A stretch of DNA of 64,000 bases from a cyanobacterium endosymbiont of Rhopalodia gibba (GTDB lineage: Bacteria > Cyanobacteriota > Cyanobacteriia > Cyanobacteriales > Microcystaceae), in contig CP067995.1 in the NCBI GenBank assembly GCA_045159875.1, forward strand, positions 1,536,001 through 1,600,000, written 5' to 3'. Shown one piece after another: positions 1-64,000 of this stretch (positions are counted from its first letter, which is position 1; the number at the start of each line of letters is the position of its first letter). The notes beneath the pieces are model-generated. The model saw only the letters and a list, made by a program, of their open reading frames with translations. It was not told the origin of the DNA and searched no databases. The position numbers and the translations under genes are program-made.

Positions 1-438
1 TTATTGAGATTTATGATGAATCTATTTGCTAAGTGTTAGTGTTTATGTGATCCCTGTTAAGTAACAGTAGATTACTATAATAACAGTAATTACAACAAAA
101 TAGAAGTTAAAATAACTGCAGATAAAAATAGTAAATTTACTTAAATAAAAAAACAAATTGAATTAGACTTAATATTCGCGATTCGTTGGTAGTTTCTTGA
201 CTTAGTAGAACTGATAATATTGGTAATATAGAAGTTATTAAAATCTTTAAGAATCTAATTTTTTAGAAAAATAATTAATTTTAGTAAAAAGAAAAAAACA
301 AAAAAACTTTACCAACTGAATAATAGCAATATTTCTATTGTTTTAATTAAAGTAAATGGAAAAGTTTTAGAAGTAACTGCAGTAAGTAGAATTTATGCTA
401 AAGTGACCGGATTTATTTTGCTTGTTGATTATCTTATT

Positions 439-981
439 TCAACTGTATTGCAATACATAAAATGTTATAGCATTATTCCCATAATATTTTTTTTGACAAA
501 TTTCTAACCCATTGATTGTCATTGCCTGCCATAATTTAGGATTGTGTTCTACTGCAATTTCTCCGTCTTTTTTTAAAAGTTTATAAGTTTCTATTGCTTC
601 TAAAACAGGTTGATACAATTTACTAGTATAGGGCGGATCAAAATAGATATGATTAAATTCTTGTCCTTCTAGGGTTTTTAGTCCTTTTAGAACATCACCT
701 TTAATAACTTTGAAATTCTGATTTGTCGTCGCAAATTTCTGCCAATTTTGCTTAATAATTCGACACGCTTTCTCATATATTTCAATACCTATGACTTCAC
801 TTGCACCACGACATAAAGCTTCTGCACCCATTGAACCATTTCCTGCACATAAATCTAGCCAACGACATCCGACAATTGAACCTTGCCAAATATCAAATAA
901 AGCTTTTCTAACTTTAGCAGAGGTAGGACGAGTTAATTGTCCAGGTAAAGTGGTTAATAATTGATTTCCATAAATTCGCAT
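439..981 (-). CDS. rsmD: 16S rRNA (guanine(966)-N2)-methyltransferase RsmD
   Basis: TRPTSAKVRKALF, LDLCAGNGSMGAEALCRGA and YFDPPY motifs. Confidence 0.93.
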   Translation of the reverse strand: MRIYGNQLLTTLPGQLTRPTSAKVRKALFDIWQGSIVGCRWLDLCAGNGSMGAEALCRGASEVIGIEIYEKACRIIKQNWQKFATTNQNFKVIKGDVLKGLKTLEGQEFNHIYFDPPYTSKLYQPVLEAIETYKLLKKDGEIAVEHNPKLWQAMTINGLEICQKKYYGNNAITFYVLQYS

Positions 982-1009
982 TCTAGTTAATAGTTAATTA
1001 AAGAGATAT

Positions 1010-1270
1010 TGATTAAGAACTACCGATAAATACAAAAACATTAGCTAAACTACCCAAAAATGTAACAATTATCAATCAATACTACATGACTAATAAATTC
1101 TTGACCATCTAACCATTTTCATGAATCATCGGTTGTTTTTTCTGATTTTGCTTGTCTTAATTATAAAATACTAAAATGCTGATCTAGTCTACCTAATTCT
1201 GAATGTAATTTTATCTAAAAAAACTATTGATGGCTTTTAAGATATTTTTAAGTAAGTAAATGACTGCAAT
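1010..1270 (-). pseudogene. Remnant of a small cyanobacterial coiled-coil protein with a C-terminal TM helix
   Basis: Minus-strand fragment WLDGQEFISHVVLI..IVTFLGSLANVF resembles the recalled C-terminus RLDNQEFINRGVLIGLIVAILGG; contains stops. Confidence 0.35.
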
Positions 1271-1290
1271 TGAAGCCTGACCTATTGCTC

Positions 1291-1911
1291 TTAATTAAGT
1301 AAACTCACAAAATTAGATAGGCTTTTTAAGCCATAATCTGAAGATTTTTCAGGGTGGAATTGCACTGCCATTAAATTATCAAAAGCGATTGCTGCTGTTA
1401 CCGTTTGACTCCCATGAGTAACTGTTGCTGCAGTAACACTTAGATCAAGTGGATCAACATAATAAGAGTGAACAAAATACACATAAGGATTAGGGGGTAA
1501 ACCTTGCCATAAACATAAATTAGGTTGAGTAAATTCCAATTGGTTCCAACCTATGTGAGGAATGCTAAGATAAGGTTCAGAACGAAAACGACGGACCTTT
1601 CCAGGAATAATTCCTAACCCTGGTTCTTTCCCTTCTTCAGAAGTATCAAAAAGAATTTGTAATCCTAAACAAATTCCTAAGAAAGGTTTTTTATTAGCAA
1701 TTGCCTGCTTAATAGGATTAACTAAATGGCGCGCTCGTAGATTTTGAACTGCCGGATCAAAAGATCCTACTCCAGGTAAAACAATTCCAGCAGCTTTAGC
1801 AATTGTGTTAGGAGAATCAGTGATTTTTGGGGTTATCCCTGCTTTTTCGATTCCCTTACAAACAGAGTGTAGATTTCCCATGTCATAGTCAATAACTGCT
1901 ATAAAGTCCAT
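1291..1911 (-). CDS. hisH: Imidazole glycerol phosphate synthase subunit HisH
   Basis: IDYDMGNL, PGVGSF, GICLGLQ and QFHPEKS motifs; ATG at 1911 preferred over the ORF-track start at 1929. Confidence 0.96.
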   Translation of the reverse strand: MDFIAVIDYDMGNLHSVCKGIEKAGITPKITDSPNTIAKAAGIVLPGVGSFDPAVQNLRARHLVNPIKQAIANKKPFLGICLGLQILFDTSEEGKEPGLGIIPGKVRRFRSEPYLSIPHIGWNQLEFTQPNLCLWQGLPPNPYVYFVHSYYVDPLDLSVTAATVTHGSQTVTAAIAFDNLMAVQFHPEKSSDYGLKSLSNFVSLLN

Positions 1912-2068
1912 ATTGTAAAAATTAATCAAATAGATGCTTTAATCCCATTCTAGGGCAGAAGAAACCATTACTAGGATTGTATTAACTTTACTTAATTTCA
2001 AATTCAGCTACCCAATGAACTTTCTAGTTCGTCGGAGGTTATTCGAAGATGTGTATAAAATAAAGCTA

Positions 2069-2100
2069 TTGAAGGAGTATTTATTCAAATACTCCTTCAA
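2069..2100. repeat. Palindrome, 14-bp arms, 4-nt loop
   Basis: TTGAAGGAGTATTT-attc-AAATACTCCTTCAA. Confidence 0.9.
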
Positions 2101-2950
2101 ACGGTAATTCTTCCCATAATAGCTAGGTTCTCCCGATAATTTAGTTATCTAATTAAATATTAGAAGAGAATGAAATAAGCTTGAAAGCACGATTAATTTT
2201 AAAAAATAGTTTTCTAATTTTTTAAAATATTTATTGGTTTCTATGTATGAAGATTAATTTGTTTACAAGAAATTTTATCATCAAGTAATCCGATATTGAC
2301 GGCAATTTAATTATTGCAGTTATGAATTATTTGTTTATGTCTTTATTTTTAATCAAAAAATATATTTATATTTTGATACTAGTTCGATATTTTAATTTTT
2401 TTTATGTATTAAGATCAATTTCGATATCCAATCAAAAATTAGATATAAAAAAATACTTAACTTAATTAGAATAACTTACTCATTTAGAGACACAGAAAGT
2501 GAAAGGTTTTAAAAAATGAGAACTATGAGTAGAGTAGAACCTAGTAATTTACCTGTAAAAAAAATAACATTAATTGATTATAAGAAAAAGTTTTTTTCTA
2601 AAAAAATTTAAAAAAAATCATTAAATGGTTTTAAATAAGTCATTAATAAGTTACCAATATTTTATAAACTACTTAAATAAGTTTACCAACGACTGGAACA
2701 ATTTTAATAACAAAAACTCAGTCAAATAAAAGTTTAACTGTTCTACTATGAACATATATTCTTGTATGAGTTAATTATCGGCAAGGTTTTTATTATACAG
2801 AAGGTACCAATTAATACTTTTATCTCAATGAAAATTGATCTTAACTCATTTTTATCAAAACTGTTAGGTTAGAAAACTTAAAATAAAAAAAATAATCATT
2901 GAAGAACTAATAGTAAAATTGCAATAGTAAAAGCGTTAAGTCAAGATAGT

Positions 2951-2990
2951 AGAGATAACAATTAGAATTATAGTTCTAATTGTTATCTCT
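2951..2990. repeat. Palindrome, 17-bp arms
   Basis: AGAGATAACAATTAGAA-ttatag-TTCTAATTGTTATCTCT; preceded by GT, giving GTAG at 2949. Confidence 0.9.
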
Positions 2991-4347
2991 TAGCTCAATT
3001 AATTAAAATATTGAGTTTTAAACTATCTCTTCTACCATTCTACAATCAAAGAGATAAATTTAATTTTTAAGTATTTTAAATTATTAATTTTCATAGTTTA
3101 AAGGCTTAATATATGCCCTTATACCAAAAGACTTTAAGTTGAATTAAATACAAGTTATAAACTATTACAAAGATAACCTAAAGAAAAAATATATGATTTT
3201 TATCATAAAATTACACAGTATTATATTTTATTTTTTATAATTACTGTTACTCCACCAACTATGCCCCTTTCTTTTATAAATAAGCTGTTTTTAACAGCTT
3301 TATAAGTTTTGTAAATAAGAGGACTTGTTAGTAGCGATTACGGGTGAATTTTTTATACAGTGGTACATTGGACGAGAATTAATAAATTCTATACTAGGAT
3401 TTTGTAGTGTTATATTAACATCTTTAGTAAAGACTTATACGTTGGCATAGATAAAAAAGACTTCTGTTTATTTTGAATTTCAATGGAATAAAAAAAAATC
3501 TAACCAATTCATATCTTATACAGGAGACATTTTAAACGTATAAAAACAATTTTACGAGAAGGTTTGCAACATAGAAAAAATCTGCAATTGGAATTTTTAT
3601 CTATTTATATAAAAACTATCCTGACCGAGAAAACTTAAACTTTAAGATAAATTATTACTTACGAGAAACCTATTATAGAAATCAAATAATAACATGTTTT
3701 TATTTGATTAATGAGACGGACAAGTACAGAAGAAAGTAGTTTAATTAATACTTGATTTAATACAAAACTAGCTGAACTTGGTGTTTTGTATAGTCCCAAG
3801 AAAATTTAACTCTTTGGAATACTGTTGGTTATAAATAAATTAACTGTCTTTAATTTCATTGAAAACTTAGAATTTTTTGCATAAAAGCTGATTTATTATC
3901 ATTAATTGTTTCTGCTCTTACTCCATCTTTGGAAATAGATGTTATTTTTTTTGATACTGTTAAATCTAATGGAATAGACTGACCAAACATAGTGCACTTA
4001 TGTACCATCGATAATGGTAATTAATATAGTTTGTCCATCATAAGTTAATTTTCAATTCAGAGACTGTTACTAAACGAAACTTTAAGTAAGTCACATAATA
4101 AGAAAATACAGTTTTTTTAGGTAACTTCTTGACTTTTTTACTTTAAGCCACTTAGATGTTTTTTGAGAATGTTAGTTTAGCGCAATACATCATACAGTTA
4201 TCTTAAGATAACTATTATAAATAGTCTCCTATGAATTCTTTCAAATGAAGAACAATTTGAGTAATTTGCCGCTCTTATTATCTTTCTCGAATTCAGAGAA
4301 AAATTTGTTAAACTTAGAAAATTATAATGGTTGACTGAATTCAAGGT

Positions 4348-5589
4348 TTATCTAAGCAATTGAGGCATTTTTCCGAGTAATCCTGTCATTAATTGTAAAG
4401 AGAACCGTTTAACTAAAGGAAAAGTATTAATTAACCATAATCCAAACCGACGCAATATCATTAATAACCACCACTGATTAGAAAATAAGCGATTCAAAAA
4501 GTCAGTAACCCACAATATGATCCAATTCTCGCTTCTACGCCAGCGTTCATAACGTTTCAACACCTTTAAACTTCCGATATCTTCTCCTTGTTGATGGGCT
4601 TTTTGTAAAACTTCTGCTAAAGCCGCCACATCCCGAATTCCCAAGTTTAACCCCTGTCCTCCCAAAGGATGACAGCAGTGTGCAGCATCCCCGACTAGAG
4701 CAAGCCTGTGGTCTGTATAGCGCTCACTTTGCATTAACTGAACCGGAAATATAAAGCGATCACTGACTAATTCTAATTCTCCTAAAAGTCCTCCAGTCCG
4801 TCGCTGTAACTGACTTAAAAACTCTATTTCGTCTAATTCTTTAATCGTTTTTGCTTGGGCATGAGGAGCTGTCCAAACAATCTGACAACGATTTCCAGGA
4901 AGGGGTAAAATCCCCATAGGTCCCGAATACCAAAATCGTTCAAATGCTATGTCATTGCTCAAGGAGTTATGTTTGACGGTGAAAGTAACACAAGACTGCC
5001 AGTATTTCCACCCTTGAGTTTTAATACCTACTCCTAAACGTATTGGCGACTTTGCTCCGTCAGCTCCTATCACTAATTTACTACGGATTTGCTGTAATTG
5101 TCCCTCCACTTTAACCTTTACTACGGCCTCTGTATCTTGATAGTCCACGGCTATCACTTCAGCCGGACATAGCCATCGAATTTCAGAGGAATCGGCAATC
5201 GCCGTTTGCAGGGTTTCTAGAATCACTTGATGTTCCCCCACATAGCCTAGATAATCTGTTCCAATATCGGTAGTTTTAAACTCAACCACCTGTGGATAAT
5301 CAGCATCAGAAAGGCGAATAGAATGAAATTTTCCAACTTTGGGAAGTATTTTTTTCCAGATCCCAATTGCATCTAAAATACGCACAGACAGTAGGGAGAG
5401 AGCATAAGCTTGAGGTTTGCTGGCGCCCTTCATCTGGACCTGAGCCTCAACAATAATGATTTTTAACCCAGATGTTTTGAGGGCTGTAGCTAAAGTAGTA
5501 CCAATAATCCCTCCTCCTACAATAGTAATATCGTAGTCTGCAGTGTGGTTAGAGAGTGAAATAGAGGTGTCTAGCTGATCGACAGTCAT
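4348..5589 (-). CDS. FAD-dependent hydroxylase, UbiH/Coq6 family
   Basis: IVGGGIIG FAD-binding motif, GADGAKS, LVGDAAHCCHPLGGQGLNLG; likely ATG at 5589. Confidence 0.9.
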   Translation of the reverse strand: MTVDQLDTSISLSNHTADYDITIVGGGIIGTTLATALKTSGLKIIIVEAQVQMKGASKPQAYALSLLSVRILDAIGIWKKILPKVGKFHSIRLSDADYPQVVEFKTTDIGTDYLGYVGEHQVILETLQTAIADSSEIRWLCPAEVIAVDYQDTEAVVKVKVEGQLQQIRSKLVIGADGAKSPIRLGVGIKTQGWKYWQSCVTFTVKHNSLSNDIAFERFWYSGPMGILPLPGNRCQIVWTAPHAQAKTIKELDEIEFLSQLQRRTGGLLGELELVSDRFIFPVQLMQSERYTDHRLALVGDAAHCCHPLGGQGLNLGIRDVAALAEVLQKAHQQGEDIGSLKVLKRYERWRRSENWIILWVTDFLNRLFSNQWWLLMILRRFGLWLINTFPLVKRFSLQLMTGLLGKMPQLLR

Positions 5590-5704
5590 TTTTAAGTATT
5601 TCTTCAGAAAAGTATTTAAAAACATATATTTTTTAATTGTGACGTGAATTTTCTTAATATGCAATGTCATTAATCTACATTTTTATTTAGGACAAAGTAT
5701 TTTG

Positions 5705-6700
5705 GCATTATGACCATAAGGTTAAAATTTAACTGCCCATAGAGGGTCAATGTCTGATGTTTAACGTCTGACTTCTACTAGATTAGCTACTCCGATTGTT
5801 AAGAATAGTTCCACGAGAATCCCAAAACTCACATTTTGGACTGATTTCAGAACAGTAGAGTTTTTTCTACTTCAGGGGGAATAACCAGCTATCAAGGAGC
5901 TATTTTTTTATTAACGGACTCTATATGCATCTTTTGGAAAGTCGTCAGGAGATAAGTTAAGGCTATTGTCAGCCATAATTAATTTTTGTTGTAAATGAGC
6001 ATAATTGCGGACAACAAGAGATATTTTGTATATTTCGTGCTGAAGACCTTGCATTTCTTTGTCAGTAGCAATTTTTATCGGCCGTAAAATCTCAATTTAA
6101 TTTGCTGTCTCGATAAGTTACTGCTGAAGGGACAAACATAAGTTACTAGAAGATATTCCCAAATGATCTGAATTAATATTCTGGTTTGCCAAAGCTTTTG
6201 AAGTTTTTTGTTGCAAAAGTTTGATTAAATTACTTTTGATTTCTTTAATAATCTCAATTTCTCAACTTTCATCTAAAAATCTATCCTATTCTTTAGAAAG
6301 TTCAATATTCACTGCCTGAAATTGATGTAGAAGATTTTGATAGCGGGAGGATTCACTTAAGACACTGACTACAATCGTCTTTTAAGGAGATAGCCCTAGA
6401 TAGTATTGTATGATAAATAAGTTTCTTTGATTTTGGTTTGAGTATCAAAATCTAAACTTCTTAACCAGTTAAAATATAGAGAAAGTTCTTGGTATTTCTC
6501 TTGAAGCTCTGTAAAAACTAGATTGCTGACGCAACCATTGTAATTTCTTTTGATTTTAACTTACTTCCTGACTTAATTGGAAAAATTGCCTAGTTATAAA
6601 CTTTAATTTCTTAGTCAACCCGAATATTCTCTTATTTATTGCCCTAATAAATATAAAATTGAGCTAAATGGGCTAAGATAAATTTTTTGAGTATCCTCAT
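5705..6700 (-). pseudogene. GumC/Wzc-type polysaccharide chain-length determinant remnant
   Basis: Fragments LSESSRYQNLLHQFQAV, LVVRNYAHLQQKL and a C-terminal TM GILVELFLTIGVANLVE; many stops and frameshifts. Confidence 0.5.
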
Positions 6701-7551
6701 GTTAAAAAGTCACCTCCATGAGGTTCTCTATTTTTAGGAGTTTAATGGTTGAAAAAACTTGTTTCCCTTAAACTGAATTATAGTACCCTAGGTAAGGATT
6801 TTTTTTGAGTTATTTTTAATAGAACTATACCATACACCATAACTTTTTAAAACCTCAATTTTTCTCACTGAATAAATTTTTATCTTAAAATATTTTTGTT
6901 GCTATTAAAGTCTTCTGATAATTTTTAAAATGTCCTCAATAAATAAGATTTTATCTTACCTTTCAAGTAGTTACTCTTATTAGTATTTCCAAAATCAGGA
7001 AGATTATCAATAGATAATTATATCCTTAGCGTACTGTCAATCTTCCTGGTTTTCTTTGAATTGTCTTTTCCAAATAAAAGCCTCCTCTGTTATTTTTATC
7101 TTTTAGGGGAATAATCAAGTTTTTATTACTATCGTTTATCGGAAACTTCCTCATAACACACTCACATTTTACATCAATATCAAACACAAGATTTAGACGC
7201 CTAAACATAGGTTATACTTTCTTGAATTCTTATTAAGCTAATCTATACTTAATGAATATTGTCTATATGAACTTATGGACAAGAAGCAAAGACTTTTCTA
7301 TTTATTAGGCTGACAATGAACAGCAAAACGAAAGAAATAGAAATGGTGATACTTTCAAGTTTTCAATTACAAAGATTTAAGAGAAATGGACATTTGCAGA
7401 AATAATTACTTCTTGCCGTCCCCAAATGTCTTTTTGGATTAATCCCAAATAATTAAAGAATCAGGCTCTTTGGCAAGCCGGATAGCACACTTCAGAAGAA
7501 ATAAATTATCATGAAGCATAGTTAAAACTTCGTCAATAAGTCGCAGAAATT

Positions 7552-8472
7552 TTAACTATGCTTCATGATAATTGTCAACATCTTCTCCCCTAATATTTTT
7601 GGTTGTTCTATCATAGACATATGACCACAATTAGCCAGTTCAATAACATTACTCCCCTGAACCTCAAAAAGAGGATGAAAACTAGCTAAATAGCGAACAT
7701 ATTTAGGCTCCATTACTGTGTCTTTGTCCCCAGCCAAAAAATAAACAGGTTGTTGCAAACGGGATACTATCTGGGGAAGTAAGTGAACCTCAGTCTCTGT
7801 TGTAGAATCAAGTAAAGATCCCAAAGCAGCTTGAGAATCTGCCTTAAGCAAATCTAGAACCCGTTGTCGTCCCCAACGTCTTTCTAAAGGACGGGCCATC
7901 ATAAGACGAGAGAAAACTACATCAATTAGAGGCACATAAGATAACCAACTGGGTCGATATTTGATTAACCGTTCTCCGGCTGAGCGGAACCGTTCAAATT
8001 CTTCCTTGAGATAAATTCCGCCCCCTGAATTTAGGCAAATAACTCCTTGAACAGTTTCAGGACAAATATCAGCCCCCCACAAGGCAATACTACCCCCCAA
8101 AGAATGGCCAATAAGCCAAGCTCTCTTAATGGCAAATTTTTGTAGGATAACACTTAAATCTTGAGCATAAGCCCCTAAGCTATAAGGAGAGATATTTTTA
8201 GTAAAACTAGGGGGGGCTTGCTGAAACGAAGTTCCCCAATCGATTACCCTGTCTCGATTTAAAGCTTTTCGAACTTGCTGAGAGTCACCAAACCCTCGGA
8301 GATCATAAATTAGACAAGGATAGTTAGGTGCTAATTGCTCAATTAACGGAAACCAATATTGACGGCTCAATAACCATCCATGAATAAAAATCAGTACAGG
8401 GGTAGATGCTTGAAAAGAGGTGGATGTTAGCTCATAGGCGTGAGAAATTCCCAAAATGTCGATGGTTGGCAT
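7552..8472 (-). CDS. Alpha/beta fold hydrolase
   Basis: FIHGWL, DLRGFG, GHSLGG nucleophile elbow, CGHMSM catalytic His. Confidence 0.9.
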   Translation of the reverse strand: MPTIDILGISHAYELTSTSFQASTPVLIFIHGWLLSRQYWFPLIEQLAPNYPCLIYDLRGFGDSQQVRKALNRDRVIDWGTSFQQAPPSFTKNISPYSLGAYAQDLSVILQKFAIKRAWLIGHSLGGSIALWGADICPETVQGVICLNSGGGIYLKEEFERFRSAGERLIKYRPSWLSYVPLIDVVFSRLMMARPLERRWGRQRVLDLLKADSQAALGSLLDSTTETEVHLLPQIVSRLQQPVYFLAGDKDTVMEPKYVRYLASFHPLFEVQGSNVIELANCGHMSMIEQPKILGEKMLTIIMKHS

Positions 8473-8618
8473 ATTTTTATCCTAACCTGATGAGAAGGCA
8501 TTTTGATCAATATGGTGATTTAAGAAAAAATTTACAATTTGGTGTCCGTTTAAAAACTACCCGAATAACTTAAATACAGTATAAATTAAAGAGAACATCA
8601 AAGCTTAGCCGTGTCGGC

Positions 8619-9164
8619 ATGGTCTTTTGGAAACGATTATTTAGTAACCCTTCTGATTCAGTCACCTCTGTCCTAATTTCGAAGTTTAACGGAGAACCTC
8701 TAGAAATAAAAGGCGAGACAAACAGTCAACGACGCATTTTCTTAAGTACCGAACGGGACATCAATCTCTACGAACTAGAAAAATTATGTGATGCTGTTGG
8801 CTGGGCGCGTCGTCCTTTACGGAAGGTGAAACAAGCCTTAAATCATAGTTTTCTCGTAGTTTCTATGTGGGAAGTTGAGAAAAATCGGAGGCGCTTGGTT
8901 GGATTTGCCCGTGCAACTTCCGACCATGCTTTTAACGCCACAGTTTGGGACGTGGTTGTCCACCCAAGTTACCAAAATAAGGGACTTGGGAAAGCTTTAA
9001 TCAAATATATGATTAAGAAACTTAGAAATAAGGATATTAGTAATATTACTCTGTTTGCTGATCCTCAGGTAATAGATTTTTATCGTCGTCTGGGATTTGT
9101 TTTAGAACCTGAAGGCATCAAAGGGATGTTTTGGTACCCCAACTTAGACATCTCCAAAAATTAA
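8619..9164 (+). CDS. ycf52: GNAT N-acetyltransferase, Ycf52/NSI family
   Basis: [47 protein letters not shown]. Confidence 0.88.
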
Positions 9165-9216
9165 GATTTAACCCTGATGATATGTATGAGGGTTTTAGGT
9201 TAATCTTTGGTAGAGG

Positions 9217-9246
9217 TTGATGATTTTTAAGTATTTAGGCTATAAT
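9217..9246 (+). promoter_or_regulatory. Sigma70-type promoter of tRNA-Pro
   Basis: TTGATG (9217) - 18 bp - TATAAT (9241), 14 bp upstream of the tRNA. Confidence 0.6.
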
Positions 9247-9260
9247 GAACAGGCGCGATG

Positions 9261-9338
<78 letters not shown>

Positions 9339-9647
9339 AACTGGATTACTTGCAACTGTACTGCCTTTGATGTTCCATCACCTCTATGAATGTAGGTTTG
9401 TTATGATGGGATAAAGTTGGGTAGGAACTAGGTTTTAGCGAATTTCGTCCTACTGTGAGTAGAGAGCCGGTTGCCTGTAAAAAAACTTTTTAATCTCAAC
9501 TACCTCGAGTAGTAAAGTCACTATGAAAACAATAGATTTGTAAGAGATAAATCTTCTAAACCTAAACTTGTGCGAAAAAAATTAGTTCGTTTTTATCGTT
9601 TATTAAGAATATATAAAGTCAATTATAGAATGTGAGGTTAACTTCTT

Positions 9648-10412
9648 ATGAGATCATTCATCCGTAGCAGTATTACTCTAGGATTAGTTGGAGGTTCTGT
9701 TATGATTTATTCTTTGTTAAATTCTAGTCTGAGTGTTTTGGCATTAACTCCAGAACAAATTGTAGAAAAACTCAATCAAATCCCTGTATTTACTATTGGT
9801 AACAGTAAAGAAATACTATTGTCTACTGACAATAACAAAAAAACATTTGTCACTTATCTGAGTCATCAGGATGCTCAGCAGGTTGTTGAGCAAATCACTA
9901 AAGAAAATCCTGAAAGTAAGGTAGAAGTAATTACTATTCCTTTAGGTAAAGTTTATGAATTACTAAAAAATAAGGAAAAAAGTCAATCTCAAGAACCTCC
10001 TGATTTATTCACCTTTATTCCTTTAAAAAAACAACTCCCATCAGCTCTATCAATTCTTAAGCAAGAAAATCCTAGTGCTAAAAATTTTCCTGGAATTCCT
10101 TTATTTTATGGAATGATAAAAGTTGATGAACAAGAGACTTTTCTATCTGTAAAAGATGGAGAGAGAAGTTTTACTCCTTTTTATTTTGAAAGAGAATCTC
10201 TACAGAAATTAATCGAAAATATTAGACTACAACAACCTAAATTTGCTTCATCTATAGAGGTTAAAGTAACTCCATTGGGTGGAATTGTTTCAGCCTTTGA
10301 AAGTAACGACAAGAAACAAGAAGATTTCGTAAAAAGTGTGGTACTCATCCCTTCCCAAGAGTCAGCGAAGAAACTACTAGAAACATTTAAACAAAATCAG
10401 GAAACAAAGTAG
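9648..10412 (+). CDS. Tic22 family protein (paralog 1)
   Basis: Signal peptide ending VLA-LTPEQIVEKLNQIPVFTI; FPGIPLF and PFYFERE motifs. Confidence 0.85.
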   Translation: MRSFIRSSITLGLVGGSVMIYSLLNSSLSVLALTPEQIVEKLNQIPVFTIGNSKEILLSTDNNKKTFVTYLSHQDAQQVVEQITKENPESKVEVITIPLGKVYELLKNKEKSQSQEPPDLFTFIPLKKQLPSALSILKQENPSAKNFPGIPLFYGMIKVDEQETFLSVKDGERSFTPFYFERESLQKLIENIRLQQPKFASSIEVKVTPLGGIVSAFESNDKKQEDFVKSVVLIPSQESAKKLLETFKQNQETK

Positions 10413-10510
10413 GAATGAAAATTCCAGTAATGTCATTAATTTCTTAACACAAAAAACAATTGCCCATCAGTTTTTAAGAAGTATTAGAAGTATTAAATTG
10501 TTATAAAAAT

Positions 10511-11239
10511 ATGAAAACTTTAATTCGTTGGGGTGCTACTCTAGGATTAGTTACTAGTACAGTTTTATGTTTTGGCTTTAAGCCGTCGCGCTCGGCTTTT
10601 GCCTTGCCTCAAGAAGAAATTTTCAAGTTACTCCGTGGAATTCCCGTTTTTATGTTAGTAGACGATAAAAATGTCCCATTGGGAGGGAAAGTAGATGAAA
10701 AAACAGTGTTTACTAACGTTTTTATGAGTAAACAGAATGCCCAAGAATTTTTGCTCCAACTTGGAAAAGACAAACCCGATATTGCCGATCAATATAAAGT
10801 AGAACTTATCTCTTTAGGTGCAATCTATGAGGTTTCTCAAAAAAATTCTAATGAATCCCAGCGATTGGCACTTCAATATATTCCCACTAAAACTGAAGTT
10901 GAGGCTGCTAAGCCTATTCTAAGTGAAGATAGGAAAGAATATAGAGGGGGTGTTCCCCTATATATTCTTAAAGGAGGACCTGAACAAAATTATCTAACAA
11001 TCAAACAAGATGAGGAAACTATTGTTCCTATATTTTTTGAAAAAAAGACAATTCAACAAATTATTAATAACTTAAAACAACAGGAATCTGAGCAAGTTAC
11101 TAATCTTAAAATAGAAGTAATTTTACTGGGAAATTTAATTGGTACTTTGGAAAAAGAAGATAATGAGTTTTTTAGAAAAATTAGGTTATGGCCATCCCAG
11201 GAAATGATGAGAATCATTCAAGAAAATCGCCAAGATTAA
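10511..11239 (+). CDS. Tic22 family protein (paralog 2)
   Basis: MKTLIRWGATLGL signal peptide, AFA-LPQEEIFKLLRGIPVF, GGVPLY, PIFFEK. Confidence 0.85.
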   Translation: MKTLIRWGATLGLVTSTVLCFGFKPSRSAFALPQEEIFKLLRGIPVFMLVDDKNVPLGGKVDEKTVFTNVFMSKQNAQEFLLQLGKDKPDIADQYKVELISLGAIYEVSQKNSNESQRLALQYIPTKTEVEAAKPILSEDRKEYRGGVPLYILKGGPEQNYLTIKQDEETIVPIFFEKKTIQQIINNLKQQESEQVTNLKIEVILLGNLIGTLEKEDNEFFRKIRLWPSQEMMRIIQENRQD

Positions 11240-11247
11240 CGACGCTA

Positions 11248-12171
11248 ATGGAAAATTCGACAGGAGACAGTCAAAAAACTACTGTATCGGGATCGGAGCT
11301 AGCAACTTGGCGAAGTCAGGCTAAAATTGAGTCAATCGTCGCTAATATTTCTCCTGAAGAGGTAGATTGGTTACTTCAAGAAGTAGCAGAGTTAGATCGA
11401 CTTTCATTGAAGTTAGAATTATTTCGGCAGCGATCACAAATTTGCCTGAGATTTTCTTTATCTCACTTGGACCAATTATGGCGGCATCGTCTGAAAGATA
11501 GAGTTCCTATTCAATATCTTGTAGGTGTAACTCCTTGGCGTAACTTTTCACTGAAAGTTGCTCGTGGAGTTTTCATTCCTCGCCCTGAAACCGAGCTGCT
11601 TATTGACTTGGCCGTTCAAGCAGTACAAAAGAGTTCCGTCCCTAACTTAAACTCAGGACATTGGGTGGATTTGGGGACTGGTAGTGGCGCGATTGCAATT
11701 GGATTAGGGATGGTGTTTTCCAAAGCAAAAATCCATGCTGTTGACTATAGTAAAGTCGCTTTAGCTGTTGCTAAAGAAAATGCTAAAAACTTAGGACTTT
11801 CTTCAAAAATCCAATTTTATAAAGGATCATGGTGGACTCCTTTGGAAAAGTTGAAAGGTAAAATTAGTGGGTTAATATCTAATCCTCCTTATATTCCTAC
11901 GAAGATACTGTCTCAACTTCAACCCGAAGTCAGATACCATGAACCATATTTAGCCTTAGATGGAGGCAAAGACGGTTTAGAGGCAATCCGCTATTTAGTA
12001 GATAGTGCTCCTAATTATCTTCAGTCTGGGGGAATTTGGTTAATTGAAATGATGGCGGGTCAGGGAAAAAGTGTAGCTCAATTGTTGAAAGATTCTTCCG
12101 ATTATCATTCTATTGAAATATTGCCAGATTTAGCAGGAATTCAACGTTTTGCCTTAGCTTATCGGACTTAA
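11248..12171 (+). CDS. prmC: Release factor glutamine methyltransferase PrmC/HemK
   Basis: PIQYLVG, FIPRPETE, DLGTGSGAIA, SNPPY; likely ATG at 11248. Confidence 0.95.
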   Translation: MENSTGDSQKTTVSGSELATWRSQAKIESIVANISPEEVDWLLQEVAELDRLSLKLELFRQRSQICLRFSLSHLDQLWRHRLKDRVPIQYLVGVTPWRNFSLKVARGVFIPRPETELLIDLAVQAVQKSSVPNLNSGHWVDLGTGSGAIAIGLGMVFSKAKIHAVDYSKVALAVAKENAKNLGLSSKIQFYKGSWWTPLEKLKGKISGLISNPPYIPTKILSQLQPEVRYHEPYLALDGGKDGLEAIRYLVDSAPNYLQSGGIWLIEMMAGQGKSVAQLLKDSSDYHSIEILPDLAGIQRFALAYRT

Positions 12172-14066
12172 TTAGACTGTTTAATTAATGTTTCTCTATC
12201 TAAAATTGTTTGTGTTTTTATCCGAATTAATCGGTAAGCAATACTTTCCCCAATAACTTGATAATCAGACGGCTTTAAGGCTAACTGTTCAAAATATTTA
12301 GGTTGAGCCACTATCAAGATAGTCGGTGATATATTTTGGTGATTGGCTTGCTCATTAAAATATTCAATTGCTCTACCACTATAGATATCAGTTTCAGTAA
12401 TAGAATCAACGGTTTGTTGAGTATAATAAGTTATACTCGGACGCATAAAACCAATAAAAACCAACTTTTCCCCTGGCTTTTGTTCTTGTTTTACCAAAGT
12501 TCCAAGTTCTCTTAGAGGAAGTTGTCGTTGACTGTCAACAATCGGAGCAAAAGGAAGTACAACCCAACTAAAAAAAGTAACAAACCCTAATAAATTTGCT
12601 GCCCAAATCCAGCGTCGATGATGTTTCCAGAACAGTAAAATCAAAATACCTAAAGTGGAAAATGACAAAATAATTCCACTATGGATGGGGGCACCTGATT
12701 CTTTTAATAACTCTCTAAAATGAGGCATCATTGAATCATAGCCAATAATTTTAGGGCTGATAACACTTGCAATAGCTAATCCACTTAAAATTCCCGCATT
12801 AGCTAATCCGCTAAGCCAAAATAAAATTGTCCAAATTCCTGACCATTTTTCTCCTTTTGTTGCCATTTGTTCACTCCAAAACAGTGCAACCATAATAGCT
12901 GCAGCTGGTATTAAAGGAAGAACATAACCTGCTAATTTAGTGACTGAACTTGAAAAAAATAAAAATATAACCACAAACCACACTAAAGCGAATAAACCTA
13001 GGTGATTTGAACGATCAGAAGAAACCCAAAGTCTCCGTTTCCAAAAACGTAAACGAGCAATAGCTAATGGCAAGAAAATTGACCAAGGAACTAATCCAAC
13101 TAAGACCACAAAAAAGTAATAATACCATGCCCCAGGGTGGCGACTAACAATACTAGTGAATCTTTGTACATTGTGCAGTCCAAAAAAAGTATTAATATAT
13201 TCTTGACCGTGTTTTAAAGTAATAAGAACAAACCAAGGAACAGTAATAACAATAAAGCTCCCAATTCCCAATAACCAAGGAGTCTCTTTTACTACTTCAA
13301 CTAAGCGCTTAACAAATAACAGAAATACAATGACAATAATCCCTGGGAGGACAATTGCTACAGGACCTTTAGCTAAAACACCTAAGGCCATAAATACCCA
13401 ATATCCCACATACCACCAATTTCTCAAGGATAATCCTAATTGCTTAGTAGAATCCTTTTTAGGATGAGCATAACCAATAAAAAATGAAAGTAATGCTAAT
13501 CCAATATTGCTAGACAAGAACATATCAGAAACCGCTGTTCTTCCCCACGCAATCCAGAAAGGATTAAAAGCAACGATAGCTGCTCCTAAATTAGCTGAAA
13601 ACCATAATTTAGATGGAGCGCTCTGTACTTTCTCTTTTGTGGAAGAGTGGAAAGGTCGAAAGCTAGGAAATCCAAAATTGTGTAAACTGTAAAAACTTAA
13701 ACCTACTAAAGCAATCGCAAATAAAGCCGAGGGAAAACGAGCCGCCCATTCACTGACCCCAAATAGTTTAAAAGATAAAGAGACTAGCCAATAAGTTAAA
13801 GGCGGTTTATCAAAGCGAGTTTCGCCATTCCAATAAGGAGTTAACCAATCTCCTGTTACGTGCATATGACGAGATGTTTCAACAAACATAGGTTCTGTTT
13901 TATCAATTAACCCAATAGCTCCTAAATCCCATAAAAAAGCGATCCAGCTAATTAGTGCCAGCCATAAAATAGAAAATATCCAGAGTATTTTAGAAGATTT
14001 TTTTAAAAAATTATATTTGCCTATAATCTGTTTATACACGTTTATTTTATTCATAAGAATATCCAA
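12168..14066 (-). CDS. ArnT/GT39-family membrane glycosyltransferase
   Basis: GDWLTPYWNGETRFDKPPL, EWAARFPSA, LAKGP, TKLAGYVLP; many TM segments. Confidence 0.88.
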   Translation of the reverse strand: MDILMNKINVYKQIIGKYNFLKKSSKILWIFSILWLALISWIAFLWDLGAIGLIDKTEPMFVETSRHMHVTGDWLTPYWNGETRFDKPPLTYWLVSLSFKLFGVSEWAARFPSALFAIALVGLSFYSLHNFGFPSFRPFHSSTKEKVQSAPSKLWFSANLGAAIVAFNPFWIAWGRTAVSDMFLSSNIGLALLSFFIGYAHPKKDSTKQLGLSLRNWWYVGYWVFMALGVLAKGPVAIVLPGIIVIVFLLFVKRLVEVVKETPWLLGIGSFIVITVPWFVLITLKHGQEYINTFFGLHNVQRFTSIVSRHPGAWYYYFFVVLVGLVPWSIFLPLAIARLRFWKRRLWVSSDRSNHLGLFALVWFVVIFLFFSSSVTKLAGYVLPLIPAAAIMVALFWSEQMATKGEKWSGIWTILFWLSGLANAGILSGLAIASVISPKIIGYDSMMPHFRELLKESGAPIHSGIILSFSTLGILILLFWKHHRRWIWAANLLGFVTFFSWVVLPFAPIVDSQRQLPLRELGTLVKQEQKPGEKLVFIGFMRPSITYYTQQTVDSITETDIYSGRAIEYFNEQANHQNISPTILIVAQPKYFEQLALKPSDYQVIGESIAYRLIRIKTQTILDRETLIKQSN

Positions 14067-14093
14067 TATAAATATTTTTAATAACTGAGATAA

Positions 14094-14762
14094 CTAAAAG
14101 CTACGATATTTTGTGTCAACAGTTTTCAAAAGAAAAATAGACAAGGTAAAGGCGAGATAGCCAACGCAAAAACCAGCAATAATATCTGTTGCCCAATGAA
14201 CGTGTAAATAAAGACTCGCCCAACCCATAAAAAAAGTTAAAATAGTGGATGTACTATAAAGATAAACAGTTAGTTTAGGAAACTTGGATGAAATCAAATA
14301 AGAAATATATAAATATAGCATGAAGTTACCAGAAATGTGACCACTAGGGTAACTGTTTCCTTGAACATCAATTAATCCTGGAGCAGGACGAATTCGATCA
14401 AATAAGGGCTTTAAAAGCTTATCAGTCAAGATAAGAATTCCCAGAGAAGAAACTGCTAAAACTTGGGCTTCTTTTAAACAACGTTTCCAGAATAAAAAAC
14501 CTAAACTGCCTAAAACAAAAAAAATAACAACTTCAGCTTCTCCCGACATATAAGAGACTCGCGCAAATTCAAATAAACCAGGTTGACGAAAGTGGCAAAC
14601 CCATCGTATAAAAGTTTCATCCCAAGCATCAAGATTTCCCCGAATAACTTCTTGATTCAGCCATGATAGTAGTAATAAGACAGTCACAAATGATGCTAAA
14701 GTCTTATTTTTTATTGCTTTGCCAATTTTCTCCATCACACTCTTTCTTAGCTTTAGCTTCAT
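14094..14762 (-). CDS. PAP2 family phosphatase
   Basis: KPLFDRIRP, SYPSGH, LYLHVHWATD. Confidence 0.88.
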   Translation of the reverse strand: MKLKLRKSVMEKIGKAIKNKTLASFVTVLLLLSWLNQEVIRGNLDAWDETFIRWVCHFRQPGLFEFARVSYMSGEAEVVIFFVLGSLGFLFWKRCLKEAQVLAVSSLGILILTDKLLKPLFDRIRPAPGLIDVQGNSYPSGHISGNFMLYLYISYLISSKFPKLTVYLYSTSTILTFFMGWASLYLHVHWATDIIAGFCVGYLAFTLSIFLLKTVDTKYRSF

Positions 14763-14919
14763 ATCTAGTTAGAGGTTAAAATTTGAGTAAGTATCACCAT
14801 ATAATAACACTCGGATTTATAAACGGCTTAACTTTGACTTAATATGGGATTATCATGATCTTTTCTAAAAACTAATTATCAATAATTCTATAAAAACAAG
14901 TTATCTTAAAAGAATAAAA

Positions 14920-15840
14920 CATCTTGTTCATCGGGTAAAAATTGTCATTATCATTGCCTCTGTGAGGAATTCTTAAGCAAATGGTTAATGATAAGATGAG
15001 TGTAACGAGGTTGAATTTTTTCCATCGAAGCTATAAAAAAACTCACACTCATGTAGGAGCTTTATTGTGAGATACATCTGAAAGATTAGAAACCTTCATT
15101 AATTTACTATTCAGACTTCCAGCGTATTAAAATTTGGGTGGAACAATTCCCGGTGGATAAATTCCCTTCAACTAAGGGTTAATAACTCTCTTGGTTTAAG
15201 GGGTAAATCAAGTAACCAAGCGAATGTCGCCTTAATTAATTTAAACTTGGGATGTAATTTTTGTTATTCAATTAACTATTGAAGTTTAGATTTAAAGAAA
15301 TTAGGGAACAGTTGATTATCTACAAAATTGTTGAAGGGATTAACCTACTAAATCTTAATTCATATCTTCTTTCCATGATAGAAAAAAAGAAAAAAGAGCT
15401 TAGATTTAACTCATTTCAAGAGAACCACTAATCATATCCGAATTTTACTTGTAAATTAATGATATTGGCATATTAAAGAATTTATCTTCTTAACAGAATT
15501 GGGCTATTGTTTCGATTATTACAAAAATGAAAAAACACTAACGAGTAAAGAATTTCAGAAAAGATTGTAGAAGTCTGTAATAGTGTTCTAGTGACAAAAA
15601 GAGATTTAGGAGTAGAAATAATTTATCAACTGGTTCCCGTGCAAAAAAAATATACTGTTCAATTATGGAATTCTAAGAGAATACCCATCATTATCGCCAT
15701 CTAAAATAATAGGCAGCACATTTCATAACTCCTGTCCGACTTATACCGAAGTCAATGATATTGCTGATATCGAAGACTTTATCATTTTTATTAAATTGGT
15801 CAAGATTTTGGCTAAAATTGTTCAGTATCTGGAATATATT
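14920..15840 (+). pseudogene. Probable M28 family peptidase remnant
   Basis: Eroded fragments HVGALL*DT (cf. GAHYDT) and FHNSCPTYTEVNDIADIEDFIIFIKLVKILA (cf. FRNPxYHxxxD); no intact frame. Confidence 0.35.
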
Positions 15841-16329
15841 GAATTGCCTAACGCACTTCTCCGTTCAAAATTAAGGACACCCAAGCCTAAAGTTACGCTC
15901 TTGTTATTTTCAATAAATCTTAAACTTACAGCATACCGTCACCCTTACAAGGTAAAATGATCTCTCTTTATTAGTTTCTATAAATTACCCTTTTAGTCCC
16001 TAATTATTCTTACTTTCTGTGAAAGAATTTATCATTATCTTTATTTTATTTAGGGACCAATTTTTTCGTAAATTAATAAATAGAAAATTTACTTTTTTAC
16101 AACATTAGTCAAGCAAACTTAAATTTATTTGATTAGAGGTAATTTAACTTTACTTATGGAAGCTATTTTAGCTTTTGCATTTTAGTAATCCCATTAATGT
16201 ATATGAAACAAACCAATTAAACTTACTTTTTAAACACTTATTAAATTGGTTAACAATTATTAATTGACAAGTAAAAAAATGGGTTAATTTAAATAAACTT
16301 AAGACATTAAAGTAGTTTAAACAAAGTGC

Positions 16330-16553
16330 CTACGCCAATGTTCCTAAGAGTGAATTTTCAAGTTTTTTTGTGACAAATAACCGCATTAAAAGTACAAAGT
16401 AGATTCTTCAAGAGACTTATTTGCCAATCGAACTAAAAAATTAATAAAACAGGGTGAGTATTCAACGTAGAAACTCAATAAATATTTTTAATTGATATTT
16501 TTTTGATAAATCTTTAATATTTAATATCAATTTTTTTAAAAAATTTAATATGT
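16330..16553 (-). repeat. Decayed tandem duplicate of the hemH 3' end
   Basis: 16376 AATAACCGCATTAAAAGTACAAAGTAGATTCTTCAAGAGACTTA vs 16581 AATAACCGCATCAAAAGTACAAGGAGGTTCTTCAAGAGACTTA; offset 205 bp; alignable over ~180 bp. Confidence 0.92.
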
Positions 16554-17579
16554 AATGTTTTGTGGTGTTTTTTTAGGACGAATAACCGCATCAAAAGTAC
16601 AAGGAGGTTCTTCAAGAGACTTAGTCACAAGTCGAGCTAAAGAATCGATAAAAATAGGGTGGGTATTTAACGCAGGAACTCGATAGAAATTTTTAATTCC
16701 TGCTTCTTTAGCAACTTCTCGATATTCGATATCAATTTCTTGAAGAGTTTCAATATGTTCCGAAACAAAACTAATAGGAACTACTAATAAGTCTTTGACT
16801 CCTTTTTTCCCTAATTCTTTTAAAGAATCTTCCGTGTAAGGTTTGAGCCACTCCACCGGACCGACTCTACTTTGATAAGCTAGAGTGAAATCATTTGGCC
16901 GATTGAGGGTTTTCATTATTAAGTGAGTACAAGCTTCGATTTCTGCTTGGTAGGGATCTCCGGCTTTATCAACATAACTTTGAGGAACTCCATGAGCGCT
17001 GAAAAAGATATGGATATGACGAGGATTTTCACATTTATCTAATTCTCGAGTAATTAAATCGGCCATCGCTGTCAAATAATCAGGATGGTCATACCAAGAG
17101 GGAATTAAAGTATAGTTAATTCGTGTAAGATCACTATCAGATTGCCACATTTCTTCAAGCACTCGGAAGCTAGATCCACTGGTGCTAATGGAAAATTGGG
17201 GATACAGAGGAAAAATGACTAGACGCTCTATGCTGTCTCGTTTAATGTGATTGATTGCCTCTTCAATAAAGGGGTGCCAATAACGCATCCCAATATAAAT
17301 TTGAGCATCTTGCCCAATTTCTGCTAATTTTTTTTCCAAAGCTTTCCCCTGAGCTTCAGTAATCCTTCTCAAAGGGGAACCTCCCCCAATTTGCTCATAA
17401 TTTTTCTTAGATTTTTCGCTTCTTAACCGAGAAATCAACCAAGCTAAGGGCTTCTGTAACCAAGGGAAAGGTAATCGAATAATTTCTGGGTCAGAAAATA
17501 GATTAAATAGAAAGGGGCGAACATCTTGTAATTGTTCTGGTCCCCCTAAATTCAGTAATAAAACCCCGACGCGAGCCAT
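16545..17579 (-). CDS. hemH: Ferrochelatase lacking the C-terminal CAB domain
   Basis: [48 protein letters not shown] at 17579; ends at [11 protein letters not shown]. Confidence 0.95.
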
Positions 17580-17706
17580 AATTTTATGTAGATAAATAAC
17601 ATTTTCAGATTCTTTGTTAAGTTTAACAATATATAGGCTCAATATTGAGATTTCAATGACAAAATACTCATAATCTAGTGAGTTACATAAGTCAGGGGAT
17701 AACGAG

Positions 17707-18331
17707 TTGGTCACGATTTTTTTAAGAACCTGGAGTCGTCAATATCCTTGGTTACATAACACTATTTCACCTTCAACACTCAGAGATGTTGAACGGGAAA
17801 TAGTGTTATGTAACCTTACAATTGAAAATATTCCTATGAAATCTGATACTGGGACTTTAGATTTATGTTATAGCAGAGGTCAAACCACTAACTTTCTTTC
17901 TACTAAACTGGACTTAACGTCTCATCAACTCTCCTATTTCAGGCAGTCAAAGCGGTTTTTGGGGTCAATTATGTTTACGAATGAGCTAAAAATGCCTTTT
18001 GCTCAATTGAAATGTGGTTGAGTTCATACTAGTTTTGCTCTTGTTGCTCTCCACAAAATGTAAGCTAAGCAGCTTGAAAAAATTTTTTACAAGTTTATCA
18101 GATTTTTAACCATAAAGGGGTTTTGACTATAATTGATCTATATAAGCCAACTAAACATTTCGTCTATTTTGTCCATCTTTAACTATTTTTATATGGATAT
18201 TTGAAATGAAGACAGCCTGGAAGTTACTTAACATTGACTTAGTGACAAAGTTCACTTCAGTAGATTTTAGAGGTTGTCAACAACTACTTTATGGAAGAGG
18301 AAGTTTGCAAGTAATTCAAGTTAAGAAATAA
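17707..18331 (+). pseudogene. Class I SAM-dependent methyltransferase pseudogene
   Basis: [22 protein letters not shown] (eroded LDLCCGSGQTT), HTSFALVALHKM, FEMKTAWKLL, GSLQVIQVKK; stops and frameshifts. Confidence 0.8.
17750..17815. repeat. Long hairpin inside the methyltransferase pseudogene
   Basis: GGTTACATAACACTATTTC...GAAATAGTGTTATGTAACC (19-bp perfect arms) with inner TTCAACA/TGTTGAA pairing. Confidence 0.92.
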
Positions 18332-18373
18332 GATTAAAAATGCACCCTCCATTATATTGAGGTAAATAAACGA

Positions 18374-18931
18374 ATGTCCAAGACCAAATTATTACAACCT
18401 GATTTAGTTTTGGGAGATACTATTCTCGGTCTAACACCAGAAATTCTCACTCATTATCATATTAAAGGATTAGTCTTGGATGTAGACGAAACCTTGGTTC
18501 CCCTCCAACAAAGTCAAGTCTCCCAAGAGCTTGAGCAGTGGATAGAAACTATTAGACAGATGACTCCCATTTGGCTAGTCAGTAATAACTTAAGTGAAGG
18601 TCGCATTAGGAGAATTGCCAATACCTTAACCCTCCCCTACTTATTGGGGGCAGTAAAACCTTCTCGACGCAAATTACGGCAGGCTGTCCAGGCAATGAAA
18701 CTCCCAGTTAATGGTGTGGCTATGGTGGGTGATCGATTATTTACTGATATTCTAGCTGGTAATCGTTTGGGAATGTTCACCATCCTCGTCAAGCCTATAA
18801 CAGATACTACTGTGGCTGATCGTTACTACCCAATTCACAATTTTGAAATCTGGCTATCTCAAATCTTGGGGGTGTCTCTGATAGTCTCACAACATAAATT
18901 TACTAAAAATGATCGATCTTTAAAAGGCTAA
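18374..18931 (+). CDS. YqeG family HAD IIIA phosphatase
   Basis: LDVDETL, LVSNN, KP, MVGDRLFTDILAGNRLG. Confidence 0.92.
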   Translation: MSKTKLLQPDLVLGDTILGLTPEILTHYHIKGLVLDVDETLVPLQQSQVSQELEQWIETIRQMTPIWLVSNNLSEGRIRRIANTLTLPYLLGAVKPSRRKLRQAVQAMKLPVNGVAMVGDRLFTDILAGNRLGMFTILVKPITDTTVADRYYPIHNFEIWLSQILGVSLIVSQHKFTKNDRSLKG

Positions 18932-19771
18932 GCTAATTTTGAAGAACTTGATTTCCCACTTTAGGTTAGCTTTTTCGAGAAGAACTTAGCCCTATCATTC
19001 TGAAATACTAGCTCATACTTGAAATGGTCTGACAATATTTGATGTGATATAACCACTATAAAAGTTTCTTGTGTGAGAAGTTATTTCTCCCCGACAAACA
19101 TAGTGTACAAGATACAATATCTACATCCTTTTTTTCGCGTGAATAGATTTTATATACAATAAAGGCAAACAAATCAATATCTATTACTAGCACCTCAAGT
19201 ATTTTAAATCAAACGGATAAGTCTTTCAGTTTTGTTTGATTTTTTACGAAAGTTTCTTTTTCTGTTTTCTAAGTCTTCATGAAGTAATTCTCATATTTCT
19301 TCTAAAAGAAGAAGTACAATTTGAACATTTTTTAAAGTTTTTATAGACAAATTAAAGGTTTTTTCCTCTTGTGAGCATCTCTACTTTTGGGAAAATAAAA
19401 CGCAGTTTTTCAACAGAACATACTTGTTGTTGAGTTATTTTCATGTCTTCTAAAAGCCTTCCACTTAAGATCTTTGAGTCACGGCTGTTGTAATATTTTT
19501 CGATTTTATTGACTGTAATAGCCTCTCGGTCTCCGTGTCAACAATTGAGGGTAACTCATTCTTATTATCCAGCAAATACATATGTTGTAATCTCTTCAAT
19601 GAGAACATGACCACAAATTCCTGTCCTCGTTACGCAAAGATTTATTCCCCGGATAACCTTGAGAATGTTTATTTATGGATGGTTATCGGACTGTATATGT
19701 ATTTCATATGACGGCAGAAAGCTAATGTTGGTTATCTATACAAGATCTCTCTGGTCAGAGATAAATTAAAA

Positions 19772-19805
19772 AGTGTAGAGATATTTTGTCAAATATCTCT
19801 ACACT
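19772..19805. terminator. REP-like hairpin just downstream of the pfkB kinase gene
   Basis: AGTGTAGAGATATTT-tgtc-AAATATCTCTACACT, 15-bp arms; followed by a T-run on the minus strand. Confidence 0.65.
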
Positions 19806-19827
19806 GAATTGCTAATAGAAAAATTTT

Positions 19828-20817
19828 TTAACTTGTTAGTAAAGATTTTAATTCCTCAGTAGTTAAACGAGGTCCATAATTAGTAACAATACGAGAAGAA
19901 GCCCGTGAAGCGAGATCGCCGGCTTGGCTATAGGTCATACCATGGGTGATTCCATAAAGAAATGCTCCCGCATACATATCTCCTGCGCCAACGGTATCAA
20001 TAGCCCGGACGGGATAGGGAGCAATTTCAATTAATACCTGACCATCAAAAACTAATGATCCCTTCGAGCCACAGGTGATAGCAAACCCCTTAGCTATAGT
20101 TTTTAAATAGGCGATTATCTCGGAAACATCTTTCGTATTAGATATTTTTTCGGCTTCTGCTTGATTAGCAAAAATAAAATCTAACCCAGAGCCAATAATC
20201 TTTAATAGCCCATTTTTAAAAAACTCCACTATGTTTGGATCAGATAAGGAAAAAGTGGTTTTTACCCCTGAAGTTTTTGCAATTTCCCTAGCTTTAATGG
20301 CTGCTGCTTGAGCAGTTGGGGAAGTGACTAAATATCCTTCTAAATAAAGATATTCAGAGTCAGAGATTGCTTCGAAGATTAATTCTTGTTCGGATAAATT
20401 GCTCGAAATACCTAAAAATGTATTCATGGTGCGATCAGCATCGGGAGTCACCATAACTATGCATTTTCCAGTGCTTTCCTTTTCGCTATCATCATTGTGT
20501 TCATTAGTGTCTAACCCACACTTGCGTAGATCTTCCAAATAAAATTTTCCTGCTTCATCCGCCGCCACTTTACAAGAATAAAACCCGTTACCACCGAATT
20601 GACTAAGAGCTATCATGGTGTTAGCAGCAGAGCCTCCACTACTTTGCTTACACGGTTGTCCATTAAGTTTTTTTAGTAACTTCTCTTGATGGACTTTATC
20701 CACCAGAGTCATGACACCTTTATCGATGTTTAATACTTGAAGTAATTCTGGTGAAACTTTAAATTCTATATCTACTAAAGCGTTACCAACACCATAAACA
20801 TGATATTTTTTCTCCAT
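19828..20817 (-). CDS. PfkB family carbohydrate/adenosine kinase
   Basis: GVGNALVD, GGSAANT, DADRTMNTFLG, DTVGAGDMYAGAFL; ATG at 20817. Confidence 0.92.
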   Translation of the reverse strand: MEKKYHVYGVGNALVDIEFKVSPELLQVLNIDKGVMTLVDKVHQEKLLKKLNGQPCKQSSGGSAANTMIALSQFGGNGFYSCKVAADEAGKFYLEDLRKCGLDTNEHNDDSEKESTGKCIVMVTPDADRTMNTFLGISSNLSEQELIFEAISDSEYLYLEGYLVTSPTAQAAAIKAREIAKTSGVKTTFSLSDPNIVEFFKNGLLKIIGSGLDFIFANQAEAEKISNTKDVSEIIAYLKTIAKGFAITCGSKGSLVFDGQVLIEIAPYPVRAIDTVGAGDMYAGAFLYGITHGMTYSQAGDLASRASSRIVTNYGPRLTTEELKSLLTS

Positions 20818-21857
20818 GAATACTTTCTTGTCTAACGACAAACCTCTAAAATGTTCAATCATATTTTAGGACAACATAGAGCATTCGCATTATAACTTTA
20901 GTGAATTGAGCAGTAAACAAGATTTAATACAAGCTACCAATTAAGGTCAAGAGAAACTATTTTTATAATGTTAATTAATGTAGTTTTTTTAAAAAAATAA
21001 AAGTAGCTAAACTCCATAATTATCTTGTCTGAAATTTATTGTGTAATTGGTTGATAATATTTTAGAGATACATGACTAAATCAATTAAACTTTTACAAAA
21101 ACCGATTAAAATTATTTCAGACTTGGAATCATTGAATAAAAATAAAATACTATAAACTATTTTTATGACTTTAATAATAACTTAATCTTCAAGGTTAAAG
21201 GGTCTTGAAGTTAAGGAAAGTTACTCTACAAAAAAATACTCAAAAAATCTTTAAATTAAGAAATAATGGCGATATAGATAAAAATTCTTGATCTTATCTA
21301 TTAAACATAATCCTAAAAAGACAACAATATTTGCTAATCAAAATGTAGGTATTCGAGCTAAAATATAAACATTTTGACTATAAAATAGATATCAATACTA
21401 ACTACAAATGATCTTTTTAACGAGATTATTAACGACTTTTTAAAACTACTTAGTTAAAAAGTTAAGTAAAATATAGCAATAGCAGCTAAGTAGAACTAGT
21501 GCGGCTTTAATCTTACTGTCAATAGGCTAAGTTAAACTTTCTATTACTGTTGATAAGCTTATTCTAATTGAGAATAGTAATAATTTTGTTATTTCTAGTT
21601 TAGAAGAGCTAGAATCATCAAAAGATTGTCATTGTTTTTAGTTACGTAAATTGTCCGTTCTTTAATCTAAGGTTTATTCATCTACAGAAACTACAGTTAT
21701 TTAATAGACTTACATAATCGCTTCTCTTGTTTATTCATGATTCAAAAACAAAGGAGAAAAAACAGATACTACAATTTCTGCCTTCTCTCCCTATGTAAGT
21801 CTTAAGTGACTTAAGGCTAAATACTACTAATTTTTACTACCAGATACCTAAACAATG

Positions 21858-23150
21858 TTATTGACCTATAGCTTGGACGTTGGCTTCTTTAGAGTTCGTT
21901 ATTTGTTGTTTAAGTACTTCAAATGCTTTATTAAACTGGGGATCACCAAAACTTCCAATTCGCTCTCGATCTTGTTGGAGAGCTTTGCGTTCGTCGTCGC
22001 TCAATTCAAATATGACATCAGGGTCAATTCCTTGTTTATTAATATCTCGGCCATTGGGAGTGAGATACTTAGCGATGGTAACAGCTAACCCAGATCCATC
22101 CCCTAATCCCCGAACAGACTGCACTAAGCCCTTACCAAAAGTTTGAGTTCCTACAATCATAGCGCGTCTATGATCTTGTAAAGCTCCTGATAAAATTTCA
22201 CTAGCACTTGCTGAGCCGCCATCCACTAGTACCACTAGTGGTTTATCTGTTAAGGCGCGATTACTAGCTCGTTGTTGCTCTTCTTCTCCACCACGATTAA
22301 CTGTTGAGACAATTTTTCCTTCATCAAGCCACATTCGAGCGATTTCGATGCTTGAATATAGCAGTCCCCCAGGGTTGGAACGAAGGTCTAAAATATAGCC
22401 GTTAACCTGTTCGGCTTCTAAATTTTTAATAGCCTCTCTCATTTCTTGACCAGCTTGACTACTAAATTGAGTTAGACGAATGTAGCCAATTAACCCAATA
22501 GGAGTTTGTTGAGAACGAGAGCGAACAGGGTTTAGCTCTATGCGCGCCCTAATAAGGGAATAATCAGTTTCTTCAGCACTACGGCGAATCGTTAAAGTTA
22601 CTTCACTGCCTGGCTTACCTCGAATTAACTTAACAGCATCTCCGACGTCCATACCCTTAGTGATTTTGCCATTAATTTTTGTAATAACATCTTTAGATAA
22701 AATTCCGGCTTTAAATGCTGGGGTATTTTCAATGGGAGCGACCACCATCAATTCGTTAGTTTCTTCATCTTTGGTAATTTGAATACCTACTCCAGTTAAT
22801 TCTCCTGAAGTATCAATTTGCATATTTTTGAATTCTTCAGGATCCATAAATCGGGTATACGGATCTTCAAGCCTTTCGAGCATTTCCCGAATCGCCTTAT
22901 AAGCGTCCTTCTTGTCAACATAAGGACGCTTTAAATATTCTTGACGAATAGCTCGCCAATCTACCTGATTAAACGTTGCGTCAACATAGGTCCTGTTAAT
23001 GATCTGCCAGACTTCATCAACTAATTCTTTTGGATTATCTTGAAAAAAAGCTTGACTCTGGGAGAAACGGAGTCCTCCACCTGTGACTGCAACCGCAGTC
23101 AAGACAGCCGCGGTCGCGCCGAGAATTAGTCCGCGTTTTTGATTAACCAT
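21858..23150 (-). CDS. ctpC: Carboxyl-terminal processing protease (S41), CtpC-like
   Basis: PDZ GVGIQI, DLRSNPGG, SASASEI, TFGKG; N-terminus resembles cyanobacterial CtpC as recalled; ATG at 23150. Confidence 0.82.
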   Translation of the reverse strand: MVNQKRGLILGATAAVLTAVAVTGGGLRFSQSQAFFQDNPKELVDEVWQIINRTYVDATFNQVDWRAIRQEYLKRPYVDKKDAYKAIREMLERLEDPYTRFMDPEEFKNMQIDTSGELTGVGIQITKDEETNELMVVAPIENTPAFKAGILSKDVITKINGKITKGMDVGDAVKLIRGKPGSEVTLTIRRSAEETDYSLIRARIELNPVRSRSQQTPIGLIGYIRLTQFSSQAGQEMREAIKNLEAEQVNGYILDLRSNPGGLLYSSIEIARMWLDEGKIVSTVNRGGEEEQQRASNRALTDKPLVVLVDGGSASASEILSGALQDHRRAMIVGTQTFGKGLVQSVRGLGDGSGLAVTIAKYLTPNGRDINKQGIDPDVIFELSDDERKALQQDRERIGSFGDPQFNKAFEVLKQQITNSKEANVQAIGQ

Positions 23151-23367
23151 AAGCCTAAATTTATGCAAAGATAAAAGGGTAAAGAGATTTTTTACTAACT
23201 GCGTGTCAACTGTGACACTTGAACCTAATAGTGCAACCTGGTATACCTTCTACATATTGAGTTGTTTAGTTCATAGGGACAGACAAAGAGACAGACAGTT
23301 GGTTATTTTCTGATTAGAGTACTTTCCTCTAGTTATAACATCTTTTGAAAGTAGGTACAGTCATCCT

Positions 23368-24147
23368 ATGATGAATAATATACCAGTTGATATTGATTCC
23401 TTGAAAAGTAGGAGACAAACTTTATCTATTCAGCGACGATTAAAAGTATGGCAAGGGGTCTGGCGTTTTTTAGCTCTTTTGGGGATGGTGGGGGGATTAG
23501 TCTGGGTGGTCAGTTGGCCTCATTGGGTTATCAAAGACAAATCACAAGTTAAGATTGTAGGAAATCAACTATTGTCTTCAGAGAAAATTCGGCAGCTTCT
23601 TAAGCTATCTTATCCTCAGTCTATTTGGCAACTCCCCCTTCATAAATTGACCCAACAATTGAAGGCAGAACCCCCATTGAAAGATATTTATCTTACTCGT
23701 CAACTTTTTCCCACTCAAATAACTGTTATTGTCAAGGAACGACAACCTATTGCTATGGGGACTTCTTCTCAAGGGGATGGATATCTTGATGCCGCTGGAG
23801 TCTGGATTCCTAAAAATTTCTATAAAGAAGATACAGAAGTTAAGACAGAACAAGACCTCACGGTACTCGGTTTTGAACCTCAGTATCGTTCCCATTGGCT
23901 TGAGATATATCACCTAATTCTTCAGTCTCCTATAAACATTATGACGGTAGATTGGCGAGACCCAAGTAATCTGATTTTACAAACTGAATTGGGAACTGTT
24001 TATTGTGGTCCTTATAGCGATCGCTTTCAGGAACAATTGCAGGTTTTAGCTAAAATGAGAGAACTTTCGTCCCGTATTCCTTCAAGCCGTATTTTTTACT
24101 TAGATGTAACCAATCCTCGGTCTCCTTCGGTGCGTCTAACTCCTTAG
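23368..24147 (+). CDS. ftsQ: Cell division protein FtsQ/DivIB
   Basis: Single N-terminal TM, POTRA-like region ending VKERQPIA; directly upstream of ftsZ. Confidence 0.88.
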   Translation: MMNNIPVDIDSLKSRRQTLSIQRRLKVWQGVWRFLALLGMVGGLVWVVSWPHWVIKDKSQVKIVGNQLLSSEKIRQLLKLSYPQSIWQLPLHKLTQQLKAEPPLKDIYLTRQLFPTQITVIVKERQPIAMGTSSQGDGYLDAAGVWIPKNFYKEDTEVKTEQDLTVLGFEPQYRSHWLEIYHLILQSPINIMTVDWRDPSNLILQTELGTVYCGPYSDRFQEQLQVLAKMRELSSRIPSSRIFYLDVTNPRSPSVRLTP

Positions 24148-24244
24148 TCTAATTTTCTGATTAATACCCTAATTTTTAACTATTTATTCGCAAATTTTCA
24201 CTTACTTTTAACGAAAACAATTATGCTTATAACATAACTAAAGA

Positions 24245-24273
24245 TTGACAAACTCTCACTAGATTTTTAGTGT
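24245..24273 (+). promoter_or_regulatory. Putative ftsZ promoter
   Basis: TTGACA (24245) - 17 bp - TAGTGT (24268). Confidence 0.55.
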
Positions 24274-24442
24274 ATAAGAATGAGATAAGTCCGTGCAAAT
24301 AGTAAGCTCTTATGTGTAGGTGAATGTTCAACCCGTTGCATAGGTATACTAGATCCAACATTTACCAACTATATTTTAGACTAATTAAACGGACTGTCGT
24401 CTAACTTTTTTGCAACTGTTCCTAATCAATCGTCAATACAAA

Positions 24443-25702
24443 ATGACCTCTAATGAAAAACTGATTTCTAGCAATTCGAGTCTTGATAAGACTCAATCTT
24501 CCGAAGTGTCAAATACAATGGAAGATTGTCATATTCACAATAACAGTCTACTCTTCCCTCAGTTTAACGATCCTTCAGAATCCCTTATAGAAGACACCAG
24601 GAGCAACAGAATAGTGCCAAATAACGTTGCTAAAATAAAGGTCATTGGCGTTGGTGGCGGCGGATGTAATGCAGTTAACCGTATGATTGAAAGTGCCTTA
24701 ACTGGAATTGAGTTTTGGGCCATCAACACTGATGCTCAGGCTCTTTCTCAATCAGCGGCGCCTCAACGTTTACAGATTGGGCAAAAATTGACTAGAGGTC
24801 TAGGAGCTGGCGGAAATCCATCTATTGGGACTCAAGCTGCTGAGGAGTCTCGGGACGAAATCGCTCACGCTTTAGAAAATACTGACCTTGTGTTTATTAC
24901 AGCTGGTATGGGTGGGGGAACTGGAACAGGAGCAGCTCCTATCGTTGCCGAGGTGGCAAAGGAAATGGGCTGTCTAACGGTGGGGGTTGTCACCCGTCCT
25001 TTTACCTTTGAAGGACGACGGCGTACTACTCAGGCGGCAGAAGGGGTCAATAACCTGCAAAATAATGTTGATACTCTAATTGTCATTCCTAATAACCAAT
25101 TACTACAAGTCATTCCTCCAGACACTCCTTTACAAGAGGCATTTTTGACAGCTGATAATATTCTGCGACAGGGGGTACAAGGAATTTCGGATATTATTAC
25201 AATTCCTGGTTTAGTTAATGTAGACTTTGCGGATGTTAGGGCAGTGATGGCTGACGCAGGATCAGCATTAATGGGACTAGGAACAGGTTCAGGAAAATCC
25301 CGTGCCAATGATGCGGCAGTACAGGCAATTTCTTCTCCTCTATTAGAACATTCAATTAAGGGAGCTAAAGGGGTTGTCTTTAACATTACTGGGGGTACTG
25401 ATCTCACCCTTCATGAAGTAACAACAGCTGCTGAAACCATTTTTGAGGTAGTTGATCCCGAGGCCAATATTATTTTTGGAGCAGTTATTGATTCAGTGTT
25501 ACAAGGAGAAGTAATAATCACAGTTATTGCGACAGGTTTCAGTGGAGAATCTGATAATGTAGCTTCAAAAACAGTAAAGAACACTTCTACACGAAGAGTA
25601 AACAACACGCAAAATACCAAAACTCCTGAGCCAGAATCTCCTAAGCCAACAGGGTTAGATATTCCAGACTTTCTTCAACAACGTCGTTTTCCAAAACGTT
25701 AG
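24443..25702 (+). CDS. ftsZ: Cell division protein FtsZ
   Basis: [21 protein letters not shown] tubulin signature, NVDFADV, C-terminal LDIPDFL; ATG at 24443. Confidence 0.98.
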
Positions 25703-26302
25703 TTAATTAATAAATATATTTTGAATAACTTTTATCAAAAACAATATAATATTTCTTTAAAGTCAACCTTAGAAATATGAAACTTTTTAGAATTTTGGTT
25801 CGCGTTCCATTTTAAGTCTGGCAAAACATTAATCTAAGTAATTTTATCAAGAAAATTTTATTTTTACTGAAAAGTCTCCGCAGTTTCACCGATACATCGA
25901 TAGTTTTGTATTAGCTGTCCCGACTTTGATGTATATCAAACTAAGTTAAATAATAATGATAAAGAAGATTAATAATAAATTAAAGTTAATTCAAAAGAAA
26001 ATTTATAGATTCATAAATCTTATAAATCTTCAACTACAAATTTTTTTTATTTGGTATTCTACCAGTTGATTTAACATCGTAAGTTGAGTACAGTCAAATT
26101 TTTTTTAATAAAAAGAAAACACAAAATATCTAATTTGATCGAAAAAACATATAGATAATAACGTTAGATTATCTCAGATTTTTAAAGATAGAGTCTTTAA
26201 CTGAGAAGATTGTTGGCCTGGAAGAAAAACTAAAACTGATGGTCTAATTGTGATAAATGTTGTTAAGTTTCAAAAATTATTGAAAATAAGTGAATTTAAG
26301 AA

Positions 26303-26341
26303 AGCTTTCAGGGTAAAATTAATAATTTTACCCTGAAAGCT
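26303..26341. repeat. Palindrome, 19-bp arms, 1-nt spacer
   Basis: AGCTTTCAGGGTAAAATTA-a-TAATTTTACCCTGAAAGCT, followed by AC (CTAC end). Confidence 0.92.
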
Positions 26342-26871
26342 ACAAATAAAACTAGGAATGTCCTGAAGTCCAGAGATATATAGGATTCTATTTTTTTCTA
26401 ATTGGCTTTAACCTAACTCTAAGTTAATCAAGAACTATATATCAATTTTAACTTTTAAATATCTTTTCTTAAACTTTGTTAATTTCTAATATAAATGGAA
26501 ACTATTTTTTTATTTAAAAATCTCTTATTGTCTAGATTTTACCTCGAACTCTTACAAGAGTATCTAAACTTTTTTCAAGTAATGCTATTTTCGTCAGTCC
26601 TAAACTTTTTTGGCACATTTTTATTTCTCTATCTAATAAGCGACTTTCAGTCCTGTATATATTTGCTCATGTGTTGGCATATATCTTAATTTGTGAGTTA
26701 CTTTTTTAAGTAGTTTATCAGTTAATAAAGTTTTTCTCTTCTTTATTTAAAACTCTTATTTTTAATATTTTTATCTCTCTCTTCTTCTGATTTACTAGAT
26801 TTTTTCATAATTTCTTTACTATAACCAGAATTTACTGCTACAGGGAACAACTTTTTTTTAGACTTCTTTCT

Positions 26872-26913
26872 TAGGATATTTTCAAAATAATATATTATTT
26901 TGAAAATATCCTA
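26872..26913. repeat. Perfect 42-bp palindrome
   Basis: TAGGATATTTTCAAAATAATA|TATTATTTTGAAAATATCCTA, followed by C (CTAC end). Confidence 0.93.
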
Positions 26914-27856
26914 CACAATTTTAACTTTTCATGTATTTACTTTGGATTTTAAACAAACGAAGATTTAAAGCTAAATAAAGTTTTGTAGGTATTTTTTGAT
27001 CTAAATTATTTCTTTCTTACTAAGAGTTAGTATTCTCATGACTAAATTAAGTACAATTTATTATTTACATAAATTTTTTTGACAATTTTATTGTCATAGA
27101 TACAAGTCATATAAATAAAACTATTCCTATTTCATTTAATATATAAAGATTGAAAATGGTTAATTATCCTCAATTTAGAGTCTTATGTATTAAACTCAAT
27201 TTAGTATTTGATATCATAGTCCTAAATTAAATTAAAATACTATATATTGTTATTAATTTTTTAAAAAAATGGTAACAATATTTTTTAAAAAGTTTTTCAA
27301 AGACTGTATAATTACCGTGATTTAAAAAGTTAACTAAGATTAAAATGTAAACTTTTTCAAGAAAATTTTGAAGATAGTGTGTCGTCAATAGAGACAATTT
27401 TATCGATGTAGTACGACTAGGTTTTTCTAAAAATTTATTTTTTTTAGACTATAAAAATAATTTTGTCAAGCTTCAATAGAGTTAGTATTAAATTGAATCT
27501 ATCTATATTGAAAAAACATAATTTCTATAAAAATTCAGGAAGAAAAAGTAAATCAATAATTATATGCAAGAAGCAGGATTTATCGAGGTCTGGTACTATG
27601 AATATAAAACATTACTTTAATACTTGGCGAAATACTTTATAGCATAAATTATTTTTTAATATACTTAAATATATTATCCCTATAATGCTTTAACTGATTG
27701 TTTTTATAGCATTCTTAAAAATTGCTTTGTAACATTTTTTTGCATTAAACATCTAGATATATTTTACCAGTCGATTAATTATTAACTAGTAAACATTGAA
27801 TCAGTTTATGTTAGTTTAGGTAGTCTACTCAATAAAAAAATATCCTGGTAAAAACC

Positions 27857-29218
27857 ATGAAGATTTCAGCCAGAGGAAGCACAAATTCTCGCCAATTAGC
27901 TCTATTAATTCTCAAAGAAATTGAACAACGGGGAGCTTATACTGATATTGCCCTTGGCCAAGCTTTCAACCAAACTAATTTCGAGCCAGGTGATCGCGCC
28001 TTGGTCACGGAATTGGTCTACGGCATTGTCCGACGACGACGCACCTTAGATGCTTTAATTAATCAACTAGGCAAAAAATCTGCCCATCAACAACCACCAA
28101 ATCTTCGTTTAATACTACATCTTGGCCTCTATCAATTGCGCTATCTTAATCAGATTCCTTTATCAGCAGCGGTTAACACCAGTGTTGACCTAGCTAAAGA
28201 AAATCAATTACTATCTCTTTCAGGCGTAGTTAATGGCATCTTACGTCACTATATCCGCCTAAGTAAAACTAAAATTGAGCCTTTAATCCTACCTGATCAC
28301 CCTGTTGAAAAATTAGGTGTCCTCTATAGTTTTCCCAATGAGATCATCGAACTTTGGTTGCAGCAATTCGGGGAAGATACAACTGCCAAACTATGTGAAT
28401 GGTTTAACCAATCTCCTCATCATGATCTACGGATCAATCCTTTGACAACTACGCTAGAAACTGTTGAAGCGCATTTGAAACAAGCTAACATCAAAGTAAT
28501 GAGCCTAAAAGATGTTTGTCAAGGATTAAGATTAATTGGTAAAACTGGAGCTATTAAAGAATTACCAGGATTTAAAGAAGGATGGTGGACTGTACAAGAC
28601 AGCAGTGCGCAATTAGTAACCCATTTACTTGATCCTCAACCCTCAGAAGTAATTATTGATGCTTGTGCTGCCCCTGGAGGAAAAACTACCCACATCGCTG
28701 AATTAATGCAAGATCAAGGAATAATTTTTGCTTGTGATCGCACTCCATCAAGATTGAATAAACTACGAGCCAATGCCCAACGATTACACCTAAAATCGAT
28801 TAAGATCGTCACAGGAGATAGTCGTCAATTCAACCAATTCACTGCAATGGCTGATCGAGTTTTATTAGACGCTCCCTGTTCAGGACTAGGAACCTTACAT
28901 CGACATCCTGATATTCGTTGGCGACATAGTCCCGAAAAGGTCCGACAACTATCGAAATTACAGCAAGAGTTATTGGAGAAAACGGCAACCTGGGTAAAAC
29001 CCCAGGGAATCTTAGTTTATGCTACTTGTACCCTTAATTGTTTAGAAAATGAATTAATTATCAAACATTTTCTTGATACCCATACAAATTGGCACATTGA
29101 ACCACCATCATCCCGTTCGCCCTTGTGTAATTGGGTAACTTCATCAGGATGGATAATAATTTTGCCCCATCAGCATCGAATGGATGGCTTTTTTCTAGTG
29201 AAGTTAAAGAAAGGTTGA
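27857..29218 (+). CDS. rsmB: 16S rRNA (cytosine(967)-C5)-methyltransferase RsmB/Sun
   Basis: NusB-like N-terminus, VQDSSAQ, DACAAPGGKT, LLDAPCSG, YATCT, DGFF. Confidence 0.95.
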   Translation: MKISARGSTNSRQLALLILKEIEQRGAYTDIALGQAFNQTNFEPGDRALVTELVYGIVRRRRTLDALINQLGKKSAHQQPPNLRLILHLGLYQLRYLNQIPLSAAVNTSVDLAKENQLLSLSGVVNGILRHYIRLSKTKIEPLILPDHPVEKLGVLYSFPNEIIELWLQQFGEDTTAKLCEWFNQSPHHDLRINPLTTTLETVEAHLKQANIKVMSLKDVCQGLRLIGKTGAIKELPGFKEGWWTVQDSSAQLVTHLLDPQPSEVIIDACAAPGGKTTHIAELMQDQGIIFACDRTPSRLNKLRANAQRLHLKSIKIVTGDSRQFNQFTAMADRVLLDAPCSGLGTLHRHPDIRWRHSPEKVRQLSKLQQELLEKTATWVKPQGILVYATCTLNCLENELIIKHFLDTHTNWHIEPPSSRSPLCNWVTSSGWIIILPHQHRMDGFFLVKLKKG

Positions 29219-29289
29219 TAGAACCTCCATGTGCGTGCAAAGTCCTTCATTATAGAAATAGGAAAAATCAGAAATAATTGGAATTGACC

Positions 29290-29703
29290 ATGAAAAGTGT
29301 TCAGAAAAAGAAACAACTCCTCAAGATTTTGATTGGTGCTGCTTGGATTGACGGATTAATCCAGAAAGAAGAACGTGATTATTTGAACAAAATGATAGCT
29401 ACTCAAGGTCTTGCCGATGATCAAGAAATTGCTGTTCTTTTATCTGAACTTAAGCCAGTTCAACCCAGTCAGTGTTACCAATGGTTAGAAGAGTATTTAG
29501 GCGGTAATCCTACTACTAAAGATTATCAAAAACTACTTGAATCTATTAGTGGTTTAATTTACAGTGATGGTGATGTGCAGATGCAAGAAGCCCAATTGTT
29601 AACTAAATTACAATTGCTTGACCCGTCTCAAGATTCTTATAAATCTTCTTTTGAGAAGATACTAAAAACTATTCAAAAGTTATATAAAAAGGCTATTAGT
29701 TAA
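29290..29703 (+). CDS. TerB family protein
   Basis: LIGAAWIDG..EE and LIYSDG..E repeated TerB motifs. Confidence 0.8.
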   Translation: MKSVQKKKQLLKILIGAAWIDGLIQKEERDYLNKMIATQGLADDQEIAVLLSELKPVQPSQCYQWLEEYLGGNPTTKDYQKLLESISGLIYSDGDVQMQEAQLLTKLQLLDPSQDSYKSSFEKILKTIQKLYKKAIS

Positions 29704-30096
29704 AAAAAATTCAGGCTAAAAACTATCTACCAATAATCTTATTACCGATCATTAAATTAATTTTTTAACTATCAAAATAACAACCACAGTCTATTCATTT
29801 TAATAAGGCTCTGTTTTAGATACAATGAAGTTGACAACTGCTCTAAAAGGTAACCGTTAATATTTAAGACTATAGTTGTTGTTTAAACATGCATGCGAAC
29901 AAATAAAGCTGATTTATCTTTCTGACTATCTCTTGGTTTCAGGCTAAAAAGACAAGTTTTCTGTAGGTGGTTAGTCAAAAAAGAAGTTAATAAATATAGT
30001 TTTAAACATTCCGATTGATCTAAATTAATTTTTAATCAATCTAAGTGTTTTAATCTAAAAACACTTACGAAGTGAAATTTTATAAATTAGTTTGAC

Positions 30097-30138
30097 TAAA
30101 TAATTACTTATCTTCAACTGAAGATAAGTAATTATTTA
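30097..30138. repeat. Palindrome, 20-bp arms; a smaller 10-bp-arm hairpin lies at 30042-30067
   Basis: TAAATAATTACTTATCTTCA-ac-TGAAGATAAGTAATTATTTA. Confidence 0.92.
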
Positions 30139-31122
30139 TATTTTTTGTTTATAGAGCTTTTCCAAGAGTTCTTGAGCAATAAATTTTGAATCTTTAAAAA
30201 ATTGGTCAGTTAAATTCCTGCATCAACCCAAAAACAATTTTACGGTTATTTATGTTCTCTGGAGTTAATTTAAAAACTAATAATTCACTGCAATTGTTTA
30301 TCACTAAATTTAGTTTAAATTCTTAACACTGTTACAGAGAATTTTATATCCATCCAATCTACAATCTAAGTTTTTAAAAACTCGGTATGCTCTACTGAAA
30401 GACTGATAGAAAGTCTCTATTGGAGCAGAAACAATGAAACTAATTCGTGTAATTTTTCCTTTCCCAGGATACAAGCTTCACACAATGATTATCGCTAACT
30501 AGATTAGGAAATACTTTTTGCACTTATAATAAGTTCAATTTTTCAAAGATCCGATATCATAGCCAATAAAAAATAATTATTATAAGTATAATATCGCCTA
30601 TTTTTTAAATAAAAATTAAATTTTTTTAAAAAAAGCTAATACTGTTAATCAAAGAATGTAATAATAATATTGTCGTAATTTTTGATATAAGTACTCTAGC
30701 TCGCAAAATACTTTAGTAGGATCAAGACAGACCTTTATATCTAAAGTACTAGATCTTAATAAACGCTATTTTGAGCATACAGCTTTTTTGATCGACCAAA
30801 CCATCTCTTAGATATTTTAAGTATCGAGATAAGCTTTAATTTTATTAATTTATCTATCTATTAGATGATAACTCTTTTAAAAATATTAATAAGCAGTTTG
30901 TGTACATTTTAGAAATTTATCAAAAAATTTATTATTTATCGTCTAAAAATTAATTTTTTTTATATTTTCTTTTATTTTATACATATTTTCGAAGATAAAG
31001 TACACGGTCAAAACTTTCTCTATCTTAGCTTTATTTGTGTTACCCAAGCTTTTTTTTAAAGTTAAAAATATTTAATATAACTTATACCAACTAGTTTTTT
31101 ATCTCTTTTTTAAGCTTTAAAT

Positions 31123-31175
31123 TTTCTGGTGCTTTCTGGTGCTTTCTGGTGCTTTCTGGTGCTTTCTGGTGCTTT
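31123..31175. repeat. Perfect tandem repeat (TTTCTGGTGC) x5
   Basis: Five identical 10-mers with no spacers. Confidence 0.95.
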
Positions 31176-31859
31176 TTGTAACCTTTATAGTTATAATATA
31201 ATTTCTTATCAATCTGTTTTATAAGATAAAATCTGTATGCTAATATTTAAACATTAGGAAGCATTTTCAAATAACACTCTTATAAGATATCTGCAAATCC
31301 ATACTAATTTTTTTATTTAAATCAAAGCTATAAAATCTCCTATTATTTCTTGATTTTTTTAAATATCAATTTAAACTTCATATATCTATAGCACAACGAA
31401 AGAATATCAGTCTAGTTTTAGAGTTTCATAAGAAATGATAAAATATTTAAGTAAGTTCTAAACTGACAACAATCTACACTCAACACTAATAAAAGAATAA
31501 CTAGCTACTTTTACATCGTCGACATTAATTACTTGAGTAATAAAATAAAATAGTGGACTAGATAAAAAATTTTAACTTTAATTGTCATATATTTTTTATG
31601 GTAGAACTACTTTAGTTAATTTTTTCAAAAAGAGTATTTTCTATCGTAATAGAATGAGAAATAATCTGGATCTAGATTAATTAAATCTTTATCATATCTA
31701 ATCTAAAATAACCATGGTTATAACGTATAACCATTCACTATCTCTGTTACTCTTAAGTTTAAAAAATTTAGAAAGCTAATCTAAACTAAACTTTATATGA
31801 CTAAACTTTATCCATCTAATCCTAGACTACGCAAAAACTTAATTTAGAAAAAAAAGATT

Positions 31860-32900
31860 ATTTTAAATACTTCTATGATAAGCCAGGTAATAGACCCGAT
31901 ATCCCTAACATTGAAGGAGCTCCCAATCTATCGCGCATTGTTTTAATAGACTACGACAAAATCTATGCTGTGCGCAGGGTAGATGTTATTTCCAAAGCTC
32001 TAATTTCTTATTCAGATAGTAATACTGTTTCTTGAATGGATATTCAAAAATTAGGTAGTTAAATAATTCTTAAACAAGTCATAATATTTTTTGAACTTCA
32101 TCCTCTATTACTTAAATATGTGGTAAATATTCCCCAAGTACTCAAAGTAGAAGACTATAACGGATAGTTAATAATTATTGCCTGAATGGTATTTTTTAAA
32201 CCTAGTAAAGAAAGATTTGTAAGTGAACAAGTGGGATTTATTTTAGGACAAGGCTACCGTTTAACTTTTTTTAAAAAATAAATTAAAGATTATTTTGATA
32301 TAATTTATAATCGTATTTATGCCAATCAAGGAAAAGTTCGTTAGACCGTACCTGATTACTTAACTTATTTGTTATAAGATTCTATCAGAGAATAGTTATT
32401 TCCCCCTATTAGCAAAATATAGTATCGCATAGAAGTTTTAGAAGATTGACTGGGTTGTACAACCTCGAAAAAATTTATGCTGTGCGACGGGAATTATTAG
32501 CGTTGAAGCGAGCAATTTGGCCTCTACACAATGTTGAGAGAGTGCTTTGATTCAACTAAGGCTCAAAATCTATTTTTGAGATTGTTATAATCACATTATT
32601 GAACTGTTTGATATTGTAGAGATTTATCGATAACTTACCTCAAGTTTAATGGATGTTTATTTATCTTTTATGAGTAATAAAATAAAGGAAATAATACAAG
32701 TTTTAATAGTTATTTCTACAATTTTATTCCTCTAGCTTGTATTCCAGAAGTTTATGATCTAAACTTTGAATATATGCAAAAATTTTATTAGTCTTGTAGT
32801 TATATTACTTGTCTAAGCTTGATGGCAACTGTTACGATAAATTTAATTTTTTCCTTTTAATGACAGGAACAACTTGACTTATTTTATCGTCTTAACAAGA
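31860..32900 (+). pseudogene. corA: Magnesium/cobalt transporter CorA pseudogene
   Basis: YFYDKPG..IVLIDY, VS*MDIQKLG, FELHPLLLKYVVNIPQ.LKVEDY, VLIVISTIFIPL..YDLNFEYM (eroded YGMNF); many stops. Confidence 0.9.
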
Positions 32901-33481
32901 AATAAATTAATTAATAGAAATAAGCAATAAAATCTATTTATTTTTTGCAGCTATATTTCTTTGCTAAATATTAGTGACTTCCTAATGCTTATAGATAAGA
33001 CTAAGTTAGATAAACTCAAATAAATCTAAAATAGAAAAGTAGTTACCAAAGAATAAGCGCTAGATGATTACATCTTGCCTAAAAATTCAGCAAATAGAAT
33101 TAAAAGATAAGAAAATATTAAAATTAACTAGAAACTCACAAATTTTTCTCATAACACAAATAAAATTAGAAATATTATATTTAAGTGCAAAAGCATGAAA
33201 AGTTAAAAAAATTGTAGAACGTATAATTATAAAAATAATTTATAGATAGATAATCTAGAGAAAGAAGTATTTTAAAATTTTTTAAACAGTTCTCAACAAA
33301 AGATATGATTATTTATCATGGATAATAAATTTTTTAAAATAAATAAATAAAAATTAATTTTATAAGATTTTTTAATAAAATTTATAAAAAATTATAAATT
33401 AAGAGGGCAAAAATTAGCATAATAATTATGTCTATTTTTAGCTAAAGCTATATTAAAATAATAAGAAAAAAAATAATCTTT

Positions 33482-33524
33482 ATTTTCTATGGTGTTTAAT
33501 TTAAAATTAAACACCATAGAAAAT
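33482..33524. repeat. Palindrome, 21-bp arms, 1-nt spacer
   Basis: ATTTTCTATGGTGTTTAATTT-a-AAATTAAACACCATAGAAAAT. Confidence 0.93.
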
Positions 33525-33776
33525 GGTATCAAATAAAAGTTCATAAAACTGGAGAAAATATATTTGAAGACAAAGATAATTTAGCCAAGAAGGTTAAACA
33601 AAGTCCTGCTCAAAAAAGTTGCCCTCAAAAGGATAAATTAGAGCAATATAAATCCAGCTTTATCTTTTAAACTACAAAAATATAAAATAGTTGATGTTTT
33701 TAACGTTTATTTAAAGATACTTACTTGTCTACTTACAACGAAAATTTTATGACTAAAAAACAGTACACTAAACATA

Positions 33777-34162
33777 GGAGAGAGTTAGTGAGGGAGTTGC
33801 GGATTCGTCCTTGAGGCGAATTCGAGGAAAGTCCGGGCTTCCTAAAGACCAAACTTGCTGGGCAATCCCCAGTGCGCGTGAGCGTGAGGATAGTGCCACA
33901 GAAAAATACCGCATTTTCGGGTATTGTCCGACAAATGTAAGGGTGCAAAGGTGTGGTAAGAGCGCACCAGCAGCATCGTGAGATGCTGGCTCGGTAAACC
34001 CCGGTGGGAAGCAAGGTCGAAGGGACTAAGGTTGGTCTTTTCCCCGTCCCGTTATTGGAGAACCGCTTGAGGTGTTTGGTAACAAACATCCCAGATAGAT
34101 AACTCCCCCTATAAGACTAATATTTTATAGGAACAGAACCCGGCTTATGTCTAACTCTTTCC
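33777..34162 (+). ncRNA. rnpB: RNase P RNA (bacterial type A)
   Basis: GAGGAAAGTCCGGGCT, AGTGCCACAGAAA, GGTAAACCCC, ACAGAACCCGGCTTA; P1 GGAGAGAGTTAG pairs with CTAACTCTTTCC. Confidence 0.97.
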
Positions 34163-34239
34163 TTAACCTTTATTTTGCGTCCATCCTGAAATAGGTGGCG
34201 CAGTGAAAAATTATAGCCCTGAAAAGGTACCTAAGAACA

Positions 34240-37200
34240 TCAATTAGTAATTTTTATTCCCTCTTGGGGTAACGCTTTTTTCATCTTTCCCAACCACTCA
34301 ATCAAACTCTCTAATTGTTTTTGGGGTTTTGATAGTCCTAACCCTCTAACAGTTACTTTCTTCGGACTATAAACAAACCGCGATTGTAGATAATTTGGTA
34401 GATTTTCTTGTAACAATTTCCAAGCAGGTTCTTCCATTGGAGTCTCTAAAATGATATGTTGTTTGCCATCAGTCTTAATGCGAGAAAACCCTAAAGATTT
34501 GCCAATTTGTTTTAATTCTATTACCTGCAGTAGTTGTTTTACGGAGGCGGGAATCTCTCCATAGCAGTCTGTCCAAGCTGCCATAATTTGCTCTAAATCT
34601 TTTTTGGAATTCGCCGTTGCTACTGCTCGATAAGCATCCATTTTTTGTTGAGTATCAGCAATATAACTAGTAGGAATAAAAGCAGTTAACTGTAAATCAA
34701 CTTGAGTTTCATCAACTTGAGGTATTTCCTGACCTTGAATCTCTTTGATTGCTTCTTGTAACATTTCCATGTACAATTCAAATCCAATAGCCGTCATTTG
34801 ACCTGACTGTTCAGCTCCTAATAGGTTTCCTACTCCCCTGATTTCCATGTCACGAGTGGCTAATTGATACCCTGAGCCCAGTTGGCTAAATTCTTGTAAG
34901 GCTTTCAATCTTTTTCGGGCCGTTTCTGTTAATTCCCCTCTACTTGGATATAATAACCAAGCATGAGCTTGTATTCCAGATCTCCCAACTCTTCCTCTCA
35001 ACTGATAAAGTTGAGATAAGCCAAACTTTTGAGAATCTTCAATAATAATTGTATTAACTCTTGGGATGTCTAATCCTGATTCAATAATCGTTGTACAAAC
35101 TAAAATATCTCCCATCCCATTGTTGAATTCTAACATAGTTATTTCTAATTCATTAACATCCATTTGTCCATGAGCAACCATGATTCTCGCACTGGGAATC
35201 ATTTGTTGCAATTTTCCCGCTACTTCTTCGATTCCTTCAACTCTAGAAACAACATAGAAGATCTGTCCCCCTCGATCTAATTCGTTACGAATAGCGGTTC
35301 TAATAACATCATGATTATAACTGGATAAGTGGGTTTTGATAGAACGACGAGAGGGTGGAGGAGTAGTTATTAAACTCATTTCTCGAATACCTGACAAGGA
35401 CATATATAAGGTCCTAGGAATAGGAGTGGCAGTTAAAGTAAGAACATCAACTTGAGTTTTTAATTCTTTAATTTTTTCTTTTTGATTAACCCCAAATCGT
35501 TGTTCTTCATCAATTACTAATAATCCTAAATTTTTGAACTTAATAGTTTTTCCTAAAATCTTATGAGTTCCTACAACAACATCCAATTCTCCTGTGGCTA
35601 ACCGTTGTACAATATCCTTTTTCTCTGAAGTTGTACGGAAACGATTTAGTAGTCCAATATTAATTGGATAGGGTGCAAATCTTTCTTTTAGAGTATGATA
35701 ATGCTGTTGCGTTAGAATCGTAGTCGGTGCAAGCAATGCAACTTGTTTATGTCCACTAGTAACGGCTTTAAAAATTGCTCTGACAGCGATTTCTGTTTTA
35801 CCAAACCCCACATCTCCACAAATTAATCGATCCATAGGACGATCACTTTCTAGATCGACTTTTACATCTTGAGCTGCTTTGAGTTGATCTGGTGTCGGTT
35901 GATAGGGGAAAGAACCTTCTAATTCTTCTTGCCAAGGGGTATCAGGAGGGTAAATAAACCCTGATTGTTTAGAACGCTTAGCATAAAGATTTAATAAATC
36001 AACTGCTAATTTTCTAATCGCTTTACGAACTCTTTGTTTAGTTTTTTCCCAGGTTTTTCCTGTCATTTTATGGAGTTCTGGAGGACGATTTCCCGTTTGA
36101 CAATAGTGGGACAAACTATCCACAGAATCTGCTGGTATTCTTAATAAACCATCATAGTATTGAATAACTAAATACTCACGAGTTGCTAAGCTTTCTAGCT
36201 TTAAAAATTTACCAACTCCATGACTTTTATGGACAACATAATCTCCTGGAAGTAGTCGCTCTAAGTTGATTTGTTTAGAGGCAGCTCGACGACGTTTTCG
36301 GACATAACCTGTCGAGGACAAAACATGCTGTCCAAAAAACTCCTTATCTGTAATAACAACAACTCGAAAAGTAGGAAGAATAAACCCTGTTAATTCTGCT
36401 AAGCCTGAATACTTTAGAGCTACTGCTATCCCTTGAGTATGATATTTATCAACTCCTGGGTAATCACGAGGATTTGGAATGAATTTAGCTGGACAGTCAT
36501 GTTCTTCTAGTAAAGAAACTGTTCGAGAAGGTTGAGCAGAAACTAACCAGGTTGAATATTTATTCAGAGAAATACCACTGTAAATTTCTCGTTTTCCTCG
36601 TAATATTTCTGCTAATTTAGAGAACTGATGAGGAACACTAGGAATTGGACGACTTGATAAATCTAATGTAGTTTTATCCGTGCTTTCTGATAATTCTGAG
36701 AGATAAATAATAGGAAGTTTTTTGACTAAATTTATAGAGGTTTTAAAAGAACGATGAATCTTCGGTAAAGATGCTCCTAATTCTTGCCAGTTATCTTCTA
36801 TATATTCTAACCAACGATTGCTATGAAACTCACATTGTTCTAATTCGTCAAAAACACAAAGAGTATTGTCTTCTAAATAATCTATTAATGAAGTGGGTTT
36901 TTCAAAAGCTATTCCTAAAAAACGTCCCATTCCCTCGGGATAATTATCGTCTTCTAATGCCTCTATTTCTTCAATAGATAAATAAGTCTTTAAAGATTGA
37001 TGTCGTTGATTAAGAGTGTTGGCAATGATAGGATCAAAACTTGTAGGAGTTAGAAGAACTTGATCAAGTTTTTCTAACGAACGTTGAGTTGCTAGATCTA
37101 ATTCTCGAATTTTTTCTAATTTATCTCCAAACCATTCTAATCGAATGGGTAATTCTAAGGAAACTGGAAAAATATCAACAATATCTCCTCTTCTGCTCCA

Positions 37201-37731
37201 TTGACCCTCAGTTTCTACTAAAGAAACTCTTTCATAACCTAATTTAGTTAATGATTGATTAATTTCTTGAGATGATTGAGTTATTCCTGTTTGTAAATTT
37301 AAACAATAAGACCAAAAAATGTCAGGAGGTGGTAAATGAGGTTGTAAAACTTTTTCTGTCGTAACAATGGCTAATTTGTTACCAATAGACAATGAACTAT
37401 TTATACTTGACAAAACCTGCATTTGTCCCCAGATCATTTCTGATTCAGCGTTAAATAACTCATAAGGAGACGCTTCTGAGGTTGGATAAAAATCAACAGT
37501 TGTCCAGCCCATAATCTCTAACTGAGCCGCCCATCTTCCTGCCTCTTCTAGAGTTGCACAAACCACTAACAAACTTCGATTCTCCGCTTGTGCTAATGCT
37601 GATGCGATTAAGCCCTTAGGAAGTCGAGGAATTCCTTTTAATCCCAAATAACCTGTTTTTTTTAGTTTTTCTAATAATTCTTTAGTTAGAGGTGATTTTT
37701 GTAGGGTACGAATTAGAGAAGAAAAAGTCAT
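34240..37731 (-). CDS. mfd: Transcription-repair coupling factor
   Basis: UvrB-homology region, CarD/RID domain, [37 protein letters not shown]-terminus. Confidence 0.97.
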
Positions 37732-38679
37732 AATTATATTGACAAATCTATTTTATTTTTTTTTTTTAAAATAAATAAAGATAATTTTGAGACAATCAAA
37801 ATCTTTTCAGACAGCTATTGTAACATACTTTATCATCGACTGTTTTATTTGTATAAAAATAGCTTTTTTAAACTTAAGATGTAGCTTTAAATAAACGTTA
37901 AAAACTCAAATTATTTTATGTCTCAATGTGGAACTATTTTAACTAAAATGAAGTATCTTCTAAACACCTAAAAAATCTCATATTTAAATATTTTTTTATA
38001 AATTTTATTAATTTTTATAGTCACTATTTTTTCTATTTTATATTTAGTTTTGTCCTCTAAGTTGTTAGCAAATCTAGAATAGATATATTTTTTTCTTATT
38101 GTTTCAATTTTAGTTGAACTAAACTACTTATATGCACTGAGTTATCACCAAGAACGATTACCGTATTTATCTCTTTATTTATGTTTTATTTTTAGAATTT
38201 ATCTATTGATATATCTAAAATTTTTAGCTTTTCTACCTTATTTTTTCGAAAAAAAATAAATCTTTATATTTAATCGTATTACTTTTAATTTTCAACTATT
38301 TTAAAAAAATACCGATCCTTATAAAAGTTAATTTTTATTTTTAACATGTATGCAATTATTATGCTTCTTAAATAATTCGTATATAAATTCTTCTCATTAT
38401 ATGTTTAATAGTTGTATCAAACTTTCAAATCATTTAAATTACGATCTTCTTGTATTTAAATACAAAATCTATACTCTTGTTCTTGATTCTACATAAATTT
38501 CTTAAATTGTAAGTTAACTTCAATAGTTTTTGTTATTATGATGTCATAAGTTTAATTTTTAAGCAGATTACTATCTAATTTTTAATTCTGATCTTGACTC
38601 ATTGAAGTTTACCTATTTGCACAATTCAAAATCGACATAAAACTTAGATCAAAAAAGTAATATAATAACTTTTGATAAT

Positions 38680-40000
38680 TTTTTATATTTAAAAATCCGA
38701 TAACTCTATTGGGTACATTAAAGTAATTTACTTACAGTGTAATTACAAATATTTTTAATCTGTCAAGGATACCAAAAATTAGCTGATACAATTAGTTTTG
38801 CTTCTGTATTCAATTAATCATTAATATTCTATTCTCCTAACTCATTAGTTACTTCAGACTATAACATATTACAAGCCTCTCTACTGCCATAAAACAAAGC
38901 TATCTTAATGAGTTTTTCTATATTATTTCTAGTATTTATTTTTATAATTATCCTGGTCGTAAACTAATTTGTTAACTATGTAAATGTAATAAATAATAAG
39001 TATTCTGATTGACTATAATTGATTCATCCTTAATTCAAGAGATAAATTAACAGTTCACTACACTTCAGCTAGTAATTTCTGAGTATACCTGAATTTTTTG
39101 AAAAATACTTCAGATTATCTGCCAAGACATAATTATTTTTACAAAAGATGAACTACATCCTGCAGTACTGATAATAATATAGTCAACATCAGTTCCTTCA
39201 GAATTATCGATCATCTATTTAACTAATGCTTCTGTTTGTTTTTCTCATCCATGATTTTCTAGCAGTTCTGCAGAACATCATCTGGTTTAAAAAATAAATA
39301 CTTCACATACATTTGTTGTTAAAATTTTTACTATGTTTTAATAAACAAGGAAACAGATAGCCTTTACAAAAAACATAAAATCATCACTACTTGATATCGT
39401 CATTTTTTTCAATCGCAGCAACTTGTGAGATTTATTCACTCATATTTGTCAAAATACGTTTAAGACAAACTATTAAACTCTATCTCCTTTCCTATACCTA
39501 ATTCTTGGACAACAGAAGTCTTTCCGACTTCTACCGGGACTATAAATAGTCCTAATTCGAGTAAGGTTTGGTTTATCTTATGCGTAATGGTTTTATCTAC
39601 AGTTATTCCTAAGATTCCCGATGTGTAAGGGGAAGGATAGGTCTTAAATGTAACTTGACAAATAACTTTTAATATAAAACGATATTCTACGAACAACTTC
39701 ATTAAGTCATATTCTGCCACTTTTTTAAAAATTCTTTCCCATAAATGCACAAAAGACAGTCTTAGGTTTCAATATTTGATTTACTCGTAATTTTATTTCC
39801 CACTTTTCGTATCTACTGTGGTCATAACCTCATAAATGGTGACGTCATTGAGATAAATAGTAGGGTCTATCGGTAGAAATTAATTAACCTGTATAAGATA
39901 AATTCTGCTTCTATAGTTGCTATAAAACCTCCTACCGCACCGTCAATAATGAAGTTCAGATTTTGGATATTCATAACTAGTCTTGAGGATAATACTAAGC
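38680..40000 (-). pseudogene. glcF: Glycolate oxidase iron-sulfur subunit GlcF pseudogene
   Basis: SRIYLI; VKILTTNVCEV..CSAELLENHG..QTEALVK*MID..DVDYII; GSREACNML*SEVTNELGE..LNTEAKLIVSAN; LMYPIEL; collinear with cyanobacterial GlcF as recalled. Confidence 0.8.
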
Positions 40001-40350
40001 TACCCTAAGACTGGTTTAGCACTATTTCTCCATAGAAGAATAGACCATTGGACTTCTTGAGTACACTGGATAATCTCGGACAGAGTTTTTAAATTAGGGG
40101 AAAGTCAGATGATTAGAATAAATATTAAAACCCACAAAGTTGTCAACTAAATTCTTCTAATATAAATCCAGAGGATTTTAAAAAATAACTGCATTATGGG
40201 AGTTAACTAAAAATTAGAATTGTATAGTGATCAAATAAATCATTGAGGAAAAAATAGTCTCCACTCCATTCTAGTGTACTTAATTTTTTTAGTAAAATTC
40301 CCATCGTAACGCGGCATAGTGCTGGTGTTTCACTTACAATGTAAGAGCCT

Positions 40351-40668
40351 TTAATCTAAAGGTAACTCACTCCATTCTGCACAAAAGTTGTCCCAACACA
40401 ATACCTTTTCTTTTCCTGGAAACCAGTCTACTTGGTCGACTCTGAACCATTGTTGCGTCAGATGACTCCAAAGTTCAATGCCTTCTCCATTATTTCGATA
40501 ATAATATCTTTGACCGCTACGAGCCACGATTTCCCAGGTTATACCATTTTCTGGATGATCAAACTCTATGCTTAGAGTACAATTTTCAGGAGATGATAGT
40601 TTATCTCCTTGACGTTGATAACAAATAGTTTGATAATTTTGCAGGCTGGATTCTCCTAGATTAACCAT
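40351..40668 (-). CDS. Conserved hypothetical protein
   Basis: Intact Trp/Cys-containing ORF with gene-like composition directly after the KH gene. Confidence 0.6.
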   Translation of the reverse strand: MVNLGESSLQNYQTICYQRQGDKLSSPENCTLSIEFDHPENGITWEIVARSGQRYYYRNNGEGIELWSHLTQQWFRVDQVDWFPGKEKVLCWDNFCAEWSELPLD

Positions 40669-40740
40669 AAAAACAATACTCAGTGATTATTGTGGAAGTG
40701 GGGAAATGTTAGGAGGGTTTTTTACTCTCCCAAACTTCTC

Positions 40741-41157
40741 CTACTGTTCCCAATGAGATTTTACAGAAAGTCTTGGCAAAGGAGGAGGATAAGTCCTGGT
40801 TTTTTTACGCACAAATTTACGTTCGGGTCTGTAACTCGTTCGATAGCTAGAGCGAGAATTTTCTCCTGGAATATCATAAATATCAAGGTATAAAGATTGA
40901 CCAGCAGCAGTAGCAGCTACTTGTAGGACCACACGAATAGCCTGGAGATTGCAGCCACTTCTTCCAAAAATTTGTCCTTTATCATTACCTTCAAAGGCTA
41001 AACGAATCCAAACTCGTTGATTCTTATTAACCTGTTCACAATCTACACTTAGAGAATCGGGCGATTCTAACAAAGGTTCTACCAAAAACTCTACTAAACC
41101 CAAATAATCTGGGCTAGCAGGATTTGATGAATTAGACCAAGAATTAGGTTGGAGCAT
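40741..41157 (-). CDS. KH domain RNA-binding protein (KhpA-like)
   Basis: [32 protein letters not shown]; follows rpsP; start at 41157 or TTG 41169. Confidence 0.88.
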
Positions 41158-41398
41158 TGACTTGTTCAAATACTTGCGCTTTCTGAAGAATACTACGAAC
41201 GGTATCAGTAGGTTGGGCTCCCTCTTGAAGTCTTTTAACAATCCCTGGAACATTTAAGTGGGTTTCGTCGGTTCTGGGGTTGTAAAATCCTAATTCTTCT
41301 AAAGGACGACCATCACGACGACTGTTATTATTCATAGCGACAATTCTATAACTGGCTTCACGCTTTTTGCCGTACCGTTTTAAGCGTAGTTTGATCAT
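41144..41398 (-). CDS. rpsP: 30S ribosomal protein S16
   Basis: [39 protein letters not shown]. Confidence 0.98.
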
Positions 41399-43028
41399 AT
41401 TAGTTACTGAGACTCCTTAACTCATTGATAATTTTTAATCACTGTTTGGTGAGAGATTGACTTTTAGCTCAAAAATTGACTAAGTCATTTCCGAACTTAC
41501 AATTGTACCATTTTACTCTCAACTTCAGTAAATTGTTAGAATCGTTATTGTATTTAGACTCAATTGATATATGCAAAGAATAGTTAAATGCGAATATTAC
41601 CTATTTTTTGGGTATTTATTCCAATCTTTCAGTCTTATGACAAGAGCTTGGAGTTGGTCAATCACAAAATTTTATTGCCAGCATTGAGTTTAATTACCGT
41701 TACTAGCATTTTATCCTAAACCTAAGAATTTAAACTTTATGAGCGTAACATTTAAGACATAACCGAAGAAAAATGGGATTGGGCACAACTTATCGTTTCC
41801 TAAGCGATGCTCATGCATAAATTAAATTTATTTTGACAGATTTAAGAAGTTATACGACGAGATAAAGCTATTGCTGTAGAAGATTTTTACCCCACATCAG
41901 TCCCTTTAAAAGCTCAAAAAGTGCATGCAAACTTCTTGGTTTTAGGGAAAGAAAAATTGTTTCTTCTTCTGGCTGTCAAAGTATTAGGATACGGAAAGAC
42001 TGGAGGAGTAGTTCCTATAACTGAAAAGCCTAGTGTTACTATGATCTCTATTTCTCGCTACGATTTACTGGAGTTCATATATCTATACATCGATTCAGTT
42101 TTTATAAAAGTTTCCTTTTCATTGCTAATTTGCTTACATCATTGTTCTCTATAAACGCAAACCTCACATTAAAACTATTAGCTAAATTTTATGATAGTCA
42201 ATGGTTTTTTAAATCAAAAAAAACAATATTACATTTTTACTTAAACAATTAATAATTTTAAAAAAATAACATCTACATTCTTTTGGGTTTAATACAGAAG
42301 TGCCTGTTGATTTCTAGCAGAATATTAATTTTATTAAATTAATATTTTAGTTTAATTTTGGTATTTTTTTCTTAAACTTTAAAATTACCAATAAAGAGAA
42401 CTTAAAACTAACAAAAAAGTTTAAAATACACGTATTTGTGTGACTGATACTGCAATACCTTGATTAATACCAGTTAATTTTTAATAGCTGTTTTTTCTGC
42501 AGTTTTTATAAAAAAATAGGCAGCTCTATGTATTATTCGGCTTGTGGAAGATACGGCAATTTCTATCTGTCATGTTTGGTATGTCACAAGCTCTTCCCTA
42601 TACTGTTGTATGGCATTTTGAGAAAAAAAGAATGACTGTAGGTTTACACTAAAAAGACATTAATCAATGTACCTTAATGAACTTTATTCCCAGTCATCTT
42701 ACCGGAAAAATTCTTCAAGAGTGGATTGAAGCTTTATAGATTTTGCTCAAATGAAGGAATCTTCTTAGAACATGCCTATGATTGTTTTCTGAAAATGAAT
42801 GTTTCTCAGTGTCATCTCTCCTTAAAGTTACTTAGTTGGCTTCATTTACACGATTCAGTGATTATTGTTTGGTAATAAGAATTTAAATGAAAACTCTATT
42901 GACAGTCTCAGCATTTTTTCTTTAAAAAAGAAATTTAAATAAAATTAAATAACAGTTGTAAAAGCTTACGACTAGAAAAGTATAACAATCGTTAATGAAG
43001 ATTAATGATTTGGCGTTAATAATTGATA

Positions 43029-43053
43029 GTAAGGCGGGCACCACCCACCTTAC
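43029..43053. repeat. REP-like hairpin after ndhD
   Basis: GTAAGGCGGGCACCACCCACCTTAC; related copy at 61374-61398. Confidence 0.7.
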
Positions 43054-43059
43054 CTAAGG

Positions 43060-44649
43060 TTACTTAATTGCAGGAGCTTTTAAAGACATTTGTTGAGTGA
43101 AAGAGATCTGCACTTCCTTAACTCCTTCTCTTAAAGTTGGCACTGAATCACGTAATACTGCGGTGAGTTGGTTAATACTAGAATCGTAAATCTGGGTGAC
43201 AATTTTCGGATACAAACCAATACCAATGATAGGAATTAATAAACACCCTATAATAAATACTTCTCTCGGTTCAGCATCAATTAATTTGGTGTGGGAGGTT
43301 AATTCTTCATTTTCAGGTCCATAAAGCATTTCCCGCAACATTGACAAGAGATAAATGGGGGTTAAAATTACCCCAACAGCAGCTAAACAAACTACAACTA
43401 CCTTAAATGTTGGACTGTAGGCATCACTGGTTGCAAACCCTACAAAAACCATTAATTCTGCGACAAACCCACTCATTCCAGGTAATGCCAAAGAAGCCAT
43501 TGAACAAGTGGTCCACATGGCAAAGACTTTCTTCATCTTTTGTCCTATCCCTCCCATTTCATCTAGCATCAGGGTATGGGTGCGATCATAAGTACAACCT
43601 ACCATAAAGAAAAGACTCGCTCCAATTAACCCGTGGGAAATCATTTGTAACATTGCCCCACTGGTCCCTAATGAAGTAAACGAGGCTATTCCAATTAGGA
43701 CAAACCCCATGTGAGAAATTGAAGAATAGGCAATCTTTCTTTTTAGGTTTCGTTGAGCAAAAGAGGTTAGAGCAGCATAAACAATATTTACAACTCCTAA
43801 AATTACTAACATGGGAGCAAAAAAAGCATGGGCATCCGGTAACATCTGTGCATTCATTCGCAGCAGTGCATATCCTCCCATTTTTAAGAGAATCCCTGCT
43901 AGTAACATGTGGGCAGGTGCAGTGGCTTCTCCGTGGGCATCCGGTAGCCAAGTATGAAGAGGAAAAATGGGTAATTTAACACCATAGGCAAGAAGAAAAC
44001 CTCCATAAAGCAATAATTGCAGTTTTAAAGGAAAATCTTTACTCGCAATCGTCGTCATGTCAAACGTGATATTGCCACCATAGAATGCCATGCTTAAAGC
44101 GGCTACTAAGATAAATAATGATCCCACTGCAGTGTAGAGAATAAACTTAGTCGCTGCATAAAGACGGCGTTTTCCTCCCCAAATAGATAGGATAAGATAG
44201 ACAGGGACTAATTCTAATTCCCAGACAAGAAAGAAAAGTAACATGTCTTGTACTGCAAAAACAGCGATCTGTCCCCCATACATCAACAACATCAGGAAAT
44301 AGAACAACTTTGGCTTAAATGTCACTGGCCAAGCAGCCATCGTAGCTAAGGTGGTGATAAACCCCGTTAGCAAAATTAGGGGCATGGATAGTCCATCAGC
44401 CCCCACTGACCAATTTAAGTCTAGTTGAGGAACCCACGAATAGCTTTCAAATAATTGAAGGTCGGGATTGCTTAGATCATATCCAGTATAGAAAGCATAA
44501 ACAATTACTGAAAAATTGATGAGTCCAATAGTCAAAGCATACCATTTGACTGTTTTGCCGTCCTTATCAGGAATTATAGGAATAAACAAGGCAGCAATAA
44601 TTGGAAAGAGAATTATGGTAGTTAACCAGGGAAAATTGGCAATATCCAT
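43060..44649 (-). CDS. ndhD: NAD(P)H-quinone oxidoreductase subunit 4 (NdhD1-type)
   Basis: [53 protein letters not shown]. Confidence 0.95.
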
Positions 44650-44692
44650 TGCGATTATCTAATGTACTGAGTGACACTTGGAGTTTGGTTAA

Positions 44693-44742
44693 ACAGTTAT
44701 TCAGTTCTTTGTTATCAGTGTTTTCACTGTTGACTGTTCACT
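44693..44742. repeat. Eroded heptamer (STRR-like) repeats
   Basis: CAGTTAT/GTTATCAGT followed by inverted CACTGTT-GACTGTT-CACT units. Confidence 0.45.
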
Positions 44743-44952
44743 AGTTTAATGTCTCCAAAAAAATACCCGCTACATTTTAACGATTTTCTCTTTAGGCTTT
44801 TAAAAATAGATCTCATATCTTAATCTTTGGACAAGTTCGGTTTTGGATAAGTTCGGTGGAATGATTTCGATATATAAAAGTTATTGCTTACACGACAGGT
44901 TTTATAATCAATAACTTATTATGATTAAGTAATAAAAGAAATAAGTTAGCAA

Positions 44953-45804
44953 CTAAGAATAAATTAACCAAGCAAATTTACCTACACCAAATTTAAAGTA
45001 AAAAAACAGTACAAAAATTAATAAGAGAATTAACAAACTAATTGTTATATAATCTATTTGAGTAAGTAATGATTTATGCAAATAAGTACGATTAGAGCTG
45101 CCAGAAAATGCCTTGGACTGAAGAATTACTTCCAACTTCTGAGACTTAGCCATCGCGTTGAGAATTAGGGTAACTGCAACGGCTGAATACACTTTAATTT
45201 TTGAGATTAATCCAAGTTTTTCTATAGCTAATCCACGTAATTTCTGGGCTTCAATAATAGTTTCAATCTCTCCTAGTAGAAGAGGAAAAAAACGCAATGT
45301 AGAGGAGAAAATAAAAACAATTTTATAAGGTATTTTTGCTCTTGCCATACCTACTACCATTTGGTTGATATCAGTAGTGAAAATAGCTAAAGGGATAATT
45401 AAAATCATTGTTAAAGTTTTAAAGATAATACTTAGAGCATAGATAATCCCTTCTCGATTTATAGAAGCTCCTCCAATCCACCAATAAGTTTGAGGGATAC
45501 TAAAAATAGGTGTTAAAGTATTTCTGTTAATTAAAGTTTCAACTTGGTCAACGTTAAAAAAACCCATAGTTATTAAGAGAAAAATATAAAAAGGAAACAT
45601 TACTTTTAGAACCAGTCTAAAATAGCCTAAGCTAATACCAGCTAATAAACAAGCAAAAGCAACAGATAAAGCAAGAATTCCTCCAGTAATAGGACTGTCC
45701 CAGATAAAAGCAATTAGAGTGATTATGACAATCATCACTAGTTTAGTTCGAAAATCTAAACGATTGAAAAAGGTATCGTGTTCAACAGATTCAAATTTAA
45801 ACAT
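44953..45804 (-). CDS. ECF transporter transmembrane component EcfT
   Basis: LDFRTKL, LRFFPLL, AQKLRG, LQSKAF; TM helices. Confidence 0.9.
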   Translation of the reverse strand: MFKFESVEHDTFFNRLDFRTKLVMIVIITLIAFIWDSPITGGILALSVAFACLLAGISLGYFRLVLKVMFPFYIFLLITMGFFNVDQVETLINRNTLTPIFSIPQTYWWIGGASINREGIIYALSIIFKTLTMILIIPLAIFTTDINQMVVGMARAKIPYKIVFIFSSTLRFFPLLLGEIETIIEAQKLRGLAIEKLGLISKIKVYSAVAVTLILNAMAKSQKLEVILQSKAFSGSSNRTYLHKSLLTQIDYITISLLILLLIFVLFFYFKFGVGKFAWLIYS

Positions 45805-45832
45805 AGGATTATTATTGATAATTGATAATAGC

Positions 45833-47542
45833 TTAAAAACAGTTAGTTAATTCAATAGGAGTTAATACACGATAATTTTGTTCTGAAAATTGACTAAGAG
45901 TTTTCCCTAAAAAAACGACTTGGGGAGGAGTGAGATAAGTAGACTTTAGTAAGTTGATTTCATAATAAGCTTCACGAATAGGAGCATCCAGTAAAATAGT
46001 TCCTTTACCCATTATAATTGCGCGTTGAGCGTAGTCTGGCATTAAATATAAATGATGGGTAATAACAATAACAGTTTTTCCCATTTTGTGTAGCTGACGA
46101 CTCATTTCTAAAATAGCAAGAGAACCATGATAATCTTGACCAGTTGTCGGTTCATCAAGAATAATGATATTAGGTTCCATCGCCAAAATAGCAGCAATTA
46201 CAATTCGAGCGCGATCGCCCTTTGGCAGGGATAAAGGATGGACATGGCGATATTTTAACAAGCCCATTATTTCTAAACTTTTATTAACCTCTTTGTTAAT
46301 TTTCTTAGAAGAATAGTTTAGATTTTCCAAGGCAAATGAAACTTCTTTTTCTACTGTCATATTAAAGATTTGGTTGTCTGGATTTTGCCCGACGTAGCCA
46401 ATAAAACAAGACAATTCACTAACAGAAAAATTTCTAATATCTTGCTCACGTATTTTAACAATTCCTTCGGAAGGAGATAACAGATTTAAAAAATGTTTAA
46501 CTAAAGTACTTTTTCCTGCTCCATTTTGACCCGCAATTAATACATATTCTCCTTGATAAATATCTAACGAAACTTGGTGTAAAGCTTTTGTTCCATCCTT
46601 ATAAATATAAGTTAAATTTTCAGTTGAAAGAACTAATTTTTCTCTATCTTGAGCGTAGGTGTTAGGCAGAGTGAATGATGGCGCAATAGGCCAATTCTTT
46701 TGTATCTGTTTGAGAGCGGAAAGTCCTTCATCAAGTGTGGTAGGAATTCGAGGAACTGTAATTCCTTTTTGACTAATGTGGTAGAAAGTTTGAGCAACTT
46801 CGGGGGGACGTAAATTTTGAGCTTGAAGGAGTTCAATTTCTGAGTAAATTTGTTCAGGAGAACCGATGCTTAACAATTTCCCCTCTGATAGTATGGCAAT
46901 GCGATCACTAAATTCAGCCATCTCTTCTGCAGCATGGGACACCATAATAATGGTGACTCCTAATTCCCGGTTTAATTCCTTGACAATAGCAAACACTTCT
47001 TGGGAACCAATGGGATCTAATTGAGAGGTGGGTTCATCGAGGATCAATAACCTAGGTTGTAAGGCCAAGGCTGCGGCGATTGCTAACCTCTGTTTTTGTC
47101 CCCCTGACAATTCTTGAGGATGTTTCTCTTGAGTTCCTTCAAGTCGAACCGCGGCTAACACCCGGGGAATACGAGTAATAATTTCATCAGGTTCCACAAG
47201 GAGATTTTCTAAGGCAAAGGCGATTTCATTTTCTACCGAAGTTGACAGTAGTTGAGTTTCAGGATCTTCAAAAACTGCTCCCACATACTGCGCTAAGGTA
47301 CTGACTGTTTGTTCTATGGTATCAAGTCCCCCGACGGTAACGTAACCAAAAAAACGACCCCCATAAAATTGGGGAACAATCCCATTAAGAGTTAAACAAA
47401 GAGTAGTTTTTCCGGCACCAGTTGGACCAATAATGCCCAGAAATTCCCCTTGAACAATATCTAATGAAATATTTTCAAGGACTGGTTTGGAGCAATTGGG
47501 ATAAAGATAAGAGACATTTTCTAAACTAGCAATCACATCCAT
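45833..47542 (-). CDS. ECF transporter fused double ATPase (EcfA-A')
   Basis: Two Walker A motifs (GPTGAGKT, GQNGAGKS), LSGGQKQR, two LDEPT; ATG at 47542. Confidence 0.92.
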   Translation of the reverse strand: MDVIASLENVSYLYPNCSKPVLENISLDIVQGEFLGIIGPTGAGKTTLCLTLNGIVPQFYGGRFFGYVTVGGLDTIEQTVSTLAQYVGAVFEDPETQLLSTSVENEIAFALENLLVEPDEIITRIPRVLAAVRLEGTQEKHPQELSGGQKQRLAIAAALALQPRLLILDEPTSQLDPIGSQEVFAIVKELNRELGVTIIMVSHAAEEMAEFSDRIAILSEGKLLSIGSPEQIYSEIELLQAQNLRPPEVAQTFYHISQKGITVPRIPTTLDEGLSALKQIQKNWPIAPSFTLPNTYAQDREKLVLSTENLTYIYKDGTKALHQVSLDIYQGEYVLIAGQNGAGKSTLVKHFLNLLSPSEGIVKIREQDIRNFSVSELSCFIGYVGQNPDNQIFNMTVEKEVSFALENLNYSSKKINKEVNKSLEIMGLLKYRHVHPLSLPKGDRARIVIAAILAMEPNIIILDEPTTGQDYHGSLAILEMSRQLHKMGKTVIVITHHLYLMPDYAQRAIIMGKGTILLDAPIREAYYEINLLKSTYLTPPQVVFLGKTLSQFSEQNYRVLTPIELTNCF

Positions 47543-47604
47543 AATTATTTCGATAAAATAGACAAACAAAGGAAAATATATTTACTTCTGCTTTTTACCT
47601 TCGA

Positions 47605-48390
47605 TTAATAAATAGCTTGTTTAGGTTTCATCAAACCAATAACTCGTAAACCAGAAATAACTCTAATGCCGATAAATGCTCCTATCAAAGAACGGATTAA
47701 GTTTTCTAACGGTATAATAGGAGCTAAAAATAGCCAAGTTTCTTCGGGCCAGTTAAACATATAGTAGGTAATAACAACTTGACCTAGGTGAGATACTCCC
47801 ATGACCATCCAAGTCCCCAAAAACAGCCCAACAGTTACCAAGAAAGGTTTCTGACTATTAATACATTGTGCAATCAAAGAACAGGTGGGCAAAGCAAACA
47901 ATAAAATACCTGACCAGTCAATAAAAGAACCGGCAATAATTGTTGGAAGAGAAACCCCATTAGAAAGAGCATGGTGAGTATATAAAAATAACTCAATTAC
48001 AAAAATAAGGGTCAACACAAAACGCCAACATGTATTTCCCTTTCCTGAAGACATTACACCGGACGTAAAACTAGCTATCACTGCTCCCCAAATAGAAATC
48101 AGAGGGATTCCTGCAGTATGAGGTGCGAGAAACACACCAATAAGAGTCCCCATTCCACTGGTTATCGCTCCAGCTAATGGACCTAGTAACCACCCAACTA
48201 AGGGAAAAATCCCCTGACTCATAGGAAACAACCCTCCCGAACCAATGGTTATGGAAAAAGGAACAAATGCGAGAACTGTAACTACAGTGGACAAGACCAC
48301 AATGTAATTTAAGGGAGTGCCATTGATGGAGGCTACCCCCGAAGTTTTAACTTCTCTTTCTTTGCCTTTAAGAAGTGTTAGGGATGACAT
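47605..48390 (-). CDS. Probable ECF transporter substrate-binding S component
   Basis: Highly hydrophobic, GWLLGPLAG motif, first gene of the S-A/A'-T operon. Confidence 0.75.
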   Translation of the reverse strand: MSSLTLLKGKEREVKTSGVASINGTPLNYIVVLSTVVTVLAFVPFSITIGSGGLFPMSQGIFPLVGWLLGPLAGAITSGMGTLIGVFLAPHTAGIPLISIWGAVIASFTSGVMSSGKGNTCWRFVLTLIFVIELFLYTHHALSNGVSLPTIIAGSFIDWSGILLFALPTCSLIAQCINSQKPFLVTVGLFLGTWMVMGVSHLGQVVITYYMFNWPEETWLFLAPIIPLENLIRSLIGAFIGIRVISGLRVIGLMKPKQAIY

Positions 48391-48984
48391 AGCTGGTTAA
48401 TGTTATAACTTTTTTATTCTAAACTGTCTTTGAGCAGTTCCGGCGAATTCATTAGTTGAGGAGAAAAACATGCCATCAAATAAAAGAGCAATATATAATA
48501 TTTTATGTTTAAAAAAGAGTCCAAAGATGGCATCACTGTAATAATAGTTAATTAACTATCAATCTTCCTAAATGACCTGGATAATTTATTCTAACTATAG
48601 ACTTTAAGAATTTAATCAATTGCAGATATCGCGTTAATAATAATATTGGTAACTTCTGATGATGATCGGTAAAATAGTTTTTTTAATGAGGACAAATAGA
48701 AGATTAAGATTGAATTTTTTTAAACCACTAACTATAGTAACATCAATTATTTTAAGCAACATAAGAAGAAAATAATTAACTTTGTGGATGATCATCACTA
48801 TATTTTCTGTTTTCAATTTTAGACTAACTCGGCTAACGCCTAATAATTTTACTGAGGAAACTATAAACAATTGCTTTAGATAAAGTAAGGTAAATCATTA
48901 TTATGAATGACCAACAAGTTCCTAGTGGAAATCAAATTTTCATCCAAAGCTATAGTAAATATCATCTTCAAAAAAAATTAAGGA

Positions 48985-49026
48985 CAATTCCACAATTACT
49001 AAATTAATTTAGTAATTGTGGAATTG
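48985..49026. repeat. Perfect 42-bp palindrome
   Basis: CAATTCCACAATTACTAAATT|AATTTAGTAATTGTGGAATTG. Confidence 0.93.
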
Positions 49027-49250
49027 AGTACTTGTTTAAAGCTGAGTCTCTTGGAGTTAATTTATTTGTCCTTTATGAATTATCTTAGATATTTCAGTAT
49101 TTACGATTTAGTAATATACAGGTAAGTTTATTTCTCAGCTTATCATTTATCTATAGTTAGGACTTTTTCCGATAAACCACGTCAATAATTACAATATCTA
49201 GTTATTTTTTTAAGTCTTTTTTTGACATTGTTTTGATTGATATTTATTTA

Positions 49251-49284
49251 CTATTTAGGCTAGTCCTGGGACCAGCCTAAATAG
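49251..49284. repeat. Near-perfect 34-bp palindrome
   Basis: CTATTTAGGCT-a-GTCC-tg-GGAC-c-AGCCTAAATAG. Confidence 0.85.
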
Positions 49285-50701
49285 GCAGGTTTTTCAGACA
49301 AACAAGATTTCTCTTATGAGTAAAATATATTCACTGATAATTCTGACTCTCTAAAGCTAAAAATCTTAGATAACTGCTTTATGACCTCAGAAAATACAAC
49401 TTTATCCTTAAATTAGATACTTATCAATCTTCAAAATTAATGCCTACCAATACTACCTTCTCACTACAGGAAAAAGAAAAGTTACTAACTAAATATTAAA
49501 CATGGAGTTAAACAGCAATGTTTCCAGTGATACCATTGTTTCTGTGTTAAATACAATAAGTGATGTAGAAAAAACAGAAAAGATTGTCTGTATTGAGAGT
49601 GCTTCATAAAAATTTTATGGACTGAAATAAATTCGTAAAACTTGTCTCAAATCTTTATCAGTAGTAGTACCATGAAACGGGTTACTTCTTTTGCTAAAGT
49701 TGACATACAAAAAGAAAAATAGAAAATACAATTTTTAGTTCTTTTTTATGGATGTGTATTTAGAAAATTAGCATAGTATAGTTGAATTATTCAGATCTAG
49801 AGAGTTACTTTTCCTATGCTGGTATTCATGATATGACTAACAAGACATTGTTACTTTAGATTAAACAATATGTTTACTGATAATGAATTAGATAATACTT
49901 ATAAAGTCCGTTCCTATTTTTTAGCTGATACTAATTAACTAAAAGCTTGTGTATCAAAAATTATCTTTAATTTTGGCATTTTATATTTTCTATGGGTTTG
50001 AAAGTTCAGTTTTAAATCTCCTAATATTTTAGCGACAAATAATGGTAATGTATTTTGCGCCTATCACCTTTTGCTCTAGAACAATAAAAAGCTTTTATAA
50101 AATATTATATCGTTATGTCGATGCATTTTGAGGATTTAAAGAAGCTATCTTCAATCTAACGAATAGAGATTTGATATAAAAACTTGGTTTGTCTCTCTTG
50201 TTTTTAATTATAGAAGTCTTTAAGTAAAGTACTGCTTTGGAAAGTTATTTTTAGCTCTAATTACTTAGAAATTTATAAAGCAGAATGTAGCGGTTTATGG
50301 CAACAAGCCCATCAATAAATTACACTTTAAAGTATTAATACCTATAACAGAAAAAATTAATTTATATTTTTTAACTGAAAAATATTAAAATTAGTTAATT
50401 GAGCTACAAAAATTATTTTTATACAATTTTTTTAGCTAAATTAACCGACAAATAAACTCTGTATTGAGATAACTTAGACAAATAAATAGCCTTATGTAAA
50501 ATATTAAATTTACTTTTCCATCACTCCCAAGAAAATTATCGATATAGAGAAGATGTTCCAATCTAAACATTTAGTATTATTCCTGTTGGTCATTTATCTT
50601 TTAACCTTAGAGCGGTATAAGATAAAATTGATTTTAATCTCGTTAATTTGGAACAAAATGAGAGAAACTACGTCAACTTCCATTGAGAGGAGGATAGCTT
50701 C

Positions 50702-51751
50702 ATGAGCACCCTATTGCGTGATTTTTGGTATGTCGCTTTACCTGGTAAACAATTAAGACCAGGTGAAATGGTTCATAAGAAAATGCTCGGCGAACCCATT
50801 TTAGTTGGACGGCGTAAAGATGGGGAAGTATTTGCTATGCGTGATATTTGCCCCCATCGAGGAATCCCCTTGCAATATGGATGGATGGAAGGGGACAATG
50901 TATGTTGTCGTTACCATGGTTGGAAGTTTAGCACTCATAATGGGAGTTGTAAGGAAATTCCTTCTTTAACTGAACATGACGATTTAGATATTAGTCGTAT
51001 TCGGGTTCCTACCTATGCTTGCCGAGAAGTTCAAGGAAATATCTGGGTCTATTTTGCGACGGATACTGACAGAGAAACTGATTTAGCTAAAATTCCCCCA
51101 GTTCCTACTATCCCAGATTTTGGTAGGGTCGAACCTGGAATTTCCGAAGTCATCCATTTTACCTGTAATATTGACCACGCTATTATTGGACTAATGGATC
51201 CAGCCCACGGTCCTCACATTCATAGTTCTTGGTGGTGGCGTAGTGGTCCACAAAAATTTCGAGTTAAAGAAAAGCAATATGAACCTGTTACTCAAGGATT
51301 TCGTCTTGTCCCCTATGATATGCCGGTGAGTGCACGCCCTTATAAACTCTTAGGAGATAAGGTTTCTATTGAAATTATCTTTCAATTACCGAGTGTACGA
51401 ACAGAAATTTTAAGAGGTGATCGCTATTCTGCCTGTTTATTAACCACTATTACTCCTATTGATGAAAACGAATGTGAGGCTTTTCAGAGCATTTATTGGA
51501 CTATTCCTTGGATAGGAGTTTTTAAACCTTTATTGGGGTTCTTAACCCGTCAATTTCTGACACAAGATCGTGATGCGGTAATTCAACAAGGAGAAGGGCT
51601 AAGCCACAATCCTGCATTAATGTTGATTGATGATGCAGATACTCAAGCAAAATGGTATTTTCGTCTAAAACAAGAATATCAAAAGTCTAAAGCAGAAAAT
51701 CGACTCTTCAAGAATCCAGTAGAACCGAGAATATTACGCTGGCGTAGTTAA
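50702..51751 (+). CDS. Rieske non-heme iron oxygenase (ring-hydroxylating alpha-subunit family)
   Basis: Rieske CPH...CRYHGW; mononuclear iron site DPAHGPHIH; GAGGAGG RBS upstream. Confidence 0.9.
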   Translation: MSTLLRDFWYVALPGKQLRPGEMVHKKMLGEPILVGRRKDGEVFAMRDICPHRGIPLQYGWMEGDNVCCRYHGWKFSTHNGSCKEIPSLTEHDDLDISRIRVPTYACREVQGNIWVYFATDTDRETDLAKIPPVPTIPDFGRVEPGISEVIHFTCNIDHAIIGLMDPAHGPHIHSSWWWRSGPQKFRVKEKQYEPVTQGFRLVPYDMPVSARPYKLLGDKVSIEIIFQLPSVRTEILRGDRYSACLLTTITPIDENECEAFQSIYWTIPWIGVFKPLLGFLTRQFLTQDRDAVIQQGEGLSHNPALMLIDDADTQAKWYFRLKQEYQKSKAENRLFKNPVEPRILRWRS

Positions 51752-51843
51752 AAAAACGGATGAGGTTTCTAAGATTATCGAATGTACTGAGCATAATAAA
51801 GCAGTCACCAATAATTTCTAGGATTTTTCTTGTAGAATCTTCT

Positions 51844-51887
51844 AATTCCAAGAACTAGATTTTCATAAAGATCTAGTTCTTGGAATT
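51844..51887. repeat. Palindrome, 17-bp arms
   Basis: AATTCCAAGAACTAGAT-n10-ATCTAGTTCTTGGAATT; about 90 bp after the Rieske gene, followed by Ts. Confidence 0.9.
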
Positions 51888-52199
51888 TTGAGAACCTTGT
51901 AAAGCTGAACTTTTAACCTTTTTACATTTAGGTTTCGTTACAGTTGGTATAGAAGAACCATAAAAAAATATATATATCTAAAAAATTACCTTTTAATTTA
52001 AATAGTATTGAAGACTTTTCTATTACATGATGTACTCAATTTAAAAATCGCGATATAGATATAGTCTGTAGATTCATGGCAATTCAAGTCTAGACTGGAG
52101 GAAACTTTTTATCTCAAACCTAAGTAGAAAAATAATTTTTCTTCTAAATTGACAACTTCTAACCCTCTTTGCTTTAAAAACACTTCTAGATAAGAGATA

Positions 52200-53165
52200 T
52201 TCAGCGAATGTAGCAGTCAATGACTGCAGGATTTGAATGTAAAACTACCTAAAAAATTACCTTCTATTTTACGGTAAATTAGGACAGCAATTACTTCCCA
52301 TTGCTTTGAGTTCTCAGTATTCAAGTCCTTGTTTTATTTGATTAGTAACACGATCATTATTGGCTTACTCTCAGCCATAGCTTATACTCTAGATTCTTAG
52401 GTTTTTTAGCCTATTTTTTTGATAACACATAGAACTATATTTTAGGGATTATTTATAGTTAGTCATGATTGTAGTTACGGTTTATTTTTTTACTACAAAT
52501 GGCTTAGCCAGTTTATTGGATACTTTGGCAACACCCTGATCTCAGTACCTTTTCATGGCTAGCATATTAGCCATTGTAATCATCATAGAAATACAGAAAA
52601 TATTGACACCAATCAAAGTTAGCCTCTAATGACAGAAGGCAGATATCTTTTAATGTTTGAATAAAAAAATAGCTCTCTTTAAACCAGTTTTATTTATCTA
52701 TTCGGTCTTTTTAAGCGGTTTACAGTAAAATAAAAAAATTATGGTAATTCTAATATTTTTATATTTATGTGTTTTTTTTCTAAAAATAGGACATAATCAT
52801 AAGTGATATTGACTGAATTAAAGTAATAATTATTATAGTTTTTTTGGCTTATCAATAAAATTTGATACAACTACTTAAATATTATTTCTATTTTTATGTA
52901 TTCTTTGTAAGATAGTTAAATCTGAGTACTTATTTACATCATAAAACTTCCGAGATTACTTGGTATCTCCGATGTAGTTAATCACATCTTTTTGGCTATT
53001 TTTCATTTTTATTTTAAAACTATTGCTGACGCGATTAAACCAATTTCAGAGGACTACTATCAGAAGTTTAATCGCTTAACTATTAAGGGTTTATTCCGTC
53101 ATTATAAAGTTTATTTTGTCGTTTTTTATAGTGGAAGTAAGGTTTATTGTCAACTCAAGAAATTA
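52200..53165 (+). pseudogene. desB: Omega-3 fatty acid desaturase pseudogene
   Basis: FIVSHDCSYG (His box 1), VPFHG*HISHCNHHRNTENIDTNQS (His box 2), TYLHHK..ITWY, DAIKPISEDYY; stops and deletions. Confidence 0.88.
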
Positions 53166-53403
53166 TAAATATTTTTCGAATTGATAACTAAAATTTGAGG
53201 TAATTTTTAGTTTTTATCTGATAAAATAGATTATATAAAAAAAATTATATGTATTTCAAAGTAGAGGTTAGTAATCATTAATTTCTACTCTTAAATATCT
53301 AGATTTTAATTGGATTAAATTGATAAAATTTTAAAAAACTTTTATTTTTTGTACTGGTAGTTCGTTTTCTCGAAAGAATATATAAGATAGGTTAAAAAAC
53401 TTA

Positions 53404-53459
53404 CTCACTTAAGAGTTAAACGGCTTAAATTATTTTAAGCCGTTTAACTCTTAAGTGAG
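53404..53459. repeat. Palindrome, 26-bp arms, 4-nt loop
   Basis: CTCACTTAAGAGTTAAACGGCTTAAA-ttat-TTTAAGCCGTTTAACTCTTAAGTGAG. Confidence 0.95.
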
Positions 53460-54409
53460 GTAGCCTGTAGTATTTATAGATTCCATTCCTAGAGAATTAT
53501 CAAGCATTTTAAGTAATCTATTTATTTTTTATATTTTACTTTTTTTAATTCCTATATTTACTTATTTATTTGAATCTACTCTTAGTAGAGAATGACTCGT
53601 TCTTATCTTAACAGGAGTAACTGAATCAGTTATAAATTATTTTAATGACTGAGGTTTTTAAGTATTTGCTTTTTGGACTAAACTACTCAATATTGTTTTT
53701 ATTGATTGTTTATACGTTCAATATTTTAAACTACATTATTTATGCAATTATTTAAAATTTTTTAATAGTTTTTGCATTGATACATTTTAGTTTATTTATT
53801 TGCCCCAAAAAGCTTAGCTCTTCTATAGATTTTCCTCCACATTGACTATGTCTTATTTGGGAAGAACTAATTTCAAGATAGATAGTTTTATATTCTATAA
53901 GAAAATATTTAATGCTTAACTATCATATAAATAAAATTTTTTAGTATTTTAATCGCAATAAATATAATTTTATATTCGGTATATTTTTTAAATAAATAAA
54001 ATTACTAAATTTTGTATAATTTATCATTTAATAATGGATAATAGTAATTTTTTATAGATTAAATATCTCGTTTATTGAACTAAGTTTTATGTCTTATATT
54101 ATAGTCATAAATAGAGTAAAAATATTAGAAATAGTATAATTTAATTTCAATAAAAAACTACTAAAATATCTCCCATATAATAATTATAGTTCTTTGTAAG
54201 CTTATCTATTGATACTCAAATTTTATCTTGATATTTTTTATTTCTACAGAATAAGTTTAGTAAGACGAAATTTATTAATAAAATTTAGAGAAATTTTGGA
54301 AAAACCTCGGCAATATTCATTGTAGTAACAGTAAAATCTAAGAGACTATTATTACAATGATAACCTAGAAAATTACTATAAAGTCAATTTTTAGTTAAAA
54401 GTCTTCTTC

Positions 54410-54790
54410 TTCCAATCATTATGATATTAAACAAGTATATCTAAAATTTTATCAAGTAAAGCAAAAGTCCAACAACTGAGTTTATCTTGTTCTATAGACT
54501 ATGAAAATAGTTGTTTAAAAGTTTTACAGGAAGGAATCTTTGATAAATATCATAGATTTGATGAGATAATTCTTTATCTTCATAAAGATAAAACTATTAT
54601 TAGTTTTACTTTATAAACAAAAAAATATAGTTATTAGAGTCAAAAAAACTTCATTTAGCTCGTTAGTATTAGTAATAAATCTCTGATAAACTTAGCTACT
54701 ATAACACCAAATTTATTAAAAGCCCAATACAAGGTTTAACTCTAGACCTCAATCGGGTACAACAATGCTTAAAACAGAATATAATCTAGT
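54410..54790 (+). pseudogene. 5' remnant of an ArsM-like methyltransferase
   Basis: YDIKQV..AKVQQLSLSCSIDYENSCLKVLQEGIFDKYHRFD resembles the recalled A..QQPSLCCP..Y...L...P.EI..KDYGCGD; lies upstream of arsS. Confidence 0.55.
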
Positions 54791-55425
54791 AATTCAAACA
54801 ATTAAATAAATCTCAAATATGATATTATCAACTTTAAAAGTTATCTTGTTTTATAATAATACTATTATTGTTTCTAACTTTGTTTTAAATTTAGTCTCTT
54901 TTCAAGAGAGGTGTCAGTTATTTTCTGAACTTTGTCGAGGTTTTAAACTCGGTAAAAAATCTATTTTTTCTGATATTGCCTATAATTAAAATCATACTAT
55001 AAATTATTAATAATCCTAAATTATGGGAGGTGTATTGCTAGAAATTTTTGTAAATATAATTTATTATTTTTTTTAAAATTCAGTAAAATTATATGATATT
55101 TAAATTTTAAAATAAAAAAATATGACAAGTTAGTGATGGGATAGCATTTAGCCATTTAAATATTTGTTTTATTAAAAATAAAGATAAATTTTATTTAAAC
55201 TTTTAGACCTATAAAAGTCAAATTAATGTTAGAATTATTTTTCTAGAACCAATTATTCCTATTTTTACTGGGCAACACAATTATCTCGGTTACACTCATA
55301 CTAACTCAAAGCAGTTGAGAAACAAACTATTATAGTTCTCGAAAACTAAACACAGTCAATTTTATGTTACTAGACAATGTAGAATAATAAAAGCTACTAA
55401 ATTTTATGGAGAAATTAGATTAGAA

Positions 55426-56445
55426 GTGACTATTATAAATTTTTCTAATATAAATTCCTTTGAAAGTAGAATAAAGACCCCTTTGAGTAAGCAAAAAATA
55501 AAAGTTTTACAAATCAATTTAGGTAAAAAATGTAATCTTGCTTGTATTCATTGTCATGTGGAAGCGGGACCAAAACGCACGGAGGAATTATCTCCAGAAG
55601 TTTGTCAGCAATTAATTGACATAATCAACCGTTTTGATCAAATAGAAGCTGTAGATTTAACAGGGGGTGCGCCAGAAATGAATTATGGATTTCGTCCTCT
55701 TGTAGAAACAGCTAGAAATGCGGAAAAACAGGTGATTGTTCGCTCTAATTTGACAATTTACTTTGAACCTGATTTTGAAGATTTACCTGAGTACTGTACT
55801 AAACATCAAGTAAGAATTATTGCTTCTTTTCCCTGTTATTTAGAAAAGAATGTTGACATACAAAGGGGAAAGGGTGTTTATAATAATTCAATTAAAGCTT
55901 TGCAAATTTTAAATAAAAAAGGGTATGGAAATGATCCTAATCTAATCTTAGATTTAGTTTATAACCCACCTATAGCAAGAGATAATAATTTTATTTTGAT
56001 TCCCGAGCAGAATCAATTAGAGAAAGAATATAAATTTTTTTTAAAAACTAAATTTAATATCAATTTTAATAGTCTTTTTACTAGTATTAATATTCCCGTA
56101 GGTAGGACAAAAAAATCTTTGCAAAATCACTATTTATATACTCCTTATCTTAAGTTTTTAGAATCTAATTATAATGAGCTAACAGTGCCTTATTTAATGT
56201 GTAAAAATCAACTCTCAATTGATTATTCTGGTAATGTTTATGATTGTGACTTCAATCAAATGGAGAATATTCATGCAACGAACAAAGATGGGGAAAAACT
56301 GACCATTAATAAACTATTAGCCTTAAGCAATTTAGATATAATTAAAACTATTAAAACTGCCACTTATTGTTATGGATGTACCGCTGGAAATGGTTCGAGT
56401 TGTGAAGGAGCATTAGTCTCAAAAAACAAAAAGATAGTTATTTAA
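55426..56445 (+). CDS. arsS: Radical SAM protein, arsenosugar-biosynthesis ArsS family
   Basis: LQINLGKKCNLACIHCHVEAGPKRTE (CxxxCxxC), DLTGGAPE, YDCDFNQM, CYGCTAGNGSSC. Confidence 0.88.
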   Translation: MTIINFSNINSFESRIKTPLSKQKIKVLQINLGKKCNLACIHCHVEAGPKRTEELSPEVCQQLIDIINRFDQIEAVDLTGGAPEMNYGFRPLVETARNAEKQVIVRSNLTIYFEPDFEDLPEYCTKHQVRIIASFPCYLEKNVDIQRGKGVYNNSIKALQILNKKGYGNDPNLILDLVYNPPIARDNNFILIPEQNQLEKEYKFFLKTKFNINFNSLFTSINIPVGRTKKSLQNHYLYTPYLKFLESNYNELTVPYLMCKNQLSIDYSGNVYDCDFNQMENIHATNKDGEKLTINKLLALSNLDIIKTIKTATYCYGCTAGNGSSCEGALVSKNKKIVI

Positions 56446-57959
56446 TTTTTTCTTGAGGAAAAAGTAAATAAATAGTCTAATCAACTTGGGATATATTGTT
56501 CTTGTTTCTGTTGATAGATTAGCAGTATTTTGTTAACTCTCTCACATATTTTATCCGTTAGTAACTAGTGTTATTGTTAATGCAATTAGAGAATTAATTG
56601 TAGTCTCTATTCCTTCTATTTTAGTGCCTACTATCACTTTTTTTGGTTGGGCATTGTTCAGCTAAAGAACAGGCGAGGAAATTGAAAAATAGGACTAAAT
56701 TTTTAGTAGTAAATGAAGTAATCATTAGAAAAAGTTATATTAAATTATCTATATACTATTTTTTTATTTATCTGTTTAAAACACACTTTTTATAACATTT
56801 AATTTTCTTAAAAGTTATACATTAGCCTATTGAGTAGGAATGATATTAAAAACAATTATGTGTGTTCATATTAGTTCTTTGATTGGCAAAATTACTACCT
56901 TTAGAGCTAAAAACTCAACTAAAATTACTTCAAAAATATAAACTTTATTTAGTAAAACTACTAGCTACAATTGCAAAATAGTTAATATTGTACTGCAATT
57001 AAGTTTTGTCTTAAGCTCTAGAATTTCTAGTTCTGAGTTTACAATTTTATTATTATTGTACGGAAATACTTTTGATTTTAAGTAATGTTATTCTAATTAT
57101 TTTTTCAATTTTTGAACTTATTATAATCCTAGTCGGTTAAGTTTTACTTCACGTATTTTTGGTAACTTTTTAGTCAATCATTGGTGCCTAATTGAGAGCA
57201 TTAGGAACGTTTTAACTGCTCACTATTTATTAATAGATTATTTTTAGAAAAAAATTAGAAAAAGTCAAACTTTAAACAGGTTTTATTAAGCAGTATCAAA
57301 GCAGCCTCTCAGGTTTATGTAGGTTATTTACTTTACTTCTATTTATTCTTTTGATGCAGTCAATTTTATTGCAAAAATAACTACTATTTATTGATTGACT
57401 TACATCCTAGAAACTTCTATTAGTTTTATCAAAAGAATCCCAATTCCTACTTAGTTAGAAAGTACAGGCGGTTAGGTATAGTAGAAAAGTTAGCAGATCA
57501 TTTTTCCTGTTTTTATGGGGGTTTTGGTTATTTTCCGTAGTTTCTCTATTAAAGAGATTTTCCAATAGGTTAATTATAAGATAATTTATAAAAATCTTGA
57601 ATTCAGAGTAAGATTAGCTATTGATGTATAAACTGGGTGGGATCTAATTATAACAAGACATAAGTAATAAAAAGAAATATGATAAATATATTTTGTGTTG
57701 ATAAGTGAATTATATACTGGGAGTGCTGATTATCAGATTAAAAAATATGGATTGAGAATTCTTAAAATATCTCGATAAATATATACTTTAAAAAGTAGAT
57801 AAAAGTTAATGTTAATTAACACCAATGACAAAGTTAAGTGGTGTTTAATGGGATTGTTGCTAACAATTTAATTTAGTCTATGTAAATACGGAGTATTTGG
57901 CGTGAGTAAACGAATAAACAATAGATCAAGCTTATTGAGAATAATCCTAGAATTACAAA

Positions 57960-58405
57960 AAATATCTCTATTTATAGGTATTTTAATATAAATAACGGCT
58001 ATTTTTTACCCATTAAAAATAAAAACTTTTATCTAAACTGATATTGAGCGTTCGTTAGGGATTAGTGCCAATAACTGTGTAAATTGTGAGGCAAACGCTT
58101 TCGATTTTTCTACAGCTGCAAACAGTTTAGATTTTTCTAGATTGAACTTTTTTGAGGTAAGCCTTAATACGGCTGTTCTCATTAGTATCGACTTCACAGG
58201 TGCTAACTTCAGTGGTGCCGACTCAGAGCTAATCTCAGTAATGCAAACTTCGAGAGAACCAATATAGCCAAGACTAACTTTGTCGAAGATAATTTGACCG
58301 GAGCTAATCTTAGTGAATTCGAAACTACCAATATTAACTTGGGAGGAGGAAACGGAAAAGTTTATTTTAGAGGTTCTACGATCACTCAACAACAACTAAA
58401 TAATT
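57960..58405 (+). pseudogene. Pentapeptide repeat protein pseudogene
   Basis: NNCVNC then DFTGANFSGAD, a frameshift, then RANLSNANFERTNIAKTNF..NLTGANLS. Confidence 0.8.
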
Positions 58406-59525
58406 AAGATATAATTCTTAGACAAACTATCTCTGAGCTTCTTTCTATATTAAGAACTATTGCTGGAGTCGACTTTGGTCCTTTTTTAAAGTGTGGTCTT
58501 TCGAAAATAAGCTAATTCCTTAGATAGCTAGATAGTGTATTTATTTACACTCCCCCATGAATCATTATGCCAATCTAAAAGAGATTTTTGTAATTTTCAA
58601 GGATCATCAAGCTTTCAATAATTGAACTAATTGCAGAACTTGTTATAATTTAAATACTTGTATATAAAATATCGGTTAGTATTTAAAATACTTTAGTTGT
58701 AGCTAATTATTGTAAGCTTTGATTTACTGCAATCTTATCTCCTTGGACTAACTCAATTAAATTGTTACCAATTTTAAGTTCTTTAATGACGAATTCAACT
58801 ATCATTTTACAATGATATTCAGTATTACAAATTTTGTATAATATAAAATTACCTAATAGTTATTCAATTATTAAACTCTTTTATTCTAGTTTTAATTTAA
58901 GATAGTTAATCACACAACTCCTGAAGAATTTGATGATTTTTAGCGGTAATTTACTTTTCAAACATAGAAGTTATTCTGAACTAGATTTAATAAATTAGTA
59001 TCAGTAGTCGATAACTTTTATCGCTTTAACTTTTACTATATTTTCTATGTCAAAATAATTTGATAAAATTAACTAGTAAAATACCAATTTAAAAACTCCA
59101 GGCTTATAAATTCATGATATTTCTGAGTTTATAAATTTTTTTAAAATCAACTTTAATTTATGATCAGTCCTGCCTACTCCTTTTTGATTTATTTCTAATT
59201 TAAATTTTATATAATTTGTTTTAAACAAATTAAATTTCATAAGATCTCAAATTATTGTCATTATTTTAATCAAAAGTCCTTCTTTACTATAAAAAAATCT
59301 AGTCAACTATAGTTAGTTTTGGATCTTCTTCTCTAGAAGATGATGTTATCGTACTGTTTTTTACAGGACTGCAAAGGAAAAATTGCAAAAATAAATTTAT
59401 AGCTCTTACTTTGATGAAAGTCTGTTATTAATTTTTAAAAAATTAGTTAAATTAAACAAAGATATCGGGCTAATTATTGAACTTTTAGTTCATTCTAGGC
59501 AACATAGATAACGGCAATTCTATTC

Positions 59526-59566
59526 GTACTATTTACCATTTAAAGTACTATTTACCATTTAAAGTA
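59526..59566. repeat. Perfect 19-bp tandem duplication
   Basis: GTACTATTTACCATTTAAA x2, followed by GTA. Confidence 0.92.
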
Positions 59567-59853
59567 TAATTTAATTATCAAAATATTTAAATAACAAAAG
59601 TATCTTAGCTAAAAAAATTTTAGAAAGCTATCTTAATATAGAATTAGAATAATTACTGTTAATTAACACAAAACAAATAAACAGTAAGCTAAAATAATAA
59701 AAACTTACTAAATAAACATTTTAAAAATAAAATATTTAACAATAAATTTCAAGATATTTTTAAAAATTAAATATTCAATAAATTAAAATTTTTATAATAT
59801 TTTATTAGACATAAAACTGGATTAATTACTTATGAGTATTTAAACTAAAAAAC

Positions 59854-59884
59854 TTTATTAATCTCTAAATTAGAGATTAATAAA
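59854..59884. repeat. Palindrome, 15-bp arms
   Basis: TTTATTAATCTCTAA-a-TTAGAGATTAATAAA. Confidence 0.88.
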
Positions 59885-61036
59885 TGAGCTGTCTTTATCT
59901 CTTAACTATTTTTTTGAAACCATTGAAGTCCTGATTATTAGTAGTTGCTATAGAACAATTTAAAAACATTAAGAAAACTTTAAAATACAGTATCTACAGA
60001 CTCTCTAACTGTTCCAGAACTAGATAACATTTGTTTGAGTTAAGTTTTTACAACGGATTATCAATTCTCAATTTCATTTAAATCTGGAAAGTCAGGTGAA
60101 AGATACTATAGTTTGCATCTATATGTTTCTAGCATTTTCTTAAAAATTTCCTTTTGATAAAAAGTTACATTATGTAAGATAATGATATTTTCTAGTTCGA
60201 ATTAAAAAAATAAATATTGAGATACTTAGGACTTAAATAATTTTTTATTTTCCTGTACTTGGGACTTAAAAAATAAATACTTTTCTGTCTTTCAAGAGAC
60301 TAATCTAAATAGCTTTTTATTTTCTTATTTAGGTATTTAATCATGTAAACAGTTTCCTATTATATTAAATCTAATCGAATCTAGATGTTTCCTTCCGTTT
60401 TTAGCAATTGATTCTAGTTTTTTCTAAATCCTTGTACGTATAATTTATATTCTGCTGAATGATATTGTTATCCTAAAATGGAGAGATCATTATTTAAGTC
60501 CTATTATTATTTCGTTTAACAAAAAACCTGAAATTCTGTTTGTCTCTAATTTTATTAGGTCTTCTTTATTCATGAGTAATTTTTAATGTTTCTATTCTTA
60601 TCAAGAAGAAACTTAAAGGACTTTAAGCATAAAAATCTTAAATTTATGTATTTTTTTTATGCTATGATTATTTTTGAGCATAGATATTGCCTATAAGGTG
60701 TCAGCATAACTAATAGTGCTTACTTAACTATTTACTGACTTGTTTTATAATTACAAAACTATTATAATATTTTTGCGTCGTGCTATGATTTATCCACCGG
60801 GCAATGAACTCTTCAAAAAAAAACTTAACAATCGAAAAGATAGTAAACTTAATTTATCAACTATCCAGTATTTAAAAGAGAGCATTAATTCCTCTAGCAA
60901 ACAATTTAAAAATACTTTATTTTGAATGCGAGTGATGAAGTATAAATCTAAATTTACCTTGAGGGCTTTTTTGAAGAGTGGTAATTACTGAAATGATTTT
61001 AATTTTAAATGTTCTTGGTAGCTACCGAACTAATAT

Positions 61037-61086
61037 TTATCTAAATAATTTAGCAAAAGATATCTTTTGCTAAATTATTTAGATAA
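61037..61086. repeat. Perfect 50-bp palindrome
   Basis: TTATCTAAATAATTTAGCAAAAGAT|ATCTTTTGCTAAATTATTTAGATAA. Confidence 0.95.
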
Positions 61087-61107
61087 CTTTGATGTTTTTT
61101 TATAAAA

Positions 61108-61142
61108 ATTAGTAAATATTTGTCGCACAAATATTTACTAAT
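61108..61142. repeat. Palindrome, 16-bp arms
   Basis: ATTAGTAAATATTTGT-cgc-ACAAATATTTACTAAT. Confidence 0.9.
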
Positions 61143-61370
61143 AAAATAAGTCATAAATTTTGGGTTTAATTAATAAATTGATCTTATATTTATAAGGATA
61201 AAAATTGTAGCTGAAGACGCGGAAACTGAATTAGAATTAAACTAACTAAAATAGCTAAGTTCTAAAGATTATTAGAGTTATATATTTATAAAACTCTTAG
61301 CAACAAATTATGTAGGCACTTTACTAAAAAATCTTCTACATTGACGTGTGTTAAAGTGAGCTGTTTTTTA

Positions 61371-61401
61371 CGAGTAAGGTGGGAAATACCCACCTTACTC
61401 G
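61371..61401. terminator. REP-like hairpin abutting the SH3 gene stop codon
   Basis: CGAGTAAGGTGGG-aaata-CCCACCTTACTCG. Confidence 0.65.
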
Positions 61402-61917
61402 TTATTCTACTTTTTGGACATTGCCCGCTTTAACCCAACCTTCTTGGCCATTGCCGGAAAGACGAACATTTTGCCAGTCTCCATCGAGACTCGTCTTTAA
61501 AATAATCACTTCATCTTTGTAATCAAGACCCCCGATCCTTTGAGCATCTTCGCCAGGTTCGGCCCGTAAACTTAATCCATTAGGCCAAATAACAGAGGCT
61601 TTATAAGCCCCGGACGGCAAATCCTTTTCTTTTTCTTCTTTTTCTTCCTCAATTTCGGGAGAAGATTGAGTTTGTTGAGCAGCTATTTTTTCTTGAGATT
61701 TTTCTTCAGATTTTTTAGCCTTTTGTTGGACGTTAGACTCAAGGTTAGACGCCTCTACAGCTTTTTCTTCTTTTTCTTCGACGAAAGTAGGTTTTGGAGG
61801 CAAGGTATTTAAACGATAAAACACTACATAAGCCAAAGCTGTAGTCCCGCTAACAAGTAGAAGAATCCCTACAAAGAATCCTAAAATAAATTGTAAAAAG
61901 ACAGAGAAATATTTCAT
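61402..61917 (-). CDS. Membrane-anchored SH3b domain protein
   Basis: N-terminal TM, charged linker, WPNGLSLRAEP..RIGG..W..V..EGWVKAGNV; ATG at 61917. Confidence 0.85.
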   Translation of the reverse strand: MKYFSVFLQFILGFFVGILLLVSGTTALAYVVFYRLNTLPPKPTFVEEKEEKAVEASNLESNVQQKAKKSEEKSQEKIAAQQTQSSPEIEEEKEEKEKDLPSGAYKASVIWPNGLSLRAEPGEDAQRIGGLDYKDEVIILKTSLDGDWQNVRLSGNGQEGWVKAGNVQKVE

Positions 61918-62014
61918 AATTGTTTCAAAATTAAACTTTAAAACTTGACATAAATAAGACAGTAACTCCAAATCCCGAACTAAGTTGATCGTAAATGATA
62001 TTACAGTAAACGAC

Positions 62015-63360
62015 TTATGCCGGAAGCTGGACTAGCTTACTCTGCAGCAGCCTGGTCTTCAACAAACTTGATTTGTTTTTAGGCAGTTCTTGTCAAAAAA
62101 ATAATTTGACTGGCAAGTCTCTAAGATACGCTCAGAGATAAAACCCTGGTTTTGGACAAAGCCAATGTACATTGCCTCAATCAAAGTTCATTCTACTTCT
62201 GTCCTAGGAAAATCAGGTGTTTCATAGGCTAACTGCTTGATCTTGTAGTTTTTCAAGTTATGAGGTTAGAGTCTAGATGGAGAGACGTTAAAAATAGTTT
62301 CACGTTCCTCTTGTATAGGCAAACTCACAAAAAAAATTTCATCAAAGGAGTTTTTGCAAAACATTTTAGGGGGTAAAGCTGAACATTATTAGCCATCGCC
62401 ACTACAAACATTGGAAACCATTTTTCCGCTAACCAGGTGATAAGAATTTCAAAAAACCGACTGGTAGTTCTGTTATCTTCTTTACTATCGACTCCTCAAA
62501 CTCTTGATTAATTTCATAAATCCACAATACGCAAGGACTAGGACTTCTACAAGATTAATCATTTGACGGGTATGAAAATTCTGATTTTTCTATTAATTAT
62601 CCAAATAACCGCTCTATATTCAGACGTAACGGAGATCAATTCAAGTGTATGAAATATAGCTCTCACGCTGAGAGATTTTCAGTTTCTTATATTCTTACTA
62701 AGAGTAAACTCTAGAAATAGAGTAGTCTATAGCCTACTCTATTTCTGATTACATGTCTTTCCTTACTTTAATAACTAGTCTTTAAAGCTGTCTAAATTAC
62801 CTACTATTATAAATTTGTTCAGTGATAAGATATAAAGTTTAGAATCTAGATCTGATAGATTAATTTTTAACAGATTAATTGAAGTCTCTCTTCAAAAATA
62901 AGTTTTAAGTTTTTAGGTTCAAGTCTATCGTGACTAGTGACTTAATAGCTTAAGACATTACTAATACGTTTTAACGAAAGTTCTTAGAAAAAATAAACTA
63001 ACTCATCTAAGAGTCTATCGGGTAAGGATTGCCCAGTGGAAGTTGGTAAATATTTTGCCCTAGTTTCAATGTCACTGGTTATGAGAAGGAGAAAGCTAAC
63101 TAATCCTGAAATAATTTGTCGATAAATTCTAAGACTTACAAAGGAAGCCGTCCACGAAGTTCCAAATTAAAACATATGTGGAATAATGCCTCAAGGGTTG
63201 AACATATTGGGTAGATTGTCCGTTTAACTTGTCCCTAATTTAGAGATTTCAATTATAAATTAAAGACAAGTTATTAATAATACTTGAAATTCTTCATTAA
63301 AAGATATTTTTAGTGATTAGTGATCCATTATTTCGTTATTAGCTTATGTCTGAAGTTTAA
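62015..63360 (-). pseudogene. Ycf46-type AAA ATPase pseudogene
   Basis: PL*VLEFIDKL, GNLDSFKD*LL, LLLVRI*ETEKSL (eroded Walker A), SFDEIFFVSLP..EERETIF, PDFPRTEVE; upstream of the SH3 gene. Confidence 0.85.
62713..62746. repeat. Near-perfect 34-bp palindrome inside the AAA ATPase pseudogene
   Basis: AGAAATAGAGTAG-t-CTATAG-c-CTACTCTATTTCT. Confidence 0.88.
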
Positions 63361-63633
63361 CTATTTGTTGAAAATAAGTAAGTTTTTTCCTCAAAATTAA
63401 AGCTTAATGCTTTTATTGAAAATAAATTATTTTCAATAATCTGCTAGTTCTCCATCCTAGCTATTTTTTATTCCTTCATTTAAGATTGCTCTTGAAATAA
63501 TTAGAATTTTAAGCCTTAGACATTAATAAAGTTAAATTTAAAGCTATTAATTAATTGTTTTAACAGAGTCAATCCATTTAAGAATTAAATCAAGATAATT
63601 GGTCTTTTAAATTGCTGTATTTTAAGGACAGGT

Positions 63634-63678
63634 TTAATGATACTATATATAATAGTCAATTATATATAGTATCATTAA
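63634..63678. repeat. Palindrome, 20-bp arms, 5-nt loop
   Basis: TTAATGATACTATATATAAT-agtca-ATTATATATAGTATCATTAA. Confidence 0.92.
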
Positions 63679-63688
63679 CTAAAAAAAA

Positions 63689-63728
63689 TATTCTAAACCC
63701 TAATTTATATAAATTAGGGTTTAGAATA
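63689..63728. repeat. Perfect 40-bp palindrome
   Basis: TATTCTAAACCCTAATTTAT|ATAAATTAGGGTTTAGAATA. Confidence 0.93.
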
Positions 63729-64000
63729 AAAAACCTTATTATTGGCTTGACAGATAATAAGGTTGCTTAATTTTTTTTCTATTTTTACCACCCAAGTTTG
63801 ATTATATATGATCCATAAACTTTGATTATTTAGTTTTTTTATAGAAAAATTTGCTCATAATTGTAGTTAATATTTTATAGATTTTATTTCTAAGTCAAGT
63901 TCACAACTATGGAGAATACTATAGATAGTTAATCCTCAGTTCATGTCAGCTATTTTAAAAGAATTAAAATTCACATTAATTAGGCAAGATTAAAAAAAAT

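Follow-up and report, generated by a model that had tools for sequence, protein, structure and literature searches.

Inverted repeats in the window and along the chromosome

The window, a 64-kb stretch, belongs to a reduced cyanobacterial endosymbiont genome of 3.06 Mb and 34% G+C, only about half of which lies in long ORFs. An earlier note had listed palindromes at 21 positions of the window, and all 21 hold an inverted repeat (Table 1). Sixteen are perfect repeats with arms of at least 13 nt, three are near-perfect (17750, 51844 and 49251) and two are short (30042 and 42321), each of them weak taken alone. The four palindromes described as lacking a loop (26872, 48985, 61037 and 63689) were borne out. 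Two further inverted repeats, at 63413 and 7504, were absent from that list. The hairpin previously placed at 61371 starts exactly at 61370.

Table 1. Inverted repeats of the window (lengths in nt; positions are those of the window; G001, G003 and G006, related genomes; X2, an independent DNA run)
Position	Arms and loop	Gene context	Relatives or reads
2069..2100	perfect, arms 14, loop 4		imperfect counterparts in G006 and G003
2951..2990	perfect, arms 17, loop 6; alternatively arms 20, 95%, loop-free		part of left arm missing in G003
7504..7573	arms 28, 96%, loop 14	overlaps 3' end of ORF 7552-8472 (-)	
17750..17815	arms 29, 93%, loop 8	in unverified 104-codon ORF; 36 nt from ferrochelatase ORF start	
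19772..19805	perfect, arms 15, loop 4	23 nt downstream of ORF 19828-20862 (-)	conserved hairpin
26303..26341	perfect, arms 19, loop 1		counterpart in G006 just 47% paired
26872..26913	perfect, arms 21, loop-free		G006, gap over left arm; G003, no palindrome
30042..30067	perfect, short, arms 10, loop 6		
30097..30138	perfect, arms 20, loop 2		right arm kept in G003 and G006, left arm more different; one-sided differences 4 v 1
33482..33524	perfect, arms 21, loop 1		most differences from G003 on left arm
42321..42346	arms 11, loop 4, A/T only		
48985..49026	perfect, arms 21, loop-free		right arm closer to relatives than left arm
49251..49284	arms 16, 94%, loop 2		
51844..51887	arms 20, 95%, loop 4	93 nt downstream of ORF 50702-51751 (+)	hairpin in G006 and G001 too
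53404..53459	perfect, arms 26, loop 4		spanned by X2 contig
59854..59884	perfect, arms 15, loop 1		X2 has T instead of A in the one-base loop (59869)
61037..61086	perfect, arms 25, loop-free		imperfect repeats at same place, other letters
61108..61142	perfect, arms 16, loop 3		
61370..61402	G+C-rich hairpin, arms 14, loop 5	abuts stop of ORF 61402-61971 (-)	conserved, 3 compensatory pairs in G003
62713..62746	perfect, arms 13, loop 8		7/7 one-sided differences from G003 on right arm
63413..63439	perfect, arms 13, loop 1		
63634..63678	perfect, arms 20, loop 5		
63689..63728	perfect, arms 20, loop-free		

As proposed earlier, we compared the chromosome with composition-matched shuffles (10 shuffles within 50-bp blocks) and found 321 perfect inverted repeats with arms of at least 14 nt and loops of up to 8 nt, against 0.4 per shuffle. 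When mirror repeats were scanned for in the same way, as a control on the unshuffled sequence, 15 rows from three loci were returned. The longest arms reach 38 nt, and counts drop sharply for spacers longer than about 15 nt. The palindromes mostly share no sequence, as had been claimed: 258 of the 321 were singletons in an all-against-all BLAST, and the single 31-member cluster was chained through A/T runs. They also avoid intact genes, with only 7 inside ORFs of at least 100 codons, which make up 52.6% of the chromosome, and 314 outside, although 17750 sits in an unverified ORF. Many were said to be far from gene ends. Indeed, from 500 nt on, repeats and random non-ORF positions were distributed alike in their distance to ORF ends, and placement relative to these ends was random beyond about 100 nt; 8.3% of repeats followed an ORF end at a distance of up to 30 nt, versus 2.9% of random non-ORF positions, and 61370 directly abuts a stop codon. 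The neighbouring pseudogenes described earlier were not recognisable as such, Pfam matches being obtained for just 2 of the 84 stop-to-stop fragments searched near the palindromes of the window; the flanks do diverge by about 23-25% between sister genomes.

The symmetry frequently runs straight through the centre, since 127 of 199 even-centred repeats with a loop of at most 2 nt were loop-free (expected fraction 0.33, P=4e-19). Consistent with the remark that they lack the GC stem of an intrinsic terminator, most palindromes have stems rich in A/T (arm G+C averages 0.22) and lack a T-run, with no enrichment of T-runs at palindromes (12.5% vs 8.5% of random sites). A simple scan made 15 terminator-like calls versus 6.0 in shuffles, and a search for a shared centre or end motif among the palindromes found none. 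In imperfect copies, 61% of the mismatches were transition-type, G.T (116) was about as frequent as A.C (100) and strand consistency was absent (12 same, 19 mixed), a pattern of ordinary decay and not of RNA wobble.

Orthologous loci in related genomes

Four reduced genomes had similar densities, from 21.5 to 30.6 palindromes per 100 kb of non-ORF DNA. The comparison with free-living relatives that had been suggested was made with a 400-kb sample of one free-living-size relative, G007, in which no arm of at least 18 nt was found where 7.7 were expected (P=5e-4). No perfect arm in this sample exceeded 14 nt, and five of the eight longest belonged to one repeated family; G007 carries a REP-like palindromic family, GTAGGGG...CCCCTAC. 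Away from gene ends, 153 palindromes were compared, and 63% of their pairs are retained in the best relative versus 29% in control pseudo-arms. Since 56-63% of pairs persist in relatives against these 29%, many loci were imperfect repeats before the four reduced genomes split from their common ancestor. Only 10 of 315 comparisons away from gene ends were at least 90% paired. Between sister genomes the arms diverge like the flanks (0.245 vs 0.231) and are nonetheless perfect in the focal genome, in agreement with the previous inference that symmetry rather than sequence is created or kept. Orthologous loci decay neutrally in sister genomes. Compensatory changes, the counting of which had been proposed earlier, accompanied conserved hairpins in a minority at gene ends, while the remainder decay in sisters. 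This minority right behind intact genes probably represents true conserved RNA hairpins of terminator or 3'-end type.

Multi-base rewriting with templated indels was observed in single lineages after events were polarised by comparison with several relatives. In G003, a palindrome with 21-nt arms and a 4-nt insertion (32786) lies inside a dead CorA gene, the counterpart of which is an intact 384-409-codon ORF in G006, G001 and G004; overall, at least two palindromes are located within dead genes. The same genome has a templated insertion of 6 nt at 135154 and 1 against 8 changes at 342525. The left arm of G000 C1:2584982 was rewritten with a 7-nt insertion, compared with both G006 and G007, and a single arm was rewritten at G001 38821 and 22218, one of the two with a 3-nt indel. 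At 17750 in the window, the reverse complement matched four relatives better than the forward sequence (53/47, 53/48, 52/44 and 44.5/39.5 of 66), and in the alignment the inner part was inverted and the outer right arm perfected, which could be explicable by one switch. Focal-lineage insertions inside arms affected 36 of 111 palindromes versus 19 of 166 control pseudo-arms (odds ratio 3.7, P=2.6e-5), at 9.9 events per kb in arms versus 3.2 in their own flanks.

Origin of the palindromes

Most probably, short-range template switching during replication, also named quasi-palindrome correction or templated inverted copying, makes and re-perfects inverted repeats in unconstrained DNA, where point mutation erodes them. 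The polymerase would briefly take the complementary or nascent strand as template, a few bases away, and a stretch would be overwritten or lengthened with the exact reverse complement of the adjoining sequence. One step could thereby yield a perfect Watson-Crick repeat, in many cases paired across its centre. Imperfect repeats already present would be a preferred substrate, and old loci would therefore be re-perfected in one lineage and decaying in others. Products in unconstrained DNA would be lost through ordinary point mutation and deletion alone, and those within genes would be selected out. The hundreds of one-off perfect palindromes in the non-coding DNA look like scars of DNA-copying slips, in which one side of a repeat is written from the other, rather than a new functional element. 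Template switching was among the causes raised earlier, and it is favoured by the lineage-specific rewritten arms, the templated insertions, the one inversion and the excess of loop-free centres. Regarding the enzymology, we infer replication slippage rather than repair synthesis, and a rough estimate, assuming a steady state, would be one event per 117 point substitutions. Of sbcCD, recJ and mutSL, which the earlier note had named for checking, none is lost and all are intact, and no gene loss was found that could account for the difference between the reduced genomes and G007.

Template-switch mutation has been modelled by Ripley and, in a four-point model, by Loytynoja and Goldman. The mechanism itself is already known from the literature (PMC8794818, PMC5941160). 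In the template-switch mutations or quasi-palindrome correction described there by Monttinen and Loytynoja (PNAS 2022; PMC8794818), a nearby reverse-complement copy replaces or extends a stretch in one event; imperfect inverted repeats are perfected, the spacer can be inverted, indels are templated and the range is short. We saw these hallmarks at single loci. The palindromes studied here differ in being hundreds of long (arms up to 38 nt), unique and perfect sequences in bacterial non-coding DNA, and in showing repairs on both arms with rare paired double changes, unlike one simple event per locus. Perfect inverted repeats are likewise over-represented in proteobacterial non-coding DNA, far above null models, with an excess that grows with arm length to about 150-fold at 13 bp or more in E. 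coli, and the authors favour preferential imperfect-to-perfect correction through template switching (Lavi et al., GBE 2018; PMC5941160). However, those arms were all shorter than 20 bp (mean 5.75 bp), with the repeats themselves often conserved between species, whereas ours reach 38 nt and most loci are perfect in a single genome only. Intrinsic terminators and 3'-end stabilising hairpins resemble the minority at gene ends (61370, 19772, 51844 and 7504), some of which have G+C-rich stems with loops of 3-8 nt and all of which belong to the hairpins kept across genomes with compensatory changes; the majority are A/T-rich, often loop-free, unconserved, unlinked to gene ends and without a T-run.

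Several statistics fit simple arm rewriting badly. The focal-lineage changes, as aligned, are unlike what a single rewrite of a whole arm at each locus would leave: in 111 palindromes, 264 one-sided repairs were spread over the two arms at random (chi2 42.0, df 43, P=0.51), did not form patches (96 runs vs 99.2 in shuffles) and had no left-right polarity (136 against 128). Arm asymmetry relative to the best relative was not clearly higher than in control pseudo-arms (chi2/df 1.83 vs 1.49; mean |idL-idR| 0.148 vs 0.125, P=0.10), and in a first small set lineage-specific changes were not commoner in arms (0.158 and 0.078) than in controls (0.190 and 0.084). Paired double changes affected 30 of 1003 ancestrally paired pairs (3.0%; 4 of 299, 1.3%, under a strict rule), whereas, if arms were copied from each other without bias, a value close to that of lineage-specific change in the flanks (13.3%; 8.5% strict) would be expected. 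The polarisation rests on four genomes related by a near-star tree (distances 0.175-0.201) and on alignments of A/T-rich DNA with 41-64% of pairs uncallable, and some apparent repairs may reflect parallel GC>AT changes in relatives.

Such a scarcity of paired double changes would be given by purifying selection on pairing, and repair of ancestral mismatches on either arm at random is classical stabilising selection on a stem. Most palindromes could be kept by selection, either as RNA hairpins stopping or insulating transcription in a genome that lacks Rho and is rich in dead DNA, or as DNA cruciforms with their own role, with template switching supplying the raw material at most. Rho was over the cut-off in none of eight genomes of the genus, the terminator-like calls exceed those in shuffles, and RNA-library contigs cover non-coding DNA, some stopping at palindromes, two with adapter letters (49011 and 62722), which is a weak hint. 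Nevertheless, we consider this explanation unlikely. Sampling palindromes that are perfect today excludes by construction every lineage-specific pair-breaking change, and the corresponding loci of sister genomes decay as fast as the flanks, so any function would need to be specific to a single lineage, and this for dozens of loci in every 500 kb. The random position relative to ORF ends, the presence in dead genes and the absence of T-run enrichment, G-U preference and strand consistency also argue against it, and a hairpin does not need pairing through the centre. In addition, free-living-size relatives are equally without Rho, yet the 400-kb sample lacked such palindromes. Transcription-stopping hairpins, as envisaged earlier, fit only the minority at gene ends.

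It is still less probable that the palindromes are relics, terminators or regulatory hairpins of since-dead genes inherited from a free-living ancestor and left in non-coding DNA. The pairs kept in relatives and the conserved hairpins at the ends of intact genes agree with such an ancestry, which would account for the origin of some loci but not for their present perfection. Relics should erode like their surroundings, and the chance of 38 sites remaining unchanged at the flank rate is about 0.005. Moreover, the templated insertions, the loop-free centres and the arms of 20-38 nt are novel, and the sample of the free-living-size relative offers no perfect arm of comparable length.

Remnants of mobile elements, either terminal inverted repeats of IS or miniature elements joined by internal deletion or REP-like repeats, are very improbable: a transposase DDE fragment lies 70 nt from 30097 (E=1.6e-5, below the Pfam cut-off) and REP or MITE-type families, such as that of G007, also consist of short palindromic units in intergenic DNA, but their members are alike in sequence, which the clustering already contradicts here, no centre or end motif is present and the arms are orthologous to ordinary flanking DNA of relatives. 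Finally, assembly or amplification artefacts in the form of fold-back chimeras can practically be dismissed, because the De Bruijn contigs of public runs that break or fold back at loop-free palindromes (X6 joint 61036/61086; ends at 49011, 61047, 61066 and 63717) do so where a 31-mer graph must fold back, contigs of run X2, from another study, span 53404-53459 and 59854-59884, and similar palindromes occur in four other closed assemblies of related genomes, some at orthologous places.

Perfect palindromes in a reduced chromosome

The chromosome of the window's own genome (G000) measures 3,058,178 bp, with a G+C content of 0.339, and is accompanied by a second contig of 6,464 bp; the window occupies C1:1536001-1600000. 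ORFs of at least 100 aa cover only 52.6% of this chromosome, and the long ORFs of the window are cyanobacterial, including NAD(P)H-quinone oxidoreductase subunit 4, CtpC, FtsZ, Mfd, ferrochelatase and RsmB. Judged from its sequence, the profile is that of a genome-reduced cyanobacterial endosymbiont. The same genus holds further closed reduced genomes (G001, 3.07 Mb; G006, 3.02 Mb; G003, 2.79 Mb; G004, 2.48 Mb) as well as larger, free-living-size genomes of 4.6-5.2 Mb (G007, G002 and G005). The window is collinear with the reduced genomes, with protein identities of 80-93%.

An earlier note had listed 21 palindromes in the window, and we found an inverted repeat at every one of these sites, 16 of them perfect with arms of 13-26, three near-perfect and two short (Table). 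The four described as loop-free are indeed so, and two further palindromes were absent from that list. Across the G000 chromosome, 321 perfect repeats with an arm of at least 14 and a loop of at most 8 were detected, compared with 0.4 per genome in ten composition-matched shuffles within 50-bp blocks. Their mean arm G+C content was 0.22, 80 had no loop, and arm lengths were distributed almost evenly from 15 to 26, with a maximum of 38. When mismatches were allowed, 658 repeats were found against about 22 in shuffles. A mirror-repeat control, which retains all real low-complexity features, gave 15 rows from only three loci in the same scan; the chief contributor to these hits was a TTATTT microsatellite with some 11 units. 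The palindromes were distributed along the whole chromosome and, as the note had claimed for those of the window, outside genes, with only 7 of 321 inside ORFs. Enrichment immediately past ORF ends was only slight (8.3% within 30 nt vs 2.9% of random sites), and from 500 nt on their distance to ORF ends did not differ from random. The observation is thus real and striking.

Among repeats with arm spans of at least 22, 90 were perfect, and 21, 24, 13, 6, 4 and 3 carried one to six mismatches, respectively. Under steady birth and neutral decay this series should be flat. That perfect copies are in surplus suggests either that near-perfect repeats are efficiently re-corrected, or that palindromes are lost fast, or that the rate has risen recently. 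As a rough estimate, which assumes that perfection is lost through point substitution alone, a count of 309 perfect copies in 1.38 Mb corresponds to roughly one event for every 117 point substitutions.

Symmetry arising in single lineages

In a large set of 228 palindromes, 196 lay off gene ends, and 153 of these had an alignable relative. The proportion of pairs kept in this majority class was 63% in the best relative and 56% over all comparisons, vs 29% for control pseudo-arms, and only 10 of 315 comparisons were at least 90% paired. Arms and flanks had diverged to a similar extent (0.245 vs 0.231). The rarity of well-paired counterparts in relatives and arm divergence at the flank rate indicate that each instance of symmetry belongs to a single lineage and that the underlying sequence drifts neutrally. 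This bears out the main inference of the note, that symmetry rather than sequence is made or kept: the repeats are perfect in the focal genome, and their arms diverge at the flank rate in relatives. A simple fit of the pair tallies suggests that the common ancestor already held imperfect repeats, about 80% paired, at many loci, in which case many palindromes would go back to old quasi-palindromes that a single lineage has made perfect, and would not be entirely new. The orthologous segment lay inside an intact ORF of a relative in 1 of 66 cases, a test of low power because most dead genes are shared.

Several features point to a templated origin at the DNA level. Of 199 even-centred repeats with a loop of at most 2, 127 were paired through the centre, vs an expected fraction of 0.33 (P=4e-19), a property needed by no hairpin function. 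The palindrome-making process acts over a short range, with counts per spacer nucleotide of 37 for spacers of 1-4 nt and about 1-2 for those of 16-60 nt. Mismatches in imperfect copies were 61% transition-type, with G.T (116) and A.C (100) about equal and no strand consistency, resembling strain variants from contigs of public sequencing runs (63-71% transitions); this spectrum is that of ordinary point-mutation decay.

In a perfect palindrome, any derived stretch is by construction the exact reverse complement of its neighbour, which makes this likeness informative only where changes can be polarised. Several neighbouring changes in one lineage, with the outgroups in the older state, were seen at G001 38821, G003 342525, G000 C1:2584982 and G003 32786, and similar loci are detailed in the Table. 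Focal-lineage insertions inside arms affected 36 of 111 palindromes (9.9 events per kb in arms vs 3.2 in their own flanks); among control pseudo-arms, 19 of 166 had them, which gives an odds ratio of 3.7 (P=2.6e-5). The inserted letters all pair with the opposite arm, which is beyond what compensation by point mutation can do. The state of the repeat at 17750 is exactly that expected from one reverse-complement copying of its left two-thirds, which we infer to have been a single event. A census of loop inversions gave 4 of 26 informative comparisons in favour of the reverse complement, some of them weak. Of the two causes that the note had offered, template switching or selection for hairpins, the polarised single loci, the templated insertions and the inversion at 17750 favour the former. 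An existing imperfect repeat would be perfected or extended by reverse-complement copying from the adjacent arm. These events may originate in replication.

The favoured mechanism is a known one, here at an unusual scale. Template switching has been described by the Ripley model and the four-point model, and in E. coli it shows exonuclease dependence. One study describes template switching that both creates perfect stems and fixes existing ones (PMC8794818). According to a second paper, perfect repeats in E. coli non-coding DNA are over-represented about 150-fold at arms of at least 13; no arm there reaches 20 bp, and template-switch correction is the explanation that its authors put forward (PMC5941160). 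Our full-text literature searches found no description of the present phenomenon, and the words palindrome, inverted repeat and hairpin are absent from the main text of the genome papers on diatom endosymbionts that were searched. If the template-switching reading holds, these genomes would preserve a natural archive of such mutations in a bacterial setting, with hundreds of dated, independent events in neutral DNA and four collinear sisters to polarise them. The rate, length and geometry of events could then be set against point mutation, and one could ask why a perfect repeat remains perfect and whether new hairpins are recruited as terminators in an endosymbiont becoming an organelle. It would also caution annotators against taking every long perfect palindrome in a decaying genome for a functional site or a mobile element.

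Table. Positions of palindromes and neighbouring features (G000 is the window's own genome, with window positions unless C1 is given; G001, G003 and G006 are reduced relatives; G007 is of free-living size)
Genome	Position	Feature	Observation
G000	7504-7573	Palindrome	Absent from the earlier list
G000	63413	Palindrome	Absent from the earlier list
G000	17750	Near-perfect repeat, 66 nt	Inner part inverted and outer right arm perfected relative to relatives
G000	17707-18021 (+)	Unverified 104-codon ORF	Contains the repeat at 17750
G000	49251	Near-perfect repeat
G000	51844	Near-perfect repeat
G000	30042	Short repeat
G000	42321	Short repeat
G000	30097-30138	Palindrome	70 nt from the fragment at 30209-30322
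G000	30209-30322 (-)	38-aa fragment	Resembles transposase DDE domain PF13612 (E=1.6e-5, below gathering score)
G000	about 32463-32559	CorA magnesium-transporter gene	Broken
G000	53404-53459	Palindrome	Spanned by a contig of DNA run X2
G000	53692-54286	Dispersed repeat	Many matches at 65-70% identity in G000, G001, G006 and G003
G000	59854-59884	Palindrome, single loop base at 59869	Spanned by a contig of DNA run X2
G000	61370-61402	Hairpin, G+C-rich stem	Abuts stop of ORF 61402-61971
G000	C1, about 1,400,582	TTATTT microsatellite
G000	C1:2584982	Palindrome	7-nt insertion and rewritten left arm, vs reduced G006 and free-living-size G007
G001	22218	Palindrome	One arm rewritten, plus a 3-nt indel
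G001	38821	Palindrome	Left arm 0.50-0.56 vs right arm 0.89-0.94 identity, three relatives
G001	296083	Palindrome	At least 8 inserted letters
G003	32786	Palindrome	Clustered changes and a 4-nt insertion vs four relatives, inside dead CorA gene
G003	135154	Palindrome	6-nt insertion matching the opposite arm
G003	342525	Palindrome	1 vs 8 changes
G003	C1, about 208,786	CorA gene	Broken
G006	L012:13182-14333	CorA gene	Intact ORF, as in G001 and G004
G007	C1:4599153-4600235	Extra RecQ-like copy	342 bits
G007	C1:1605663-1606727	Extra RecQ-like copy	290 bits

Alternative readings: hairpin selection, terminators and mobile elements

Simple rewriting of whole arms does not account for all of the data. 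Using agreement of at least two relatives to polarise changes, we classified 1,284 callable pairs (879 were uncallable) in 111 palindromes off gene ends: 973 were ancestrally paired and unchanged, 264 were one-sided repairs of an ancestral mismatch, 30 had changed on both sides as a unit and 17 were other. Under a strict rule requiring all three relatives to agree, the same classes held 295, 42, 4 and 3 pairs, with 624 uncallable. These counts come from A/T-rich alignments on a near-star tree with homoplasy, parallel GC>AT changes reaching 0.188 per G/C site. Repairs fell at random across both arms (P=0.51), formed no patches (96 runs vs 99.2) and showed no replication polarity of the rewritten arm (136 vs 128). 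Arm asymmetry relative to the best relative was not clearly above controls, and an early small analysis revealed no excess of lineage-specific changes in arms. The population pattern expected of template switching, with changes on one arm or in contiguous patches, was therefore not seen, in a test made less powerful by noisy alignments, by uncallable pairs and perhaps by multiple events. Unit changes affected 3.0% of ancestrally paired pairs (strict 1.3%), vs a lineage-specific change of 13.3% in flanks (strict 8.5%), and choosing currently perfect palindromes hides every change that breaks a pair. Because whole-arm rewriting or unbiased correction also copies the new mutations of the template arm, unit changes should approach the flank rate, and the observed rate was lower.

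Part of this misfit is noise or design. Stabilising selection on the stem would produce just such a pattern of repairs and unit changes. We consider it unlikely, if worth stating, that template switching runs at a high rate (about one palindrome-making event per hundred point substitutions) and that fresh perfect hairpins are in addition favoured or protected. Perfect hairpins might stop read-through transcription where Rho is lacking and half the genome is dead DNA; alternatively, perfect palindromes might be self-proofreading. In both cases, the rarity of change at paired positions and the repair of mismatches on either arm would be explained. If true, template switching would be a main driver of sequence turnover and, in addition, a source of new RNA 3'-end elements on the way to an organelle, for which chloroplast genes, with their 3' inverted repeats, offer a comparison.

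Hairpins that directly follow intact ORFs show the behaviour of RNA structures under selection. Where both partners of a pair had changed, pairing persisted in 30 of 35 cases for the gene-end class of a 64-70-kb set and in 18 of 28 for that of a 470-504-kb set, and in the latter 16 of 57 comparisons were at least 90% paired. The pairing of the hairpin at 61370 is fully kept in G003 via three compensatory pairs; it has the stem and loop of a terminator, with a T-rich tail on the + strand, opposite to the adjoining gene. The palindromes thus include a minority of genuine gene-end hairpins, and only these combine a position just downstream of a gene with a conserved structure. The majority lack both this placement and the form of an intrinsic terminator (G+C-rich stem, loop of 3-8 nt, U-tract), and T-rich tails were found at 12.5% of palindromes vs 8.5% of random sites, with no T-run signature. 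The conserved repeat at 17750 is situated 36 nt past the ferrochelatase ORF start (17714), its flanks are 85-86% identical in three relatives, and the surrounding region may be a regulatory leader.

REP, MITE or insertion-sequence end repeats would occur in many copies and were rejected, as 258 of the 321 palindromes are BLAST singletons (273 clusters), in line with the note's statement that most share no sequence; no centre or end motif suggesting a nuclease or transposase was present in them. Pfam named little in the neighbourhood, with 2 hits among 84 flanking fragments. The dispersed repeat at 53692-54286 is probably an eroded mobile element.

Clade comparison and assembly

Perfect repeats with arms above 14 were absent from a 400-kb sample of the free-living-size G007 (56,844 non-ORF bases, G+C 0.396), where 7.7 with arms of at least 18 would be expected at the G000 density (P=5e-4), a comparison limited by the small size and higher G+C content of the sample. 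Five of the eight longest repeats in this sample belong to one GTAGGGG...CCCCTAC family, which is REP-like, with five copies in the 400 kb (L026, L036 and L041); no member was seen among the palindromes of the reduced genome. Non-ORF DNA makes up 45% of the reduced genomes vs 14% of the G007 sample. The plainest account of the clade difference is that, per base, unconstrained DNA is eight times more abundant in the reduced genomes, which purge little, although this alone leaves the higher density per non-coding base unexplained.

Loss of repair genes was rejected as a cause. None of the genes named in the earlier note has been lost: sbcC, recJ (two copies), mutS and mutL are intact in all eight genomes, and sbcD and recQ in all five searched. 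Only one of eight genomes yielded xseA, which is missing from G000 and equally from two genomes of free-living size, G007 and G005; none of five, a free-living-size relative among them, yielded the ExoI C-terminal domain. Rho likewise gave no match over the cut-off in any of eight genomes; its equal absence from those of free-living size excludes its loss as the cause. The sole repair-gene difference seen was the two extra RecQ-like copies of G007, lacking in the four reduced genomes searched, which could bear on hairpin handling.

An assembly artefact is very improbable, given contigs of X2, a DNA run from another study, that span two window palindromes, and palindromes of the same kind in four independently assembled relatives (21.5-30.6 per 100 kb of non-ORF DNA). 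Contigs of public runs break at loop-free palindromes, from which we draw no evidence because a 31-mer graph must break there. In X3, an RNA library, contig ends lie in or beside palindromes (61382-62722, 62724-63644, 49011/49015 and 50519), with adapter letters at two of them (49011 and 62722); one contig extends from the loop of the hairpin at 61370-61402 to the palindrome at 62713, and depth steps from 154 to 58 across 62722/62724. These ends and the step may be RNA ends, reverse-transcriptase stops at hairpins or mere graph breaks, and the cover of non-coding DNA by this library may be DNA carry-over. Of note, X2 reads T for A at 59869, which, with a loop of 1 nt, amounts to an inverted hairpin; in this run, A>T is a rare change (4 of 72).
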